Origin: Chrysomallon squamiferum
Taxonomy: Eukaryota > Animalia > Mollusca
Length of the DNA stretch: 64,000 bases
Assembly: GCA_012295275.1 (NCBI GenBank)
Contig: CM022672.1
Coordinates: 124,001 to 188,000 of the forward strand
Direction: 5' to 3'
Positions 1 through 64,000 of this stretch are shown one piece after another; positions within the stretch are counted from its first letter, which is position 1; every line of letters starts with the position of its first letter. Both the position numbers and the translations under genes were made by a program. The notes below the pieces were generated by a model that did not search any database, was not told the origin of the DNA, and worked only from the letters and a program-made list of their open reading frames with translations.

Positions 1-611
1 AAGTGCACAGAGTCACGCCTCAGTTACGATGGAGAACTGTCTGGTTAAGTGACAAGGCTCAATTTTTGCTTCGTTGAGCTGATGGAAGATGTCAAGTTTA
101 CAGATGTTGTGATAAACATTTTGCTGCAAATTGCATACAGGAAGCAGACAGATTTGGCGGTGGTAGTGTGATGGTGTGGGCAGCAATCTCATACACTGGC
201 AGGACCGACCTGGTTCACATCCAAGGCAACTTAATGGTACAGAGATACTGAGATGAAATTTTGCAGCCACATGTCACTCCAATTATGAATAATGGTAACA
301 CTGTATTCCAGCACGACAGTGCAAGACTACATACACCCAGACTCGCAACAGCGTACCTACACAACAATAACATTTAGGTCCTGCCCTGGCCCTCTAAATC
401 TCCGGATCTGAACCCTGCAGAGCATTTATGGGACGAGTTAGATAGACAACTGAGGCAGCATCAACCACAGCCATAGAATTGTGCTCAGTTGGCATTATTA
501 CTACAGACAGAGTGGGCCACCATTCCACAAGGTGTAATTCGTAATGTCATTACTGCCATAGGAAGGAGATCTCAGGCAGTTCTGAACTCCCATCGTGGGC
601 ACACAGTATAA
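1..611 (+). mobile_element. Decayed Tc1/mariner-family transposase fragment (C-terminal DDE domain), pseudogenised
   Basis: Manual translation gives ...DRFGGGSVMVWAAISYTGRTDLVHIQGNL...VFQHDSARLH...LPWPSKSPDLNPAEHLWDELDRQL...EWATIPQ..., the Tc1 GGSVMVW, FQxDN-like and SPDLNPIE motifs, with several in-frame stops. Confidence 0.92.
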
Positions 612-899
612 TACCATCAGTATTAATGAATTGCAAAAGTGTGTGTAAAATGTGAACATTCTGCTGCTTTCTGTTTATTTTTTATTAGAGTATATTTTGT
701 TGATTTCAATAAATTAAAATTTGTTGTTGAAGGGTCCAAAGGCCCAAGTTGTGAAGCATGGTTATTTGATAAAGATGATTCATAAAAGATGACAGATCTT
801 TGCAACTATAATTTACACATTCACAGTCTTGTTTACAAGTTTATGCATTATTATATTTGTGCTTCTTAAACAATATATTCAGCTCACATTTTGTCAAAG

Positions 900-1370
900 T
901 ATACAATTGCCATTTTTAAAGATGTGTCAGTCACATGATTAAATTTGAAAAACTGGATACGCATTTCCACTTAACAATCTGTAACTGAACATTCGATTGA
1001 ATGGTAGGCTTAGAAAATGAGTTATTATCTAAAGCTTATCTAGTTGTTATGACAAAACAAATCTGAAAAATGTAGGGGAAGCAATGTAGATCATTTTCAT
1101 TTGTGATACTTGATTGTTAATTATATATAAAATGTCTGCCAAAATTGGTCTAAAATGTCTCTTTCTTTTTCAGGCACTTTTCAGAACAATTTAATGCAAA
1201 TATGAAGGGTAGCATTAGTAAATGTTTCTTTTTACTGCTCAAAAATGATCTTTTAAATGAAACATGAAAGAAGATATGATCAGGGATGTAAATCTGCAGA
1301 AAACAAAAAATTGGCACATTGACTAAATTGCATATTTTCTGCTGCCACACGTTGTCTTAAAACCTGTCCT
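900..1370. repeat. Dispersed repeat copy A (related to 5490-5930)
   Basis: Shared collinear blocks, e.g. gtcacatgat, gtaggcttagaaaatgagttattatc, gcaaaatatgaa/gcaaatatgaa, gatgtaaatctgca; boundaries approximate. Confidence 0.7.
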
Positions 1371-1941
1371 GCCTTAAGCTCTAAAAACTGCCTTTTCATA
1401 ACTTGAATTACTGGCAAGATCACTAGCAGTCACCTAGATCAAGTTATGTTATGAATTCTCATAATTACAATGATGGGTGGTTGTCACTTCCAGAAAAAAG
1501 CCAGCTATAGCAATTGATATATCAGAATGAAGAGATACGTTGTAAACAATAAATCCTAAAATATACATTATCGTAATTTATAGATCTGAATGAAATTCAT
1601 TTTTCTTTTCTCTGATATACATACTCTATTATGCATTAAAAAAAAGTAATAATAATAATTTAGTTGACTTGCTATCAAATTTTTCATTACTAACATTATT
1701 TTGTTTTGTTTCATTTTTTTCTTGCAAAAGAAAATGTTATTTAGAACTAAACAGGTGATCACATTTATTGAATTTATAAATAAAATATTTTGTTAGGCCC
1801 TTGACAGTATTTGTGTGTGTGTGTGTGTGTGATTGGTTTTTTTTAATTATTATTTCTTTTTTATTATTTTATACAAGATATTTTATTTAAATTTTAATTT
1901 AAAAAAAATATTTCTCTTCCAGATTTTTGTTGAAATATACA

Positions 1942-2545
1942 ATGGATAAACAATATTCAGTGAAATTCTTTACATCGTTTGTTGAAGCAATGCAGAAATT
2001 TTGTCGAGAATATATAGAATTTGATCAGTGTGTTGAGCTGAGTGGTTATCTGGCAGTTGAGATAGATAATCATAAAAAAGAAAGATATGTATTAAGTGAA
2101 ATGTTGCAGAGTTCAGGAAATGTTATTAGTGAAAGCTACTGTACAAAAGCTTTCAAGACACTGCGCAAAGAACCCTCAGTTTCAAGAGGTAGTGAAAATA
2201 TTGGACCCCGAACTACGCAAGCGCATCCTGAAGAGGTAACCATTGTTTTGCGTGACAGCCCTGAAATGGTATCTCATGTGAACACACAGAGGCATCAGAG
2301 GTTTTCTAATCAACGATCCAGTACTTTCAGTCATTCACAGAGAGGTTATTCTTCTGGTCATACAAGAGAAATAATTAAGCTAGGAAATCCTTTTGATCAA
2401 CAAGTTAGACATACTCCAAATCAGATACAGCCTCGCTCGTTAGATTCATCATCAAGAAATAATTCATCATTTTCACCTTCATCAGCTCAAAAACGTCCAG
2501 GCAGTGAGTTAAATCACCAACAAGAATCACCTGCAGCTAAAAAAG
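1942..2545 (+). CDS. Common coding exon 1 of the multi-isoform transcription-factor gene: ~75-aa N-terminal globular domain (not BTB) followed by an S/Q/R-rich disordered region
   Basis: Acceptor ttctcttccag ends at 1922 (exon starts 1923, so an upstream UTR exon is implied); ATG 1942, MDKQYSVKFFTSFVEAMQKFCREYIEFDQCVELSGYLAVEIDN...; donor AAG|gtaagt after 2545, phase 1. Confidence 0.85.
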
Positions 2546-4102
2546 GTAAGTACAGAATACAATTTAGAGCTTAATCAATAAAATTTCTGTTACTGAAAAT
2601 TATTTATTAACATAGTTTTCAAGTATTTATTCATGGTTATTTTCATAATTATGATTACACTTTCTGATGGTAAATCTGACAAGATACAAGAACTAAAAGT
2701 AAGTGCCTGTTCACAGGCATTGTCTGATACAAATGATATATTTTTTTTAAATAGAAATTTGAATGCATATACAGAAAACAAAAATTAGCTTACTTATTTT
2801 TGGAAGGATATGATGTTTGGAATACTGACATAATGTAACAGCATCACCAAATGTGATTATGAGCCATTTTCAGCCACTGATAACACACTTTAATTTGATT
2901 AACAAATGCATGACCATATATTGAGATCTGTTTTACTATTACAAGAAGTACCTCAGAATTTCTCAAAGATTAATATGCAGTATTTAAAAAAATATAAAAT
3001 GACATAAAAAAGAACACTTGTGATTAAGATATGGTCACTGCTAAAAATCTGTTTAATATGGTGTGTAACTGCAGATTTTTTGACCTCATAAACAGTGCAG
3101 CCTTTGTTCTTGAATTTTGAAATAGCAGTTAGAAATCCAAATTTATTTACATAACAAGATCTTGAGCCATAAAGTCAAACATTGGTACACATATATTGAA
3201 TAGATAATAATCAATCATATCAAAAGCTAGGTAATTGCCCACATTGTCAGATTACCCTGGATGTGCATGCATATTTTTTTGCATTTTGTAATTTTTTCTC
3301 AACTTTGGACCTAACTACGTATTAATATTTTACTGGATTCAAATAATCGTTCCCATAAAGAAACATCCATAGTACGTACTTAAAACAATCAATTCTTTGT
3401 ATCGATGACAAATAATCATAAACTAAACTTTAGATGTTCACAGATATGTAAATTTTTAGATTATCTGAGTACGAAATATGTAACATGAAAATTTACGCTC
3501 AATATCTTTATAATAAATAAAACTGTTAGCTTTCAGTAATAGCCAAAAAGTTCTTGATGCTGAATTCAATCAAGAAATGAGATAAAATTTGTCAGTGTGT
3601 AATCTGCACTCAGTGCTAATTTGAACACAAAAATTGTCATTTGATCAGTGGTAGCAGTAATTCTGCAGCTGCATGATGCATGCACTGCCTGTTGCATATT
3701 TTAGATGTGGAGTATGAATTCACTGAACAATTCATGATCAAACAAATTACATACAATTCATGAACAAATCTTCATATTTATTTTTATTCAGTTCATAATG
3801 TTACAGGTTGATTGTAAACCAAGTTACATGTTAGACAACTGATTTTGTACATTATTGGTTGAAACCTATCTCTCTTCTGCCATCTAATCATAGTAATTAA
3901 TCTTAGTCTGAAATTAAGCAGCAAGATCAGTATCCTTAAAATATCTTTATTGGCCAAATTTTAAAGTTTTCTTCACAAAATAGTAATTAAATTTATTTCA
4001 TTCTTGGTCAAAAATGATCCTTGTAAACTTAATAGTAATTTGATGATGAAAGTGAATGAAATAAAATTGTTTTACCTTATTTTTTCTTTATTTTTTCTGC
4101 AG

Positions 4103-4467
4103 ATAAATGCGATTCAGTAACTTCCATACTGGCTGATCCAAGAAATGTTTATTCAGGTGATACAAGTGAATCACAACAGATAGCAGCATCTACAATACCA
4201 TTTTCATCACAATCCACTTCACAGAACACAGGTGAAAGTATTCGTTTGCCACTTTCAGCTACAGTGAAGGAAGAAGGCATAAGTTCAGTGATAACATTAG
4301 AAACCTCTGATAACACAGAGGAACATACAACAGAAAGTGACATTGGTGATAACTTGCAAGAAACTATGTCACTTGGTTTGGATGCTTCAGCAAATTATTC
4401 TAATAGTTCACAAAGTGGAATTGATGAAAATTCAGCATCATCTTCAGCCTATATATCACAGTTCAAG
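4103..4467 (+). CDS. Common coding exon 2 (acidic/Ser-Thr-rich linker, VKEE SUMO-consensus motif), ending in the shared phase-0 donor
   Basis: Acceptor ttttttctgcag ends at 4102; phase-1 join keeps the frame open (DKCDSVTSILADPRN...ATVKEEG...AYISQFK); donor AAG|gtaaat after 4467. Confidence 0.85.
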
Positions 4468-5489
4468 GTAAATAGGTCTTCATTTTTAACGAATATCTTC
4501 TGTAGTCAGGATCATCTCATGAATTTCACATTTAATGTAAATTACAAAATAAAAAATACAGAATATTGGTTTATCAAATTGTTAAAGAAGTACTTAAAGT
4601 AAAAATTGTTGCATCATGCTGAAGTTATCATAAAATATCTTAAGACAATGTGTGGCAGTAATTTTAAAGTTTAGAATAGCTAAAGAAAACAAGTTTAATG
4701 GATAGTAAATGATAATACTATGAACCCTAAATGCAAAAAATGTAATCTGTTCAAGTCTATCGCTTGCCATTGCAGAGGAAATCAACATAAACTGCCAGAT
4801 TACATTAGGTTTTTATGAACTGATTTTTCAGCTACAAAATGCATCACAGAGGAACAGTGTTTTGCAGAAATGTACATTGTACATATGTTGACAATACAAC
4901 AGAGAGATTTCTTTTTTTTTTTTTTTTTGCTCATTTTTTTTTTTTTTTTTTTGTAATTTATAAAAAAAACCAAAAATATGTAGCTCTTTTTTTTGTTTCT
5001 GTTAAGCAATCTTTATAAAGTAAACACTATGAAACAGTCACAAATATCTCTTTTGTGATGTCAGCAAGAACACTAATTTAAAAATGTACCAAGTTTCATT
5101 AGAACTGAATAGATTTCAGAGTCATATGCAGATTGAAAAATGGAAAATTAGAAAAATGCAAGAATAAGAAGAGAAACATGTTTTGTCCGTTATTTTATTT
5201 CTTTGTCTTGCTTGAAAACTTCACTCAGGAATAAGTCATGTGTTTCCTGTTTAAAATATGTTCAAGATTTTTTGTCCAAAACAAACATTTCCAGTACTAA
5301 AGTTACCAGTGTAAAGGGATTGACATGCAGTTTGATTCATTGTCAACTCTTGCTACCATGTCACTTTGCTTACCTGCACTTATTTTGTATAAGATAGATA
5401 TTTTCTTCATGATCACTTGAATTTCAGACCCAGTTTCTGTGTAAGAGTTCTTTACAAGCTGTGAATCAATTACCAAACTAAACAGTCAC

Positions 5490-5930
5490 CATATTTTAGA
5501 GATGCATTGGTCACATGATCCAATCTGCTGAGCTGGATAAATGCTGTCTGCTTCACATTCCATACCTGAATAATCAGTTGAATAGTAGGCTTAGAAAATG
5601 AGTTATTATCCAAATATGACCTTGTCCTTATGACAAAACTCTCTGAAATAGTATACGGGAAATACTGTAGATCAGTCCCATATGTAATACTAGATAGTTA
5701 GTGTAAAGAAATAGTTGCCTCAAAGGTTTTAATATGTCACTTTTTCAGGACTTTTTGGAGCAAACAAAAGCAAATATGAATGAGTTGTATCAGTAAATGC
5801 TATTTTAGTGCTCAGAAATGAAAATTTTAATTAAATTAAGGTATGGAATCCAAAAGTTAAAACATTCAGAGATGTAAATCTGCAAAAAACTTAAATTTGT
5901 GAAGTTTTCTGCTTCTGCACATTGCCTTAA
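5490..5930. repeat. Dispersed repeat copy B (related to 900-1370)
   Basis: Same collinear blocks as copy A; boundaries approximate. Confidence 0.7.
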
Positions 5931-7153
5931 TAAAAGGTTATTTTTGACTATCTGGAAAGAATAACCCATAGTTGGTGCCAACTTTCTTTTTTCTGTAAAT
6001 CATAAAATATTCATGAATTTGTTGATACCAAAATGTTAACCAGATCATTCACAAAAGTACAGAAATGTATGAATTATAAACAATGTGTGTTTGAGATGAT
6101 CCTGATTTTATATGAAATGTTTGAGTTGCCATGTCTTTGTTGAGATTAATTTTTCCAGTCAGAAACTGAAGAGCAGATTTATATAAATTACTGATTATTA
6201 TACATGAATATTCTAGGAATAAATCACCTTTCCTAAAAATTATTTTGTATTTTGAACAATTGATCCATGAGCCTATATATACTTTAATAACATTATATAT
6301 TTTTTTAATTTGTTCATCAGTTCTTTTCTTGATTGTTAAAAAAACATATTGAAACAATTTTAAGAAATTTTAATTGTTTCACATCAGCTTACATGGCAGC
6401 TTTTATCATTTCTTAGAAATACATTTCTTAGTAAATGTCTGATAAATAGTGGTATGTCAAAAAGAGTTATCTTGGATTGTTAAGTAAAAGTCCATAATTT
6501 GTGTAAAAACTGTTACAAAAAATTTCTTCCTACATTTTATTACTTTATTTAAAGATAAATGTTCAAATAAATGCCACCCCTTCCCCCTCAAAAAAATAGA
6601 AAGAAAACAAATTGAATTTAATCACTTCAATCAGGACTTGAATTTTTGCGTAGGTGTTGTAATTTGTTCAGTATTAAAATTTGCTACACTTTTGAACTGA
6701 ATCCAGTTTGATATAGCAAACATAAACAATTTTTCTGTGCATTAATGTTTGTGTAAATTATGTAAATTATGGAAATCAAAATTAGATGGCCAGATTAAAG
6801 ATGTGTATTCTGTATGATACCAATTGTGTGCCTTTGCATCATTGATTTAAACTGAATTCTGTCATGGTTATAACATATAGTTCAAAATTAAATACAAATT
6901 TTATATAAGAAGTTTAAGAACATAATTTCTTAATTCTTAATACTTTTTATCACCTGCTATTATTTCATTAAGGACTTAAAATGTCACTTGTTGATATATG
7001 ATGGATTGTTTTCTAGAAATTTAAGGAAACTGTGATATATTAAGTTTACTATATTGTATGTAATACAATGATATTTGAAGTAACTTGATCATTACAAATA
7101 TCCTATAATTGTTAAAATTCAAACAATAAGCAGAACTGCTATTGTATTTAATA

Positions 7154-7477
7154 CAGTGGTGCCCAAAATGTCAATTGCAATCAACCAGTTGATTACATAG
7201 ACAGTATGGGTAGATCACATGACACTAAACAATAGACTATCATTTATGCTGCAAGTGCAAGTCATCAGAGTAAGGTGATGGCCAAAAATGTACAGACTTG
7301 TATTGTGCCATACAGGTTCATGCTGTTATGCAAGGTACACCAACATATATTGAAAATAGGTATACTTAGTATAAATAAATAAAATATATAAATGTTTTGC
7401 ATTTTTGTTGTAGGTAGATCATTTTGACATGATCAGTTAAAAAGTAGCTTGCAAACAAAAAAGTGTGGGCATCCCTG
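7154..7477. mobile_element. Non-autonomous hAT-like element (MITE)
   Basis: Imperfect TIRs cagtggtgcccaaa / tgtgggcatccctg, flanked by near-identical 8-bp direct repeats atttaata / atctaata (hAT-type TSD length). Confidence 0.7.
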
Positions 7478-9200
7478 ATCTAATATATGTGTGTATTTCA
7501 CCAGTTTGTCAAACCTGTCCCAGTTCATGCTGCACAAGGGTCATTTTCTTACCTACTATAAAATCATTAACATGGCAATGAAAATAGAGATATGCTGTCT
7601 ACTCATGAATTTCCTTCCACCATATATGTTACAGCATTTATTAAATTTACAAAGCAATGTTTAATATTGAATTTACTGTCTGCAGTTCAGAATAAAATTA
7701 ATTTTTGTGTAATGAAATAGATTTATTGTCTGTATTTCTAGAGAAGCTAAATAGTGGATTTAAAATTAAATAAATAAATAAATATAAAATGGAAAAGAAA
7801 AAAGAAAAAATATAATGTGAAAACAAGCAGTAGATTGAACAGTAATTTTTTGAACTTGTACACTAACACTATATCAAGTTCAACATTTTTATTTTTTATT
7901 ATTATTATTATTTTCCTTTGAGTGTTCTAGTTACTGGTCTGTTAGTGCATAATGAAGAACTACAGCAGTGTTCAACCTAGAATTAAAAATAGGGAGATGG
8001 GACTTCTCCATCTGAACACATTAGGAAGAAGTTAGGTTCTGTGAGGAAAAAATTGACAGTAAGCCAGATGTGTTGAAAACTAAAAATATTTAAACACAAA
8101 ACACAGATTGTTATATACTTCAGTGAACACAGTACTTAGGTGGTCAGTGATTATACATTTTTTGCGAGAAGATTTGTGTTTGTTTTTATTAATTTTCAGT
8201 GAGGCTTGCAGAGGAAACAAAGAAGGCCTATTAATGATCTTTACATTGTCTTTTTGGTGACTGAAACTGGAAAAGCTGACAGCATTATTTGTAATGTTTG
8301 TGGTTATTTATTCATTGAGACCCTTGATGTTTTCCCAAATAAACTTCACCTTGGGTTACAAATACAGTTAAGTTTAAAACAAAAGTTTGAGTATTTCGCC
8401 CATTGTTGCTGCCAAGCATGAACCCAGTAGTACACTTATCTGATTATCATTTATATAAATATTACCATGAATTAAAATGTAAGTTAAAATGTGTGTACTA
8501 TTAAGAGTTTTGTTAAATTCACAAAAATAATGTCATGAGTAAAATGTAATGATCAAAACTTTTTTTCTAGTATTTCGAGCCAGTTAAGTTGGTGAGTAAA
8601 TACATGCTGATAAATTTGGGGTATTCGAAAACTTGGAAAACTCTATAGAGCAAACTGTCCATTGGGTAAAGTGCAGTTTTTAAAAGGAAGTTTAATCTAA
8701 AACAGTTTTGACTTTTCAGATTCTTCAATCCTGCTCCCATTATATCGGGTCTGTGCAGAATAAAATTATTTATTATACTTGAACTTTTCCTCCCAGTAGC
8801 TGTTCTTTTATTTGTCACTGGTAAACTCATTTTACAATATATATAATATAGTATTAATATGGGGGGAGGTGACTATTTATCAGTTAACTCCAGCCATAAC
8901 TGTAACAAAATGTGTAATTGGTGATGCAATTGATGATTTGACTGGGTGTGAAATGTGTTTGAGCAAATGTACAGATTTTTATTTTTGCCTGAGAATCGTG
9001 GCTAACAGTATTTCTCAGAATCACTAACTTTTAAGTAGTCACATTGATATATATTTAAATGTTGTTAGTATTGATAAATCTAAACCATTATCTGAACATG
9101 TAAATTGATACAGAATGTTATTAAATATTACCAATACTTCATTTTTTCTTTCTTTCTATTATTTCTATTATTATTATTATTATTTGATTTTTTCTATTTT

Positions 9201-9235
<35 letters not shown>

Positions 9236-10949
9236 ATGTGAATAAAATTTTATAATGGATATAATGTAGATTTATTTTAAGTAGGATAAGATACCTGATA
9301 TTAAACATCAACATTTTTTTTTTAAATGGCAGGAACTCAACTGTTTTCACAATTTTTGGTTTTTTATTGCGATACATACCAACATTCACAGAAATCTAAA
9401 GTTATACTTCCAGAGACAGGTATTTATTTTATTTTATTTTATTTTATTTTATTTTATTTTATTTTATTGTTAGGTTTTGATTAGATGTTAATATTGTTTG
9501 TTCTGTTTATTACCCAAATGCAAACCTAGTTTGGAATGCAGTTTTGTAACAGTTCATTATGTAACCATTCTGATAAAATAAAACAAGCACAATTGCAGTA
9601 TTGTGTGTGGAATGCATTTAGGTGTTTTCAATACAGTGTTGAAAGTTGATTTAACACTAACTACAAAATAGAATGTGACCATATGTGAGAATAGGTATTA
9701 GAAATACCCTAACATTTTTATGTCATTTTCATTTTTGTTATATTTTATTTAGCTAAGAAAATGGTTTTGCTGCTGTAGTAAATCTCAACCACAGTGAGTT
9801 TGTTATATTTAACAGTTTAGAAGGAGGACAAGCTTATTATATCATTTATTTAAGCTATTTGATGCCAATTCGGATTAACCCTGAATGACCAGAAGAAAAA
9901 TAATATATGGTCTACATTGAAAGAAAAAAAATGTCAGAGTATTATTTTTGTGGAACCCAAAATTTAAACCTTTCAGACTTTTTTGTTTGTACATGAATAG
10001 AATGTGTTGCAGCTTTGATGTGGTTTTTTTTATAAGGATTTTCTGTTCACAGAGAGTATCCAGCCAACACTGTTGCTCAGGTTTTGGATGTCAGCTGATA
10101 AAATTAGTTCAGCCATTTGTTACAGTTTTTTTGTTTTGCAAAGTTACTGAAGTTTTGAAGATTTTGACCATAATGAAATCTAATTATCAGTCTCCAGTGT
10201 TAAGAGCCTGTATACTTATATTGACTAATATGTTGTTTTGAGGTACATGTCAAATAATTTGTGATGAGAATGATGTGAGTTTGACACTGTCAAAGATTTA
10301 ATAATTACTATCTGATTTTGTTTATACTGATGTAATAATTTAACTAGTTTAAGCATTCTTATAATTGCTGGATAGGATAACATAACATTCCTATTTACAT
10401 ATTAAAAATAGGTTGATTTCTTTTTTCTGTTTTTTTTTTTCTTACTTTTTTCTTTTTTGGGCTTATCTAGTTTTGTACATATTTCATGACATTTACAGAT
10501 AGATCAAAGGGAATGCCAGTAATCAGATGTCATTTTAATGGACATCCTACTACACTTTTACAAACAGTGTTTTCACATGAGTGGATGAATGTATATCAGT
10601 AATGTTTAATTATCATTTTTGTTTCTCTCTCATTCTGTGTCAGCTATAAATCATCTTACTGACCAAATTATAAAAATATATGTGATACAACAGCAAAATC
10701 TGTAGCTTTCAGAAGATTTATAACTATCTTTTATTAATATCAACACAGTGATCCAATTTTAATGATATGCAAAATAAATGCATTTTCATAAACTTGTTTA
10801 ATGCTAAAAAGCAAAGAGTCTGAAATAATAAACACTTGTCAAAAATCATAAAGGTTTGAATTGTTTGTTTCTAGTTGAAATTTTCTCATAAGTTGTAGGC
10901 TTTATCAGAAAATTCCGTTACAATTCATTGTCTACTGTGTCTGTTTCAG

Positions 10950-11138
10950 TGGCACAGACGCCCTTACCGTTCTGCATACAGCCTTAAGGATATTGATATG
11001 GCTGTCAGCCTTGTTGTCAACAAGCAGGCAAACTTGAGTACTGCCAGCAAGATCAGCGGTGTTCCAATAGCCACACTCCATAGACATGTGAGGCGGAGAA
11101 TCAAAATAAATGAAAAAAAACAAAAAACATTGACATAA
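10950..11138 (+). CDS. Alternative terminal exon P1: pipsqueak-type (HTH_psq/CENP-B N-like) helix-turn-helix; absent from the ORF track
   Basis: ctgtttcag| then phase 0: WHRRPYRSAYSLKDIDMAVSLVVNKQANLSTASKISGVPIATLHRHVRRRIKINEKKQKTLT*; matches the psq pattern YS..D...A...V....S...A....GVP..TL. Confidence 0.8.
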   Translation, partial: WHRRPYRSAYSLKDIDMAVSLVVNKQANLSTASKISGVPIATLHRHVRRRIKINEKKQKTLT

Positions 11139-13990
11139 CAAAATAACTAATATGAGTGACAAATGTTAATGTTTTCCAAATCCATTATCTACAATAACTG
11201 GTGCTTTTAACATATAATTGAATAAAATGAAGATTTGGTTACAGATGTACCAAAGTACTCTGTGATTTCAGTTAATAACACTTAAAATACTTTTGTATGG
11301 ATAGCAAAATCTTCATTTTGAGCAAAGTTGATATTTAACTATGTGGGAGAAAAGAAACATGAAAATCTGTCTTAATACAGAATAAGTTTTTTACAATCAT
11401 CTCAGTTAATAGGCCTCTGTGTGATCTTCAATAATAACATTTAAAGACAGATACATATGTAATGAATGCTATGTACAATGGAACCTGACTAAACCAGATC
11501 ATCATGGGATTGTAAAATGTATTTGATTTGAAAGGAGATCCAGCAGGATCAGGATTTTCAGTTTGTAAGGATTTTATAAATACTGTTATTACTTTTGTTG
11601 GGAAAACTCAGAAATCAGAATTGACCATAATATTCCAATATATCCAAAACCTCGGTGTTAACAAGTGAATTAGTTTTAACCATGAAGCTATAATGTATAA
11701 AAGAACAGCAATTTGCTGTTGTGTATTTCTTTTGAGAACCATTGCTATTTAAGTTCATTAAGTTATTTAGAGATACTGAACAAATTTCCATTTCCTTTCA
11801 TGTCATATGCTTTCATAAAATATTTCCTGTACTCCATGATTTCAAATCAGTAGAGGTATTTCACATTCCAAGTGCATGTGCCCATTGCTGTAATTAATGA
11901 ATTGTGCAAATATTTATAATGTCTAAACTGTTTGAATCATAAGTATACATGTATGTACTCTAGGTATAAGCATGCTAAATTAGATTATTTTTTGTTTATG
12001 GAAGTATATTTTGTTTATATACATAAGGTCAGGTATTGAGATGACTGTGGCTAATGAATCCATTTGTTTTTACAGCAGTGTATATCAGTGTATATAAATG
12101 AAAATTATCACTTTGTAATAAAACAGTAAATTGACAAATTACCCAATAAAACAGAAAGTTATGGCCCTGCTGATTCAGATTTTTATAATGACTGGCTTAC
12201 AGTTTTATTTTGGTCTCATGCTCAAATACCAAATATTACCATTATCAGACCAATACATCAGAGCCTAAGAATTTTGATATTTTTAGTCAAAACTTGTATA
12301 GCCTCTGATCTTTATAACCCATTATCTCAGCTACCAATGACCAAATGTTAATAATGTTGATGTTGCTGGAAAGAAAATTCCATAAGTAATCCAGATCAGC
12401 ATTTATTTATTATTTGTTATTTTTACTTTTTATTTTATTTATTTATTTATATATTTATTTATTATTTATCATAGAACCATTTCAAAGGGTCATAATCTTT
12501 TGATGTTTTGTTTCACCTTGTATTCAAACTTGTGGATCATATGCCCTTGGACTGACCTTTAGTCAGAATTTTAGTGTAATGTTTTAGTAAAAACACATTA
12601 AAAAATCTAAGATATAACATGTTTTATTAGTCTAATACACAAGGTGTGTATAACTGAGGCATAACTGTATATTTTACACATGCAGAACATTGTTAAATGT
12701 ATATTGGATACATCATTTATCATATACCCACTTCATGCATATATCTTCAGTGCAGTATCCAATCAAAGTATGATAATAAAAGCCCTATTTCCAAAAGTAC
12801 CAAATGAAAATAATATTTGATTTTGTGGCATTTGAGATCAAAACAAATATTTACCAACTTCTATGAAATTCTTAATTGGTGAATTGATCCAATACACTTA
12901 ATAACCACCAGGAAGTGTTCTTAATTTATTGGAAGATGCTAGGTGCAAAACAACATTGTCAGTTTGTATGCCTAGGTCTGTCATATTTGTTTGATTTCAA
13001 ACCAATTTTATCTTCTGTTGTTGCATTTTTAGAGGTTAACTTGTTAGTTTTGACCATAATGTTTTTATGCAGAAAATCTGTCTAGTTTCCATAATAAAAT
13101 TTATTCAGTGGTTTAATGCATTAGAGCAGTTATTTGTTGAGAAGAGTGATTGTTCATGTGAACTACTTGTTTTCAGTTTATAATTTCAAGCATTAAATTA
13201 ATTTTGGGATCAACATAAAAGAATCCGAGTTAAAACATTTTCATAAAATGTTTTTTTATGAACAGATTCTGTTTATTTAGTATTTTATATACATTTATTT
13301 GAATTGTATCTGTGTCATTCCTTTGGCGTTTATGCTTATTGATAGTTTTTAGTTGTAGCTATTGAAAGAAAAAATCAACAGTTCTGATACAGTCATTGGT
13401 TATGTCAGATTGTCTAGATAAAACACCATACAAAATAAAAAATTAAAATACTCCAAAAGCATTTATTTTTATTTTTGTTTATTTTTATTTATTTTTATTT
13501 ATTTTTTATTTATTGTAAGTTAAAGAAAAAGAATTATTAGTAAAACAAATATAGATATTTTGCAGAAGTGACTGGTCAGCCATTTTGTTTGTCATCAGTA
13601 TAGCGAAAGGTGTCCTGCTTTTCAAGTGTTTCTGTATAAGATGTCAAGTTATATCAAGATTTCACAAAATAAAATGAATAAAAAAATAAACAGAATGAAA
13701 CAAGCATTGTGATGGCATGTAATAGATGAATGAATGAACGAACAAAATTAACGTGCTAATCAGAGCTAGCTGTTGTAAAGCACGTATGTAATAGATTTTT
13801 ATATCCTGTTTTTATTATGTCCTCAAAAGTCACACAAGGATGAAGATCTTTTTAATCATAGTCATTTTTACTCAGTAATTTGTCGTGAGTTCAACAAAAC
13901 AGCATTTTTAGATAAGTTTTTTTTTATGGTTAAGTCAGGGACAAGCTCAACAATTACTTGTTACAACTGATTGTTTTTCATACCTTTCAG

Positions 13991-14185
13991 AGCACACCTG
14001 TTGGATATCGCCGATCATTCAGAAACTATAGTCAAGAACAAATCAACTTTGGTATTCAGCTTGTTTCTCTTGAACACTGTAGTCTGTGTAAAGCCAGCAA
14101 GGTCTGTGGTGTTCCAAAAGCCACTCTGTTTAGGATTCTCCGACGAAGGAAAAATATAGAAGCACAGAGACTAGACACATTTTAA
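13991..14185 (+). CDS. Alternative terminal exon P2: pipsqueak-type helix-turn-helix
   Basis: cctttcag| phase 0: STPVGYRRSFRNYSQEQINFGIQLVSLEHCSLCKASKVCGVPKATLFRILRRRK...*. Confidence 0.8.
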   Translation, partial: STPVGYRRSFRNYSQEQINFGIQLVSLEHCSLCKASKVCGVPKATLFRILRRRKNIEAQRLDTF

Positions 14186-15427
14186 TATAAATTTGAAGTT
14201 TACACACATTCAAAACCATTTATCAAAGAGGGAACTGTATTGAAATTATGATCTTTATTAAAAGTAGATAATTAGTTAAGGAGATGAAATAGGTTTGAAT
14301 TTTATTATTTGCAGATAATAGAGTTAGCTGATTAAAAATACTCATTAATTTTTAACATTTAGTCATGCAAAACAGCTGAATTACTGTGGTTGGTAGTATT
14401 GAGAGGTTACGTTATTCAGTACTGAGGATGTGCTGGTGTTATTTAATTTTTTTAAATATATTTATTATTTTTTAAAAACAGTTTTAATGTATTGATTTCA
14501 TTTACAAATACAGCTGACATACTGTGTCTTTTTGCTTGTCTGTCTGTTTTGTTGTTACTGATATCCATGCATAAAACAAAAGTCAGAGTGAACATATTGC
14601 TTGAGTACTTTTCAAATGAACATTTTAGAATGGTAACATTTGCAGATGGTTTTTTTTTTTTTTTTATCTTTCATTTAGAAAAGTTTTCATTTTATTTTTG
14701 GTAAATTTCAGTTACCTACAAAAGAAACAAAATTGTTACAAGTTATGTTGGGTTAATTAGAATTGAAATAAATTTAAAACAGTCTAGAAGAATGGTTAAT
14801 GATAATTTTTAGGAGGTTGATTTAAAAAAATGTTGGCATTGAAAAATGTGAACAATTTAATTATCTTATCCATAACTTTGTTTAATGGTAAAAATGTTTT
14901 TACTTGCATTCCCACATTTTTACATGGTGGAGGCTGATTTTAGGCATTTTGAATCATAGCAAAGCAGAGGAATAAACTGAACATGAAGAGCATGGTAAAT
15001 TACAGCTAAAATTCATTAATTTGCAAACAAGTACTGGAGTTCTTCTCAACCGTATCTCTTTCTATATAAAACAAATTGATTGTAAGTGATTTTAATTGTT
15101 TAGAATAGAAATTAAGTTAAGAAACTGTCTACATATTATTCAGTTATTTAGTAAAATGGTCAGTTCAAGCAAATTGGTTGTGTTTCAGTCAGTCAGTTAG
15201 AAATTGGGTTAATGTAAACTTTCTTGAAGTCAAAGATATACAAGTAGTTTTACTGTGTTAAGAAAATGTAAGGGTAAGCAAGTTTTTGATATTTCTCGGG
15301 TTGCATTCAGATTTCACACAGTGTGTGATTATCTAACTAAATTACATCCCATAATACTTGTTATGAAATAGAAAGAGAAAATGATAGTGCTCTTTAAGAG
15401 ATGACTTGATACAAATTGTATTTTCAG

Positions 15428-15634
15428 GTTATCAAATCCAGTTCAGCCACAATAAAATATAGGTGTGAAGTGTGTGGAAAGGAGTCTGTCGGCAAGTCTA
15501 ATTATCGACATCATATGGAGAAACACAACTTGTCAAGATTTCCTTGTTTGCACTGTGGCAAAAGTTACTCATTTCAATCTGCTTTGAGTCGACATCTAAA
15601 AACATGTCCTGTTAAACAACTTGCATTTAAATAA
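15428..15634 (+). CDS. Alternative terminal exon Z1: C2H2 + C2HC zinc-finger pair
   Basis: tattttcag| phase 0; CEVC..HMEKH / CLHC..HLKTC; stop TAA. Confidence 0.88.
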   Translation, partial: VIKSSSATIKYRCEVCGKESVGKSNYRHHMEKHNLSRFPCLHCGKSYSFQSALSRHLKTCPVKQLAFK

Positions 15635-15890
15635 CCTTCAATGATGTGCATCAGCTAGACATGTTCATTCACAAAGGATCTAGTTGAACATCAGTGGCCT
15701 GGATTTGTGTGTCTTCAGAGAAACAAAACAAGATAAAACTGAAAATGAGGAAATACATTTTTTTAAAATTACTTTATATATACATCCACTGTAGAAAGTT
15801 TCAAACTTTATACATGGTTAAATGGTGTGTTTTGTATTGTTTCAAACTTAACACCTCGGAGGTCTGTAAAATTGTCCTCTATACTTTCAG

Positions 15891-16094
15891 GTGAATTTCT
15901 CTTCCAGTGCTTCTCTGTCTGCAGATGGCTTAACCTGCAAGATATGTGGAGTGGAAGTTCATAGCCAGGTATACCTACGTCAGCACATGGAGAAACATAG
16001 TGCCACCCGTTTCCCATGTAGATTCTGTGGACGCAGTTACTCATTCAAATCATCTCTCAGGAGACACAAACATTCATGTTCTCAAAGATTTTAG
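15891..16094 (+). CDS. Alternative terminal exon Z2: C2H2 + C2HC pair
   Basis: tactttcag| phase 0; CKIC..HMEKH / CRFC..HKHSC. Confidence 0.88.
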   Translation: MNFSSSASLSADGLTCKICGVEVHSQVYLRQHMEKHSATRFPCRFCGRSYSFKSSLRRHKHSCSQRF

Positions 16095-16497
16095 ATTGTA
16101 CATTTTCTAGAAACCATTCCTTCAGTGTTGTATTTAGATATTTTGGGATACATTAAGTGGAAATCTTCTGATGACATTGAGCTGACCATGAAGACTATTT
16201 CTGTTTCATCTACTATAATACTGTTTTGTCTGTGTATGGTGAAATAACTTTGAATTAGTTTCTGAATCAGGGTCATTTTTAATCCAAAACAACATTATTG
16301 TGGTTGTTAACACTGGGAATAATGTGGATTTTGTGCAAATATCAGTTGAACTGGGAGAACTCTTGTAAGAATTGATGGACTTGCTGCTCGAGTTAAATGA
16401 AAAATATGGAAAATAATTTATTGGCAGGCAGATCTATATCTCTGCTGATGGTGTGAGCAGGGATAGATGAGTAAAGGCATTTTTGTTGCATTTCCAG

Positions 16498-16704
16498 ATG
16501 AGGTGTTTACCAGCATCAGGGGATGCACACTGTATGTGTTCTGTATGTAACAAGACTTTCACATCTGTGTTTTATCTTCAACAGCACACGCAGAAGCATG
16601 ACCAGTGTCATCATCCCTGCCTTTTATATAGAAAGAGCTTAACTCTCAAATCAAGTCTCTACAAACATGTTAAAAATAGATGCCATATCAAAAAACAGTT
16701 ATAA
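16498..16704 (+). CDS. Alternative terminal exon Z3: C2H2 plus a degenerate second finger (CLLY; second Cys replaced by Tyr)
   Basis: catttccag| phase 0; CSVC..HTQKH / CLLYRKSLTLKSSLYKHVKNRC; frame open but possibly decaying. Confidence 0.7.
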   Translation: MRCLPASGDAHCMCSVCNKTFTSVFYLQQHTQKHDQCHHPCLLYRKSLTLKSSLYKHVKNRCHIKKQL

Positions 16705-16877
16705 GAAGATAACAAAAATATAAAAATTATTTCTTAGATATCTGAAGGAAATCATTTTTAAGTGATTTTATTTATTTTTCAAACGTTGTTAAATGTACAT
16801 TACTAAGATACATGTGTTGTCCTAAATAAACAAAGACAGCTACTTTGTTGTTTGAAATAAATTTATCTTCTTTTTAA

Positions 16878-16908
<31 letters not shown>

Positions 16909-17256
16909 TTTACTTATTTATTTTAGTTAGTTAGTTTGTTAGTTTTTAATTATCTCACTGTTACAAGTAATTCACCATTATTTTAGAAAAATGAAAATTC
17001 TCAATAGTTAAAATCTTTCTCTACAAGAGGACGCTGTTAAATTTCTTTTAAAAACATATGTATATATACTTATATATTAGCACATTCTTGCATGAGCACA
17101 CACACACATATACACACACACAAATGTAAATATCTGAAATGAGATGCTAATATTATTAGCAGATATGTGAAGTTACAACAGTGGATGGTTTAAACATGTT
17201 TCTGCTTAGTGGACACCTGAAGAGATGTTTATTAGTGCTTTATCATATATTTTCAG

Positions 17257-17472
17257 ATGACATCTATTCGTCATTCAAGTCTCAGCAGTACCAGTGAAAT
17301 TTGCCTCATTTGTAGCAAGACATTTGGATCAAGCACATATTTAAAAGAACATATGCAAAAACATAATGAACGAATGACCTGCAATTTCTGTGGAAAGAGC
17401 TATTCTTTTAAATCTGCTCTCAATCGGCACAAACGATCTTGTCATATCAAAAATTTCCCACTTTTGCAGTAG
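17257..17472 (+). CDS. Alternative terminal exon Z4: C2H2 + C2HC pair
   Basis: tattttcag| phase 0; CLIC..HMQKH / CNFC..HKRSC. Confidence 0.88.
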   Translation: MTSIRHSSLSSTSEICLICSKTFGSSTYLKEHMQKHNERMTCNFCGKSYSFKSALNRHKRSCHIKNFPLLQ

Positions 17473-18607
17473 TTAATGTGAACAATCATAGGGACACTGT
17501 AATAATGTTTAATTATTTGAACTTGTATTAAGACACAGAAATATTATATAATTATTTTTTTCCATTTATTCAAACTATTGTGAAATGTTTTTTACTTTTA
17601 CTTCAAGATATGGTACTCTGTGTGATGTAATCAGCAGTCATAATAATCTGTATTTACAAGCTGCAAAACTGCATATGCGTGTGTGAGTGTAAAATACTGA
17701 CATTCTATTTATATGCTTATTACACAACACCTGTATATACTACATATAATTCTGTGATCTTATCCTAGATGTCTTTTAAGGGCATAGTCTGATAATAGGA
17801 CTCAAAATATTTTATCTTCATGATAAAAAAAAAAATGATGATTTTTTTATTCTAAAATTATGGTGTATTTTTTAACACATTGATTGTATGGTCAGTATAT
17901 GTTAGTGGATCAGATATAACTGCATTACACAAATTTTATATTTTGCCCCAGAATTTCATGAACAAGTTTCTTTAAAATGTTATTTTTTAATTTATTTATT
18001 TATTTATTTATTTTTTCTGATCATTTACTGTTACTTATTTGATGTAAAGTATCAATAACAGAAATGACAGTGTTCAGTAGTTGATATAGAAATTGTGTTT
18101 GAAATAATATAAACATTCTACAAAAGTGTATGCTTAAAAATGTAAAACTTTTGAAAAATATTCATGAATGAAGTAAATAAATGACACAAAGATTCATTTT
18201 TCTTATTTAAAAACTATTTAAGAAGATAAGTAAATTTATTTAATTTTTGTATTTATCTTTATTTTCGAAATATAATTTTATTCTACAGCAATAATTGTGA
18301 ATGCTAAGAAAAATCGTAAGGTTGATTCTGTGGTAGATTATTTGAAAATAAACATATGGATACTTTGTATTGAAGCCTTACACCATCAGTTAATTGGTAG
18401 CTGAGTGACTCTGCAGATAGTGCACATAAGTGTTTGAATTAATGTGAAATATTTGTTCATCTTCTAACTTCTTCATATAAGGATAAATAAAACTATGGAA
18501 ACCATGGTAGCATGTTGCAGATAAAAACCGTGTTGGATGGAAGTTCGATGGCATGCTGCAGATCAGTGGATGCTGCACCATCTGATTGGTTATTCTTGTC
18601 ATTTCAG

Positions 18608-18880
18608 ATGGGTACAATTTTGAGTGTGTTGCCACCGGCAGGCACAACACAACAAGATGCCTCCACTCCAGCTGAGCTTGGTTTCAAGGCAACATTTTCT
18701 TGCTCTGTTTGTGGCAGACATTTTCCTGCAAGTGGTAATTTGCGACAACATATGGAAAAACACAACCAGGCTCGATATTCCTGTGAATTTTGTGGGAAAA
18801 GCTATACATTTAAATCTAATCTTTTCCGCCATAACAGATTTTGTCAGATAAAAGCTTATCACGAGAAGACTAACCTGTAG
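18608..18880 (+). CDS. Alternative terminal exon Z5: C2H2 + C2HC pair
   Basis: gtcatttcag| phase 0; CSVC..HMEKH / CEFC..HNRFC. Confidence 0.88.
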   Translation: MGTILSVLPPAGTTQQDASTPAELGFKATFSCSVCGRHFPASGNLRQHMEKHNQARYSCEFCGKSYTFKSNLFRHNRFCQIKAYHEKTNL

Positions 18881-19027
18881 GTGGAAGAAAAACTAGCTTT
18901 TTTGAAAACACTGAACAATTGCTCTTTTGTTTTTGTGCATGGAATCCCAATGACAAACAAGAAGTGAAAATATTTTTATTTTAAACTTAGAAATGTCATT
19001 TACAGAGGCTTGTTTTTGTACTTTCAG

Positions 19028-19234
19028 GCTAATCTCACTCCAGCTATGGCTAACTATTCCTGTCTTACTTGTGGAAAATGCTTCAGTGAGAAGCTGTATT
19101 TACAACAGCATATGGACATGCACCGGGAAACTAAGTTCCCCTGCCCCTATTGTGGCAGAACTTATACCTTTAGATCAAATGTTTGTAGACATGCCAAAAC
19201 CTGTCCTCAAAGGCCAAACATAGGAGGAAATTAA
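19028..19234 (+). CDS. Alternative terminal exon Z6: C2H2 + C2HC pair
   Basis: tactttcag| phase 0; CLTC..HMDMH / CPYC..HAKTC. Confidence 0.88.
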   Translation, partial: ANLTPAMANYSCLTCGKCFSEKLYLQQHMDMHRETKFPCPYCGRTYTFRSNVCRHAKTCPQRPNIGGN

Positions 19235-19389
19235 TAATAAGGGAATTGGAGAGGATTTCTTCTACGTCACTGATCACATACGATTTCTTAAACCAAACCT
19301 CAAGATTTTCATTTTTAAAAAATTGGGGTTGCAGTTAGAATGGCCCAGTGCAGTTATTTGATATAGTATATATTTGTATGTACTTTCAG

Positions 19390-19573
19390 ATGGCAATACT
19401 GTCAAGACAAACATTTTACTGCTGTTTGTGAAAAAACCTTCAGTGAATATTGCTATCTCAGACAACATGAAGAAACACACAAGACTGAGTGATTCGCATA
19501 TCAATTTTGTGGTCTTTTTTCATTGAAGTCAAATCTGTGTCGCCACATAAAACATTGCAAACACATTAAGTAA
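19390..19573 (+). pseudogene. Pseudo-exon of the zinc-finger array
   Basis: tactttcag|ATG..., frameshift in the first CxxC, then CEKTFSEYCYLRQHEETHKTE*FAYQFCG..LKSNLCRHIKHC with an internal TGA and a Cys->Tyr change. Confidence 0.85.
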
Positions 19574-20214
19574 ACAGTATATTTTGTGCAACAACAATAT
19601 ACTACAATAGATATGTGTGTAACTGTCACACCACAATCAATTGTATATATATGTGTAATAGTTATACAGCACATTAAATAAATAGTGTATCAGTGTACAC
19701 CATATTCAAACTGTGTTGTGTGTAATGATATTGCACCATATTAAACAAAGTTATACTGCTTGTAATAATTTTAAACCACATTAACAAACTCTGTAATGTT
19801 TACATTAAATAAATTTGATTGTGACAGTTGTGTGAATTGAAGGAATGTGAACTGGACTTCTAATGAAATTTGAAAGAATATTTAAATAAATAATAAAAGA
19901 GGTTATTTTATATTCACTGTTTTCTGTCTAAATAAAAAAAAATTAAGCATAATATATACACAGAACTAACAAAAATATGTTTGATACTACAGTGAATAGC
20001 AAAACAAATATATGCTCTAGTAATTTTCATTAAATAGTGTTGCATGATCATTTCATTTATATGAAATGATGTGTAATGTCAGTATTGTTTAGTCATTACA
20101 TTATAGCTAGAATAAAAGGGAGGACAAAATACTAAACGGTGCCAACAACAAAAATCATTAGCTAAAAAACAGTTTCTGTTACCAGAAATCAGTTGCCTGT
20201 AGATCAGAATTGCG

Positions 20215-20256
<42 letters not shown>

Positions 20257-20382
20257 AACAAAAACAAATGAACACACACAAAAGTAAAATTTTATAGTTT
20301 TTAATTTTTTAGCTTTGTCACAAGTAAATTTGTTTTTATTTAAACTACATTGTCTTGGTTAAAGCTGTGTATTTATTTTCAG

Positions 20383-20607
20383 GTTGGCACAGAACTATTA
20401 TCCACATTTGCATCACAAAGGCTTACCTGTCCTATATGTGGGAAAACATTCAGTCAACGTGATTATTTAAAACAGCACATGCAGATACATAATAAATCCC
20501 GATTCCCATGTCAGTACTGTGGAAAAAGTTACTCATTCAAAACCAATTTGTGTAACCACCTTAAAATCTGTCGTGTCAAATTCCAGCAGTGGGATTCTAC
20601 AGAATGA
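20383..20607 (+). CDS. Alternative terminal exon Z7: C2H2 + C2HC pair
   Basis: ttattttcag| phase 0; CPIC..HMQIH / CQYC..HLKIC. Confidence 0.88.
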   Translation, partial: VGTELLSTFASQRLTCPICGKTFSQRDYLKQHMQIHNKSRFPCQYCGKSYSFKTNLCNHLKICRVKFQQWDSTE

Positions 20608-21883
20608 CAATGTAGGCTTTAATGTTAATACTCTATAATTTCAGTTTATTTCTTCTCAAGATACTTTATTATGAAAAATATTTATTTATTAACATAGATA
20701 GTTCTGTAGCTTGTTAATTAACTCTTTTGTTATTTTTATAATCTTAAATGTAAATCATAATTTCATTGCAAAACTAGACATAAAATTAAAGATTTTTTTT
20801 TAAAGAGATATAGAATTAGGAAGTCTCTTTAGAATGTTACAGAAATCTTATTAAATACATAAAACATTTGAAATGTCAAAAACTATTTCGTAGGTTCAGC
20901 TGTTCCACTTTTATTGTTTATATTGGTTAACTGCTGTTCATTTGACAGATAGCATCACTTGCATATATGTTGGGCCTTAATCAAGTTGAAAATTGAGAAA
21001 TGATATTATAGATCTATGATGGCACGCTGTATCTGCTGTACAGTGGAAAAAGTGGTTTTCAGTATAAATAGATGCTACTATCTGTTGAATGTTACACTCA
21101 TTTAAACTAGGACTGTTGAAATATTTTATTAAACTTCCATAGTTTTCTAAATTGATCTCATTGATCTGTTTCTTAGAAGAGAAAAAATCGATTTAATGCT
21201 AATTACTATTTATGGATGTTTCCAAACTTAACATTATTTCAGCTTTCAAGAAGTATATATTAGATTTCTCCAGAAAAAAAAAAATTAAATTTAAGAATAT
21301 ATCTATAAAAGAAAATAAGAAAAAAACACAATTGTTGAAAATGAATGATTTTTTAATGAAATTAAGATATTTCATAACATCACTATTATAAATACAAGTG
21401 TAAAAAAAACAGTAATTTATGTCTAGAGTAGATTATTATTTTTAAAACAGTTTTTTTTTTGTTGATGTTTTGTTTTTAAAGTTAAAATTATTGATTTCTG
21501 TAATTATTTCAAGGCATGTATTTATTAATTAATCACAGATGTTTATGGTTTTAATGGATTTTTCATACTGCTGCAGATTTACACAGGTGTAGAGGAAGTG
21601 TAATAAATTTGTCAAAATTGTTTCATTTAAAAACAGACAGTTGTTAATAACAGATCATAGTCATGTGCCATCATGTATTTGTAAACATTTGTTGGATGTG
21701 TATCTTTACAATTATTTTTTTTAAATCACAATTTTAGCATTTTAATAAAAGAGCCAGACTAAACATCATTGTTATATAATAACTAGTATTATGTTTGAAA
21801 CAAGAATTGTGATGTGCTGGATTCAGTGAATAGAAACAAGTTTATTCCACTCAACATTTTGTTAATATAATTGCCTATTTCAG

Positions 21884-22129
21884 ATGGGTAGGATGACATC
21901 TGACACTGGTGGCAGCCCAAGCAAATTGTCATGCCCTGTTTGTGGAAAGTTATTTGCAAAACGTCCTTACCTCAAACAACACATGGAAATACATAGCCGA
22001 TCCCGATTTACCTGCAATAAGTGTGGTCTACATTATTCTATGAAGTCTGCTCTCTGTAGGCATCAGAGGACATGTATAGTGAGGATGTCAGGTGGTGTGC
22101 CTAGCAGTGACAAATCAGAATTTAACTAA
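21884..22129 (+). CDS. Alternative terminal exon Z8: C2H2 + C2HC pair
   Basis: cctatttcag| phase 0; CPVC..HMEIH / CNKC..HQRTC. Confidence 0.88.
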   Translation: MGRMTSDTGGSPSKLSCPVCGKLFAKRPYLKQHMEIHSRSRFTCNKCGLHYSMKSALCRHQRTCIVRMSGGVPSSDKSEFN

Positions 22130-22166
22130 CTGCACACTAAAATGTTTGTGTTGTGTGTACTTTCAG

Positions 22167-22409
22167 GTGACATTACCAAACACAAACATTGAAGCGATGA
22201 CGTCTGTTGTGACGTTGTCGTCAGCTAGGCCTGTCATTTGTGCTACATGTGGACGCCAGTTTAGCAAGAGTCGGTACCTCAGACAACATATGGAGATTCA
22301 TAACAAGTCAAGATACCCATGTCACTACTGTGGCAAAAGTTACACCTTCAAATCTAATTTGTGTAACCACATGAAGATCTGTGAGGTCAGACTTAACTTA
22401 CCAAAATAA
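22167..22409 (+). CDS. Alternative terminal exon Z9: C2H2 + C2HC pair
   Basis: tactttcag| phase 0; CATC..HMEIH / CHYC..HMKIC. Confidence 0.88.
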   Translation: MTLPNTNIEAMTSVVTLSSARPVICATCGRQFSKSRYLRQHMEIHNKSRYPCHYCGKSYTFKSNLCNHMKICEVRLNLPK

Positions 22410-22589
22410 TCCTTGTCTTCGTTTCTAGGATTTGAAACACAAAATACCATGGAAAGTGTTTAATATTCCTGGAGTTATTTTCAGCAGACTTTTTCAAGTA
22501 ATAGTATCAGATCACTTTATGAAAGTTTTGTGCTGCAGAAATCAAGTGAATAACTAATTATCCTCACCGTATTTCTTCTGTTCTTTCAG

Positions 22590-22805
22590 AGGATGCCGAA
22601 CAATTCTATTGAACAGCCAGTTGCAGCACAGTGTCCAATTTGTGGCAGGCAATTTGCTGTCGCGCGGTATCTTCGACAACACTTGGAAGTGCACAGTCAG
22701 ACAAGATATGCTTGTTCAAATTGTGGTAGAAGCTATTCAATGAAATCTGCTCTAAGTCATCATTTAAAAGTTTGTCCTGGAATCCGTGCTGTCACTGGCA
22801 ATTGA
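22590..22805 (+). CDS. Alternative terminal exon Z10: C2H2 + C2HC pair
   Basis: ttctttcag|AGG ATG phase 0; CPIC..HLEVH / CSNC..HLKVC. Confidence 0.88.
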   Translation, partial: RMPNNSIEQPVAAQCPICGRQFAVARYLRQHLEVHSQTRYACSNCGRSYSMKSALSHHLKVCPGIRAVTGN

Positions 22806-24033
22806 TAAAATTACTCTTTGGATATTGCATATTTGTGGCAAAAATATTAGTTGAAAATAATTGACTGGAATCAAATTCCTTTATGAAAAGAGCATAATGA
22901 ACATAAAGGCAGATTGACAGAAAAATTAGATGGGTTTCTGCTTAACATAATTTTATGTTTTATTGTTTTTGAAAATCCATATGTGATGTTTTCAATACTG
23001 TTTAAGCTAATAACTTTTATTGTGTGTGTGTGTGTGTGCAAAAAGCTCTTTAACTTCAAAAGTGACGAGTAAATAATAGCTTTAGAAAATATTAAAAAGA
23101 ATTAAGTTAATTTCTTTTTGAAGAAACTTTTCTGGTGACAGTGATCATTCCAGCTAAAAAGAATGATTTACACCAGCATTTAAATTCATATTATTAGAAT
23201 TTTATTTAGTAATAGTAAATTATTAATTGTTACCGAGAAATTTACAGATACGCTTCCTAACATATAGATGTAGATGCAGGTGTGCAGACATGCACACATA
23301 TATTTGCCAGTTTGAAAATCAGTTCAACAAATGATCAAAATTCATCTGTAGCAAATGTATTCCAGTTGAAACAAATATTTTGGACATACATTTGAAATAA
23401 TGTGATTTTATTGTTTATAATATAGTTTATTTTTCTGGTCCTAAAATTGGCATTGACTTGTAGGCTGTGTTTGCTTTATGTTCAGTGGTATTTTAAAAAA
23501 ACTGTTATTAAGTTAAATGTTTAATGGTAACTCAGCTTTCCTAATTGTGACCTTTGAAAACTAGTATTACAAACATTACCTCCTAACAAATGGGTTTAAG
23601 ACCTGCCTAAACCAAAGACCTGATTCGTCATTCATTTTATCATTAATTTTACAGATTTTATTGTTGTAGATATTACATCTAATATTGTGGACATGGTTAT
23701 TCTCTAAACATGGATGCTATTTACAGAGTTACAAAAAAAAGTGTCTAATACTAAGACACAGAGTAACATTTTGGAACATCTAGTAGAAAGCGAGGTAAAA
23801 CTGCTTTCATTGTAAGCAAGACTGCAGTTCTTAAAGACAATTGTTATTATAACTAGCATTTCCACTATGATTGTAGCTGTTACTTTCATTACAAATGTGA
23901 CTAAAATATAAACATAGAGTAATGTGATTATGCACTTGTGGCAGTTGGCAACATACAATTGATGAGCAGATCTAATGACAACACAGTTAACTGGAAGACA
24001 GCAGAAAGTGATGTTTCATGTTGTGTTTTTCAG

Positions 24034-24234
24034 GTGGACATCACAGGAGAATATCTCAACTGTAAACTTTGTGGAAAACACTTCACTGAAAGTCGTTATC
24101 TCAGACAGCACATGGAGCTGCACAGTGATTCGCGATTTTCTTGCAGTTGCTGTGGCAAAACGTACACATTTAAATCTGGTTTGTCAAGGCATTCCAGACA
24201 TTGTAAAGGTATCAGAAGTGGAAAAAACTTCTGA
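24034..24234 (+). CDS. Alternative terminal exon Z11: C2H2 + C2HC pair
   Basis: gtttttcag| phase 0; CKLC..HMELH / CSCC..HSRHC. Confidence 0.88.
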   Translation: MDITGEYLNCKLCGKHFTESRYLRQHMELHSDSRFSCSCCGKTYTFKSGLSRHSRHCKGIRSGKNF

Positions 24235-24387
24235 AACCACTGCCAAATTACTAGTTAGCTAAGACATTGATGCACTACCAGCACAGAATATGTTTGGTTA
24301 TCATGACAAGTTGTAACAGAGGCTATTTGTCCTTTTTTTGTCTGCATGGTCATTCATGCTTGACAGTTTCATCTGCTATATTTTCAG

Positions 24388-24576
24388 ATGGGAACATCAT
24401 GGCATGCACTTGAGCCCTACCCATGCAGTATCTGTGGCAAAACGTTCAGCACTTACATGTACTTAAAACAACATATGCAGAAACACAACCAGTCAAGATT
24501 CCAGTGTACTTCGTGTGGAAAAAGTTACACCTTCAAGGCTGCCCTTTGTCGACACCAGAGGAATAAATGCCACTGA
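24388..24576 (+). CDS. Alternative terminal exon Z12: C2H2 + C2HC pair
   Basis: tattttcag| phase 0; CSIC..HMQKH / CTSC..HQRNKC. Confidence 0.88.
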   Translation: MGTSWHALEPYPCSICGKTFSTYMYLKQHMQKHNQSRFQCTSCGKSYTFKAALCRHQRNKCH

Positions 24577-26864
24577 TGTGGAATGTTTACATTTCCCACA
24601 CAACATAAGCTGTGTATGGCCACTGAACATTTTTGTTTCCTTTAATTGTAATTTTCCTTCAAAACAGTTAATATGTATTGCCACAGACAGTTAGTGCTCA
24701 TACAGACAGATTTTTTGAAATTGTAAATGAGATGAAATCTAGCTAAATAAATGTTCTGTTGTAATCTTTTAAACAGTTTGAGTATTTAACCTTGAATTTT
24801 TTTTGCAAAATTAACTGAATAATATCTGTTTGATATGTAAAGATATATAAAAATGGGTAAATACAGTTAATAATACTAACAGTAGATGTATTTAAAGTGT
24901 TACAGGCATGTCATTGGTAGAGAAATGGCTAGTACTAGAGCTAAAAAAAAAAATTTCCATGTTAACCTTCATTCAGAATAAGACCCTTGACCCTATTAAT
25001 GACAAATATCTTTTAAAAAATTTGCTCAGTTGTAATACAATTATCTGAAAACATTAATTTGTATATTGTAAGTGATAAGAAAAGCCATTTCACATAAAAA
25101 TATAGTTTGACTAATACCACAGAATATAAAACATTTTAATTGTTAAAAATAATCCATGTGGATAGACCATGATGAACTGGGGGAAAAAAATTAGATTCAG
25201 AAGAAAAATATTAATGTCCTTTGGTAATTATAGATTGTAATAAATGTCCTTTTTAGATAAATGATTAAAAACCAGCAGATAAGATTGGAAGATAACAGTA
25301 AAAGTAGTGGAAATGATAGCCTGTAATAAATATTACACCAGTATTAATGAAAACATTGTAGTTAAATCATTTATAAAGTAAAACGATAACGTCTACTGAT
25401 ATTATTATACATTTGCTACAGAAAATACTGAATTGAAAATACTGAATTAAAAAATGATTAGACTGATGTCTAGACAATAAATTATGATGTAGTATTGATT
25501 AGATAATTTATGTAGCTGATATGGTAATCTACTGCACTGGTACTTGCGTTATAACTGAACTAACTCCTGATAAATCTGTGGTGATGTATTACATGGTTCT
25601 TCTTTCTACATGACATTTGGTTGTAGAATAATACTACTGATTGTATTGTACTGAAAAAAGTAAAACAAGGAAGAAATATTTTATTAACACAAAATATATG
25701 TTTAAATATTCTGTTATGTAGTATTACATAACTAATGAGATATTTGTTTTCTTTATCAGAGAACCTCTGTATGCATCTTCCACTTCACAGGTTTGGTATT
25801 AGATAAATTGGTTAAAGGACACTTGCTGGAATGTGAAATTTCAGATACAGATTGCAGATTTCCATTTCAAAAATTCCAAACTCCAAAACTTACTTCAAGC
25901 CACTGAGACAATGACTGTTTTCAGATGGTTTTGCATACACAAACTTGGTTATTCATTTTCTCTGTCCTGAAATGTTGCTTTCATACAATTGCTGATAATG
26001 GTCACAACCTTTCAAAATGTCTTAAACTGCATAGCAAAATTTTTCTGTTTACAACAAATTCATTAAGAAAAGGCAAAATGTGCATCATATACATTTATGC
26101 AGACTTCTGCTTTTGACACTAAATCTAAACAAGTGAATTCAATTAGATTTCAGCACACATTAATAATGACCACTGTTTCTTAAGCCTTCAAAGAAGCATG
26201 ATCATTTCATCTGATGCAGAAGTCTAATTATGTGCCAGTTGCTGTCATTGTTTTTTTGTTCTGGAATTTACACCTGGTATTCAATGTAGAAATGGTGCCA
26301 GTTTGTGTTTATGTGTCATGAATTTCATTTTTAGACTTAGATCCCTTTGTTGAATTATTTCTGTAATTTTCATCAAACAAAATTTCAAAATCTAAAAATC
26401 TTCAAACTGTATTAACTGTTTGTATGCCTTTTATGACTGTTACAGTAGTCATAATTTTGAATTCTCTGCTACACTGGTCTCAACATTGACTTTCCTGTAT
26501 CGGTACAATTTCATCTTCTCTGCCCAGAGTGTTGCTATAATGTCACAGTTTTGACTGATCCTGGATCAGTAATTATTGCTATAATAATAATAATATTACA
26601 ATTTTTACTTCTCTTATGTCTGTAGTGACTGTTGTAGTTGTCACAATCCATCAGGTTGTAATGTACTGTTGAACTTTTCCATTGACCAGTACTCTGCTTG
26701 GGCGTTGTCTGCTTGTACTATAATTAAACAGCCTGCTGTTAGATACACAGTGTTAATGTACAATTAACAAATTATGGAACTGTAATGAAACAGTAAAAAT
26801 TGGGATAAATAGAGTTTACACTGGAGCTTAGTGATTGACAGTTTAATAATCATGAATTAGTATT

Positions 26865-27140
26865 GAATTAACTGACTTCTGACTAGTGGTATCATTATTT
26901 AGTAATGGTAATTGATTTCTTACTAGTGCTATCAAAAGTTAGTATTGTGTTAATTGATTTCTTTCTAGTTATATCATGAGGTAGTGTTGTTTTGATTTTT
27001 TACTGGTTATATCAAAAGTTACTGTAGTGTTAATTCATTTCTTACTAGTGCTATCATTAGTTAGTGTTCTTTCATTTATTACTAGTGGTATCCTTAGTGT
27101 TGTGTTCATTCATTTCTTACTAGTGCTGTCATTAGTTAAC
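26865..27140. repeat. Degenerate tandem repeat (tttcttactagtgctatca..ttagt..tgt unit) just upstream of exon Z13
   Basis: Recurrent actagtg[g/c]tatca motif with variable spacing. Confidence 0.65.
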
Positions 27141-27169
27141 TGATTAGTAGGTGCTGTTTGTATTTTCAG

Positions 27170-27382
27170 ACGGGTGGCAGCAGACCAAGGGACCTGTCAT
27201 GTTCAGTGTGTGGAAAAGAATTCCCAAGTTCACTGAAATACAATTACCAGAATTTGAAACAACACATGCAGAAACACAGCAATTCCAGATTTGTTTGTCC
27301 TATGTGTGGCAAGAGCTACCTCTTCAAACCATCTTTATTTCGACACCAGAAACTTTGTACTTACAGAAAAATGAAATTTTAG
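27170..27382 (+). CDS. Alternative terminal exon Z13: C2H2 with a 17-residue loop + C2HC
   Basis: tattttcag| phase 0; CSVC GKEFPSSLKYNYQNLKQ HMQKH / CPMC..HQKLC. Confidence 0.87.
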   Translation, partial: TGGSRPRDLSCSVCGKEFPSSLKYNYQNLKQHMQKHSNSRFVCPMCGKSYLFKPSLFRHQKLCTYRKMKF

Positions 27383-27537
27383 TATTTGGAGAGAATATTT
27401 CATATTGTTTTGTTTTGGTTGATTGGTATTGACTTTGAATCTCAGTGTAATGTTCAGGTAGATTCTGGTAGAAGGACTAAAGTATAGATCTGGGTAGATG
27501 AGGATATTTCTTCTTAATCAGTATTGTGTCTTTTCAG

Positions 27538-27756
27538 AAAGTTGCCTCCAGGAAAAAGGACTTGATTTGCACGATATGTGGCAAAGTTTTCCCCAGGTCA
27601 TTGACATACAATTACCAGAATTTGAAACAGCATATGCAGAAACACAGTGAAGGGGGATTTCCCTGTAAAATGTGTGGTAAAGTGTTTTCTTTCAAAACTG
27701 CGGCAAAGAGGCATGAGGAATTTGCCTGCCATTGGCACTCCATTCTACCCAGTTAG
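27538..27756 (+). CDS. Alternative terminal exon Z14: C2H2 with a 17-residue loop + C2HC
   Basis: tcttttcag| phase 0; CTIC GKVFPRSLTYNYQNLKQ HMQKH / CKMC..HEEFAC. Confidence 0.87.
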   Translation, partial: KVASRKKDLICTICGKVFPRSLTYNYQNLKQHMQKHSEGGFPCKMCGKVFSFKTAAKRHEEFACHWHSILPS

Positions 27757-28970
27757 TTCTTTATGAGAAAGAACAGACTGAAACAAACCACACAACTTAC
27801 TTCAGTTTATATCTCGTGAAACTGTTTTTTTAAACTGTACAACATAAAAAATTAAAAATAACATGTTTTATTCTTTTATGCTGCAGTTTGATTAAGAGTA
27901 AAATCATGTTCTGGAGCTGTGTGAATCACTGCATTAAAACTACTTCATTTATACATATGTACATCAGTATGTTATTAAAACTGTAGAATTACATAGTGTT
28001 TGTTCTATGTGCTATACAGCTTATAGGAATGTATATATATAGTAAACATTATGAAGTTCCACATTTGTAAAAAAAAAGCCATTAATACCACATACATTCT
28101 GTTCACATACATAAGACATGATTAAGAAATCATATATTTTTACAGGACAAATAATGTTAACTACCAATTATAACACAGGAGCAAATAAAATTATTCTACT
28201 GATTATAACTATACTGTATTATAATTAAACCAGAAGTCACAAGAAAATGTCAGTAATAATTAAGATTGTTAAGTCACCAAATAACAGTAAACTTTTAACT
28301 ATGAGAATAGAAAATAATTCTTTTGTTCCACTGTATGAAGTCAAATGTCTGCAGGAGGAATGGATATACCCAAGACAGCGGTGTCACAAATACAGTACCT
28401 TACTGAAGACAAAACATAAAATGAATGCCAGTCAGATCTTGAAACTTGATTTTCATGAACTGCAATAATTACTTTACTGTTGGTAGCATATGTGCATAAA
28501 TGAATGTACAAAAACACTCTTACACACTATTTTAAAACAAATTCCAAAATTATTATTATTATTATTTTTTTTTTTTGTACCCTGAATACTGCATGGAAAC
28601 AATGTAATTTCTGTTTATTTTACCCTGAATACTGTCTCACAAAGTATCTGATTTATATTAGCCTTACCCTGAATACTGTTCTGACAGTGTGTAATTTATA
28701 TTAACCTTACCCTGAATACTGATGTAATTTATAGAAGTTTGATTTTTTTTGGAATTGTTTTTTGGATTTTTTTTGGCTCTTGCTACACTATAGCTTGTCT
28801 TGAATTTATCTAAGTCACATGGTTTGTAAATCACTATCAGTGTGTTGATGTGACAACTGAAGTAACTAGCAGAGCTCAACTATATTGTTTGCTGAAGTAA
28901 CTGCAAAAAAAATGTTATTGAGAGAATAAACCCAAGAAAAATCCCAATGATTTCTGTTCTATTTTTTCAG

Positions 28971-29189
28971 ACCTACGAGAAGGGGTTGTTGAATCCAACT
29001 TCACAGTCTGTTGAATGTAATGTTTGTGGCAAGACATTCCCTGCATCAATAAACCTAAAACAGCATATGCAGAAGCACGACCAGCGTTATCCTTGCTTGC
29101 TGTGTGGTCTCAGTTTCTCTTTCAAATCTGCCCTCAAGAGACACCAGCAGAAGACTTGTCCAGCACGAAGCTCATTCCCACAGATGTAA
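28971..29189 (+). CDS. Alternative terminal exon Z15: C2H2 + C2HC pair
   Basis: attttttcag| phase 0; CNVC..HMQKH / CLLC..HQQKTC. Confidence 0.88.
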   Translation, partial: TYEKGLLNPTSQSVECNVCGKTFPASINLKQHMQKHDQRYPCLLCGLSFSFKSALKRHQQKTCPARSSFPQM

Positions 29190-30868
29190 GACTCAGTAGA
29201 ACTTGTGTTTCTAACAGTGCCAGTTTTTGTTCACTGGACGTTTATCTCGTGGGTTATGTGAGGATTTTCTTGTACACATTACTTTCTGTTCTTTGGATGA
29301 CTGTAAATGTAATTGTTGTTAAATCTTGATACGGCCTAGCATTTGAGAGAAAAATTTTCTCAGCTAAGCTGAATATTCCCATTCCTCATGTTTTTATTTG
29401 GATATACCTGCCTTGTATTTCATGTCTACTAGTGCAAGCAAATCTTGCCTATATGTTCTTAACATTATAGATAATTATAGTAACTATAATAAGTATTTTA
29501 CAAAATACCACATATTCTAAAGGTTATTTTTGTTGAACACATTTTTTATAAATCTTTGATGACCATTAGAAGTATTATTCTGATAATATGTCCCAGTGGT
29601 TTCATGTTTCTTATTTTCTTAAGAGACTATAATGCATTACCACAGCAAGTTCTGGTTGAGTCAACTTCATCTGAAAATGAAATCCTGGAATAGAATTAAA
29701 TTTGAAGCTTCTGTATGATGTGTTCAGTTTGTGGTGTGAATGTGTAGTGATTTTCATTGTTGTGTAGACTTGTATATTTGTGTTTTTGTTGTAGCCTGTG
29801 ATCAGTTTATATTGTGTACTAAAGTGGCAAACAGAAGATCTCTTCTGTAGAAGAGAATTTTGGAACATTAACTTGTGTTTGACGTTTTTTTCCTGTTTTA
29901 CTGATGACTGTTTAAAGATTTTTTTTTTTTGAACAAGAGAATATCTTTGCTGCAAAACATTGACCATACAACTATTGCTAATTAAAGTAGCATAAAAATA
30001 TAATGATAATGAACCAGTTAAAATATAATTATTAATGGATATAATTGCCAAAACAAATATAACAACTCGGTAGTAAGTTCAAATTAACTGTTTTTGAATT
30101 TATTTGTTTACTGCTGTTACTAGTAATTTCACTTGACTTACTTTACACTGTGTTCACTTCAGTGCTAATTTCAATTTGATAGTTGTAACTTGAATTTTCT
30201 GCATTTTCAAGGACTGAATCCCTGATAAAGATTTCCTGCATTCACCTTGGTACAATTTTGTGGGTGTGTGTGTGGAAGAAGATTACAGACTGTTGTGTGC
30301 ATGGAAGAAGATTACAGACTAGTACTCCATGTAGTATCAGTTGTTTAATGTTTTATAAAATTTTCTTCTTACAATTTATGGGGTGGGTGGAACAGTTCAA
30401 GTTCAAGATGAATAACTTCAGATGGCAATGAACCTTGCTGACAGGGTTTGTTTTACTTCTTAAAATATTACAAACCCCCACTCCCATTATTTTTACTTTG
30501 ATAATAAATACTGCGATTTATAAAGATTTATTTTTCAGTTATTATATTTGTTGCTTTAACATAACCATTTTTATATTATAATCTTTCTGAAAGCAGATAC
30601 AGAAAAATCCTAAATACTAATTAAAGATGTAATTAAAAATCATACAAAAATGATATTTCTGTGATATTTATATAACTGGAGCACATTACACTTTAAGACT
30701 ACTGTGATACACAATTTTGCACAGGAGTTGCTGTTTGCAGTATTGATGAAGATTCTGTTGATTGTGCTATTATAATTTCCATGGCATATCCAAAGTAGTT
30801 GCACCTGTTTATTTTAAGGCAGTGTTTTAATGGCAGTTCTAAAGTAGGTTCTACTCTGTTTGTTTCAG

Positions 30869-31072
30869 GTTAAAAGTGACAAGGGATTGGATTTGATGTG
30901 TCCTGTTTGTGACAGAGTGTTCCCTCCATCTAAACGAACATACATTTATCAGCACATGGAAAAACACAATGAGAGAGGCTACGTCTGTGAAACATGCAAT
31001 AAACGTTTTTCATTCAAGTCTTCACTAAAACGACACATTCAGAAATTCTGTATATCAAAAATGTTTAATTGA
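30869..31072 (+). CDS. Alternative terminal exon Z16: C2H2 with a 14-residue loop + C2HC
   Basis: ttgtttcag| phase 0; CPVC DRVFPPSKRTYIYQ HMEKH / CETC..HIQKFC. Confidence 0.87.
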   Translation, partial: VKSDKGLDLMCPVCDRVFPPSKRTYIYQHMEKHNERGYVCETCNKRFSFKSSLKRHIQKFCISKMFN

Positions 31073-31407
31073 GTCATTTTTGGTAACAGTCTGTTTTACT
31101 ACAAATGTAAACTATTCCTATCATGTTCAATAGTATTTTTCTGTAAAATCAAGAACTAGGAAAGTTTGAGATAGTACAGACATTTATGTTCAAATTGGAA
31201 ATTGGTTTGTGAAGTAGCTTTATCCCTTTTCAGTTTTCAACAGCTAATTTATCTTCATAAATTAATTATTTCAAATGATCTCTGAAATTCAATAAATTTA
31301 TAGACCAAATAAGCATTATAATATTTCATAGTATATAGAGAAAGAACTATTGCAATGAATTAATCCATTTCTAAATTTATTTCAAGCTGATGAACCCTCC
31401 ATCTAAC

Positions 31408-31980
31408 ATGCTTAGCAAGAAAAGGTTTTTCAAGACATTGATGAAGAGGGCCAGATGACTTTTTACTGACAGTTGTAGGCCTTAGTTAAAAACAAATAAA
31501 ATAAAAAGGAGACACTAATAATTATTATTTGATAGTGAGAGGGAGGTGCTGAGAAAAATACTTTATATAGTTTTTTCAATTTTAATTTTTTTTTTTGATA
31601 TGTGTCTGGAAGAGGCATTCTACAATGAATTCTGTTCTTGATTAAATACAAAATAACAGTTACTAAATAGCTCATTCTGTGTCAAATCAGCCCCCACATT
31701 TTAATCTCACCATCTTATATTTTTCTGAAATTTGGTACAACATAGCATAACTAGCACAGATCTTAACTGGTGCAGTAGTTTTGAAGTTTTAAAGAGCCCT
31801 GAAATTTTGGAATTGTGCTTCTAAAATGGATGTGAACACCACTTTTAATACCATTCTATTTTTGTAAACACTAGATTTTTAATAACTGAAAGCTAATTTG
31901 ATAAAGATTCCAAATCTGTCATTAATTTCTTTTTGGATAAATTCATCAATGTCTTGAAAAACCTTTTCTTGCTTAGCATT
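31408..31980. repeat. ~35-bp inverted repeat pair about 500 bp apart (possible MITE ends)
   Basis: gcaagaaaaggttttttcaagacattgatgaa (~31415-31445) versus ttcatcaatgtcttgaaaaaccttttcttgc (~31942-31972). Confidence 0.65.
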
Positions 31981-34304
31981 TGGGTAAGCTAGCTAAATTT
32001 TGCTGATCTTAAATTTGATCTTGTGGTCCACATTTCCACAAAAATATCTAAAGTCTAAATTAAACACCAAGATGTTACCTACAACATACAAAACTCCAAA
32101 CAAGTTATATTTTTAGTTAAGTAGCAAATTCAAAGATGGTGACATTAAACTCGATGGGTGATGTCCCAATTGTTACATGTATATAAAAATTCTATAAATT
32201 AAGAAATTGATCTATAAAAAAAAAGTAAATAAATGAAACAATATAAATCCCAAACAAATCAGAAGATACAAACTACATAAATAATAATGTTCAAACAAGC
32301 ATAATATTACAGTAATTTGATATTTACAATTCAATAAGACGTGTATGTTTACAAAAGTATTTACTATCAAAAATGTTGATAAACATTTTTGATAAAGTTC
32401 AGGCTACCTAATTTGAAAGTGGATGAAACGTAAGTCATACTATCATGTTCAGTTACATGAAAGCATATATTAATAGAGATATGCCAGCCATTAAGTTTTG
32501 GTGTATTTATATTTACACTATTACATGTCAGTAACCACGATGTATGTATGAGTGACCACAATTTCTAGCATGTTTTACTATGTCCAGTCATGCAGTGAAT
32601 TACATGTGATATAATTTCTAAGTGCACAGAAGGAAAAATTGAGAACCAATGAAAGTTTCTTTTGAATTGAACTTCGCAGGATTCCCATGATTTATTCAAC
32701 TAAAATAGAAATTCCAAAGCTGTTGTAGTTGTTATTTACATGTCATGTGTATGAAGTAACTTAAATAAACTATCTTTTCAAGTTTTGTCTGTGCAATTGT
32801 GTTTATTTTAATTTTTACAGTCAGTGAACTGAGCTGAACAGACTTTGTCTGCTTTCTTCACTTGTTGATAGACTTGTTACATGTTACATTCTTATTGACA
32901 TGCTTAGAAACATTTTGATTTGTTTTTGTTATTAGTTTGTCAGGTTAATTTGCATCATTTTACTCCAGATTTTTCAATAACTGTCAGCTTGAGAAATAAA
33001 TGTGTTCAGTGATAATAGATTTTGTAGTTCCAAAAACCATTGCAAGTGCTACAATAACAGTTAAAAATTTACCCCTACAACCAAAAGCATGTTCCAAGAC
33101 ATTAATTTAAAAATCAGTGAAAGCTGCAGTTAATAATTACAATACATCTCCAAGATTCCCAGTTGTACATTTGAAGCTCTTAAAGATGTGTGTATATGTG
33201 CTTACTGGATAAAGCATATTTCATAGATTAGGGAATTCAACTTGTTCTCTTTCTGTTATTTTATTTAACTTAATGTTAAAAAGTTACAGCCACTCTCTTT
33301 CATAGCATTATTTCCTAATGTAAATCAATAACAAATATCTCTTTTTATTTATTTTTTAATTTTTTTAAACTTAAAAAAATCTATTACTCATTATATGCAT
33401 TGTTGAAGAAAAACAACAACAGAAAACCTCATGAAAAAACGAACAAAGAGCAAAATAAAAACGATTAATAAACCCCATCTATGTGTAAATTCTTAAAATA
33501 TAATGAGACTTTGGGTGAATTAATTAGTTTTAGTTATTCTAATCTTCAAAATATTTTCTCTGTAAATATTTTGGGTAACCATGAAGCTGTGTCCGATATG
33601 TATATTCATAAAACTAAATTTAAATTACTCATTTTATTTGTAGGGTGGAGAGAGACAAAATTCAAATAAAATCAGATACAGCTGATATTCTTTAAACAGT
33701 GCCATAGAGCACTAATTCAAAATAATAGAGATGGCTCTAAAACTTCTGTAGGAATATTATCTTCCTTAGCCACTTTGCCAGGAAACATCATTACAGTCAA
33801 CTTCAGTATAACCTGATAACCATGTTAACATGTAGCAGAATTGTGTTACTACAGAGGAGAAAACACAAAGACTTGATGGGTTAAACTAATGTTAACTGTT
33901 AGATGTCATATGCAAGTATTAGCTGTGTATACATAAGTATTAACTGTCAGTGTCATTTATAAATAATAACAATCATGGTTATGTATAAGTAGCTGCCACT
34001 ATTATTTATGAATTGTGAGCATCATCATTTTATGTAATATAACATTAACACTTGTTGCTACATATAAAAACTAGTATTGTCTGCTAAACATGAAAAACAA
34101 TTCTCAGGTATATATAAATACGTATTACTGTCACTGTCACATGCTAATTATATATTACATGCATAAATAAATATCAGCTCGTAATGTATTTGATACTTTA
34201 TATACATGCACACAACCATACACACAAACACACACACACACACACACACAAAGCAGTTACTGAAAAAGAGGCAGATCAAACCAGGGTATATTGTTTACTT
34301 TCAG

Positions 34305-34505
34305 GTGGATAGGCAGGTGGAAGTGCTGACCTGCAGTGTTTGTAGGAAGGAGTTTCCAGCTATATTCAATCTGAAACAACACATGCAGAAACACTGTGAA
34401 GCCAAGTTTCCATGTATCTTGTGTGGAAAACTGTTTTCTTTCAAAGCTGCTGCAAAAAGACACATGCTAAAATACTGTAGTTTCCGATCTCAGTTGTTCA
34501 GTTAG
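34305..34505 (+). CDS. Alternative terminal exon Z17: C2H2 + C2HC pair
   Basis: ttactttcag| phase 0; CSVC..HMQKH / CILC..HMLKYC. Confidence 0.88.
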   Translation: MDRQVEVLTCSVCRKEFPAIFNLKQHMQKHCEAKFPCILCGKLFSFKAAAKRHMLKYCSFRSQLFS

Positions 34506-35460
34506 CAGAAATGTTAATGTTTAAGACTTCAGATGTATAATACATTTATGTGAATAGAAAAATTACCATAATGCAAGTGCATTAAAGATTATCATTAAAA
34601 CATTAGCAGAAAATATAAAAAAAAAAAAAAAAAAAATTTTTTTTTAAATTCTGAATTGTTGGTGATATACAGCAGGAAAATATTTTATTCATATTTCTGT
34701 TTCATTTTTAATGTTTATAGAGAATAACACAATGACTTTGGAACCAGAATGTTTTTATTGACGTTTAGTACACACACAACTTAAAGTTTTTTATTTTTTA
34801 TCAGGCTTGGACAGATTCCTGGTAAGCACTTTTGATTTTGTTGAAATCTAACAACTGTCCACACTGTTTCTCTTAGACACTTAGACATAGCCTCATACAA
34901 ACATTTACCTGTACACTTTCTTCTCACACTAGTGATAGAGTAAGATAGATTATTTATTAATTAGTTAACAGGATGTCATGCAAAAGCCTTCTTTAACTGA
35001 TAAATTACCCACACATTTGTTGAAAATATGAAATATTTGTTATTAAATATCAGGTCCTGTTCACATTTATATAAAAAGGCATTATATTCCTTCTTTTTTA
35101 TGTTATATCAAACTGGCAAACAATTTTCAGTAAAAAGCAAAACGTGTGCAAACTGGAAAAATAATGTTGTCTCCAACCATTTTACCAATTTGAATCCAGC
35201 ATGATTATTATTTTAAAACTTTGTCATGTCTTGCTAAACTTTGTTATCAGTGATTTAAACTTTTTCACTGATATTGATATAATTATGATAATATTAGACT
35301 CAAGCTATTGTCCATTTTGGTACAAAAATTTGTTTTTTGTTTTAGTAATCAAATTAACCCATGAAGTATATGTTTGTTGTATGATTGTTTTTATCTATTT
35401 ATTTAACAAACATGAAACACAGATTGACATCCACTATATAAAACTCTATTTGTATTTCAG

Positions 35461-35655
35461 GAGACTTCTACTCATGGCAGCTTTGTGTGTTCTCTGTGTG
35501 CCAAACTATTCCCTGCCATTTATAACTTAAAACAACATATGCAGAAGCACAGCCAGTTGGGATTCTCCTGTGTTTTATGTCATGCAAACTTCAGATTTAA
35601 ATCTAGTCTCCATCGTCACCAAAAAGCAACCTGTCCATTCCGTATAAAACACTAG
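35461..35655 (+). CDS. Alternative terminal exon Z18: C2H2 + C2HC pair; absent from the ORF track
   Basis: tgtatttcag| phase 0: ETSTHGSFVCSLCAKLFPAIYNLKQHMQKHSQLGFSCVLCHANFRFKSSLHRHQKATCPFRIKH*. Confidence 0.88.
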   Translation, partial: ETSTHGSFVCSLCAKLFPAIYNLKQHMQKHSQLGFSCVLCHANFRFKSSLHRHQKATCPFRIKH

Positions 35656-36428
35656 TGTATTATCAGTTCCTTTTCACATTATATTTAATGTCCATTTTAT
35701 AAATGACATTAGTACACCAATGTCATGTACAACGTCAGTTCATTAGTACATTGTTGATACAGCATTCAAAGTCAGTACATTGGAAGAATGTACAACACAT
35801 GAAGTACAAAGTTAATGCACAGGTACAACATCAGTAAAACATAAAAGGTCAACATTAGTAGAATATTAATATTAAGTACAAAGGCAGTATATTGGTACAA
35901 CATGATACATCAACATTGTTAATAGGTTGATGAATAGTCAGTATACAGTGTCAGTATCTGACACATCAGCAAGGTGTTAACAGGTTGTCACAAATGAAAC
36001 TTATAAAACAAGATATCTTTTATCTAAAATATGTTGCTGGGGCATTACTTAAAGTGGTACTTAGGTAGGTGGGGTAGTGGTATAAAACATTTTTAGTTCT
36101 GTATTCTCAGAGCAGTTTGAACTGAAAACAATTTTTTGGTTTGATAGTAGAGTCTCATAAATTAATCCATTGTTGTATATAAATAGCTGTAGTTCAGATT
36201 TTGATTATGATGATAATAAAGGTTTCTACACATTGAGTTGACATTGTTTCTGTTTTAAATTAACATTGTGTTTAATGGTCATATTTATAAATGGCAGAAG
36301 TTTCAGTGATGGATCATATAAATGTGTGTTTAAATGAATTCTTCTGTTTTATTTTCAGAGTACATTACAGTTTTATTTACAGGGTTTAATGTAAATTTAT
36401 TGGAAACATCAAATTGTTTTACTTTCAG

Positions 36429-36602
36429 GGTTCAGCCAACCCAACATGTCCAGTTTGTGGTAAGAAGTTCCATGCTTTAATCAATGTGAGACAGCACATG
36501 GAGAAACACAGTGCATCTCGCTTTCCTTGTCGTAAATGTGGAGCCAGCTTTTCTTTCAAATCAAGTCTGTATCGACATATCAAGCGTTGTGTTTATTCTT
36601 AA
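36429..36602 (+). CDS. Alternative terminal exon Z19: C2H2 + C2HC pair
   Basis: ttactttcag| phase 0; CPVC..HMEKH / CRKC..HIKRC. Confidence 0.88.
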   Translation, partial: GSANPTCPVCGKKFHALINVRQHMEKHSASRFPCRKCGASFSFKSSLYRHIKRCVYS

Positions 36603-37904
36603 CCCATGATGAATAACCACTGAAAACTATATGAACCATATAGTAATCTGGATATTTGAATATAAAACAAAGGCCAAGAATAAGATACCAGTTTATACCT
36701 GAAATTCATTTATATTTCATATAGTGATGGATTGCAGGCAGTTTTGTGTAATGTGTAAAACTACTTTGGGCATAAAATGAAATTTGAGCACACAAAACAA
36801 TATATGAAACCTTCAAGTTACCTGGGCTGCTCAAGAAAGGTTATGAATAAGGAATCCTCAAGCTGAACTAATTCATTGAGAATTAGACTTGTTATTGGTG
36901 AGCCCTGTGGTTCAGTCATCACCAAAACTAAGATACTCGTGGTGTTTTCAGTTCTATTTATGTTTCTATAAAGCTTTATTCTGTTGCAGCTTCTTTACCA
37001 CAAGAACAAAAAACTAATAAGAATGAGTGAAGACATTTCAACACATTTTAGTATTCAGACTTACCATCTGTCACACAAATATAATATAATAGTGGTTAGA
37101 GAAAGAAACTGGTTGACTGAGATTTACAACATTACTCATCAATTCTTATAAGGAATCACTCTATTGCAGCTCTGGCTAGAACTGGAAGTATTACAACAAG
37201 TACATTATAAAGAACTCACATTACTGTAAAGGAATGATTATACTCAATTAACTGTAAATTGTTGATAAACCTGAATATTAGATATTTATGACAAACTGCA
37301 CATACTAATGTTATAATGTTTATATTTTACAATAAAAGTAATCTGCTCTCTCTGGTGTTTTTTTTTTTCTTTTTTTTTATTTTTTATTTTTTTATCTTTC
37401 CAACTTGAAAAATATTCAATTTTGATTGCTTATGTTAGGGTAATTTATCTAGTGTGACTGATAGGTGGAAGATTTGCCCTGCTGACAGCATGAAATTTCT
37501 TATGATAATATTTTAAAAGAGACAAATCCAAATTTAAAAGAAGTCATACTGGCAGAAGTACTAGTTCAAAATCCCACCAGGGGCAAGAAGTTTGTAGTGA
37601 AGTTTCAAAAGGATTACCTATAGGTGTCTTAACCCAATCTATCAATCATACATTAATAAATTTCTTTGCTAAAGCAGCAGAAATCTCTATCAATCAACAG
37701 CAGACATGATCCTTTAATAGAAAATGACAAAAACAAACAAATGGGTCTTAAGAACTGACTACTCTTCTCTTGTCACACAAAAGCCAATAAAGTACCAAAT
37801 GACCAGCTGTGTTACTTGATCTGTGATATTTTTGGTGTGGTCATTATATCCTCAGCTGGCTTTTTAAAAAATAAAACTACAAAGATGTATTTCTCTGTAT
37901 TCAG

Positions 37905-38172
37905 TATTTTATCTCATACATCACTGTCTGACTACATCATCTCATACACATCACTACCAGACTACTTCATCTCATACACTTCACTATCAGACTATTTTAT
38001 CTCATACATCACTATCAAACTACTTCATTTCATACACATCACTACAGACTACTTCATTTCATACTCATCGCTATCAGACTGCTTCCTCTAATAATAGCTA
38101 TCAGACTGCTTCATTTCATACATCACTATCAGACTACTTCATGTCATACATCACTATCAGACTACTTTATTT
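37905..38172 (+). repeat. Minisatellite, left arm (~28-30 bp unit catacacatcactatcagactacttcatct)
   Basis: About 9 degenerate tandem copies; reverse complement of the 38750-39680 array. Confidence 0.85.
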
Positions 38173-38292
38173 CATTAATTAACCACACTCTAATAGCTCT
38201 CAGTGTGACAGCTGCTTTCTCCTTCATAATTAATATTTAAATGAAACATACAAGTAATTATTTATTTACTTTAATTTTGTTTACTTTGACAG

Positions 38293-38339
38293 ACGCAAAT
38301 TAAAGAAGAATATAAAGATGAGCTGACTCTGACACAACA
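38293..38339 (+). CDS. 47-nt internal adaptor exon (phase 0 in, phase 2 out): TQIKEEYKDELTLTQ
   Basis: Acceptor ttttgtttactttgacag ends at 38292; donor CA|gtaagt at 38340; frame open; supplies the phase needed by Z20 and Z21. Confidence 0.75.
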
Positions 38340-38749
38340 GTAAGTATATTCACGTTCTTCCGTTTTCTTTTTTTCCACAGAAATATTTAATTTCTAACAT
38401 ACAGCCAAACCAACCAAATCACACAAAAGGACCCACAAGAAGACAATTATATAATAATAAATACAATATTAAATAAAATTAATGAAAATATATGTAACAA
38501 TAAATATTTTAAAATATATAAATAAATAATACAAAAATAAACATGAAAACAATTTGAACATTTCATTGTTTTGTTCACAACATTGTCATTTTCCTTTAAT
38601 ACCTGTATACCTTCCTTATTTTAAGCACAGCAAAAAAAAATAAATAAAATAAAATAAACAAAATAAATAAATAAATAAAATTTAGTATTAGTTGAATATT
38701 TTGCTGATAAATCTGTTTTTATTTTTACGATATCATAGGCTACTTGAAT

Positions 38750-39680
38750 TGTCTGATTGTGATGTATGAAAATACTATTGTGTGATAGTGATCTATGAGA
38801 TAAAGTAGTCTGACAGTATTGTGTATAAGATAGTCTCATAGTGATGTGTGTGAGATAAAGTAGTCTGACAGTATTGTGTATGAGATAGTCTCATAGTGAT
38901 GTGTGAGACAAAGTAGTCTGACAGTGATGTGTATGAGACAAATTAGTTTCACAGTGATGTGTATGAGACAAAGTAGTCTGACAGTGATGTGTATGAGACA
39001 AAGTAGTCTGACAGTAATGTGTATAAGATAAAGTAGTCTGGCAGTATTGTGTATGAGATAGTCTCATTGTGATGTGTATGAGACAAGGTAGTCTGACAGT
39101 GATGTGTATGAGACAAATTAGTTTCACAGTGATGTGTATGAGACAAAGTAGTCTGACAGTAACATGTATGAGATAGTCTCATAGTGATGTGTATGAGACA
39201 AAGTAGTTTGACAGTAATGTGTATGAGATAGTCTCATAGTAATGTGTATGAGACAAGGTAGTCTGATAGTAATGTGTATGAGAAGGTAGTCTGATAGTAA
39301 TGTGTATGAGATAAAGTAGTCTGACAGTGATGTGTATGAGACAAATTAGTCTCACAGTCATGTCATATGAGATAGTCTCATTGTGATGTGTATGAGACAA
39401 AGTAGTCTGACAGTAATGTGTATGAGATAAAGTAGTCTGACAGTGATGTGTATGAGACAAAGTAGTCTGACAGTAATGTGTATGAGACGAAGTAGTCTGT
39501 AGTGATATTTATGAAATAAATATATTGATAGTGATATGAATGAGATAAAGTACTTTGACAGTGATGTGTATGAGATTGTCTCATACATATCACTATGAGA
39601 CAAAATAGACTGACAGTGATGTATACGAGATCACGTAGCATGACAGTAATGTATATGAGATGAAGTAGTCTGTGAAATGA
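38750..39680 (-). repeat. Minisatellite, right arm (~30 bp unit gtgatgtgtatgagacaaagtagtctgaca)
   Basis: Roughly 30 tandem copies with variants; inverted relative to 37905-38172. Confidence 0.9.
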
Positions 39681-40009
39681 TCTGGACAGTGTACAAAGAA
39701 GTTAAAAAAGAAAACAATGATGGACATTTCTCATTAACTCTTAGTTTAAATTGTTTGTCTGAAATCTGTATCAGATGGAGTATTTTAAAATCATGTGAAA
39801 TAGTTTGAGACAGCATGTGTGGTGTGTATGACAGAAAGAAGTCTCACTCTGTATCAGATGAAGTGTTGTTGTCTAGGTGTACCTGGAAACTTATATATGT
39901 GTATGTATGTGGTAATATTTTCTTGATCTATTTCATAATATAGCCTTGATGTACTGATGAAGGTGACAGACAGCTTTATAAATAATATAATCATTGATGT
40001 ATATATACC

Positions 40010-40755
40010 AGGAGTGTACATAATATGCTCAATGTCATACAGGATAAAGTATTGGGTGGCAGGCAGGAGGGTACATAATATGTTCAGTGTTGTATGGGAT
40101 AAAGTAGTAGGTGGCAGGCAGGAAGGTATATAATGTTCTGTGTTATACATGATGAAGTTGTAGATAGAAGACAGGAAGGTACATAATATGCTCACTTTTG
40201 TACAGGGTACAGTATTAGGTGGTAAGCAGGAGAGCAAATAATATCCTCAGTGTTTTACATGATAAAATTGTAGATAGAAGACAGGAGGGTACATAATGTG
40301 ATCAGTGTTGTACAGGATACAGTATTAGATGGCAGGCAGGAAGTTGTATAATATGTAGAATGCTGTACAGGATAAAGTAGTAAGTGGCAAACAACATTAT
40401 AAATAATATAATCATTGATGTATAGCAGGATGGTACGTAATATATTCAGTGTTGTACAGGATATAGTAGCAGGTGGAAGTTAGGAGGTACATACCATACT
40501 CAGTGTTGTATAAGATAAAGTAGTAGGTGGCAGGCAGGAGGTACCTAACACACTCAATGTACAGGATAACATAGTAGGTGGCAGTTAGGAATGTACAAAC
40601 TATACTCAGTGTTGTACAAGATAAAGTAGTAGGTGGCAATTAGGAGGTACAGTGTTGTACAGGATAAAGTGTTAGGTGGCAGTTAGGATGTACACAACAC
40701 TCAGTGTTGTACAGGATAATGTATTAGGTGACAGGCAGGAGGGTATATAACATAC
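40010..40755. repeat. Degenerate ~55-bp tandem repeat abutting the Z20 acceptor
   Basis: Recurrent gtacataatatgctcagtgttgtacaggataaagtagtaggtggcaggcaggagg-like unit. Confidence 0.8.
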
Positions 40756-40770
40756 TGTTCTTTGTTTCAG

Positions 40771-41011
40771 AATGGATGAGCGCCTGCCTTATGTTTCACT
40801 TGACGATGATGTAAAGGAACAGTTTTCTTGTCGTACTTGTGCTAAAACATTCCGTCAGCGGCGAAACTTGATTCGTCATCACAGGAGTGTTCACCAGGGC
40901 TTGCTTTTCACTGCCTGTCCTCAGTGTGGTCGTGTGTTTAGCAGAGAGGATGCTATGAAAGTTCATTTGAAATCAAACTGCAGTTTCAGAAATCATTCTA
41001 CTGCTAGTTAA
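40771..41011 (+). CDS. Alternative terminal exon Z20 (phase 2): divergent C2H2 + C2HC pair
   Basis: tttgtttcag|A ATG GAT...; CRTC..HHRSVH / CPQC..HLKSNC; a phase-0 reading stops after 2 codons (AAT GGA TGA). Confidence 0.82.
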
Positions 41012-41827
41012 CTATCATATACACAACATCACACAGACATGTAGATGATAAAAACATGAAGCAGTGCCAAAGAACATTTGTTACTTCAGAACAATCTAAC
41101 TAAATAAATAACATGAAGTTCATACAGTCTGTTTATTATTTCTAAGATAAATGATACAAGTTTTAGTCTGAATTCAGATTATAAAATACAACTCATCTGT
41201 TTACTTTTATTAGTATAATTTATATCATATATTTCATAATCCTACCGATCCAAATCATGCAATTTTTGTTACTATTTTACTTTTGTTGTTTTTGTTTGTT
41301 TGTTGTTGTTTTGTTTTTTGTAATATATCCCACCTACTTCATTTTTTGCATTATGTATGTTTCCTACTTCATGTTTATAGTAATCTGTCAACTGTTTTCA
41401 TATTTCTATGTAATCTGTTTCTTTCCGTTTCATGTGTCTGTAACATGTCTGCAAACCACAAACCTGTTTGTAATGAGTGTCTCTATCATGGACACTTTAT
41501 ATTAATAGATGTAAAACAAATAGATAAATTGCACACTTTCAGTAATAAATACAAAGTATATGTATGTAATTGCTTGTGTGGATAATGTCCAATTTTTTTC
41601 ATATTACATTCATCTGTGTGTGTATATGTATCTACAGACATCATCTTTCTACATTTTTTGACTTCATAAATTTACACTGCATGTGTTGTTAGTTTATATT
41701 GTGTGTCTGTATATTACAATGTTCTATAAGTTTTATCTTTGTATGTCTGTACAATGGGTTTCATGAACCTGTGTGCCATGCTGCTTCTGTCATTCATACA
41801 CCGATATATGTTTTGTTTTCATTTTAG

Positions 41828-42128
41828 AAATGTTGTTTTGCTGGAAAATACTGAGAAATGCTATGACTCCATAGAACAACCAAGTGAACGTCTCTGGTCA
41901 TTACAGACTGCAGAGATGACAACACGACAGCATTGCAACCATTCTAAAAGAAAGGACTACAAATTTTCCTGTGATGTTTGTGGGCGAGCATTCGGCCGAC
42001 GTGAACACCTAGAAGATCATCGAAGGATGCACTATGAGCCAGCCTTGCCATGCAGTCGATGTGGTCAGATCTTCCGGTATTCCAGGAACCTGAGAGCTCA
42101 CAAAAAGAAATGTAAACAAGCATTATGA
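41828..42128 (+). CDS. Alternative terminal exon Z21 (phase 2): divergent C2H2 + C2HC pair
   Basis: ttttcattttag|A AAT GTT...; CDVC..HRRMH / CSRC..HKKKC. Confidence 0.8.
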
Positions 42129-43632
42129 AGTTGTGAAACATTTCAGTAAGCAGGAAAGTAGCAGTATAAATGCATATTTGTTTTAACATTCAGTGATCAA
42201 ATACTGTACTTGATTAACTATTAAAGCTAACAGAAATTCATATGAACTTACAAAAACAAGGCAGACAAAAGGAAATATCAAGTGTATTACATTTGTTATT
42301 TTTTTTGTCAAAGAAGATGACACTGGGACAAAAAGATGTGTGTGTGTGTGTGACAGTAAGGTTGTGTAACTAGAGGTTTTGTGGGTTTTCAAATACTCAT
42401 ATGCTGCAGTCCCAAATCATCACTAACCTGTTCATACCTGTGTGCTAGTACAATATTTTCTTTACAGCTATAAAGTGCCAGCATCTGTTATTTAACAACA
42501 AACTTCATCACCGAGAAGAAGAGTATTTTTTAAAGAGACTTTTGGTTAAGTGAAGAAACATAAGATACTCACATCAACATACTACATGATAGTGAATATT
42601 GAGAAGCTTAAAGGTATACAAATGAATCAAAATCATAAAATAATTAACATTACCAATACTTTCTCACCACTTTTATGATATGCCAAATAAATTCACATCT
42701 TTCATAAAAGAAATAAGCCCCTTCTGAAAAGTTGTACATAAATAAATAACTATGTGCACCTAAAATGTCAAAAATAAAGATCTCATAACATCACTGTGTT
42801 ATTTTCTGATATATAGAAATTCAAAGGGTTTTACAGTTGCATGGTATCTCATTGATGTCTGCCATGTTGAAAATTGCCCAACAACATTAACTCCAAGTAA
42901 TTATTCATAGGCTCCATGTTCCTAGCTCTGCAACACTAACTTTAACACCAGCAGCAAGCTGATTAAAAAGACAATAGGTGGCACAAGTTTGAAGAAGCAA
43001 TATCTTGTCAGTCATTGTCTATGACCCATATACAATATATTAAAAATACATAATTAAATAAATAAATATATAGATAAATAAAACGTCAATTACAAAAATT
43101 AACAGTGAGCTAATTCATTAATTTACTGATAATGTCCAGCCTTTTGTCATTAATATCCATTTTACTTAGCAGTTGTTGAAATCTGACCATGTGAAAATAT
43201 AACTTTAAAATGTAGCATGTCTACAGCTCTTTCAAGTATCTTCAAACGACAATTGTAATAGGCATTTTCTGCACCAACTTGTTTACTGAACAACTCAGTT
43301 TAGAAAGGTTTTTTAAAAATTATTATTATTATTATTATTATTATTTTAAACCTACTTGTTTTACCCTTAATAACCTGAGTCTTTTGCATTTAAATCTCTT
43401 CCGGCTCAGTTTTCCTGGTGTTTCTTCAGATGTACATGGTTACGTCTCCCGTTTTATTAACCTCGACTTCAGAGGAAGGTTTCTTCTGGATGATTTGTCA
43501 CACCTCTTCAGTATTTTTTCTCACCCATGCGAAATGGCTTCATCCACACTATCATCTTCTTCCAGGACAGTTTTGCTTGCTTCTTATGGCGATTAGCAAC
43601 ATTTTTAGAAATAAACAAATAAATAAACTATG

Positions 43633-44028
43633 AGTAGCATGGACTAACAGGAACGATAACTCGTAACGGCACAAATTACGTTACGAAAAAAAAAAGACGA
43701 GATATTTCGCCGATTTAATGGGTACAAACAATCCCTAAATGTTCTTTTCTGCTAGGTTCTGAGAGGGGGGACATTGACAACTACAAAAGTTAATACATTA
43801 ATCTTATTCCGCATTATAATTTCAGTTTATTATGCACGCATTTACACAAAAATAATCCAGTTTGAAAAGTTTGATTACGCTGAAAAGGTAGAAAACGCTA
43901 GACATGGTTTGGTAATATGAACAACCATCCTTATCTTTATCAGTGTAAATCATAAAAAGTTCTGAAAAATGGACGCAAAATAATTTAATTTGGAAGTTTA
44001 AAAATTTCCGCAAAGTTCGAAATCTTTT

Positions 44029-44069
<41 letters not shown>

Positions 44070-44582
44070 CTTTGACGTCATATCATCTCGTACACGTTTC
44101 GTACTACATATTTTTTTTTTTTTTTACGTCGCCAGCCGAAAAAAATAAATAAAAATAAAATAATAATAATATATATAACACAATAATAAGATAAAATAAA
44201 ATAAATAATTTTCACAGATACTGGCGCCTGAATATGAAGACGACTATTCTCATTAGGTACCATAATGTGGACACGTTACTCTGCTAAACTCTATAGTAGA
44301 CAGTTTCCATTTTCAGTGCATTAGAAGTCGTATTTACATGTAAAAAGCAAACTGATCACATGCTATTTGAATGATTGCCTCGATACATTCATTATAACGC
44401 TTGAATCAGTTTTACAACAGAAATATATCAAAAACAACTAAAGGTCCATCAACCGGCCTTATACATTTTAAAATTAAAAATTAGTATTTTCAGTCTTTTT
44501 CGTTGAAACAAAAAGCATTCAACTTCTAAAACATGTTGAATTTCCTATTTTGATTTTTAAAAAATCATTGGTCCATGCTATT
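43633..44582. mobile_element. Non-autonomous DNA transposon (MITE-like), copy 1
   Basis: Terminal inverted repeats agtagcatggactaa / ttggtccatgctatt; both ends homologous to 61721-62304 (cgataactcgta..gcacaaattacgt; tttaatgggtacaaac; aaaggtccatca; tttcctatttt). Confidence 0.7.
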
Positions 44583-44780
44583 ATGAGCTATGAACATACT
44601 ATTCGTAATAAAATGATGTATGTGTGTATATGAATACGTGTTTCTATGAATGTGTATAAGTGCGCTTACCTATAAAAATATCAAACCTGTATGTGCGCAC
44701 AGAAATGCCCTCATATTAATAAAAAAATATATATATTTTTTTTTTATGCAGATTTGCTTTCCTATCTGACTGTTTCTGTA

Positions 44781-44814
<34 letters not shown>

Positions 44815-47127
44815 GTGTGTTTGCGCATGTTCGAGTGTTCGTGCTTGTACATAATAATGGTCCTTAAATAAAAACAACTCCACGCCACGCGGTATCAATA
44901 TGATATCTGATGAAGGTGTCCGATTTCGTTTGCTTCCGCTTTGCTCGGAAGTATACAAATATGACGTCAACAATTGCAACAACGTCAGTAGCTGTTTGCT
45001 AGGTAAATGGAAGGTCGTGAATTTGGGAGAACTTGTAAAATAATCTGAATTATGCTGCTTCGATCGGACGCTATCGGTGAGTACATTAAATTTGATTCTT
45101 CTTTTATTTATTTCACAGGTCATTTATCAACTTAGTCTCAAGAGTCAATGATTGGTAATTCAGAAAATGAATCTTATGTTCTTGATCGGAAAAATAAATA
45201 AATACATACATAAATCCAGGAAACGAATTAATATTCATCTTTTTATTAAAAATTATGTAACATATTTTGGAATCTTCATTCCACCTGTATGAATAAATAA
45301 AATTATCTTCCCTTTCTGATTCAGATTCATTACTTGAATAATTGCTATAGCTGCCTTTGCCAGAATTAACTAGTTCCTTATCCAACATCCAAAAAGATAT
45401 TAAGTACTACAAAAAAAAAAAATAAATAAATAAATAAAATGTAACCAAGTTCAGTTGGGATTAAAATATATGTCCGTGTGTCGACATTTATAGAGATCTG
45501 TAATTAATTTTGTATGTATGCATGTGTTTGTTTGTGTACATGTGTACTTTCACACGGTATTTTTTCAAGTACTGCACCTAAGAAGTTACTTCCAAAATAC
45601 TGCCTTTAAGGTAGATCTGAGTGTGTAGTATTTGGCGATGCATTCCACGGTGAGTAAGAAGTCTGTACGTTCATGTTCAGACATATCTATGCCGATTTCC
45701 TTTTCTCACTGAGAAGAGCAAAATTCATTATTCATCTGTGTGTGTTGAGGCTGAGAGTTTGTTTCAGCAGCCATGCGAGGGTGAAATGAATTTGTGATCG
45801 CAAGGTGATGGGTATAACCACTCTCACTTTTAAATATCAGGCCACTTTGAGCTGACCTCTCATCAAGCCATCCCTGAATAATTACCGACTTTAGCATCTG
45901 CAGAAAGAGGTTTCTCTAGATTTGTTTGCAAATATTGCATGCCATCACCATCTAACATCTGACGACATCTTAATATGTCAATAAATAATTCAATTTATTC
46001 AGGGACCATAAGTCTTGATATAGCATTCATTTAGTAAAGATATCAGATCTTTTATTAAAGCTATATTGTGCTTTTTAATTTAGTAAAACAGTAAATATTG
46101 ATCTATAGCATCTTTGTCAGCTTAACAAATATTCAAAAATCCTAAACAGTATACCATATTGCCCTAGGACTAAACACCTGTTTGCTTGCTTACTGATTTC
46201 TTTATTAACATAGTTATTTGATGCGGGTAGATGAATGTTGAAAATTGTGGTTATTTCCCCTTGATTAAAGCTTCTAAGTGAAATACACATGTCTTCATAT
46301 CAAGTTAACGTAATGTCTTTGCAGGAGATTAGCTGATTAATCTGCTATTTAATCTTTATATAAGATACAGGCTTGAAATGAAGTGACAGTCCAAAAATAG
46401 TCATATTTCAGACTGGTATATATATATATATATATATATATATTCTGATAATAAAATATTGCTTATAGTGCCACATGAAAGAAGAAGGGATAAGTGTGTT
46501 TAACTAGGGTGACAATAATCTAGACGCTTTACCAATTGTAAGATGAAGTTGTAGTACTTAGCTCCAACTCAAACAACAACAACTCCATTTCAAAATACTG
46601 TAACGTCTTCTCAGACTACAACATCTGATCTCAAAGTACTACAACTTCGTTTCAACTGGTTCTGAAAGTATTGCAGTTCCATTTGAAAGTCCTACCACTA
46701 TAATCAATGTACAAAAACGTCTTCCCAAATTCCTACAACTTTATCTCAACATAACTCTATCCTTAAGTAATTTTCAATGGACTAATTAAAACCATAATGA
46801 AGTGAAGAAAATTTACAACAGACTGCTAAGTGAAGTAGAAATATCCACTAAACAACTTTCAGATAAGTGCTCTAACCATACGGCTACATACTGACATTTG
46901 CTCTTTAATTAAAGAGGCAGGTATGGCTGTCACGTGACTTTTAGTAGTCGAGCATTTGATGATTACCTTGGCTGTGTTAGGTCTTTTCATGGTTCGTGAC
47001 TAGTGACCTTCGCGTTGTTGTTGTGCGCTTCCAGGCTAAGCTGAATTATAATAACTACAGTACAGGTCGCAAAATGTTTGATAAGATCTTTACAAATAGA
47101 AGGGATTAATTGAGTGGATATTTCACT

Positions 47128-47128
<1 letters not shown>

Positions 47129-47222
<94 letters not shown>
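47129..47222. repeat. (GT)n microsatellite
   Basis: Pure GT run of about 46 units. Confidence 0.98.
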
Positions 47223-47223
<1 letters not shown>

Positions 47224-48634
47224 TAATAGTTTTGGCTGTAATTAGCTCTTAAATCACTGTTACATATGTTTATCTGTGTGTGTGGGATTGTTTACCACGC
47301 CACTGACAATATGAAGATAAAACTAAGCTGATGTCCTGAATAGCCCTTTGTACTTCTGTAACACTGGCAAGTGTGGCTGTCCTACCTTTTTATATTTATT
47401 TTTAAATCCGATAGCTGGATATATTGTGCCAAACAGTACAGGCATAATACACACAGGTGACGAGATGTATTAAAATGTTTTCTAAAGCGGCAGTTTTCTC
47501 TGTTGGAATAGATCGGCTGTTGAGTAAACGTGACAGCATAATCTTAAGTTATTTCACACCGTGTGAAAACTGCTCATATTAATAAAATTAACGTTAATGT
47601 TAATAAAACTGTTCTTTTTAATTATTTGCCTGATTGTCCCAATAAATGTTTTATCTGTGATTTTCCTTAGACATGTACACTAAACAAACATTAGTTTTAG
47701 ACAAACATCTCGTTTTGACATAGACGTCACATTGACAGCTTTTTTTAGACATCCACAACAGACATATATATTTCACAAACATCTACTTAAGATACCGTGA
47801 CTAAACAACATGCTGATGTTAAATAAACTGTTTTTGGGACAGAATTTACAACATATCGCTATGAGAGAAGAATAAAACATACACTATTTGCTTTTTTAAT
47901 GTTTTCTTCAAATTAAGATAACTGATCTCCATTCCTCACGACAAAACTTTACAATTACTAGTAGTATTTTACAATCAACACTTCTACTAATATGATTAAT
48001 ATTAAATAAATAAAAATGAAAAAGCATTATCAACAGCAGTAATTATAATAAAGCATGTAATGTTGATTTTGCTGTAGCAGAAAGTCGGTCACTCGAACTG
48101 TTGTACGAAATATTAGGTCTTTCTGAAGCGAGTTGGCGAAGAGATATTTTGATTTTAATGTGCGCACATAAAAAAAAAACCCCAGAGATATTTCTCCTCA
48201 AGTCTGGAAAAGATTCAGTCATCTTGTTTTGTAACCAACAGCTACAGCTTAAACAACTGATATAAAGCTGGCATATGATGATTATAACAAATATAAGCTA
48301 TTGGTATACTGATATACACTTCATATAACGCTGATATAAACTATTGATATAATGCTAATACAAACGCTGACATAACACTAAATTACACTTTTGATATAAT
48401 TTTTCAAGTTTATATCATTGTTATATCAAATATAATACTAATATACACTATTGATATAAAATTGATATAAACTACTGATAAAATGCTGATGCATCAATAA
48501 ATAATCAATGCTCTGCTATACTATTAAAGTTGTCATCAACTCAGAACGCCCCAGATTAAGTATTAGTGTATTCATCTTCAGAGAATGCCCCATCAAAGTT
48601 GTCACAATGAACCAGACTAATCACTTTTTTTTTT

Positions 48635-49068
48635 TTTTTTTCTACTCAGGACGCCCTAGTCTGAACAAATGGTTTTTTTCTACTCAGGACGCCCTAGTCT
48701 GAACAAATGGTTTTTTTCTACTCAGGACGCCCTAGTCCGAACAAATGGTTTTTTTCTACTCAGGACGCCCTAGTCTGAACAAGTGTTTTTTTCTACTCAG
48801 GACGCCCTAGTCTGAACAAGTGTTTTTTTCTACTCAGGACGCCCTAGTCTGAACAAGTGTTTTTTTCTACTCAGGACGCCCTAGTCCGAACAAATGGTTT
48901 TTTTCTACTCAGGACGCCCTAATCTGAACAAGTGTTTTTTTCTACTCAGGACGCCCTAGTCTGAACAAGTGTTTTTTCTACTCAGGACGCCCTAGTCTGA
49001 ACAAGTGTTTTTTTCTACTAAGGACGCCCTAGTCTGAACAAGTGTTTTTTTCTACTCAGGACGCCCCA
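48635..49068. repeat. Homogeneous 37-38 bp minisatellite, about 12 copies
   Basis: Head-to-tail unit ttttttctactcaggacgccctagtctgaacaa[gt/atg]gt with no spacers. Confidence 0.95.
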
Positions 49069-49403
49069 GATTCGATAAAAGAACATTTGTGGTGTGCCTA
49101 CGGTCTTCTTCCAAACTAAATATTCCAGACTGTGTTTGAAAAGTGTAATTTTAATACAAAATAATACACAGAAGTCCAAATACCTGAGTAGGCCACACCT
49201 ACCGACAGCGATCTATTGATAGAACGTATCTGCGTGGAACCGGTCTGAGCGTCCTGTCTCATATAAAAACACTGTACCCGGCTGTTACACCCTGTATACA
49301 TTTTCCCTTCTAACGGTCAAAGTGTTATACTCTTCTAACAGAAAACACTACCCTGACGACATAACCGCACACATCGTGTGGTCAGGGCAGATTAAGACGA
49401 GGG

Positions 49404-51220
49404 ATGGAGGTAGATCTAGCTATCACACTTTTGTTGTTTTCATTTTATGTGAGGCTTTCTCAACAGCAAAGTAAGTATTCAAGTACATTAATTTTTATCT
49501 GCAGTTGTAATGTTGTTTTATTATCAATATCTAGACAGACGGTATTGTACCTATTATGTACATTAGGTTTTATCTGCAATTTTTCCTATTTTTTTTATTA
49601 TCAGTATCAATATCTAGACAGTAACGTCCCTATTCACGTATGTCAGTTTTTATCTACATTTGTATGTTTTTTATTATCAGTGTCTAGTCAGACAACAAAC
49701 AGATTATTCAAGTACATTAGATCTTTTCTGCAATTAATACATTTATCCATATCTCCAAAATAGAAACACATATTTTCTACAATACTTTTATCAATAAGTG
49801 TAAATATTATTAAATTAATGTTATATTTAATAATGTATATATTACTTATTAATAACTGTAAATCTTATTAGTAGTATATTATACAATAAAGTTTTTACAA
49901 TAACGTTCTGTGTGGAATGTGGTGTGTGGGCGATCTGAGAAGGTGAAAAGGAATGTATTGTGTTTCGTCAGATTGGACATACATGAGCTGGAGAACAGGT
50001 AGAAAGAGGAAAAACATATTTCAAAAAGATGAATTATTTCTAGTCGACTTTACACAACTGTTTCTCAGAAAAGTGCAAAGAGATGTCGTGTATGATTATT
50101 CGGTGTCATCTGTACACACTCAGATACACAAACATAAACAAGTACAAACGTACAAAGTGATAGTCTTCTTAACTATCTCGATTTTTCTTCACTAACTTAA
50201 AAAAAATTCTGCTTCTTCTTCTTCTTCTTCTTCTTCTTATTATTATTATTATTATTATTGTTCTTGTTGTTGTATTCATAACGTTCTCGATTTTTTTTAC
50301 TAACTCAAACTATTATAATAATTATTGTTGTTGTTGTTGTTATTGCTTGTGTTGTTGCTAGTGCTGCTGCTATTGTTAAAGAGACATTTAAATAAGTATG
50401 GTTTATTACTATTAAAAAAGAAACTAAACGATATTATATACATACTAGAAACTGCTTCAGGCGGTACAAACAGGTAAAGAGATTAAGTATTCCACTGAAA
50501 GCGTTCAGTTTCCTTCACCTATTTATTATTTGCAGTGATTTGTGTGTGCAGTGTATATTCATGATTCAGGCGTTTAGATTTTGTATGTTTATGTACTATA
50601 TTTTTATTAAAAGAACTTTCTTGGTTTTAGCCACAATCAGTCAGTTTGTTTTATGGAGTATTGATAATATTACTTTTTCACTTCAGAACTGTATGAGTTT
50701 TGTTGCATGGCATAATTTAACTGTTACATACAGATTTTCGCTAGTATTTATATGAACAAAATTTTTGGTTGTGAAGATAATTATTGCATACAAAATTACG
50801 TTTTTAATTATACTGATTTATAGACACTTCGTCTTTCAAATTTGTTTATATTAGATGAACACACAGTAAACATATTTTACACGTGTAAATATATTCATAG
50901 AAAGGTATCACTTTCAGACTTTCTATTTTTTACAGGAATTGTAAATATAATACGACACGCTATAAATCTAACACAGCTAATACACAAATATAACAAACTA
51001 TATTCAAGTATAACAGAATAAATCAACATAGTACCAGTTTTATATACAAGCCCAAAACAATCCACTATAAATATGATTTTATTTTCTATTATAAAGCTAA
51101 AACAACAACAACAACAACAAAAATAATACCAAATATATAAACGTACATACATACATACATAGACACATACACATATATATATTTATAAATATATAATATA
51201 TATATGCATGTATGTATGTA

Positions 51221-51251
<31 letters not shown>

Positions 51252-54200
51252 ATGTATGTATGTATGTATGTATATATATACAAATTAAATTAAAAAGAAA
51301 GAACAAATTAATAAAACATAAAATAATAATCTAATAAAATCTAACATAACTGAAACTAAACAGTACAACATAATATAAATATATATAATACAAACTAAAC
51401 ACAATAGAACACTATATATATATAAATATAACACAAACTAAACACAATACAACACCATATAGATATAAATATAACACAAACTAAACACAACACAATATAG
51501 ATATAAATATAACACAATACAGCACAGTAAACATATACATATATAAAATAAACTAAGATCCGTAGGGCTGAGGTTGTTAAGAAAGAGATGCAGAATCTGA
51601 ACTGTGTTTTCACCATCGTTTTGATCTTCATCTGTCTGAAGACTGTATTTTAAACAATCTCAGGATGCTTTTTTCCATAGGGGTACACACGTCTGAAATG
51701 TATAGATATTTGATATGATATAATAAAATGTTTACATTTGCATTTTTGCTTTGCTAAATGATCGTTTCTGATTCTATACTCGTACATAAACAGAAAACTA
51801 CAAATTAAGGGAACGCCATCCCTCTGAGTACTCTGTTTCCATAACTGATTAAAATACAAACTAAAATATTTTACCTAGTACGACTGTAGTCGCCATTCTC
51901 AGATATTCAGCGACTGAGCATGACGACCCGATTCAACAGATCCTAGTTTAACCGAATAACAATTCGTAAGTTACTTTCCCAGCCAGACATTTGTTTTCTC
52001 ACTACATACATAACGCCATAATTTATACAATTTTTTTACTCGAAATATAGCTGCTATAACTTGTCCTCTAAAAACTGCGTCACAAAACGAAATTTATGTA
52101 ACATCTAGTGACCTAGTTGTTCATTGTTATAGTTGAGTTGTTATACACAAATAAAAATAAACGTAGTTTTTGTTTGTTTGTTTATGTAAAGGGTGCGGTT
52201 TTGTGCTAGAATGGAATATGAAACTGTTTGAAGAGAAGATAATACGTTCTTGTATGGTGCGCAGAAGTTACTGTGAGCTCACACAAACTGGTGCGAGTTG
52301 CAGAAACATTCTCCACGTAATTTACTGCAAAGATTTAAATTCAAATGAAAATATCCACAGACACAACGAGAATAAATCAAACGTATAATGATATGATGAT
52401 GATTATATTGTTGACGATGATGATGATTATATTGTTGACGATGATGATGATGATGATGTAAAATGATGCTATAAAGAGGAAATCCGCTAGCTTCTTTAAC
52501 TGCCTTGTTTTGCTTTCTTGATAAACCTGCTTACAGAACAAAACACAAAGCGAATCTAGACAAACTGATATATGTACATATACATACATATACACATACA
52601 CATACATACATATAAATACATACACATACACAGACACAAACACATCCATAAACAGACATACGCGTACACAAACACACTCAAATACCTACACATACCAACA
52701 AAAATACATACATACATACCAAAACATACGAACAGAGCACACACGCATCATACACATATCGACACGTATATACACATACAGTATGTATTGTTTTCATTCT
52801 TTTAGCATGTCTCGATCCTTTTGGTATGCAGAATGGAGAAATCAAAGCAGAGCAGCTGAAATCATCCTCTGTGAAAAACGGCCTTAGTGTGGATTATGCG
52901 AGACTGAACTGTTGTACAGGTGAGTAGCTTGGTCACTATTAGTGAGTAACTTGCTACATGTATGAACATCAGAGCTTTATTAACCTGATATAAATGGTAG
53001 AATATTTTGCATTTTAAGCATTGAAAAAGAGCTAAGAAGAGAAATACATCGCTGATATAAACTGATCTTATTCGTATATTTTGGTAATGACCATGAACCA
53101 GTATACACGCTATCGTTTAAATTAAAGTAAAATAGATTTAGTTTTAGCTGACTGTACCACAACAGAACCGTCAGCTGAGCGCTTGTTTCATAGCTGATCA
53201 CAGGTTCTTCACTCACTATTTACTCAGTTGTTTATTTCTAAATTTTACAAGTTGTAAATATGTTATTTTGTGATGAACATGTAGTCACCCTATTTGTCGT
53301 TATGTCAGATTCTCTCACAGGATTTAAACGCATAGTCAATGTCGATAATAGTCTAATTTACATTTCACTAGAAGCTAACAGCTTGTGTATTGAAAGCGAC
53401 AATAATTTGTATTCAGCTGTGTTTTTCGCAATGCATTTCATATATAAAAAAAATAATAATAAAAAGAAAAAAGAAAAAAATCAATATACCGTTTACTTAA
53501 CACTAAGTTTTTTTTTTGTTTGTTTTTTTGTTTATTATTCATGTAACTGAGTTTATTTCACCTATGTTTTTCGTTTCATTTTGATTCCGCTTTGTTTCCC
53601 ACAACACTTTAATATTTTAATAATTTGACACTATCACAAAGAGGGCGTGGCAAATATTGTGTTTCATTATAGACAGTATGTGGTGTAGGACGTACAGGAT
53701 ACAACAGTATTCTTTACATATTCACTGATGACGTTTTCAAATAATAATCACTAGGCGTAGTCCTTACTAGTATTCAAATACAAAAAATATTTTCATAATC
53801 ACTGTATTTTTTATCAGTATAACAACTCTATTTCGATGAGAATGTAAAGGCTCGATGTATTTCAAACTCACATAAAAGTTATTATTCACGTTTCAAACAC
53901 TTATAGAAAAGTAGCGTTTTTTTAATTTGCTTCATTTTTCTTACATTTTTAGAGAGATAAAGACAGTATCTGACAGACACACCTAGCTTCTTATATAATA
54001 CTGTGACGTAGCTTAATATAATGTTATTGTCCATAATAAAATACACTGAGAAAGAAGTGCTGTATTACTTGTTGTCACACATGAAATAGTTATTATGTTA
54101 ACAAATTAGCAAATTAAGTTTATAAAAACTCTAATCATTACTTGTTTAAATGGCTTCTTGGTGGATGTAGAATGACTGCTGTAACATTTCGAGACTTTCA

Positions 54201-54460
54201 CTATTTTATACTGTCATTTCTCAACTGTAAAAGAGTATCATTTCTACTGCTGTTTTACAAATATCTCATCTGATTTATTTCTTATCACATTCTTTGTAAA
54301 AACTGCTATTCACCTAATCGATTGCCTGACACTTTCACTGAAGATTCAGATAGGAACGCTTTAGTTCCAACATCCCAAAAATCTCTACGTAATAACGCTA
54401 AGGAGTTAAAATTTTAATTAGGAGTTTATACATAATTTTAAGAAGTTATTATCAATCAAA

Positions 54461-54493
<33 letters not shown>

Positions 54494-55678
54494 ATTGTCC
54501 ACCTAATACTGATATATCAGATATTTTTAATTAATTATTTTGAGTTGTGATAGTTCTATGAAAATTAATGTTTTATAGACGAATATATATTACAGTCACT
54601 GTTGATAGTTCAGTATACATTAGTGTTGTTTAGTATACATTAGTCAGTGTTGATAGACTTAAGTTTCGCAGCGGTGTCGACATAACCCTGATTCCTGTTT
54701 GACTTGTTTGACAAATGCAGGTAAAATTATAAGCCTGTCATCATATATCTCCTCTATTGTACGTGCACAACACAATTCATAGAGCATATTTCTCTAGAAA
54801 CGTGGCTCATTTTTTATACAACAGTTATTTATGAAACGTTTATTGTTGACAAAGACGAGCAGTCACTGTTTACTTAGCTTTCATATTTGACGACAACGAA
54901 AAGCGGAATTTCTTCATATCTTATTACTTTCATATTCATAAAATATAATTTTTTTATGATGTCATGTCGTTAAAACTACATTTTTTGCCGAAATCGTCTC
55001 ACAGTATCGTCTCCGGTCAGATAAAATTACTTGTTGTTAATGCATCACTAATCATAAACTACTGTAAATTTCCTCCAAAATAAACGTATAATAGTGTTAA
55101 CAACACGGTACACATTAAATAACGCCTACTCGATAAATATCGCAGATCAAGTGACGCAGCTGAAAGCTGCTCTCACCCCCACCCCTCCCACAAGACAGAA
55201 AAAGAGAGACAAGCAAAGTGAGACAGAGAGAGACAACCGAACATAACGTCAGAGACTGAGAGAGATAGTAAATGGGTTGGTTATAGTTAAAAGTAACTGT
55301 GTGTGAATGTGTATATGTAAGAGTCATGGAAAATGGTTGGTAATTGCAAACGTTTAATGATTCTGATTATGAATTAGCAAATTGGATCGATTGTGTAACT
55401 AAATTAATCTTCCTTTAGTGACACAAATGAAACCAGAAGCTGATTTTCTTGTTATCTTAATATTAGCAAGTATGGGCAACAAGCCAAATATTTTTTCTTT
55501 TCAAACCTGTTGTGTTTTGTTGAATATATTGAAATGTATTATAGTATTGTATATTCTGGTGGGGCCTCGTTCATTTGCACGTGGTATGAATTTCTTTGTC
55601 CACTGAAAGGAAACATTTTTTTTATATTTTTTTCAAATTATTATAGTGGGCTTCCTGTCTCATTCTATTATTCTATTA

Positions 55679-55771
<93 letters not shown>

Positions 55772-58636
55772 TTTGTTTGTTTGTTTGTTTGTTTGTTTGT
55801 TTGTTTGTTTGTTTAATTACTGAACTTACAGACCCTATTTTAATATTAAAAAGTAATGGCTAAAATCCGATCGAACCTGTATAATTGATTCAATAATAAT
55901 CTACTTTGATTTGCTTATCTTTTAAGATGTTGATTATGGTGCCTGGTGCCCCAAGAATACAAGTGCTGGCGAGTGGTTCGAGGTGAACTTTTATAAGCCG
56001 GCCAATGTTACGCAAATCACACTGCAGATACCAGCAACAAAGAACACGAGCATTGTCAACTACATAACACGATTCAAGATTCAGATGGAGCTGTCGACGT
56101 CATCCCCTGGTGACCTCACAACATACGAAGAGCCAGAATCACACAGTCAGGTCTGTTTACATGTAGACTGATGAAATATACTTCGTAATACGATGTTTTC
56201 TGATCATTACACCAGTTTACTTCTTACTTTACTGTTAATACAGAACACTTCTTACTTCACTGTTAATACAATACACTTCTTATTTGATAGTTAACACAAT
56301 ACACTTCTTATTTGACTGTTAATACAATACACTTCTTATTTGACTGTTAATACAATATACTTCTTATTTGATTGTTAACACAGTACACTTCTTATTTGTT
56401 TGTTAAACCAGTTTACTTCTTACTTCACTGTTAACACAATACACTTCTTATTTGTTTGTTAACACAATACACTTCTTATTTGTTTGTTAACACAATACAC
56501 TTCTTATTTGACTGTTAATACAATACACTTCTTATTTGTTTGTTAATACAATACACTTCTTAATTGATTGTTAATACAATACACTTCTTATTTGACTGTT
56601 AATACAGTACACTTCTTATTTGTTTGTTAAAACAGTTTACTTCTTACTTCACTGTTAATACAGAACGCTTCTTACTTCACTGTTAATACAATACACTTCT
56701 TATTTGACTGTTAATACAATATACTTCTTATTTGATTGTTAATACAATATACTTCTTATTTGATTGTTAACACAGTACACTTCTTATTTGTTTGTTAAAC
56801 CAGTTTACTTCTTACTTCACTGTTAACACAATACACTTATTATTTGACTGTTAATACAATATTTATTTGTTTGTTAACACAATACACTTCTTATTTGTTT
56901 TACAAACTTATTTGACAATACACTTCTTATTTGATTGTTAACACAATACACTTCTTATTTGTTCTTATTTACTTTTGTTAATACTTATTAATACAATACA
57001 CTTCTTATTTGTTTGTTAAACCACTTGTTAATACTGTAAACTTCTTATTTGTCTGTTAATACTTATTTGACTGTTAATACAATATACTTCTTATTTGATT
57101 GTTAACACAGTACACTTCTTATTTGTTTGTTAAACCAGTTTACTTCTTACTTCACTGTTAACACAATACACTTCTTATTTGACTGTTAATACAATACACT
57201 TCTTATTTGTTTGTTAACACAATACACTTCTTATTTGACTGTTAATACAATACACTTCTTATTTGATTGTTTTCTGTTAATACAGTAAACTTCTTATTTG
57301 TTGTTGTTAATACGGTACACTTCTTATTTAAAACAGTATACTTACTTTCTTCTTACTTAATTATTAATTTACTGTTAATACAACTTGTTATTTGATTGTT
57401 AAAGTACACTATATTACACTTCTTATTTGACTGTTAATACAATTTTTATTTGTTTGTTAAAATATACACCTTATTTATCCGTTAAAACAGTATGCTTCTT
57501 ATTTACTGTTAACTCAATAGATCGTTAATAATACACTTATTTGTTTTTACGTGCTCTTATTTGACTGTTAAACAGTATATTTGTTTACTGTTTCTTAATT
57601 GATTGTTAATCCAGTAAACTTCTTATTTACTGTTAATACAGTATACTTCTTATTTGTCTGTTAATACGGTACACTTTTATTCAGTATGTGTGTTACTTTT
57701 TCACTTTAAACTCCTGTGTTTTTTACGTTTTTACCTAATTAAGCCAATGTTTAACCTAAAAATATTTTGTACGATTTTAATACCAATATACACCTTACGT
57801 ATCCGTTAAAATAGAAGACACGAGATCGTTAATAAGTACACTTTTATTCGTGAGAAAGTATATTATTACGTTAACTACTTTTTCTCTAATTACTTCTTAC
57901 TTTTCGTTTATTCAGTATGTGTGTTACTTATTCCTACTATTGTGTTTTACGTTTTCATTAAGCCAATGTTTAACCTAAATATAATATGTATTAATGTATA
58001 TATAGAAGACAAATGTGTATTACAAAAATATATTACGATTATTACTACTACTATTGCTATTCCTACTATTGGTACTATTACTACTACTACTACTAGTACT
58101 ATTACTATTACTAATATCACTACACTTATTACTAACACAATTGTTGTTGTTTTTATTAGCGAAGTAATGATTTGTTTTATTTCATTTTTTAAAAGGTGTT
58201 TGAGGCAAATTTCACTGCATCCTCTACCTGGTCAATGGCTGTATCATCAGATGCAGTACGACGTGTTCGAGTCGTCGTTGTAGACTTCCATAATGAGCCG
58301 TGTTTTAGACTAGAGTTGGCTGGATGCTACGTTAACGGTAAATTATTTCAACTGTTATTCTGTCAAATGTTAAAATTAAATTATAATTAATTTCACAGTC
58401 GCGTAATACTTTTATATTATCTTTGAACTCGAATTTCTTCCCAGATGTTTCCGTGCTATAACTCCATCAACTAATATGATGATCTGAACAGTAGATTACC
58501 AGTAAAAGAAAGCTACACTTTCCAACGACATGTAGTTGGGGCTCTCAGTAATGTAGTATACTTCGTAGGGAATGTCAGGTGTCGCTGATTTGTGTTATTA
58601 TATGTTTATAAACATTCTCATGAATTTCTACAACTG

Positions 58637-58728
<92 letters not shown>

Positions 58729-61700
58729 ATTGGTTCTTTTCTTCAGTTACGATTCCTGCCAATGCTTTGACAAAACCTAGCCTCTATTTGGAATATACGT
58801 CACTGGATAAGATGTACCTTGTTTGTGTCATAAATGATAAAGTCACCTTCAGTGTACAGTACAAAGTCACATGGTATCAGGAGGATACCAAAACCACTTC
58901 AGTGTTATTGAAAAACGGTGAAATGCAAAATAAACAGCTTGTACTGGCTTCCAACTTTACACAGAAACAAAGAGTAAGAAATATATATTGTTACTACACA
59001 ACCATCACTATTACTACTGATACTAATAATACTGATGCTGCTGCTACTACTAGTATTGCTGCTATTATAACTAATATTACTGCTGCTACTACCGCTCTAC
59101 AGCTACCACTACAATTATTACTACTATTACTACAACTACTACTCACCTCAGCAGGTACTATTATTACCATAGCTACTGTTAATACTACAGTTACCTCCAT
59201 TATTGATAAATACTTTATTACTACTGCAACAATTACTACTATTACTACTACTCTACTATTACTATAAGCTGTAATTATTGCACTACTTCTGTTAGTACTC
59301 TGCTGCAATAACAATTTCTTTTACTCTCGCTAAAACAACAGCTACTACAACTATTATTATATTGATAATGATAATAACGATTATGGTAATAATGGTGATG
59401 ATTATGGTTATTGCAATGATTAAACGAAAAAAATAAAATAAAATAAATAAAATAAAATGGCAGATAAAATACTACTATTACTACTATTATTGCTTTTACT
59501 ACTCCTCCTCCTACTACTAATAATAATAAATAAATAAATAAATAAATTAAGATTACAAATAAATATTTTCAGCACGTGTGTAAAGTGCAGGCTTGCTACA
59601 CGCCGCTCTGTGGAGACCAGCTCAGCGACGTGAAAGTCAGTGACGTGTACAGACCACAGATACGGGTGAGTTGACGTCGTCGCTAGTGGTGTTCTGTCTG
59701 TGTGTTGTAGACATAAAAATGCCTGTGTACTTTATGTATACATTTTATTAAAATATATTTTATGTATATTGTTTGATTTTTATAATTGTGCACTTTCTGT
59801 ATACATTTTATTATAATGTACTTTATGTATACATTATAATAGTTGTGTACTTTTTATAGACATTTTAACAGTAATCTATTTTGTATATACATATTAATAA
59901 TAATGTATGCTTATTAGTAATAGTGAACTTTGTTCACATACATTAACAATACTCTTGCGAACATTATTTATTTAGTAATACAAGTTATTCTTTCTGTGTT
60001 ACAGCTTGTCTCTGATGAACATCTCAATCTGACAGAGGGAGAATCAGACGTACGGATCAAATTTACTTTCAATGCACCACCCAATTTACTCTGTCTTATT
60101 GCAAACAAAAAGCTCGACTGCAAAGTGTTTGTCGTTGCCATGGTCACTGACAAAGATCCAGTAAAATGCAGTTCTCCAGCAGACTGGCTGCTTCCTCAGA
60201 TTGTGTTTCCTACAGTGAAAGAAATGGGATGCGCAACTCCCATCACAATGGCGAGGTGGCAGACAACACAGAGTGTGAGAGTGAGAGCGAACCAGGACAT
60301 GTTGATTGATGGTTCCCGCTCATCACTGGTCACTCTCATTACAAAGATAGACGATTACATCTATAGCGAATCACAGACAAAATCAGAGGTAAACATGACT
60401 GCAGCAAATTTTGTGTTCAGAAAATCTGTACCAAGTAAATAGTACAAAAAAAGAAAAGAAAAACGAAAAGAAAAGAAAAAAAATATGAAAATGAAAAAGA
60501 AAATATAAAATACAGAAGTGTAATATAAAATGCTGAGTATTAACGTCCAAGTGGTAATACAGTCATTTTAATATTTATTTTCTACTTTCAGGTTTCAATA
60601 AAAGACAACGATAGGAAAGCTGTCTGTCAGTCTCTTAATGATCCACATTTGAAAACATTCGACAACAAGTAAGTCTAAATGTTTCAAGTTTGAAAACATT
60701 CAATAGAATGTGAGTCTAAATGTTCCACGTTTGAAAATATTCGACAAGTAAATCTAATTGTTCCACGTTTGAAAACATTCGACAAGCAAGTATAAATATT
60801 CCACGTTTGAAAACATTCGACAAGTAAGTATAAATATTCCACGTTTGAAAACATTCGACAAGTAAGTATAAATATTCCACGTTTGAAAACATTAAGTTTA
60901 GATGAAACAGATACCGTGATTAATTCTAATTTGAAATATAATACGTAATAAGCTCAGTATGGTATTTGTACAATATACAAAGCTATTTTCGTAATACGTC
61001 TTGCACAATATAGATAGATAGATAGATAGATAGATACAGAGATAGATATATAGTCTTGCACAGTATATAGTTACAGTGCATAATAGGTTTTATCTTCAGA
61101 ATTCAATGATATATTTTAGATACTACGACTACCACAGTGAAGGTGAATTCATCTTCTATCGAAACAAGAAGCTCCCATTTGAGGTAATTAGTTACTGCTT
61201 TCTAAGTATGATCTTCCAAAAAACCCAAAACATTTATTGATTTTTATTTTTTTCTCTTTTAATCTAATGCTCCTTACGTATAATACATGATATTAATTTT
61301 CAAAACATTATAGTACTAAATAAAATTAATACTTGTTCTATCAAGACTGGCTGTACGTAAGTTAGATAATATTATATTCATTGTACAAATGATGAAACTA
61401 AATTATATTGAACATATTTTTTTTTTTTGCAGGTTAGGACGTTCTACAAAAAGTGTGTTGCAAGTAACAATGCGTCGCCGTCGTGTAACTGCGCCGCGGC
61501 TGTGAAGTCTGGCGATGACGTCATTGTATTCAAAGGCTGTAAACCAGGCGAGGGAATTTCAGTTGATATGTTCCTGAACAGAGACCTTGAAAATGGCACG
61601 AGCGTCTTCAGATATAAAGGAGGCAAGGAGTACAAGGTATTCTTAAAGTTATGATTTTAGTCGTGCCCATGCTATTCACAATCTGTGTTGTCAGTCGTGT

Positions 61701-63801
61701 AACTTTTACTCGGTGTATATAGTAGCTGGACCAACAGGACCGATAACTCGTACAGCACAAATTACGTCACCGGAAAAAATGACTGCAGAATATGCCATTT
61801 AATGGGTACAAACTACACCTGAATGTTCTTTTCTTTTGGGTTGTTACATGGGGAACATTGCCAATTAGAAATGTTAATATATTAATCTTGTAATAAATTA
61901 TAATTTTAGTTTATTATGTATGCATTTTCAAAACTCCATAGCGGACAGTTCCGAGTAAATAGTTGTAAAACAATACTTGAACTATTATAATTTTTTTTTT
62001 TTTTTTTTTATAATATTTATTTCCATTTTCAATATATTAAAAGTGGTATTTTCATGCAAAAAGCAAACTGATCTCGTTTTTTTTTTTTTTTTTTTTTAAA
62101 TGATTGCCTTGATACATTCATTAAGATGCCTGATACCCCTTATAGAACAAAACTGAAAAAAATTAAAGGTCCATCAGCCGGCCGTATAAAAAACAAATAG
62201 CGATCATATAAAGTTTTCACTCTTTTTCGTTAAAAGCTATACAGTTATGTATGCAAACTACGAATTTCCTATTTTCATTTTAAAAAGGTTATTGGTCCTT
62301 GTTATATTTAGTGCTTGTGTCGTATTAACTTTAATTTTAGTCGTGTCATTATTTTTTAGTACTCGGTTATTATCATTACACCTGTAATCACAGTCGTGTT
62401 CAGAAAAGTATTTGCCCTGTCGTATGATGTATAATAAAGCTGCTGTGCGAGTGAGGTAATCTTCCCTTCAGCGATATTTGTTTTTGATTTTTAAAATAAT
62501 TTCGATCGCCGATGACAAAGCAGCGAAAATATGGTTGCAATTCAGGCAAGTCGTGTAACAACAAATTGGTAGCATTTATGGCGAAAAAAAAGAAGAAGAA
62601 AAAGAACAAGAACAAGAAAAAAAAAAATGGAATTTAGATGATGAGGTAAAAAAAGGATTGCTGCAGTAATATCTAAGTATGGTTGTTTTGGTGCAAGATG
62701 TACCGTAGATCATCTGTCGCAAACGTATGAAAACAATTTTCATCCAATTTCAATAAAAAAGAAAAAAAGCCCAGAATAAAATAGTGATATATAGTGTTTA
62801 AGTACATCGATAGCTGTATATAGTATTTATAGTGCATCACTGGCTATATATATATAATATATATCTGTACATAGTGGTCATTGAATGTCAATAACTGTAG
62901 AGAGTGTTTATATTATCAGTTGATATTTATTATTATTACATTCTAATCATGTGTCTGTATTTTCTAGGTGGTGTTCCCCACTGGTGCATTCCTTGTCATT
63001 CGAGAGAGTTTCATGAATTTTATAAACATATGGTTTTACCCATCACCACTTGATTTCAACAACACAGAAGGTATTAGTCACATTTTATGTATTTCTGTAG
63101 TAATAAAGTTAAATAAATAAAGAAATAATTGTTTCAAACATGAATATAACAATTATTTTAATAAGATATGACACAGAAATGTGTAGATAAAACAAAAACT
63201 AAAAAACATAAAATTTAATCTTTGACTCTTCAAAAATGTTCCAGCCATTAAACATGAACAACTTTGAATACATTGATTTGTATTTAAAGTCTTGTGATTG
63301 TGAAAAGTTTATTTTGAAAAAGATCATCAAATCAGTGCCATTTCCATTTTATATAACATCAGATTATATTAACAAACTAAACATTGCTTCAGTGAGATCT
63401 TTGCAGCATATATTAAAAGTATGCATATTTCTTTATCTTTGTTTGTTAATATTCTAGGACTGTGTGGCAATTTTGATGCAGATGCAGACAATGATGAAGT
63501 TACAAGTTTAAAATGGAGGTATTTATTTATTTTCTTGAATAGACAACATTTAAGATCATATTTTTAAAATTACTTTTATGTGCAATTTTTATCTTCTTAT
63601 AGCACTGTAGCATGAAATGAAAATTTAGTCACACTTTCAGAGTGAGCAAAGAAGACAGCATCTACAATGGGCAGTGTCCAGGTAAAAGCACACCAGTCTC
63701 AGTGCCACTGACCACAGACTGTGCCTGTCAGTCTGATCAGCCTCAGTGTTCTGCATCACTGGGAATACAGACCTGTCACTTGTACAGCGGATACCAGACA
63801 G
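49404..63801 (+). CDS. VWDE-like secreted protein (signal peptide, F5/8 type C discoidin domain, Ig-like/unassigned region, VWD domain); multi-exon, continues past the window end
   Basis: Phase-consistent GT-AG exons: 49404-49470 (signal peptide), 52806-52919 (CLDPFGMQNGEI..YARLN), 55927-56150 (GAWCP..EWFEVNF), 58196-58337 (CFRLELAGC), 58747-58973, 59573-59665, 60005-60388, 60592-60668 (CQSLNDPHLKTFD), 61120-61183 (GEFIFYR), 61433-61636 (CNCAAAVKSGDDV), 62968-63070, 63458-63518 (GLCGNFD..DND), 63641-63801. Confidence 0.85.
56210..57690. repeat. Intronic 28-bp minisatellite, degenerate towards the 3' end
   Basis: Unit aatacaatacacttcttatttgactgtt repeated dozens of times. Confidence 0.95.
58640..58724. 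repeat. (AG)n microsatellite
   Basis: Pure AG run ending about 22 nt upstream of the exon at 58747. Confidence 0.98.
60644..60892 (+). repeat. ~38-bp tandem repeat derived from an exon 3' end plus its splice donor
   Basis: ccac[a/g]tttgaaaacattcgacaa(caa)gtaagt repeated about 6-7 times, the first copy lying inside the exon. Confidence 0.85.
61721..62304. mobile_element. MITE-like element, copy 2 (internally shorter), intronic
   Basis: Ends ggaccaa...ttggtcc; collinear homology with 43633-44582. Confidence 0.7.
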
Positions 63802-63817
63802 GTGAGTGGCATACACA

Positions 63818-64000
63818 CATCTACACAGTGTCAGTAGTGAGCACAATGCATCTACACAGTGTCAGTAGTGAGCACATTGCATCTACACAGTGTCAGTAGT
63901 GAGCACAATGCATCTACACAGTGTCAGTAGTGAGCACAATGCATCTACACAGTGTCAGTAGTGAGCACACTGCATCTACACAGTGTCAGTAGTGAGCACA
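63818..64000. repeat. 31-bp minisatellite running off the window end
   Basis: Unit catctacacagtgtcagtagtgagcacaatg, about 6 copies. Confidence 0.95.

What the first reader, a model, noticed from the sequence alone, without database searches (positions are those of the whole stretch)
1923..42128. One gene with 23 swappable DNA-binding tails: a lola/mod(mdg4)-like alternative terminal exon array without a BTB domain
Seen: the many short zinc-finger 'ORFs' are not standalone genes. Each begins right after a polypyrimidine-AG acceptor, which explains the recurrent 'FQ' in the ORF track. Each encodes one DNA-binding module and ends in its own stop, all on the + strand. All 21 open modules between 10950 and 36602 are phase 0, matching the single donor after 4467 (AAG|gtaaat). 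Two more follow via an adaptor exon. Known: Drosophila lola, mod(mdg4), broad, fruitless and tramtrack join constant BTB-encoding exons to alternative 3' DNA-binding exons. Inference: this is an independently evolved equivalent in a non-insect invertebrate, making about 23 transcription-factor isoforms from one constant ~320-aa N-terminus. Gene predictors would probably split or miss it.
Basis: partly seen in the sequence, partly recalled or inferred. Interest (0 to 1): 0.95.

Follow-up and report, generated by a model that had tools for sequence, protein, structure and literature searches.

The report
Snail gene, 23 swappable DNA-binding ends
In what is probably a snail, one fixed gene front is followed by 23 different end exons for likely DNA-binding domains, two of which RNA shows spliced straight to the front, so the gene likely makes about 23 transcription factors: the design of the fly gene lola, but built on an unnamed protein domain shared by a mollusc gene family.

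Summary
Confirmed and larger than reported. Two constant exons (323 codons, phase-0 donor after 4467) precede 21 phase-0 terminal exons (2 pipsqueak-type HTH, 19 C2H2/C2HC finger pairs) and two more reached through a 47-nt adaptor exon; a 24th, decayed exon lies at 19390. RNA contigs join 4467 to 13991 and to 22167. The Gigantopelta aegis ortholog has RefSeq isoforms that share 344 residues ending at the same junction, and their tails match 15 of the 23 exons; predicted DNA-contact residues are 83/88 identical between orthologous tails against 30-46% between tails. The constant N-terminal ~75 residues form an unnamed domain (confident model: one helix plus a beta-meander; no BTB match). It heads at least 15 G. 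aegis genes with 124 different C-termini among 126 fetched proteins, and occurs in other gastropods and a bivalve. Tails include C2H2, psq, Tc5-HTH, BEN and DUF3504. No paper describing this was found, but RefSeq already models it in a relative. The scan has noted similar BTB-less arrays in annelid and sea-urchin DNA (unchecked notes). Verdict: works like lola/mod(mdg4), is not a BTB-ZF gene; new variant of a known kind. Cis versus trans splicing and the domain's function remain untested.

The parts
1923..2545 (+). Constant exon A (ATG at 1942); codons 1-~75 encode the unnamed conserved N-terminal domain, the rest is Ser/Gln-rich linker; donor AAG|gtaagt, phase 1. A 5' exon presumably lies upstream of the 1923 acceptor
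   Evidence: (76% identity to G. aegis ortholog, same Met)
4103..4467 (+). Constant exon B, acidic/Ser-rich linker ending ...SQFK; the shared phase-0 donor AAG|gtaaat
   Evidence: RNA contig X1 ends at 4467, joints start here
10950..11138 (+). Terminal exon 1, psq-type HTH
   Evidence: G. aegis X19 begins alike; an X2 RNA contig starts at 10950
13991..14185 (+). Terminal exon 2, psq-type HTH
   Evidence: G. aegis X17 49/64 identical; RNA joint 4467-13991 GT..AG
15428..15634 (+). Terminal exon 3, C2H2+C2HC pair
   Evidence: G. aegis X6
15891..16094 (+). Terminal exon 4, finger pair
   Evidence: G. aegis X11
16498..16704 (+). Terminal exon 5, finger pair; second finger lacks its second Cys
   Evidence: G. 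aegis X10 keeps it
17257..17472 (+). Terminal exon 6, finger pair
   Evidence: G. aegis X15
18608..18880 (+). Terminal exon 7, finger pair; its first ~23 codons match a leader that G. aegis X3/X4 place before two other tails
19028..19234 (+). Terminal exon 8, finger pair
   Evidence: G. aegis X12 and X3
19390..19573 (+). Decayed terminal exon (TTTCAG acceptor kept; frameshift, in-frame stop, lost Cys); counterpart of the intact G. aegis X13 tail
   Evidence: (tblastn E 2.7e-15, 58% identity)
20383..20607 (+). Terminal exon 9, finger pair
   Evidence: G. aegis X7
21884..22129 (+). Terminal exon 10, finger pair
22167..22409 (+). Terminal exon 11, finger pair
   Evidence: G. aegis X5; X3 RNA contig runs from the constant donor into this exon
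22590..22805 (+). Terminal exon 12, finger pair
24034..24234 (+). Terminal exon 13, finger pair
24388..24576 (+). Terminal exon 14, finger pair
   Evidence: G. aegis X14
27170..27382 (+). Terminal exon 15, finger pair (5-residue insert in finger 1)
   Evidence: G. aegis X16
27538..27756 (+). Terminal exon 16, finger pair (same insert)
   Evidence: G. aegis X8
28971..29189 (+). Terminal exon 17, finger pair
30869..31072 (+). Terminal exon 18, finger pair
34305..34505 (+). Terminal exon 19, finger pair
35461..35655 (+). Terminal exon 20, finger pair
36429..36602 (+). Terminal exon 21, finger pair
   Evidence: G. aegis X9
38293..38339 (+). Adaptor exon, 47 nt, phase 0 in and phase 2 out, donor gtaagt
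   Evidence: G. aegis X1 and X2 share an equivalent adaptor
40771..41011 (+). Terminal exon 22 (phase 2, via adaptor), finger pair
   Evidence: G. aegis X2
41828..42128 (+). Terminal exon 23 (phase 2, via adaptor), finger pair
   Evidence: G. aegis X1

Best explanation
One gene splices a fixed 323-codon front to one of 23 stop-terminated end exons (shown in RNA for two, inferred for the rest), likely by ordinary cis-splicing with alternative 3' ends, and so likely makes a set of transcription factors that share an unnamed N-terminal domain, probably a protein-interaction head, and differ in their predicted DNA-reading tips. Shown: exon anatomy, phases, two junctions, matching ortholog isoforms, conserved module identity. 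Inferred: one long pre-mRNA offers a single donor and a row of near-identical TTTCAG acceptors; the acceptor chosen, together with the poly(A) site used, fixes the tail. Exons with a short gap to the next acceptor probably carry the next module in their 3' UTR. The array grew by tandem exon duplication with loss (one decayed copy), and in the wider family by capture of transposase-type DNA-binding exons (psq/Tc5 HTH, a piggyBac-type finger, DUF3504, BEN). The N-terminal domain probably plays the part that BTB plays in lola (oligomerisation or cofactor binding); this rests on analogy and conservation only.
For: Phase and acceptor uniformity. RNA: joint 4465/13989, read as GT..AG at +2, i.e. 4467-13991, depth 23.1 in run X2, absent from the other 3 runs including the genome-like X5; X3 contig leaves the donor into exon 22167; X1 contig stops at 4467; an X2 contig starts at 10950. 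Ortholog LOC121384253: 18 of 19 isoforms fetched share 344 aa ending SQFK, each followed by one module; they match 15 of 23 window exons; 11 of 13 finger-tail ortholog pairs are starred clades. Predicted contact positions are 83/88 identical in 11 ortholog pairs against 30% (finger 1) and 46% (finger 2) between modules; all 21 finger tails have distinct codes. CpG o/e is 0.19-0.23 from 1923 to 43500 and 0.76-0.78 beyond, as expected for one methylated gene body (established for invertebrates, recalled). Family: 15 G. aegis genes, 124 distinct ends among 126 fetched proteins; also Aplysia (4 ends), Haliotis, Babylonia, Physella (2 each).
Against: Only 2 of 23 junctions were seen in this organism's RNA, each in one contig of one run; RNA was laid only on 4300-14440, and no joint to 10950 was listed there. 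8 of 23 exons (21884, 22590, 24034, 28971, 30869, 34305, 35461 and the fingers of 18608) have no counterpart among the 18 fetched ortholog isoforms. RefSeq isoforms are models whose read support I did not see. RNA contigs also cover most intron bins (24-28 of 30), so nascent RNA, DNA carry-over or internal promoters cannot be told apart. Many AATAAA sites lie between modules, which a 40-kb cis transcript must read through. DNA binding and the role of the N-terminal domain were not tested.
Confidence: 0.8

Rival explanations
1. Same products, but made wholly or partly by trans-splicing as in mod(mdg4): groups of end exons are transcribed from internal promoters and joined to a separate donor transcript.
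For: mod(mdg4) makes all 31 mRNAs this way (PMC13490949, Introduction) and lola uses cis- and trans-splicing (10.1101/132027, passage). Modules here come in tight clusters with no AATAAA or ATTAAA before the next acceptor in 7 of 23 cases, separated by longer gaps that hold several. The junction reads fit either route.
Against: All exons are collinear on one strand, so trans-splicing is not needed; CpG depletion is uniform across the array in ~10-kb bins. The short gaps lack hexamers as length alone would predict in AT-rich DNA.
Confidence: 0.13
2. Only a few tails are functional; the rest are rarely spliced or decaying duplicates.
For: One module is decayed and one has lost a zinc ligand; only 2 junctions were seen here; 8 modules lack a fetched ortholog isoform.
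Against: 23 of 24 modules keep frame, acceptor and stop; orthologous tails keep 83/88 contact residues while leaders and linkers drift.
Confidence: 0.05
3. The modules are separate micro-genes, or are spliced in series into one poly-finger protein.
For: Several modules begin with ATG right after the acceptor (e.g. 16498, 17257, 18608, 21884, 24388). In G. aegis a leader from one exon is joined to two other tails (X3, X4), so some chaining exists.
Against: Each module has its own stop; 16 of 23 show no donor-like motif in the coding part; RNA joins the constant donor straight to modules 2 and 11; every ortholog isoform holds one module.
Confidence: 0.02

Closest known systems
Drosophila longitudinals lacking (lola)
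   Same: Constant N-terminal exons joined to alternative 3' exons; 20 protein isoforms, 17 with their own zinc-finger motif (10.1101/132027, passages). Similar scale and tail type.
   Different: lola's constant head is a Tramtrack-type BTB, reported only in arthropods and not found in molluscs (PMC11426971, passages). Here the head is an unnamed ~75-aa domain with no BTB match, the array mixes psq-type HTH with finger pairs, and at least 15 paralogous genes in one snail genome share the design.
Drosophila mod(mdg4)
   Same: One common region and 31 alternative C-terminal exons, some reached through a second exon (PMC13490949, abstract and Introduction).
   Different: mod(mdg4) has a BTB head, exons on both strands, internal promoters and obligatory trans-splicing; here all exons are on one strand and trans-splicing is untested.
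Gigantopelta aegis LOC121384253 and paralogs (RefSeq gene models)
   Same: Direct ortholog: 76% identity over the first 201 aa, same junction, matching tails and adaptor.
   Different: [quoted passage not shown]
Transposon-derived TF families in molluscs (HTH-Psq, CENPB/Tc5)
   Same: psq and Tc5 HTH domains from pogo-type transposases are reported as domesticated and expanded in gastropods (PMC10027918, passages); the same domains occur as tails here.
   Different: In the passages seen they are treated as separate genes; here they are alternative ends behind a shared head.

Membership tests
Tramtrack-group BTB-ZF genes (lola, mod(mdg4)) | N-terminal BTB domain by sequence | tested here: not met
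   No Pfam family at E<=0.05 in either constant exon; 0 of 59 family members match BTB at E<=0.001; profile against PDB sequences gave 1 unrelated hit at E 0.9; the ortholog starts at the same Met.
Tramtrack-group BTB-ZF genes (lola, mod(mdg4)) | BTB fold | tested here: inconclusive
   Model (pLDDT 84.5) has one helix then strands (H7-24, E30-41, E45-56, E61-63, E66-72), unlike the mainly helical BTB (recalled). No BTB among the listed rows, but an unlisted family is not excluded by those searches.
Tramtrack-group BTB-ZF genes (lola, mod(mdg4)) | Arthropod distribution | tested here: not met
   Named true homologs are gastropods and one bivalve; the one insect hit (P0180) is a repetitive protein matching through repeats.
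lola-like architecture (functional class) | Constant exons with one donor spliced to many alternative terminal exons in one phase | tested here: met
lola-like architecture (functional class) | Each terminal exon encodes a distinct DNA-binding-type module | tested here: met
   Pfam matches for 23 of 23, two of them below cutoff; 21 of 21 distinct predicted contact codes. Binding itself not tested.
lola-like architecture (functional class) | Constant head oligomerises | not tested
   No result was obtained.
mod(mdg4)-type trans-spliced locus | Variable exons on the opposite strand | tested here: not met
   No finger motif on the minus strand in the window; no convincing minus-strand tblastn hit of 140 family tails.
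mod(mdg4)-type trans-spliced locus | Internal promoters and joining of separate transcripts | not testable with these tools
   Only assembled contigs were available; they show neither starts nor phase.

The most novel reading that the evidence does not exclude
Molluscs independently evolved a whole lola/mod(mdg4)-style system: a family of at least 15 clustered genes per genome in which an undescribed helix-plus-beta-meander interaction domain is spliced to well over a hundred alternative DNA-binding ends, many captured from transposases. If the heads hetero-oligomerise, this is a hidden combinatorial transcription-factor repertoire, and with the arrays noted in annelids and sea urchins it would make the design a recurrent animal solution rather than an insect oddity.
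Probability: 0.5. Interest if true: 0.88.

Novelty: new variant of a known kind. Interest (0 to 1): 0.74.

Why it matters
The constant-head, swappable-tail transcription-factor gene is textbook only for insect BTB genes. Finding it on a head with no BTB match, repeated at 15 or more loci in a snail, points to convergent evolution of a way to multiply DNA-binding specificities, and defines an unnamed domain that Pfam lacks. It changes how mollusc zinc-finger repertoires are counted, since genes and isoforms here are misnamed in databases. It also gives a testable system for how one donor chooses among 20+ equal acceptors, and for whether trans-splicing co-evolves with this layout.

Tried and rejected
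No whole genome is held for the window, so paralog number and synteny in this species are unknown. RNA could be laid on one stretch only (4300-14440), so junctions to exons 3-23 were visible only as loose ends (one seen; 73 loose-end rows were not shown). The complex predictor was not available, so oligomerisation has no verdict. The first structure model from 26 close homologs was poor (pLDDT 61, all helix) and was replaced by the 59-sequence model. Fold searches gave nothing clear: Foldseek 0 matches at E<=0.001; VIA-align best Z 4.6 (rmsd 2.8, 63 aligned, a pseudopilin), none at Z>=5 of 48,161; this does not show that the fold is new. ESM Atlas best score 0.81 to unnamed bacterial clusters, a level shuffled sequences often reach: rejected. 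P0180 and P0188 (repetitive) were dropped from alignments as false hits. The first contact-residue script failed and was redone; 2 of 13 ortholog pairs were left out of the 83/88 count because the parser did not return two fingers on both sides. Paper searches (listings only) showed no description of this gene family or architecture in molluscs; the library lacks most subscription papers and no supplements were read. Pfam found nothing for 4 small ORFs outside the gene. Look-up of earlier scan notes by sequence and by mollusc words returned nothing.
Full report
Observation. Six-frame translation and a motif scan find finger pairs only on the + strand between 15.4 and 42.1 kb, with two HTH-like ORFs at 10.9 and 14.0 kb. 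The constant CDS 1942-2545 + 4103-4467 is 969 nt, 323 codons, and ends in phase 0 at AAG|gtaaat. Twenty-one modules begin after TTTCAG (20) or TTCCAG (1), are open in phase 0 for 57-90 codons and stop. All 21 have such a hexamer within 130 nt upstream of the domain, against 0.20 of background windows, and the nearest one is in phase 0 for 20 of 21; the modules are related by duplication, so this is not 21 independent trials. A 47-nt exon at 38293-38339 shifts to phase 2, which fits the acceptors at 40771 and 41828. Pfam gives zf-C2H2 families for 21 modules and HTH_psq just under cutoff for two; neither constant exon matches any family at E<=0.05. The second finger of each pair ends in Cys (C2HC).

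RNA. Four RNA runs and one run of unrecorded kind hold the array as contigs. Laid on 4300-14440 (4 of the 5 runs): run X2 has a joint 4465-13989 that reads GT..AG at +2, that is 4467 to 13991, depth 23.1, 27 letters on the short side, not in X1, X3 or the genome-like X5. Run X3 has a loose end behind 4469 whose 30 shown letters equal 22169-22198, so the constant donor is joined to exon 22167, skipping ten intact modules. An X1 contig ends at 4467 and an X2 contig starts at 10950, as expected at branch points. No joint to 10950 was listed. Intron bins are also covered (24-28 of 30 bins), so these runs cannot speak to promoters, levels or strand.

Ortholog. The first 201 residues are 76% identical to Gigantopelta aegis LOC121384253, so the window is probably from a related gastropod; the species was not determined. 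Of 19 clustered RefSeq isoforms, 18 were fetched. They start at the same Met, share 344 residues ending SQFK, and each continues into one module. They match 15 of the 23 window exons; X1 and X2 share an adaptor and end in the counterparts of 41828 and 40771. In a tree of 43 finger tails, 11 of 13 window/G. aegis pairs are starred clades, one has 89/98 and one is unresolved (few columns, bootstrap not settled). Predicted contact positions (-1, 2, 3, 6; numbering recalled) are 83/88 identical in 11 pairs, against 30% and 46% between window modules for fingers 1 and 2, and all 21 finger tails have distinct codes. RefSeq isoforms are models; I did not see their read support.

Turnover. tblastn with 140 family tails found one further module, 19390-19573, with its acceptor kept but a frameshift, an in-frame stop and lost cysteines; its G. 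aegis counterpart (X13) is intact. Module 16498 lacks a zinc ligand that G. aegis keeps. G. aegis X3 and X4 put a leader matching the start of exon 18608 in front of the next two tails, a nested choice for which I saw no donor in the window sequence.

The head domain and the family. Conservation is confined to about 75 N-terminal residues. phmmer over 1.84 billion representatives gave 77 hits, 2 of them repetitive false hits. Named homologs are from Gigantopelta, Haliotis, Littorina, Batillaria, Babylonia, Aplysia, Physella, Biomphalaria, Bulinus, Lymnaea, Candidula and the bivalve Solemya; these searches are word- or single-sequence-limited and do not fix the range. Grouping fetched proteins by their first 150 residues gives 15 G. 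aegis genes with two or more ends, 124 distinct C-termini among 126 proteins, plus Aplysia (4 ends), Haliotis, Babylonia and Physella (2 each). All G. aegis rows list the same 91.7-Mb contig length, which suggests one chromosome (inferred). Tails include C2H2, psq, Tc5-HTH, BEN, DUF3504 and a DDE_Tnp_1-like finger; 0 of 59 members match BTB. AlphaFold2 with 59 sequences gives pLDDT 84.5, pTM 0.68: one helix followed by a long beta-meander. Fold searches found no clear match. An extended hairpin with one helix would suit an oligomer interface, but this is inference; no complex prediction was obtained.

Mechanism. Most likely one long transcript offers one donor and a row of equal acceptors, and acceptor choice with poly(A) choice fixes the tail. 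CpG o/e is 0.19-0.23 from 1923 to 43500 and 0.76-0.78 beyond, which fits one methylated gene body (recalled for invertebrates). Seven modules have neither AATAAA nor ATTAAA before the next acceptor (gaps 37-403 nt), so their 3' UTRs probably run through the next module. Trans-splicing from internal promoters is the main rival and cannot be tested with contigs; nothing here requires it.

Comparison. lola encodes 20 isoforms with a constant BTB, 17 with a unique finger motif, by cis- and trans-splicing (10.1101/132027, passages). mod(mdg4) makes 31 mRNAs by trans-splicing from five promoter-bearing clusters (PMC13490949, abstract and Introduction). Tramtrack-type BTBs were reported only in arthropods and not found in molluscs (PMC11426971, passages). 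psq and CENPB-type TFs in gastropods are described as transposon-derived (PMC10027918, passages). The G. aegis genome paper has one unrelated mention of 'zinc finger' (PMC7895826, passages). Searches (listings only) showed no description of this family; the library is incomplete and supplements were not read. So the locus works like lola but fails the BTB membership test by sequence.

Earlier scan notes report BTB-less arrays in probable annelid and in sea-urchin DNA. They are unchecked AI notes; I could not compare their head domains with this one, and they did not change the reading.

Verdict. Real, conserved and, in the searches made, undescribed: a new variant of a known kind. Interest 0.74: surprising to specialists as convergence on an unnamed domain at family scale, tempered because the design is known from insects, RefSeq already models it in a relative, and function is untested.

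Noticed in passing
window 19390-19573: Decayed 24th module with intact acceptor; intact in G. aegis (X13). Could be a true loss, an allele or an assembly error.
   Followed up: partly
window 18608-18680: Start of exon 7 matches a leader that G. aegis X3/X4 splice onto two downstream tails; no donor seen at the matching place here.
   Followed up: partly
window 1-610: Fragmented ORF that reads like a Tc1/mariner transposase remnant (recalled resemblance); Pfam gave no match for 78-248.
   Followed up: partly
window ~43500: Sharp step in CpG o/e from ~0.2 to ~0.77, probably the end of the methylated gene body.
   Followed up: partly
window 26849-27138, 37911-38175, 38794-39672, 40009-40756: Minisatellite arrays (28-55 nt units) in the introns just upstream of exon 15, of the adaptor and of exon 22.
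   Followed up: no
window 55926-63900: Exons of a separate + strand gene with an F5/8 type C (discoidin) match and Cys-rich exons further on.
   Followed up: partly
window 19159-19167 and 36359-36383: Further strong acceptor-like sites at 36359 and 36383 just upstream of exon 21 lead to stops within 3-11 codons in phase 0: possible short or decoy ends. (19390 is treated above.)
   Followed up: no
P0210-P0214 (Bulinus, Lymnaea, Biomphalaria, Aplysia, Candidula): 1,600-1,800-aa proteins carry the head domain at about residue 100-190, with precomputed PF28388; one is labelled vertnin by its source.
   Followed up: partly
Haliotis and Solemya homologs (P0068-P0112, P0176): The head is very often paired with DUF3504 (16 of 59 members), the domain of QRICH1/ZMYM-type proteins, which may be the oldest partner.
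   Followed up: no
G. aegis LOC121383032 (P0071-P0077): Tails share the first part of a BEN domain and differ only in its last helices: alternative splicing inside a DNA-binding domain.
   Followed up: no

Follow-up and report, generated by a model that had tools for sequence, protein, structure and literature searches.

The window analyzed here, a 64-kb stretch of Chrysomallon squamiferum DNA, contains a gene whose exons all lie on the plus strand and begin with a constant front. This front consists of exon A (1923..2545), comprising 19 untranslated bases, a conserved N-terminal domain, and the start of a linker, and exon B (4103..4467), which encodes a Ser-rich linker and carries a phase-0 donor at its end; both were delimited by splice sites and RNA. 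On translation, exons A and B encode a 323-aa constant part with no internal stop. The domain, placed by translation from the ATG at 1942 and by alignments, is 75 aa long (1942..2166; core residues ∼6-56), and a profile search found no second copy of it in the window. RNA contigs, which were examined over positions 1200-14400 in four runs from one study, include the A-B joint in all four runs and show a loose end at 1923, again in all four; an untranslated exon lies upstream of exon A, and none was located within the window. Hydrophobic residues make up 45% of residues 1-75 vs 24% of residues 76-323, the latter being 20% Ser and 41.5% Ser, Thr, Asn, or Gln, in agreement with the ∼250 low-complexity residues that a preliminary description, made from the sequence alone, had placed after the domain. 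Within this linker, residues 256-259 (4264..4275) form a SUMO-consensus motif, psi-K-x-E, which is a candidate site by its sequence.

On the 3' side of the constant front lie 21 intact, in-phase terminal exons, namely 19 encoding zinc-finger pairs and 2 encoding pipsqueak-type helix-turn-helix domains. The first pipsqueak-type exon (10950..11138) matches HTH_psq with an E value of 0.0009 and 19.3 bits (cut-off 20.4), and an RNA contig begins exactly at its start, 10950; the second (13991..14185) matches at E 0.0035, also below the curated cut-off. The zinc-finger exons were located by tblastn, which found 22 loci: the 19 intact exons (15428..36602), each with a phase-0 acceptor and its own stop, one degenerate exon, and two far-end exons of differing type. 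Exon 15428 shares 82% identity with the tail of the orthologous isoform P0003. The degenerate exon (19390-19561) carries a frameshift and a stop, with intact neighbors on either side, and represents turnover inside the zinc-finger array. A joint from exon B to the exon at 13991 is present in one of the four RNA runs, with a short side of 27 letters, and one RNA contig runs from exon B into sequence whose sole match is at position 22590. Exon B therefore joins at least two different terminal exons, these joints having been observed for 2 of the 21 terminal exons, each in one contig of one study. With one constant front and alternative DNA-binding terminal exons, the gene has the layout of the fly genes lola and mod(mdg4).

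Several further observations concern this array and its surroundings. In three of the four runs, RNA contigs contain one extra A at 11112, shortly before the first pipsqueak-type exon ends, which would alter the last few codons and is either an allele or an assembly slip. The two far-end zinc-finger exons are unlike the main array: in that at 40771-41011, the acceptor does not fit the phase of exon B and is followed one base later by an ATG, and that at 41907-42128 has a weak phase-0 acceptor. The best matches of both are the tails of other family genes (32-47%), and both may derive from a different gene or a different start site. Elsewhere in the window, positions 63-600 hold a DDE transposase remnant, decayed and interrupted by stops (DDE_3, E 3.8e-06 on 378-467), which we take to be Tc1/mariner; positions 37700-39700 are simple tandem repeats with spurious open frames on both strands; and plus-strand exons at 55926-63896 belong to an unrelated downstream gene, probably for a VWDE-like extracellular protein, which match F5/8 type C (E 3.2e-06) and, weakly, a VWDE-like Ig domain (E 0.005).

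Conservation is much stronger in the domain than in the linker that follows it. The closest named gene is LOC121384253 of Gigantopelta aegis, a peltospirid gastropod, with which identity is 97% over residues 1-75 vs 66% over residues 76-323. Likewise, nine G. aegis paralogs show 73-96% identity in the domain vs 24-39% in the linker, and an Aplysia protein and its two pulmonate orthologs show 97% vs 43-45%; conservation fades near residue 75. Of 142 candidates in a single-sequence search, 130 were relatives at E<=0.01, and among the best 120 of these 130, which were inspected, the named ones all belong to Haliotis or G. aegis; for the latter species, 12 locus ids among the matches listed lie on one 91.7 Mb contig. 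The number of relatives, together with an identity far above that of the linker, argues that the domain is not a chance reading frame. A 22-row profile, run against 1.84 billion representatives, found 265 at E<=0.001 and 55 at 1e-10, of which the best 150 of the 265 were inspected; its distant rows share 23-37% identity with the window domain and align with the near group at an hhalign probability of 99.7. An organism was named for 11 of 30 clusters looked up, every one a gastropod (Pomacea, Batillaria, Babylonia, Nucella, Lymnaea, Physella, Plakobranchus, Patella, and Lottia). Further, a profile made from distant members only gave 332 matches among 7990 scored candidates, and the best 120 of these, which were inspected, add Aplysia, Biomphalaria, Elysia, Bradybaena, Bulinus, Arion, and Candidula.

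Among the matches listed, all named family members are thus gastropods, including Neomphalina, Vetigastropoda, Patellogastropoda, Caenogastropoda, and Heterobranchia. The resemblance to molluscan proteins that had been suggested previously is accordingly borne out by relatives in G. aegis, Haliotis, and other gastropods among these matches. The suggestion of a lineage-specific module stands insofar as the named members listed are all gastropods, but it does not hold for a narrow lineage, as the family spans several gastropod subclasses. Other spiralian proteins may carry an N-terminal motif with similar spacing. In 70 non-redundant copies, Gly35, Asp42, and Glu53 are invariant, Cys21 is found in 68, and Phe9 in 66; charged or polar positions that are near-invariant across paralogs are Glu40, Asp42, Glu47, Arg48, Glu53, and Ser63-Ser65. 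A domain tree, which has few columns and 19 of 61 branches open, was used only for viewing subfamilies, and one repeat protein with 12 weak stretches (P0161) was discarded as a false match. On sequence grounds, the domain constitutes a new domain family.

Family proteins have a uniform architecture. Exactly one copy of the domain is found in 381 of 382 collected proteins and two copies in none, and in 372 of the 381 it starts within the first 30 residues. When proteins with identical first 120 residues were grouped (at least three members per group, 25 groups), the ends were all different in 23 groups, with a shared stretch of 281-410 residues before the tails diverge; a few of these identical-front groups mix close species, and for relatives the isoform sets come from gene models in databases. 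This answers affirmatively the question of whether paralogs with this domain also carry alternative 3' arrays. Genes with many tails headed by the domain occur in Aplysia, Physella, Biomphalaria, Pomacea, and Haliotis, with isoform numbers in database names reaching X21 in Aplysia and X37 in Physella among the matches listed. The tails comprise C2H2, psq, BEN, FLYWCH, BED, Nrf1, and zf-Tnp_2 types, as well as DUF3504 and CENP-B_N, a family being matched in the tail of 24 of 34 isoforms chosen as non-finger or doubtful. Because the tails are of so many DNA-binding types, the head is independent of DNA-binding chemistry. A transposon origin is described for BED, CENPB, and HTH-psq factors in PMC10027918, where the word 'isoform' does not occur, and DUF3504 is reported to be encoded by CryptonA elements (PMC13465315). 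Individual cases (P0254, P0060-P0062, P0163, P0176, and P0187) include a Haliotis gene of this family whose tails extend to an Nrf1 DNA-binding domain, a G. aegis gene whose isoforms end in zinc fingers or in DUF3504, and three proteins of 1600-1800 aa that have the domain at residue 97-115, one of them, from Lottia, being labelled Vertnin.

The head matched no known domain in our sequence searches, as the preliminary description had led us to expect of an unrecognized 75-aa constant module. Pfam-A returned no family at E<=10 for residues 1-75 or 1-201 and none at E<=1 for exon B; PDB sequence searches with the domain and with 64 members returned nothing at E<=10; and a phage tblastn gave no match. 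Two candidates were rejected: NCBIfam CobB/CfbB (E 0.003-0.008), which appeared in 12-13 of 64 members, excluding that of the window, as a chance match on one subfamily, and Pfam DUF6272 (E 0.0044), which appeared in 2 of 64 members, at chance level. We found no description of the domain in the literature searched, mostly outside subscription journals and without supplements, and the available portions of PMC10547256 and PMC12774644 name no molluscan accessory domain.

In position and gene layout, the head matches BTB of lola and mod(mdg4), which would suit a divergent or truncated BTB, ZAD, SCAN, or KRAB domain, and among the names that databases assign automatically to relatives are 'zinc finger and BTB domain-containing' and 'KRAB and SCAN'. 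These names mislead; the precomputed Pfam columns of the relatives show tail domains only. Moreover, as had been noted from the sequence, no BTB, KRAB, SCAN, or ZAD signature is present: neither these nor an SRF family was found in Pfam with 22 or 64 aligned members. BTB cores are mainly helical and span ∼100-120 residues with five or more helices; here, conservation extends to ∼75 residues, and one helix with long strands is predicted in both models described below. ZAD contains four conserved zinc-binding cysteines, but only column 21 holds a Cys conserved in at least half of the 70 non-redundant copies, and no His column is conserved. Further, the FxLRWN motif of TTK-type BTB domains, as given in the accessible part of PMC11426971, is absent from the window translation and from the consensus of the 64-row alignment. 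A derivation from any of these four domains is therefore very improbable.

AlphaFold2 predicted for the window domain an amphipathic helix (residues 3-24; 1948..2013), a long β-hairpin (residues 30-41 and 45-56; 2029..2109), and short C-terminal strands, with a pLDDT of 80.6 and a pTM of 0.67, which matches the order of an amphipathic helix and β-strands anticipated previously. For a member only 27% identical, the predicted elements were a helix at 3-24 and strands at 30-41, 45-57, and 63-67 (pLDDT 89.4, pTM 0.73), the two models sharing a method and part of their alignments. In the predicted arrangement, the long helix packs on a sheet formed by the long hairpin and a short strand. The alignment of 70 copies places eight conserved hydrophobic positions of the helix inside a 140-degree arc, and the hairpin has an alternating hydrophobic pattern with a second face that is partly hydrophobic. 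On this face, opposite the main core, hydrophobic residues occur at positions 36 (0.79), 50 (0.87), 54 (0.63), and 38 (0.54), its exposure being read from alignment columns and not from coordinates; the domain's own residues 63-71 may cover it.

Foldseek gave no matches at E<=0.001 with either model. In VIA-align, the best match of both was the pseudopilin XcpV/W, with a Z score of 5.1 for the first model (rmsd 3.3, 66 aligned) and 5.7 for the second (rmsd 3.2, 69 aligned); such scores lie in the range of common arrangements and show neither a new fold nor its exclusion. No BTB, ZAD, SCAN, or KRAB entry was among the best 50 rows for either model. The ESM Atlas returned nameless bacterial clusters at 0.84 or less, which are leads at best, and gave no usable match with a distant family member as the query. 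The MADS-box core consists of a long helix and a β-hairpin and pairs to form a coiled coil beneath a four-stranded sheet. That the head is a remote relative of this dimerization core, or of another known small α/β fold, is suggested by the same order of elements, by the 140-degree arc of the helix, and, as a weak lead, by MEF2D (7x1n_B), which ranked 50th with the second model as the query (Z 3.5, rmsd 3.6, 48 aligned, 8% identity), model residues 1-56 being superposed on residues 12-60 of the chain. This relationship is nevertheless quite unlikely: a Z of 3.5 is inside the background (1050 chains at Z>=2) and below the pseudopilins, MEF2D is not among the best 50 rows for the first model, and the 64 members have no Pfam or PDB sequence match of this kind, SRF-TF being absent from their Pfam matches at E<=1. 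Furthermore, the strands of the snail domain are longer, and its median net charge is -2, unlike that of a DNA-binding MADS box.

We therefore consider the domain to be the constant head of gastropod alternative-tail transcription factors and, with a probability of roughly 60%, a self- and cross-association module, convergent with the Tramtrack-type BTB domain in role and different from it in predicted fold. Self-association is likely by analogy and from the surface pattern in the alignment, because (i) the head is N-terminal and constant whatever the tail, (ii) the tails have just two fingers, (iii) the second sheet face is hydrophobic and the hydrophobic arc of the helix is wide, and (iv) the arthropod system of the same layout has a multimerizing head. 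With two fingers or one helix-turn-helix, each isoform would bind weakly and read a short site, so that association through the head would add avidity and allow isoforms and paralogs to combine specificities. A two-copy complex prediction, run with no alignment and no controls and with the monomer fold uncertain in at least one run, scored 0.01 and 0.02 (mark 0.32) and speaks neither for nor against association.

A surface that binds a cofactor, like that of KRAB, would explain the strong conservation just as well. The head could act as a monomeric effector with a single conserved cofactor, in the way that KRAB recruits TRIM28, and with isoforms acting singly; near-invariant charged and polar positions across paralogs suit a shared external partner, and the SUMO consensus in the linker fits a repressor. 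KRAB proteins, on the other hand, use long finger arrays, unlike the tails of just two fingers or one helix-turn-helix seen here, and surface residues vary between subfamilies, as subfamily-specific pairing predicts. An effector role of this kind is thus rather unlikely as the whole explanation, but it can coexist with oligomerization. Of 24 family genes, 23 have the SUMO consensus psi-K-x-E, a feature absent from the preliminary description, in their linker, where 500 shuffles gave an expectation of 1.5 and a maximum of 6, the motif having been picked after its sighting in the window and the 24 linkers, which represent 23 groups and an ortholog, not being independent cases because orthologs are included. 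In a disordered linker, it may connect the complex with nuclear bodies or with repression that depends on SUMO.

The association module would occupy the place of a known system. TTK-type BTB proteins, as described in the accessible part of PMC11426971, have an N-terminal, multimerizing head with broad heteromeric binding, one or two C2H2 fingers, FLYWCH or HTH partners, and many isoforms, and were not found there in Mollusca. The snail proteins resemble those of lola and mod(mdg4) in having a constant N-terminal domain, a disordered linker, and many isoforms with differing short DNA-binding tails, and they resemble the TTK group in family expansion and in a link to SUMO, given there by SUMO conjugation of Mod(mdg4)-67.2 (available part of PMC4638101) and here by the linker consensus. 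They differ in a head of ∼75 aa with one predicted helix and long strands, no BTB profile match, and no FxLRWN, and in their occurrence in gastropods, where the same portion of PMC11426971 has no TTK-type BTB. Compared with ZAD, SCAN, and KRAB, listed as effector domains of C2H2 proteins in the accessible part of PMC12774644, the head is likewise a small, lineage-expanded N-terminal module followed by a linker and zinc fingers, with clustered paralogs; unlike them, it has no profile match, and its tails are short, swapped through alternative terminal exons, and in some cases not fingers.

The cassette layout is thus already known from flies, and the head family, which is not in Pfam-A, is new. 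In the literature searched, we found no molluscan counterpart of the KRAB, ZAD, or TTK-BTB heads, and the domain is a candidate for such a counterpart of the heads that organize vertebrate and insect zinc-finger families. A bolder proposal, which we hold tentatively and at somewhat short of an even chance, is that an undescribed oligomerization domain with its own fold stands in the place of TTK-BTB in gastropods, and possibly in spiralians, heading dozens of genes with tens of DNA-binding ends each, many of them transposon-related, whose products hetero-assemble into a combinatorial code. If so, the lola/mod(mdg4) design would have evolved twice, with unrelated heads, the same tail kit, and a SUMO-bearing linker. 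As snails and slugs kept in laboratories (Aplysia, Lymnaea, Biomphalaria, and Pomacea) have the domain, this transcription-factor diversification is testable with a 75-aa construct. If the head does oligomerize, isoform choice would multiply DNA specificities, and the fly design would be a repeated solution and not a peculiarity of BTB.

Follow-up and report, generated by a model that had tools for sequence, protein, structure and literature searches.

A gene of Chrysomallon squamiferum predicted to join a constant front to interchangeable pipsqueak-type and zinc-finger tails

The closest described counterparts of the gene analysed here are the fly loci lola and mod(mdg4). According to passages of PMC11426971, both join a constant front to one of 20–30 alternative C-terminal DNA-binding or interaction domains, with 20 isoforms for lola and 30 or more for mod(mdg4). 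The same passages describe tails of one or two zinc fingers and report trans-splicing at both loci. They also state that the Tramtrack-type (TTK-type) BTB domain, which is part of this layout in flies, is not found in Mollusca. Different folds may be mixed within one such locus, as mod(mdg4) carries mostly FLYWCH tails and one BEN isoform, according to part of PMC5094011.

A second point of comparison is provided by factors with the pipsqueak (psq) type of HTH, namely insect Psq, Bab and E93 and vertebrate LCoR/LCORL. The protein PALI1 lacks this HTH through alternative last exons. It is an additional product of the LCOR locus, as stated in a portion of PMC9122586. The third group consists of transposon-derived factors such as CENP-B, ZBED, HTH-Psq and KIAA1958; the last of these has two alternative last exons with DUF3504, a domain derived from Crypton elements according to passages of PMC3212892.

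Here we describe a gene within a 64,000-nucleotide stretch of the C. squamiferum genome (contig CM022672.1, positions 124,001 to 188,000; hereafter, the window). It resembles lola and mod(mdg4) in having a constant front followed by a large set of alternative tails, many of which are pairs of zinc fingers. The fly layout being already known, what is new is its occurrence on an unrelated, unnamed mollusc scaffold. The head of the C. squamiferum protein has no BTB domain, which places the gene outside the Tramtrack-group BTB family. For the same region, a comparison with insect BTB-psq proteins had been drawn in an earlier note made from the sequence alone; as the head has no Pfam match, the gene is not of that type. 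In contrast to lola and mod(mdg4), the mollusc layout is repeated across many paralogous loci, and the tails of the family span C2H2, psq, BEN, Tc5/CENP-B, BED and DUF3504. Unlike in Psq, Bab, E93 and LCoR/LCORL, psq is interchangeable here with zinc fingers, and each isoform has a single divergent psq that scores below the Pfam cut-off and is attached to an unrelated head. As for transposon-derived factors, sister loci do carry CENP-B/Tc5, BED and DUF3504 tails, but no transposase context was found around the two psq exons of this gene. The lola/mod(mdg4) design probably arose twice in evolution, here on a domain that has no name. Outside arthropods, too, a single splicing decision can exchange DNA-binding folds of unrelated kinds while the scaffold stays the same.

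The literature that we searched, which excluded most subscription journals, holds no description of a multi-tail mollusc system. Isoform arrays are not mentioned in the passages of PMC10027918, a survey of transposon-derived factors in molluscs, that we considered, and its supplements gave no relevant match to three LOC ids of the family or to three short motifs of the head. Likewise, the main text of the Gigantopelta aegis genome paper (PMC7895826) does not mention a multi-isoform system in the portion consulted. The isoforms themselves are already present in RefSeq, without a name.

A shared front and an array of last exons

All features of the gene lie on the plus strand of the window. The first shared coding exon (1923..2545, +) has its ATG at 1942; residues 1–72 make up the conserved head domain, and the remainder is a low-complexity linker. 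The second (4103..4467, +) encodes a linker rich in Ser/Thr and acidic residues and has a phase-0 donor at its 3′ end. From the ATG at 1942 to the donor at 4467 there are 323 codons. Pfam searches returned no family at E≤10 for either exon. Contigs from four RNA runs (X1–X4) of one study were aligned to positions 1101–14400. The 2545|4103 joint is present in all four runs, and contigs reach 1923 from an upstream exon that lies beyond the aligned stretch.

Behind the single donor at 4467 there are 21 intact single-exon tails, all of which have a TT[T/C]CAG acceptor and are in phase 0. The first two are the psq exons, which agrees with the order given in the earlier note. The other 19 (15428..36602, +) each encode a pair made up of a C2H2 and a C2HC-type finger, and Pfam zf-C2H2 was found in both of the two that were scanned. 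Their acceptors are at 15428, 15891, 16498, 17257, 18608, 19028, 20383, 21884, 22167, 22590, 24034, 24388, 27170, 27538, 28971, 30869, 34305, 35461 and 36429 (+). Between 4468 and 42200, a TT[T/C]CAG acceptor is followed by a phase-0 ORF of at least 55 aa in 22 of 64 cases on the plus strand, but on the minus strand in 1 of 38. Of these 22 plus-strand ORFs, 21 encode a psq or zinc-finger domain; the exception, at 25925, has no domain and was excluded from the tail count. No tail was seen on the minus strand.

Two further stretches may extend the array. One is a zinc-finger last exon in another phase (40769..41011, +) and the other a zinc-finger coding stretch with an uncertain acceptor (41907..42128, +). 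Both contain Pfam zf-C2H2 and, in tblastn, are 73% identical to isoforms X2 and X1, respectively, of the G. aegis ortholog. There is also a decayed zinc-finger exon (19390..19570, +), which retains its TTTCAG acceptor but has a broken frame. Searching the 64-kb window by tblastn with nine non-zinc-finger tails of the family revealed no additional tail type. The hexamers AATAAA and ATTAAA are absent from 8 of the 21 gaps between tails, and the neighbouring tails concerned would therefore use a common 3′ end. A satellite-like repeat, both tandem and inverted, occupies 37900–39700 within the array region. Farther downstream, 60005–60442 and 61433–61654 (+) are exon-like frames of a different gene, without a Pfam match.

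We consider it highly probable that the gene consists of the two shared coding exons and the array of alternative last exons. The proposed mechanism is a mutually exclusive choice of last exon, in which one donor would be joined to one of many acceptors, with one of two psq HTHs or one of at least 19 zinc-finger pairs as the outcome. Every tail is presumably used in C. squamiferum, and the choice may be set by splice acceptors and poly(A) sites that compete within one long pre-mRNA. Splicing of the 323-residue constant front to one tail at a time likely yields a set of transcription regulators. Judging by their domain types, the tails would bind DNA. By analogy with the Tramtrack-type BTB in flies, the head may recruit partners or self-associate, and such association would compensate for the few base pairs that one HTH or one pair of fingers can contact. 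Our confidence in the design as a whole, a constant front with swappable psq and zinc-finger tails, is likewise high.

The two pipsqueak-type exons

The psq exons span 10950..11138 (+; 62 aa) and 13991..14185 (+; 64 aa). Both follow TTTCAG and run in frame 0 to a stop, which bears out their earlier description as phase-0, acceptor-led last exons. Their likeness was also correctly noted: the two peptides are 40% identical and align with a score of 98, whereas the maximum for shuffled sequences was 51 (n=2000). At the nucleotide level, the exons have in common a 32-nt stretch with 87.5% identity.

The top Pfam family for both exons is HTH_psq (PF05225), as the pattern recognized earlier would predict, but neither exon 10950 (E 9e-4, 19.3 bits) nor exon 13991 (E 3.5e-3, 17.5 bits) reaches the gathering cut-off of 20.4 bits. 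The psq tail of the G. aegis ortholog, at 15.2 bits, is below the cut-off as well, while 9 of 11 psq tails scanned from paralogs, together with that of G. aegis protein P0166, are above it. We also searched the window with a profile made of 15 psq tails of paralogous loci, from which these exons and their orthologs had been left out. The two exons ranked as the top two of 1438 six-frame segments, with E-values of 8e-8 and 9e-6; the third-ranked segment had 0.68. With the Pfam and paralog profiles alike, exon 10950 outscores exon 13991. When both peptides were used to search a database, 173 candidates were obtained, none with E≤0.01.

Among solved structures, the best relative of each peptide by sequence is human LCoR (2cob), which is detected with E 1.6e-4 when a profile of both exons is used. 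An AlphaFold model, made for the 13991 peptide, has three helices (residues 15–27, 32–39 and 43–63) and a pLDDT of 82.5. LCoR is the top match of this model, with weak scores, both in Foldseek (E 0.05) and in VIA-align (Z 5.7, rmsd 4.8, 57 aligned residues), where it ties with other HTH and Myb domains. Sequence comparison thus confirms that exons 10950 and 13991 encode predicted pipsqueak-type HTH domains. In a tree of family tails, the two exons and the ortholog form a group of their own with support 97/97, subject to a long-branch warning. The pair likely arose by a single local duplication that predates the split from G. aegis.

Is the splicing of these exons visible in RNA? In run X3 we found a 4467|13991 joint with GT..AG borders at a depth of 23.1 (one of four runs). 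Its contig aligns at 92% likeness and has 27 letters on the short side, a length at which joints are often false; the joint falls exactly on both predicted splice sites. Moreover, contigs of the shared exon end at 4467 (runs X1 and X3) or 4469 (run X4), as expected of a fork, and in run X2 such a contig continues into the intron past 4467. No 4467|10950 joint was present in the contigs of any of the four runs, so that of the two spliced joints expected from the earlier reading one was observed directly and the other was not. Contigs of runs X1 and X2 pass the acceptor at 10950 unspliced, and one of run X3 starts exactly at 10950 and runs past the stop into the 3′ region. As a sign of splicing this start is a hint only; a simple merge would be expected at 10948. 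Introns are covered at lower depth, which points to pre-mRNA or DNA carry-over in the RNA runs. Other joints in the contigs did not have GT..AG borders and were taken as repeat artefacts.

The ortholog in G. aegis, LOC121384253, allows an independent comparison. Its head is identical to that of C. squamiferum at 75 of 77 positions, and the linkers are 64–72% identical. The two LOC121384253 clusters have 19 members, of which we compared 18, all of them automatic RefSeq models. Each of the 18 departs from the others at the position corresponding to the donor at 4467; 16 have zinc-finger tails, one (X17) a psq tail and one (X19) a truncated psq tail. The tail of X17 is the second psq tail, identical to exon 13991 at 49 of 55 positions (89%). 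Isoform X19, the only RefSeq model there on the first psq acceptor, opens with the first psq tail, identical to exon 10950 at 26 of 29 positions (90%). From there, an internal donor leads to the acceptor of the second psq exon in a different frame, and the recognition helix is lost. The psq tails are thus more conserved than the shared linker. Eleven finger exons of the window pair one-to-one with G. aegis isoform tails at 68–90% identity, a count that omits five ortholog proteins because they are chained forms, have an unclear partner or use an intermediate exon. Together with the 4467|13991 joint, these psq and zinc-finger isoforms on a common front support the earlier proposal that splice choice switches the class of DNA-binding domain.

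Several side observations concern the forms that do not follow the simple pattern. Exon 10950 has an internal GT at 11038, the point where G. aegis X19 splices onward. In G. aegis X3 and X4, a portion of the 18608-type exon is linked to finger exons farther down the array, and X2 reaches its 40769-type finger exon via an intermediate exon. No counterpart of the intermediate exon of X1 and X2 was found in the 64-kb window.

Alternative readings and the origin of the psq exons

Could exon 10950 be minor or regulatory, either retained or spliced onward out of frame, with 13991 alone providing the real psq isoform? The unseen 4467|10950 joint, the unspliced contigs of runs X1 and X2, the conservation of the internal donor used by X19 and the long end branch of this exon in the tail tree are all in line with this idea. 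On the other hand, its frame is intact through the whole HTH, its profile scores beat those of exon 13991, its first 29 residues are 90% conserved, and the run X3 contig that begins at 10950 continues beyond the stop codon. We regard such a minor role as improbable. Still less expected is the possibility that the two psq exons are relics without expression, or that they belong to another gene. Their sub-threshold Pfam scores and the peptide search, which gave no further homolog, would fit, but the exons have no start-codon context of their own, their phase matches the donor, exon 13991 takes part in an RNA joint, and both are present in G. aegis isoforms with 89–90% conservation. This reading is largely refuted and has next to no standing. 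The tails might instead reside on transcripts of their own and be joined to the front by trans-splicing, the mode used by the two fly genes. The precedent of trans-splicing at both fly loci of such a layout (described in passages of PMC11426971) and the RNA cover spread across the region upstream of the tails speak for it. However, every tail lies downstream of the donor on the same strand, so that cis-splicing suffices, and we consider trans-splicing quite improbable, slightly more so than a minor role for exon 10950. The cis choice of one last exon remains the preferred reading.

The origin of the psq exons is a separate matter. The earlier note had suggested that they might derive from captured transposase domains, in which case both would have been taken directly from pogo/CENP-B-type transposases inserted in the first long intron. 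Some observations are compatible with this. Passages of PMC10027918 describe psq domains as pogo-derived and expanded in molluscs. At sister loci of G. aegis, the tail of protein P0176 matches CENP-B over 5–129 (E 7e-12) and Pfam HTH_Tnp_Tc5 (E 3e-11), and in that of P0166 a psq domain precedes a weakly matching Tc5 HTH. Tc3 transposase and CENP-B do appear in the fold-search lists for the 13991 model, far down. Against direct capture, both psq frames end at a stop directly behind the HTH, and the second HTH (HTH_Tnp_Tc5) is absent; in the window, the tails of P0166 and P0176 had no tblastn match with an E-value below 1. The flanking repeats in 8000–15400, among the pairs listed (25 of 80), are AT-rich low-complexity sequence, with no convincing terminal repeat or DDE remnant, although old insertions would have decayed. 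LCoR, a host factor, ranks first by sequence and by fold. Finally, the psq pair and the ortholog form their own group, for which a single entry and a later duplication would suffice. The data thus do not demonstrate direct capture, and we judge it unlikely; an indirect origin is conceivable, given the transposase-type tails at sister loci.

Positions 1–620 (+) of the window contain what we take to be a degraded remnant of a Tc1/mariner-type DDE transposase, interrupted by stops. As it lies upstream of the gene, we rejected it as a source of the psq exons.

The head domain and its mollusc family

The model of the head domain, which has about 72 residues, covers 72 residues and consists of one helix and, behind it, long strands (pLDDT 82.5). 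Structure searches gave no usable match in the ESM Atlas and none at E≤0.001 in Foldseek; the best VIA-align hit among 48161 chains had Z 4.3, a score at which the fold can be called neither new nor known. A homodimer prediction run without an alignment scored 0.01 and speaks neither for nor against self-association. The FxLRWN motif of the BTB domain is missing from the head alignment.

Sequence searches with the head collected 111 proteins and, separately, 73 cluster representatives. One of the latter, P0187, a Chironomus repeat protein, was a false match that failed the head profile and was dropped. A search that started from a distant member added 280 proteins (120 among the matches listed). 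The head is N-terminal in 331 of 335 proteins that match it. RefSeq labels family members ‘uncharacterized’ or gives them unrelated zinc-finger names.

In G. aegis, 139 family proteins represent 20 distinct sequences over the first 150 residues and at least 15 LOC ids. The available records all refer to a sequence of 91,665,651 bases, which suggests that the family loci lie on one chromosome. Tails with psq occur in 5 of the 20 distinct fronts, and BEN, DUF3504 and Tc5/CENP-B tails in other front groups. Several loci combine BEN, DUF3504 or Tc5/CENP-B tails with zinc-finger tails, the last of which were called in this tally by a loose pattern.

The same head with many isoforms is also found in Aplysia (LOC101845285, up to X21), Biomphalaria (LOC106079054, X21) and Physella (LOC131934882, X37), and Bradybaena has a multi-isoform locus with one BED tail. 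Single head records come from Haliotis, Pomacea, Batillaria, Babylonia, Nucella and the bivalve Sinanodonta. No psq tail is among the heterobranch tails listed. A tree of the heads (41 rows, 72 columns) has little resolution, and psq-bearing loci do not cluster in it beyond shuffled labels (57 of 500 shuffles were as low); we therefore make no claim about the order of tail gains. The head subtype of this window occurs with DUF3504 in Haliotis (abalone), Pomacea (apple snail) and Sinanodonta (freshwater mussel), and this linkage is possibly the older state of the subtype.

Taken more broadly, these data lead us to propose, tentatively and with slightly less than even confidence, that a transcription factor system not described so far exists in molluscs, and perhaps in other spiralians too, as a counterpart of the fly Tramtrack-BTB genes on an entirely different scaffold. 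It would comprise 15 or more clustered genes on one chromosome, each with the unnamed head and an array of exchangeable last exons, a landing pad for tails and hundreds of specificities. If this is true, the landing pad takes many folds, several of them transposon-derived (psq, CENP-B/Tc5, BED and Crypton DUF3504), and hundreds of DNA-reading specificities combine via the head. Counts of mollusc transcription factors per gene would overlook the diversity held in isoform arrays. Such arrays also let DNA-binding exons be watched as they are born by duplication, lost (as at 19390) or recruited from transposons. Since isoform arrays on the same head occur in Aplysia, Biomphalaria and Lymnaea relatives, the proposal is testable in established snail models.

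Some family members show further variation. Tails without a Pfam match occur in G. aegis (P0007, P0014, P0051, P0064 and P0078) and Aplysia (P0232); some are basic and helical, and they may represent additional DNA-binding types. Two pairs of G. aegis isoform families, P0007/P0016 and P0018/P0050, are identical over exactly the first 78 residues and then diverge. From the sequences, this suggests a two-tier choice, in which one head exon would be joined to alternative middle exons, each with its own array. In G. aegis LOC121383032 and LOC121383526, the BEN domain itself is split: its first exon is common to the isoforms, and its C-terminal portion is encoded by one of several alternative exons.

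Follow-up and report, generated by a model that had tools for sequence, protein, structure and literature searches.

An exon of 47 nt at 38293-38339 in Chrysomallon squamiferum DNA is very probably a genuine internal exon, joined by splicing to the last, and likely also to the second-last, of the 23 candidate alternative last exons of one gene, so that these two ends (Z21 and Z20) are likely made in two steps. Its splice sites and phases were read directly from the 64,000-nt stretch that was analysed (the window; contig CM022672.1, positions 124,001 to 188,000), one RNA junction joins it to Z21, and the gene models of an orthologue carry the same insert ahead of the counterparts of both ends. 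Two mutually inverted minisatellite arrays surround it. The interest of the locus lies more in the gene family and in the inverted-repeat loop than in the phase conversion on which the sequence-only reading of this DNA had been centered.

A gene with two constant exons and 23 alternative ends

On its + strand the window contains an animal gene with two constant coding exons followed by 23 candidate alternative last exons. Constant exon 1 (1942-2545, +; ATG at 1942) ends in a phase-1 donor, and constant exon 2 (4103-4467, +), encoding an acidic linker that contains the SUMO-type motif VKEE, ends in the phase-0 donor AAG/gtaaat. The last exons comprise two pipsqueak-like (psq-like) HTH exons (10950-11138 and 13991-14185, +; phase 0), scoring 19.3 and 17.5 bits with Pfam HTH_psq, both below its cut-off of 20.4 bits; 19 finger-pair exons (Z1-Z19, 15428-36602, +; phase 0), each with a C2H2 and a C2HC/C2H2 finger; and the finger-pair exons Z20 (40771-41011, +) and Z21 (41828-42128, +). 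The phases and positions that the sequence-only reading had assigned to the terminal exons hold: all 21 upstream ones are phase 0, and those at 40771 and 41828 are phase 2. The psq-like exons were absent from that reading, and the gene thus combines two DNA-binding folds. Z20 is a finger pair of paralogue type, its first finger having H-x4-H spacing, and Z21 has H-x3-H spacing and the 6-residue linker of Z1-Z19.

Each of the 23 stops is followed, at a distance of 71-1190 nt, by a poly(A) hexamer, which is unremarkable because the DNA is 31% GC, and RNA contigs cannot reveal transcript ends. An acceptor scoring 18.0 at 36359, 70 nt ahead of that of Z19, is followed only by a short frame, and a tandem array of 54-55 nt units (40009-40756) ends 15 nt upstream of the Z20 acceptor. 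Farther along the + strand, at 52825-63800, open frames that look like exons belong to another multi-exon gene, which is cysteine-rich and which by eye we take to be discoidin- and von Willebrand D-like; positions 16-600 hold what is, also by eye, presumably a decayed remnant of a Tc1/mariner-like transposase.

The 47-nt exon, its junctions and its counterpart in Gigantopelta aegis

The adaptor exon (38293-38339, +) has the boundaries gacag/AC...ACA/gtaagt, consists of 15 codons plus CA in a frame open in phase 0, and encodes an IKEE motif. Entry in phase 0, exit in phase 2 and the CA/gtaagt donor were thereby confirmed from the sequence, and the GTAAGT donor is unique to the adaptor among 13 listed candidate internal exons at 4500-40770. 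The acceptor, described earlier as good, is weak, scoring 3.7 against 7.1-20.9 for the 21 terminal exons with a matrix built from this gene's own acceptors (the 22nd training site, that of exon 2, was one base off and scored 2.4); 112 of the 2065 AGs in the region match or beat it. As for the claim that direct joining of Z20 or Z21 to the donor at 4467 would be out of frame, a frame-0 reading indeed stops after 2 codons from 40771 and after 8 from 41828, but Z21 contains an in-frame phase-0 AG at 41907 that scores 9.0 (41828 scores 6.2), so that direct joining to Z21 is possible on paper and could bypass the adaptor. By itself the adaptor is an ordinary asymmetric exon. Two-tier splicing stands insofar as a shared, conserved exon forms a second tier, but its phase conversion was overstated, because every exon of a length not divisible by 3 converts phase.

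RNA contigs from four runs of one study were placed on 40757-43300, giving 22 pieces. The junction 38339 to 41828 is present in one of these, a 60-nt contig of depth 2 from one of the four runs (run X1); the 30 nt preceding 41828 in this contig equal 38310-38339 exactly, a sequence with a single occurrence in the window. The two other junctions proposed from the sequence, 38339 to 40771 and 4467 to 38293, were not seen in the contigs over 40757-43300; both are likely on the strength of predicted RefSeq models from Gigantopelta aegis. Unspliced contigs span the Z21 acceptor in three of the four runs (depth 8.4 in run X1) and the Z20 acceptor in run X1, and may derive from pre-mRNA, from extended 3' ends or from DNA. 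Among the loose contig ends listed over 40757-43300 in the same RNA set, none falls at 40771 or 41907, which carries little weight because contigs lose rare forms.

The first 80 residues of the gene are 98% identical to G. aegis LOC121384253, while exon 2 agrees at only 72 of 121 residues. Isoform ends of LOC121384253 match 15 of the 23 ends at 67% or more (11 of 19 within Z1-Z19), and the psq-like exons are 88-90% identical to theirs. Given the identity of the head and the 15 matched ends, LOC121384253 is the inferred orthologue in a related gastropod. All 18 of its 19 isoforms that were examined, which are predicted RefSeq models, have their first 344 residues in common and branch at a point matching the end of exon 2. 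Isoforms X2 (P0116), with a match to Z20 at 80%, and X1 (P0121), with a match to Z21 at 73%, share 22 further residues, and none of the 18 joins a Z20- or Z21-type end directly to the constant part. Aligned with the adaptor peptide, this insert sets LKTE against IKEE and matches the LTL-x-Q end; the alignment score of 16 is equaled by 3 of 5000 shuffles, and among 129 variable starts the runner-up reaches 1. The last common residue of the insert, a Leu, sits at the split codon of the adaptor and is compatible with it, and the insert would correspond to about 65 nt. Conservation in a relative, named in the sequence-only reading as a check on the exon, is thus found as a homologous insert in front of exactly these two ends. 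Comparison of four entries of the orthologue (P0001, P0112, P0113, P0126) shows an optional in-frame segment of 23 residues, homologous to the start of Z5 (18608), which precedes two different ends, each also found without it.

No adaptor was found in a third species. Searches for homologues gave 0 of 5 candidates with Z21 (one representative per 90% cluster) and 0 of 50 with the adaptor and Z20 region of P0116 (a 90%-cluster collection), but as even the known orthologue was not returned, these negatives carry little weight; a metagenome scan gave 10 loci of generic fingers at 28-46% identity, the orthologue not among them.

We propose that ordinary cis-splicing would connect the donor of constant exon 2 at 4467 with the adaptor, passing over the 21 last exons in between, and that the adaptor would then be joined to either Z20 or Z21. 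The exon being 47 nt long (3n+2), its skipping would leave a fingerless tail of 2 or 8 residues, so that a single inclusion event would license both isoforms. The IKEE motif, which the earlier reading counted as an added SUMO consensus, is conserved in kind, but exon 2 in the constant region already has VKEE, so that the adaptor contributes a second copy and would provide a second, putative SUMO site.

Splice signals that arose by chance, or occasional noisy splicing, to which the weak acceptor with its 112 equals or betters and the junction depth of 2 might point, are a very improbable source of the exon, largely refuted by the orthologue's insert with its conserved motif and end sequence on exactly these two ends.

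Inverted minisatellites and the origin of the shared exon

The inverted minisatellite pair around the adaptor is a feature new to this analysis. The upstream array (37901-38179, +; 28-nt unit) is inverted relative to the downstream array (38747-39673, +; 30-nt unit), to which it is 75-80% complementary over about 265 nt, and the adaptor lies inside the loop of about 570 nt between them. Of the 13 arrays that were tested in the window, none besides these two is matched by an inverted partner, and their unit has no further occurrence there. Foldback-like transposons have terminal inverted arms of tandem repeats, a target-site duplication and dispersed copies; here the inverted tandem arms are present, the outer ends are without obvious likeness, and the window holds no second copy. 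The predicted duplex has an energy of -274 kcal/mol against a mean of -97 for 30 base shuffles, with 229 predicted pairs between the arms, and the arrays are predicted to form a long RNA stem that loops the adaptor. Such pairing in the pre-mRNA could loop out the weak-acceptor exon and tune its inclusion, and a shared exon whose acceptor is weak and which is flanked by such a repeat would be a compact control point for two distal ends.

On these data one may also suppose that selection built the frame lock together with the RNA stem, and that one switch (the stem, editing or a splicing factor) controls both distal isoforms cell-specifically. The weak acceptor beside a perfect intronic donor would suit such a regulated exon, as would the fact that the sole inverted pair among the arrays tested brackets exactly the adaptor with so low a predicted energy, and inverted intronic repeats can push a neighbouring exon to alternative splicing, according to the accessible part of PMC2533698. 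The experiment described in that part had both repeats within one intron, however, strong folding is expected of any inverted repeat, and the minisatellites may be recent and neutral; we regard this explanation as somewhat unlikely. We consider it fairly probable instead that the phase change is an accident of intron position, a by-product of where the module's intron lay that was later kept by selection, and give an evolved switch only a modest chance.

Z20 and Z21 are, as the sequence-only reading had stated, the most divergent finger pairs: their mean identity to the phase-0 pairs is 0.33 and 0.32, respectively, against 0.43-0.55 among the phase-0 pairs themselves. Z3 (16498-16704) was left out of this comparison; its second finger is degenerate, with the second Cys and a Gly changed, and is intact in the orthologue's end P0124. 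Z20 scores 100-107 against the finger pairs of three paralogues and 68 against the phase-0 pairs of its own gene, and the H-x4-H spacing of its first finger is that of three paralogues. Z21 scores 100 against Z1-Z19 and at most 74 against others, while its global identity (0.32 and 0.31) does not separate its own array from the others. Finger trees were built on 52 columns, one a quick tree of 115 rows and the other a tree of 68 rows without P0004 and P0131. Z20 fell outside the Z1-Z19 group in both; the position of Z21 differed between them, being outside the group in one tree and within it (support 91) in the other. None of the groupings is rejected by AU tests (p 0.765, 0.444 and 0.725). 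The suggestion that the two ends form a sub-array that is older or separately acquired therefore fits Z20, by its spacing and scores, but not Z21, and the tree tests reject neither. Since Z20 is like the paralogues and Z21 like its own array, the two probably did not arrive together as a single block, and a separate or older origin is plausible, as far as sequence comparison goes, for Z20 only.

These comparisons bear on the further explanation that the adaptor, Z20 and Z21 are the captured remnant of a front-less gene of the same family, in which case the adaptor would be a constant linker exon reduced in size. Many family paralogues lie on one G. aegis contig, SUMO-type motifs are typical of the constant regions (12 of 12 genes, exon 2 of this gene included) but occur at only 2 of 129 variable starts, and Z20 scores higher against three paralogues than against its own array; one of these three apparently has a CA/ phase-2 donor as well. 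Yet Z21 is nearer its own array, a single origin of all ends of this gene is not rejected (the AU test with p 0.765), and, the motif apart, the adaptor does not significantly resemble any constant linker (10 of 300 shuffles at best in 26 comparisons; 282 of 500 at the DNA level), which leaves the explanation unlikely. Likewise unsupported is the adaptor as a copy of exon 2. In the origin that we prefer, a paralogue-type phase-2 exon (Z20) and a diverged exon of local type (Z21) would have come to share the adaptor donor.

A promoter of their own for the adaptor and the two ends, with trans-splicing to exon 2 of the kind known for mod(mdg4) and, in part, for lola, or with separate translation, would account for ends located 33.8 kb from the donor and behind 21 competing last exons, and the available portions of the sources document trans-splicing at the fly loci. 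Every exon is collinear and on one strand, however, and the in-frame ATG at the start of Z20, a candidate for a start of its own, is without counterpart in the orthologue's Z20, so that we regard this explanation as improbable.

The gene family and known systems of alternative last exons

Among 12 G. aegis genes with at least 3 isoforms (a 13th group, from abalone and of mixed species, was set aside), three have a second splicing tier, which makes the second tier a family habit. In 11 of the 12 the first variable residues fit phase 0 only, with the qualification that paralogue phases were deduced from protein residues only and that duplicated exons may share first residues by descent. LOC121383032 and LOC121383526 have an 87-residue half-BEN exon ahead of 12 and 3 ends, respectively. 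The ends joined to it start only with D, E, G or V, fitting a phase-1 split codon; the 12 include one stub of 5 residues. The BEN domain is thereby split into a shared exon and 12 or 3 swapped C-terminal parts (P0060, P0069-P0076, P0164-P0168, P0177, P0179). In LOC121382870, 14 of the 15 ends listed (of 25 members) begin with Q and one with H, their second residues being varied, and the gene appears from these residues to have a CA/ phase-2 donor. Across the family the ends are C2H2, psq, BEN and PF12012.

The head domain (the first ~75 residues, 1942-2181) is predicted as a helix plus beta-hairpin at pLDDT 82 (60 in an earlier model). Exon 1 has no Pfam family at E<=1, and the domain has no PDB sequence match and no Foldseek match at E<=0.001, atlas matches being under 0.9; the best structural match (Z 5.2, rmsd 3.5, 66 aligned) does not establish a new fold. 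At E<=0.001 the domain has 75 representatives (10 of the new matches were looked up), and the named matches are from Gigantopelta, Haliotis, Pomacea, Batillaria, Babylonia and the bivalve Solemya, together with one insect repeat protein that is likely spurious. No description of this mollusc family, or of such a gate, was found among the titles and abstract openings searched, where subscription papers are mostly uncovered.

A bolder generalization is that molluscs independently built a lola-like repertoire on a non-BTB domain in many genes, that splice phase acts as a lock assigning subsets of ends to shared gate exons (phase 2 here, phase 1 for the 12 half-BEN ends), and that both distal isoforms are switched together when the minisatellite stem loops out the exon; taken whole, we rate it a long shot.

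Certain lola isoforms may contain more than one variable exon, in which case a second tier would have a precedent in lola itself. Drosophila lola has 20 alternative last exons, 17 of them zinc-finger exons (PMC10551640, PMC11426971, 10.1101/132027, each in the part available), and the accessible text of PMC10551640 describes the way in which one last exon out of about 20 is chosen as still open. The snail gene resembles lola in having constant N-terminal exons and about 20 last exons with differing short DNA-binding modules; here a single constant part is followed by 23 candidate last exons whose DNA-binding domains differ. It differs in its non-BTB head domain, known in gastropods and a bivalve, and in that its layout is repeated in many paralogues (the 12 G. 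aegis genes). In this gastropod family a layout like that of lola is attained on a head domain of another kind, unrelated to BTB, and C2H2, psq-like and BEN ends occur side by side. The TTK-type BTB was not found in Mollusca, so far as the available part of the source extends, and the absence of any BTB match in exon 1, together with the helix and hairpin model, means that the gene is not a member of the TTK-BTB group.

With mod(mdg4), which has over 30 isoforms, all formed via trans-splicing (PMC13490949, in the part available), the gene shares a single constant part with many variable 3' DNA-binding ends, whereas the ends of mod(mdg4) are mostly FLYWCH on a BTB head. The accessible sections of PMC1947980 and PMC6329818 contain nothing on shared exons. 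Like the neural microexons treated in the available part of PMC10551640, the adaptor is shorter than about 50 nt, has a weak acceptor and could add a modification site; those exons are often frame-preserving cassettes, whereas the adaptor is frame-shifting and probably obligatory for two ends. The inverted intronic Alu pairs of PMC2533698, as far as its accessible part describes them, are likewise long inverted intronic repeats near an alternatively used exon, but the snail repeats are minisatellite arrays that flank the exon on both sides, and their effect on splicing is hypothetical. The gene is no member of the lola or mod(mdg4) groups; it has a lola-type layout of alternative last exons with a shared-exon second tier and a non-BTB head.
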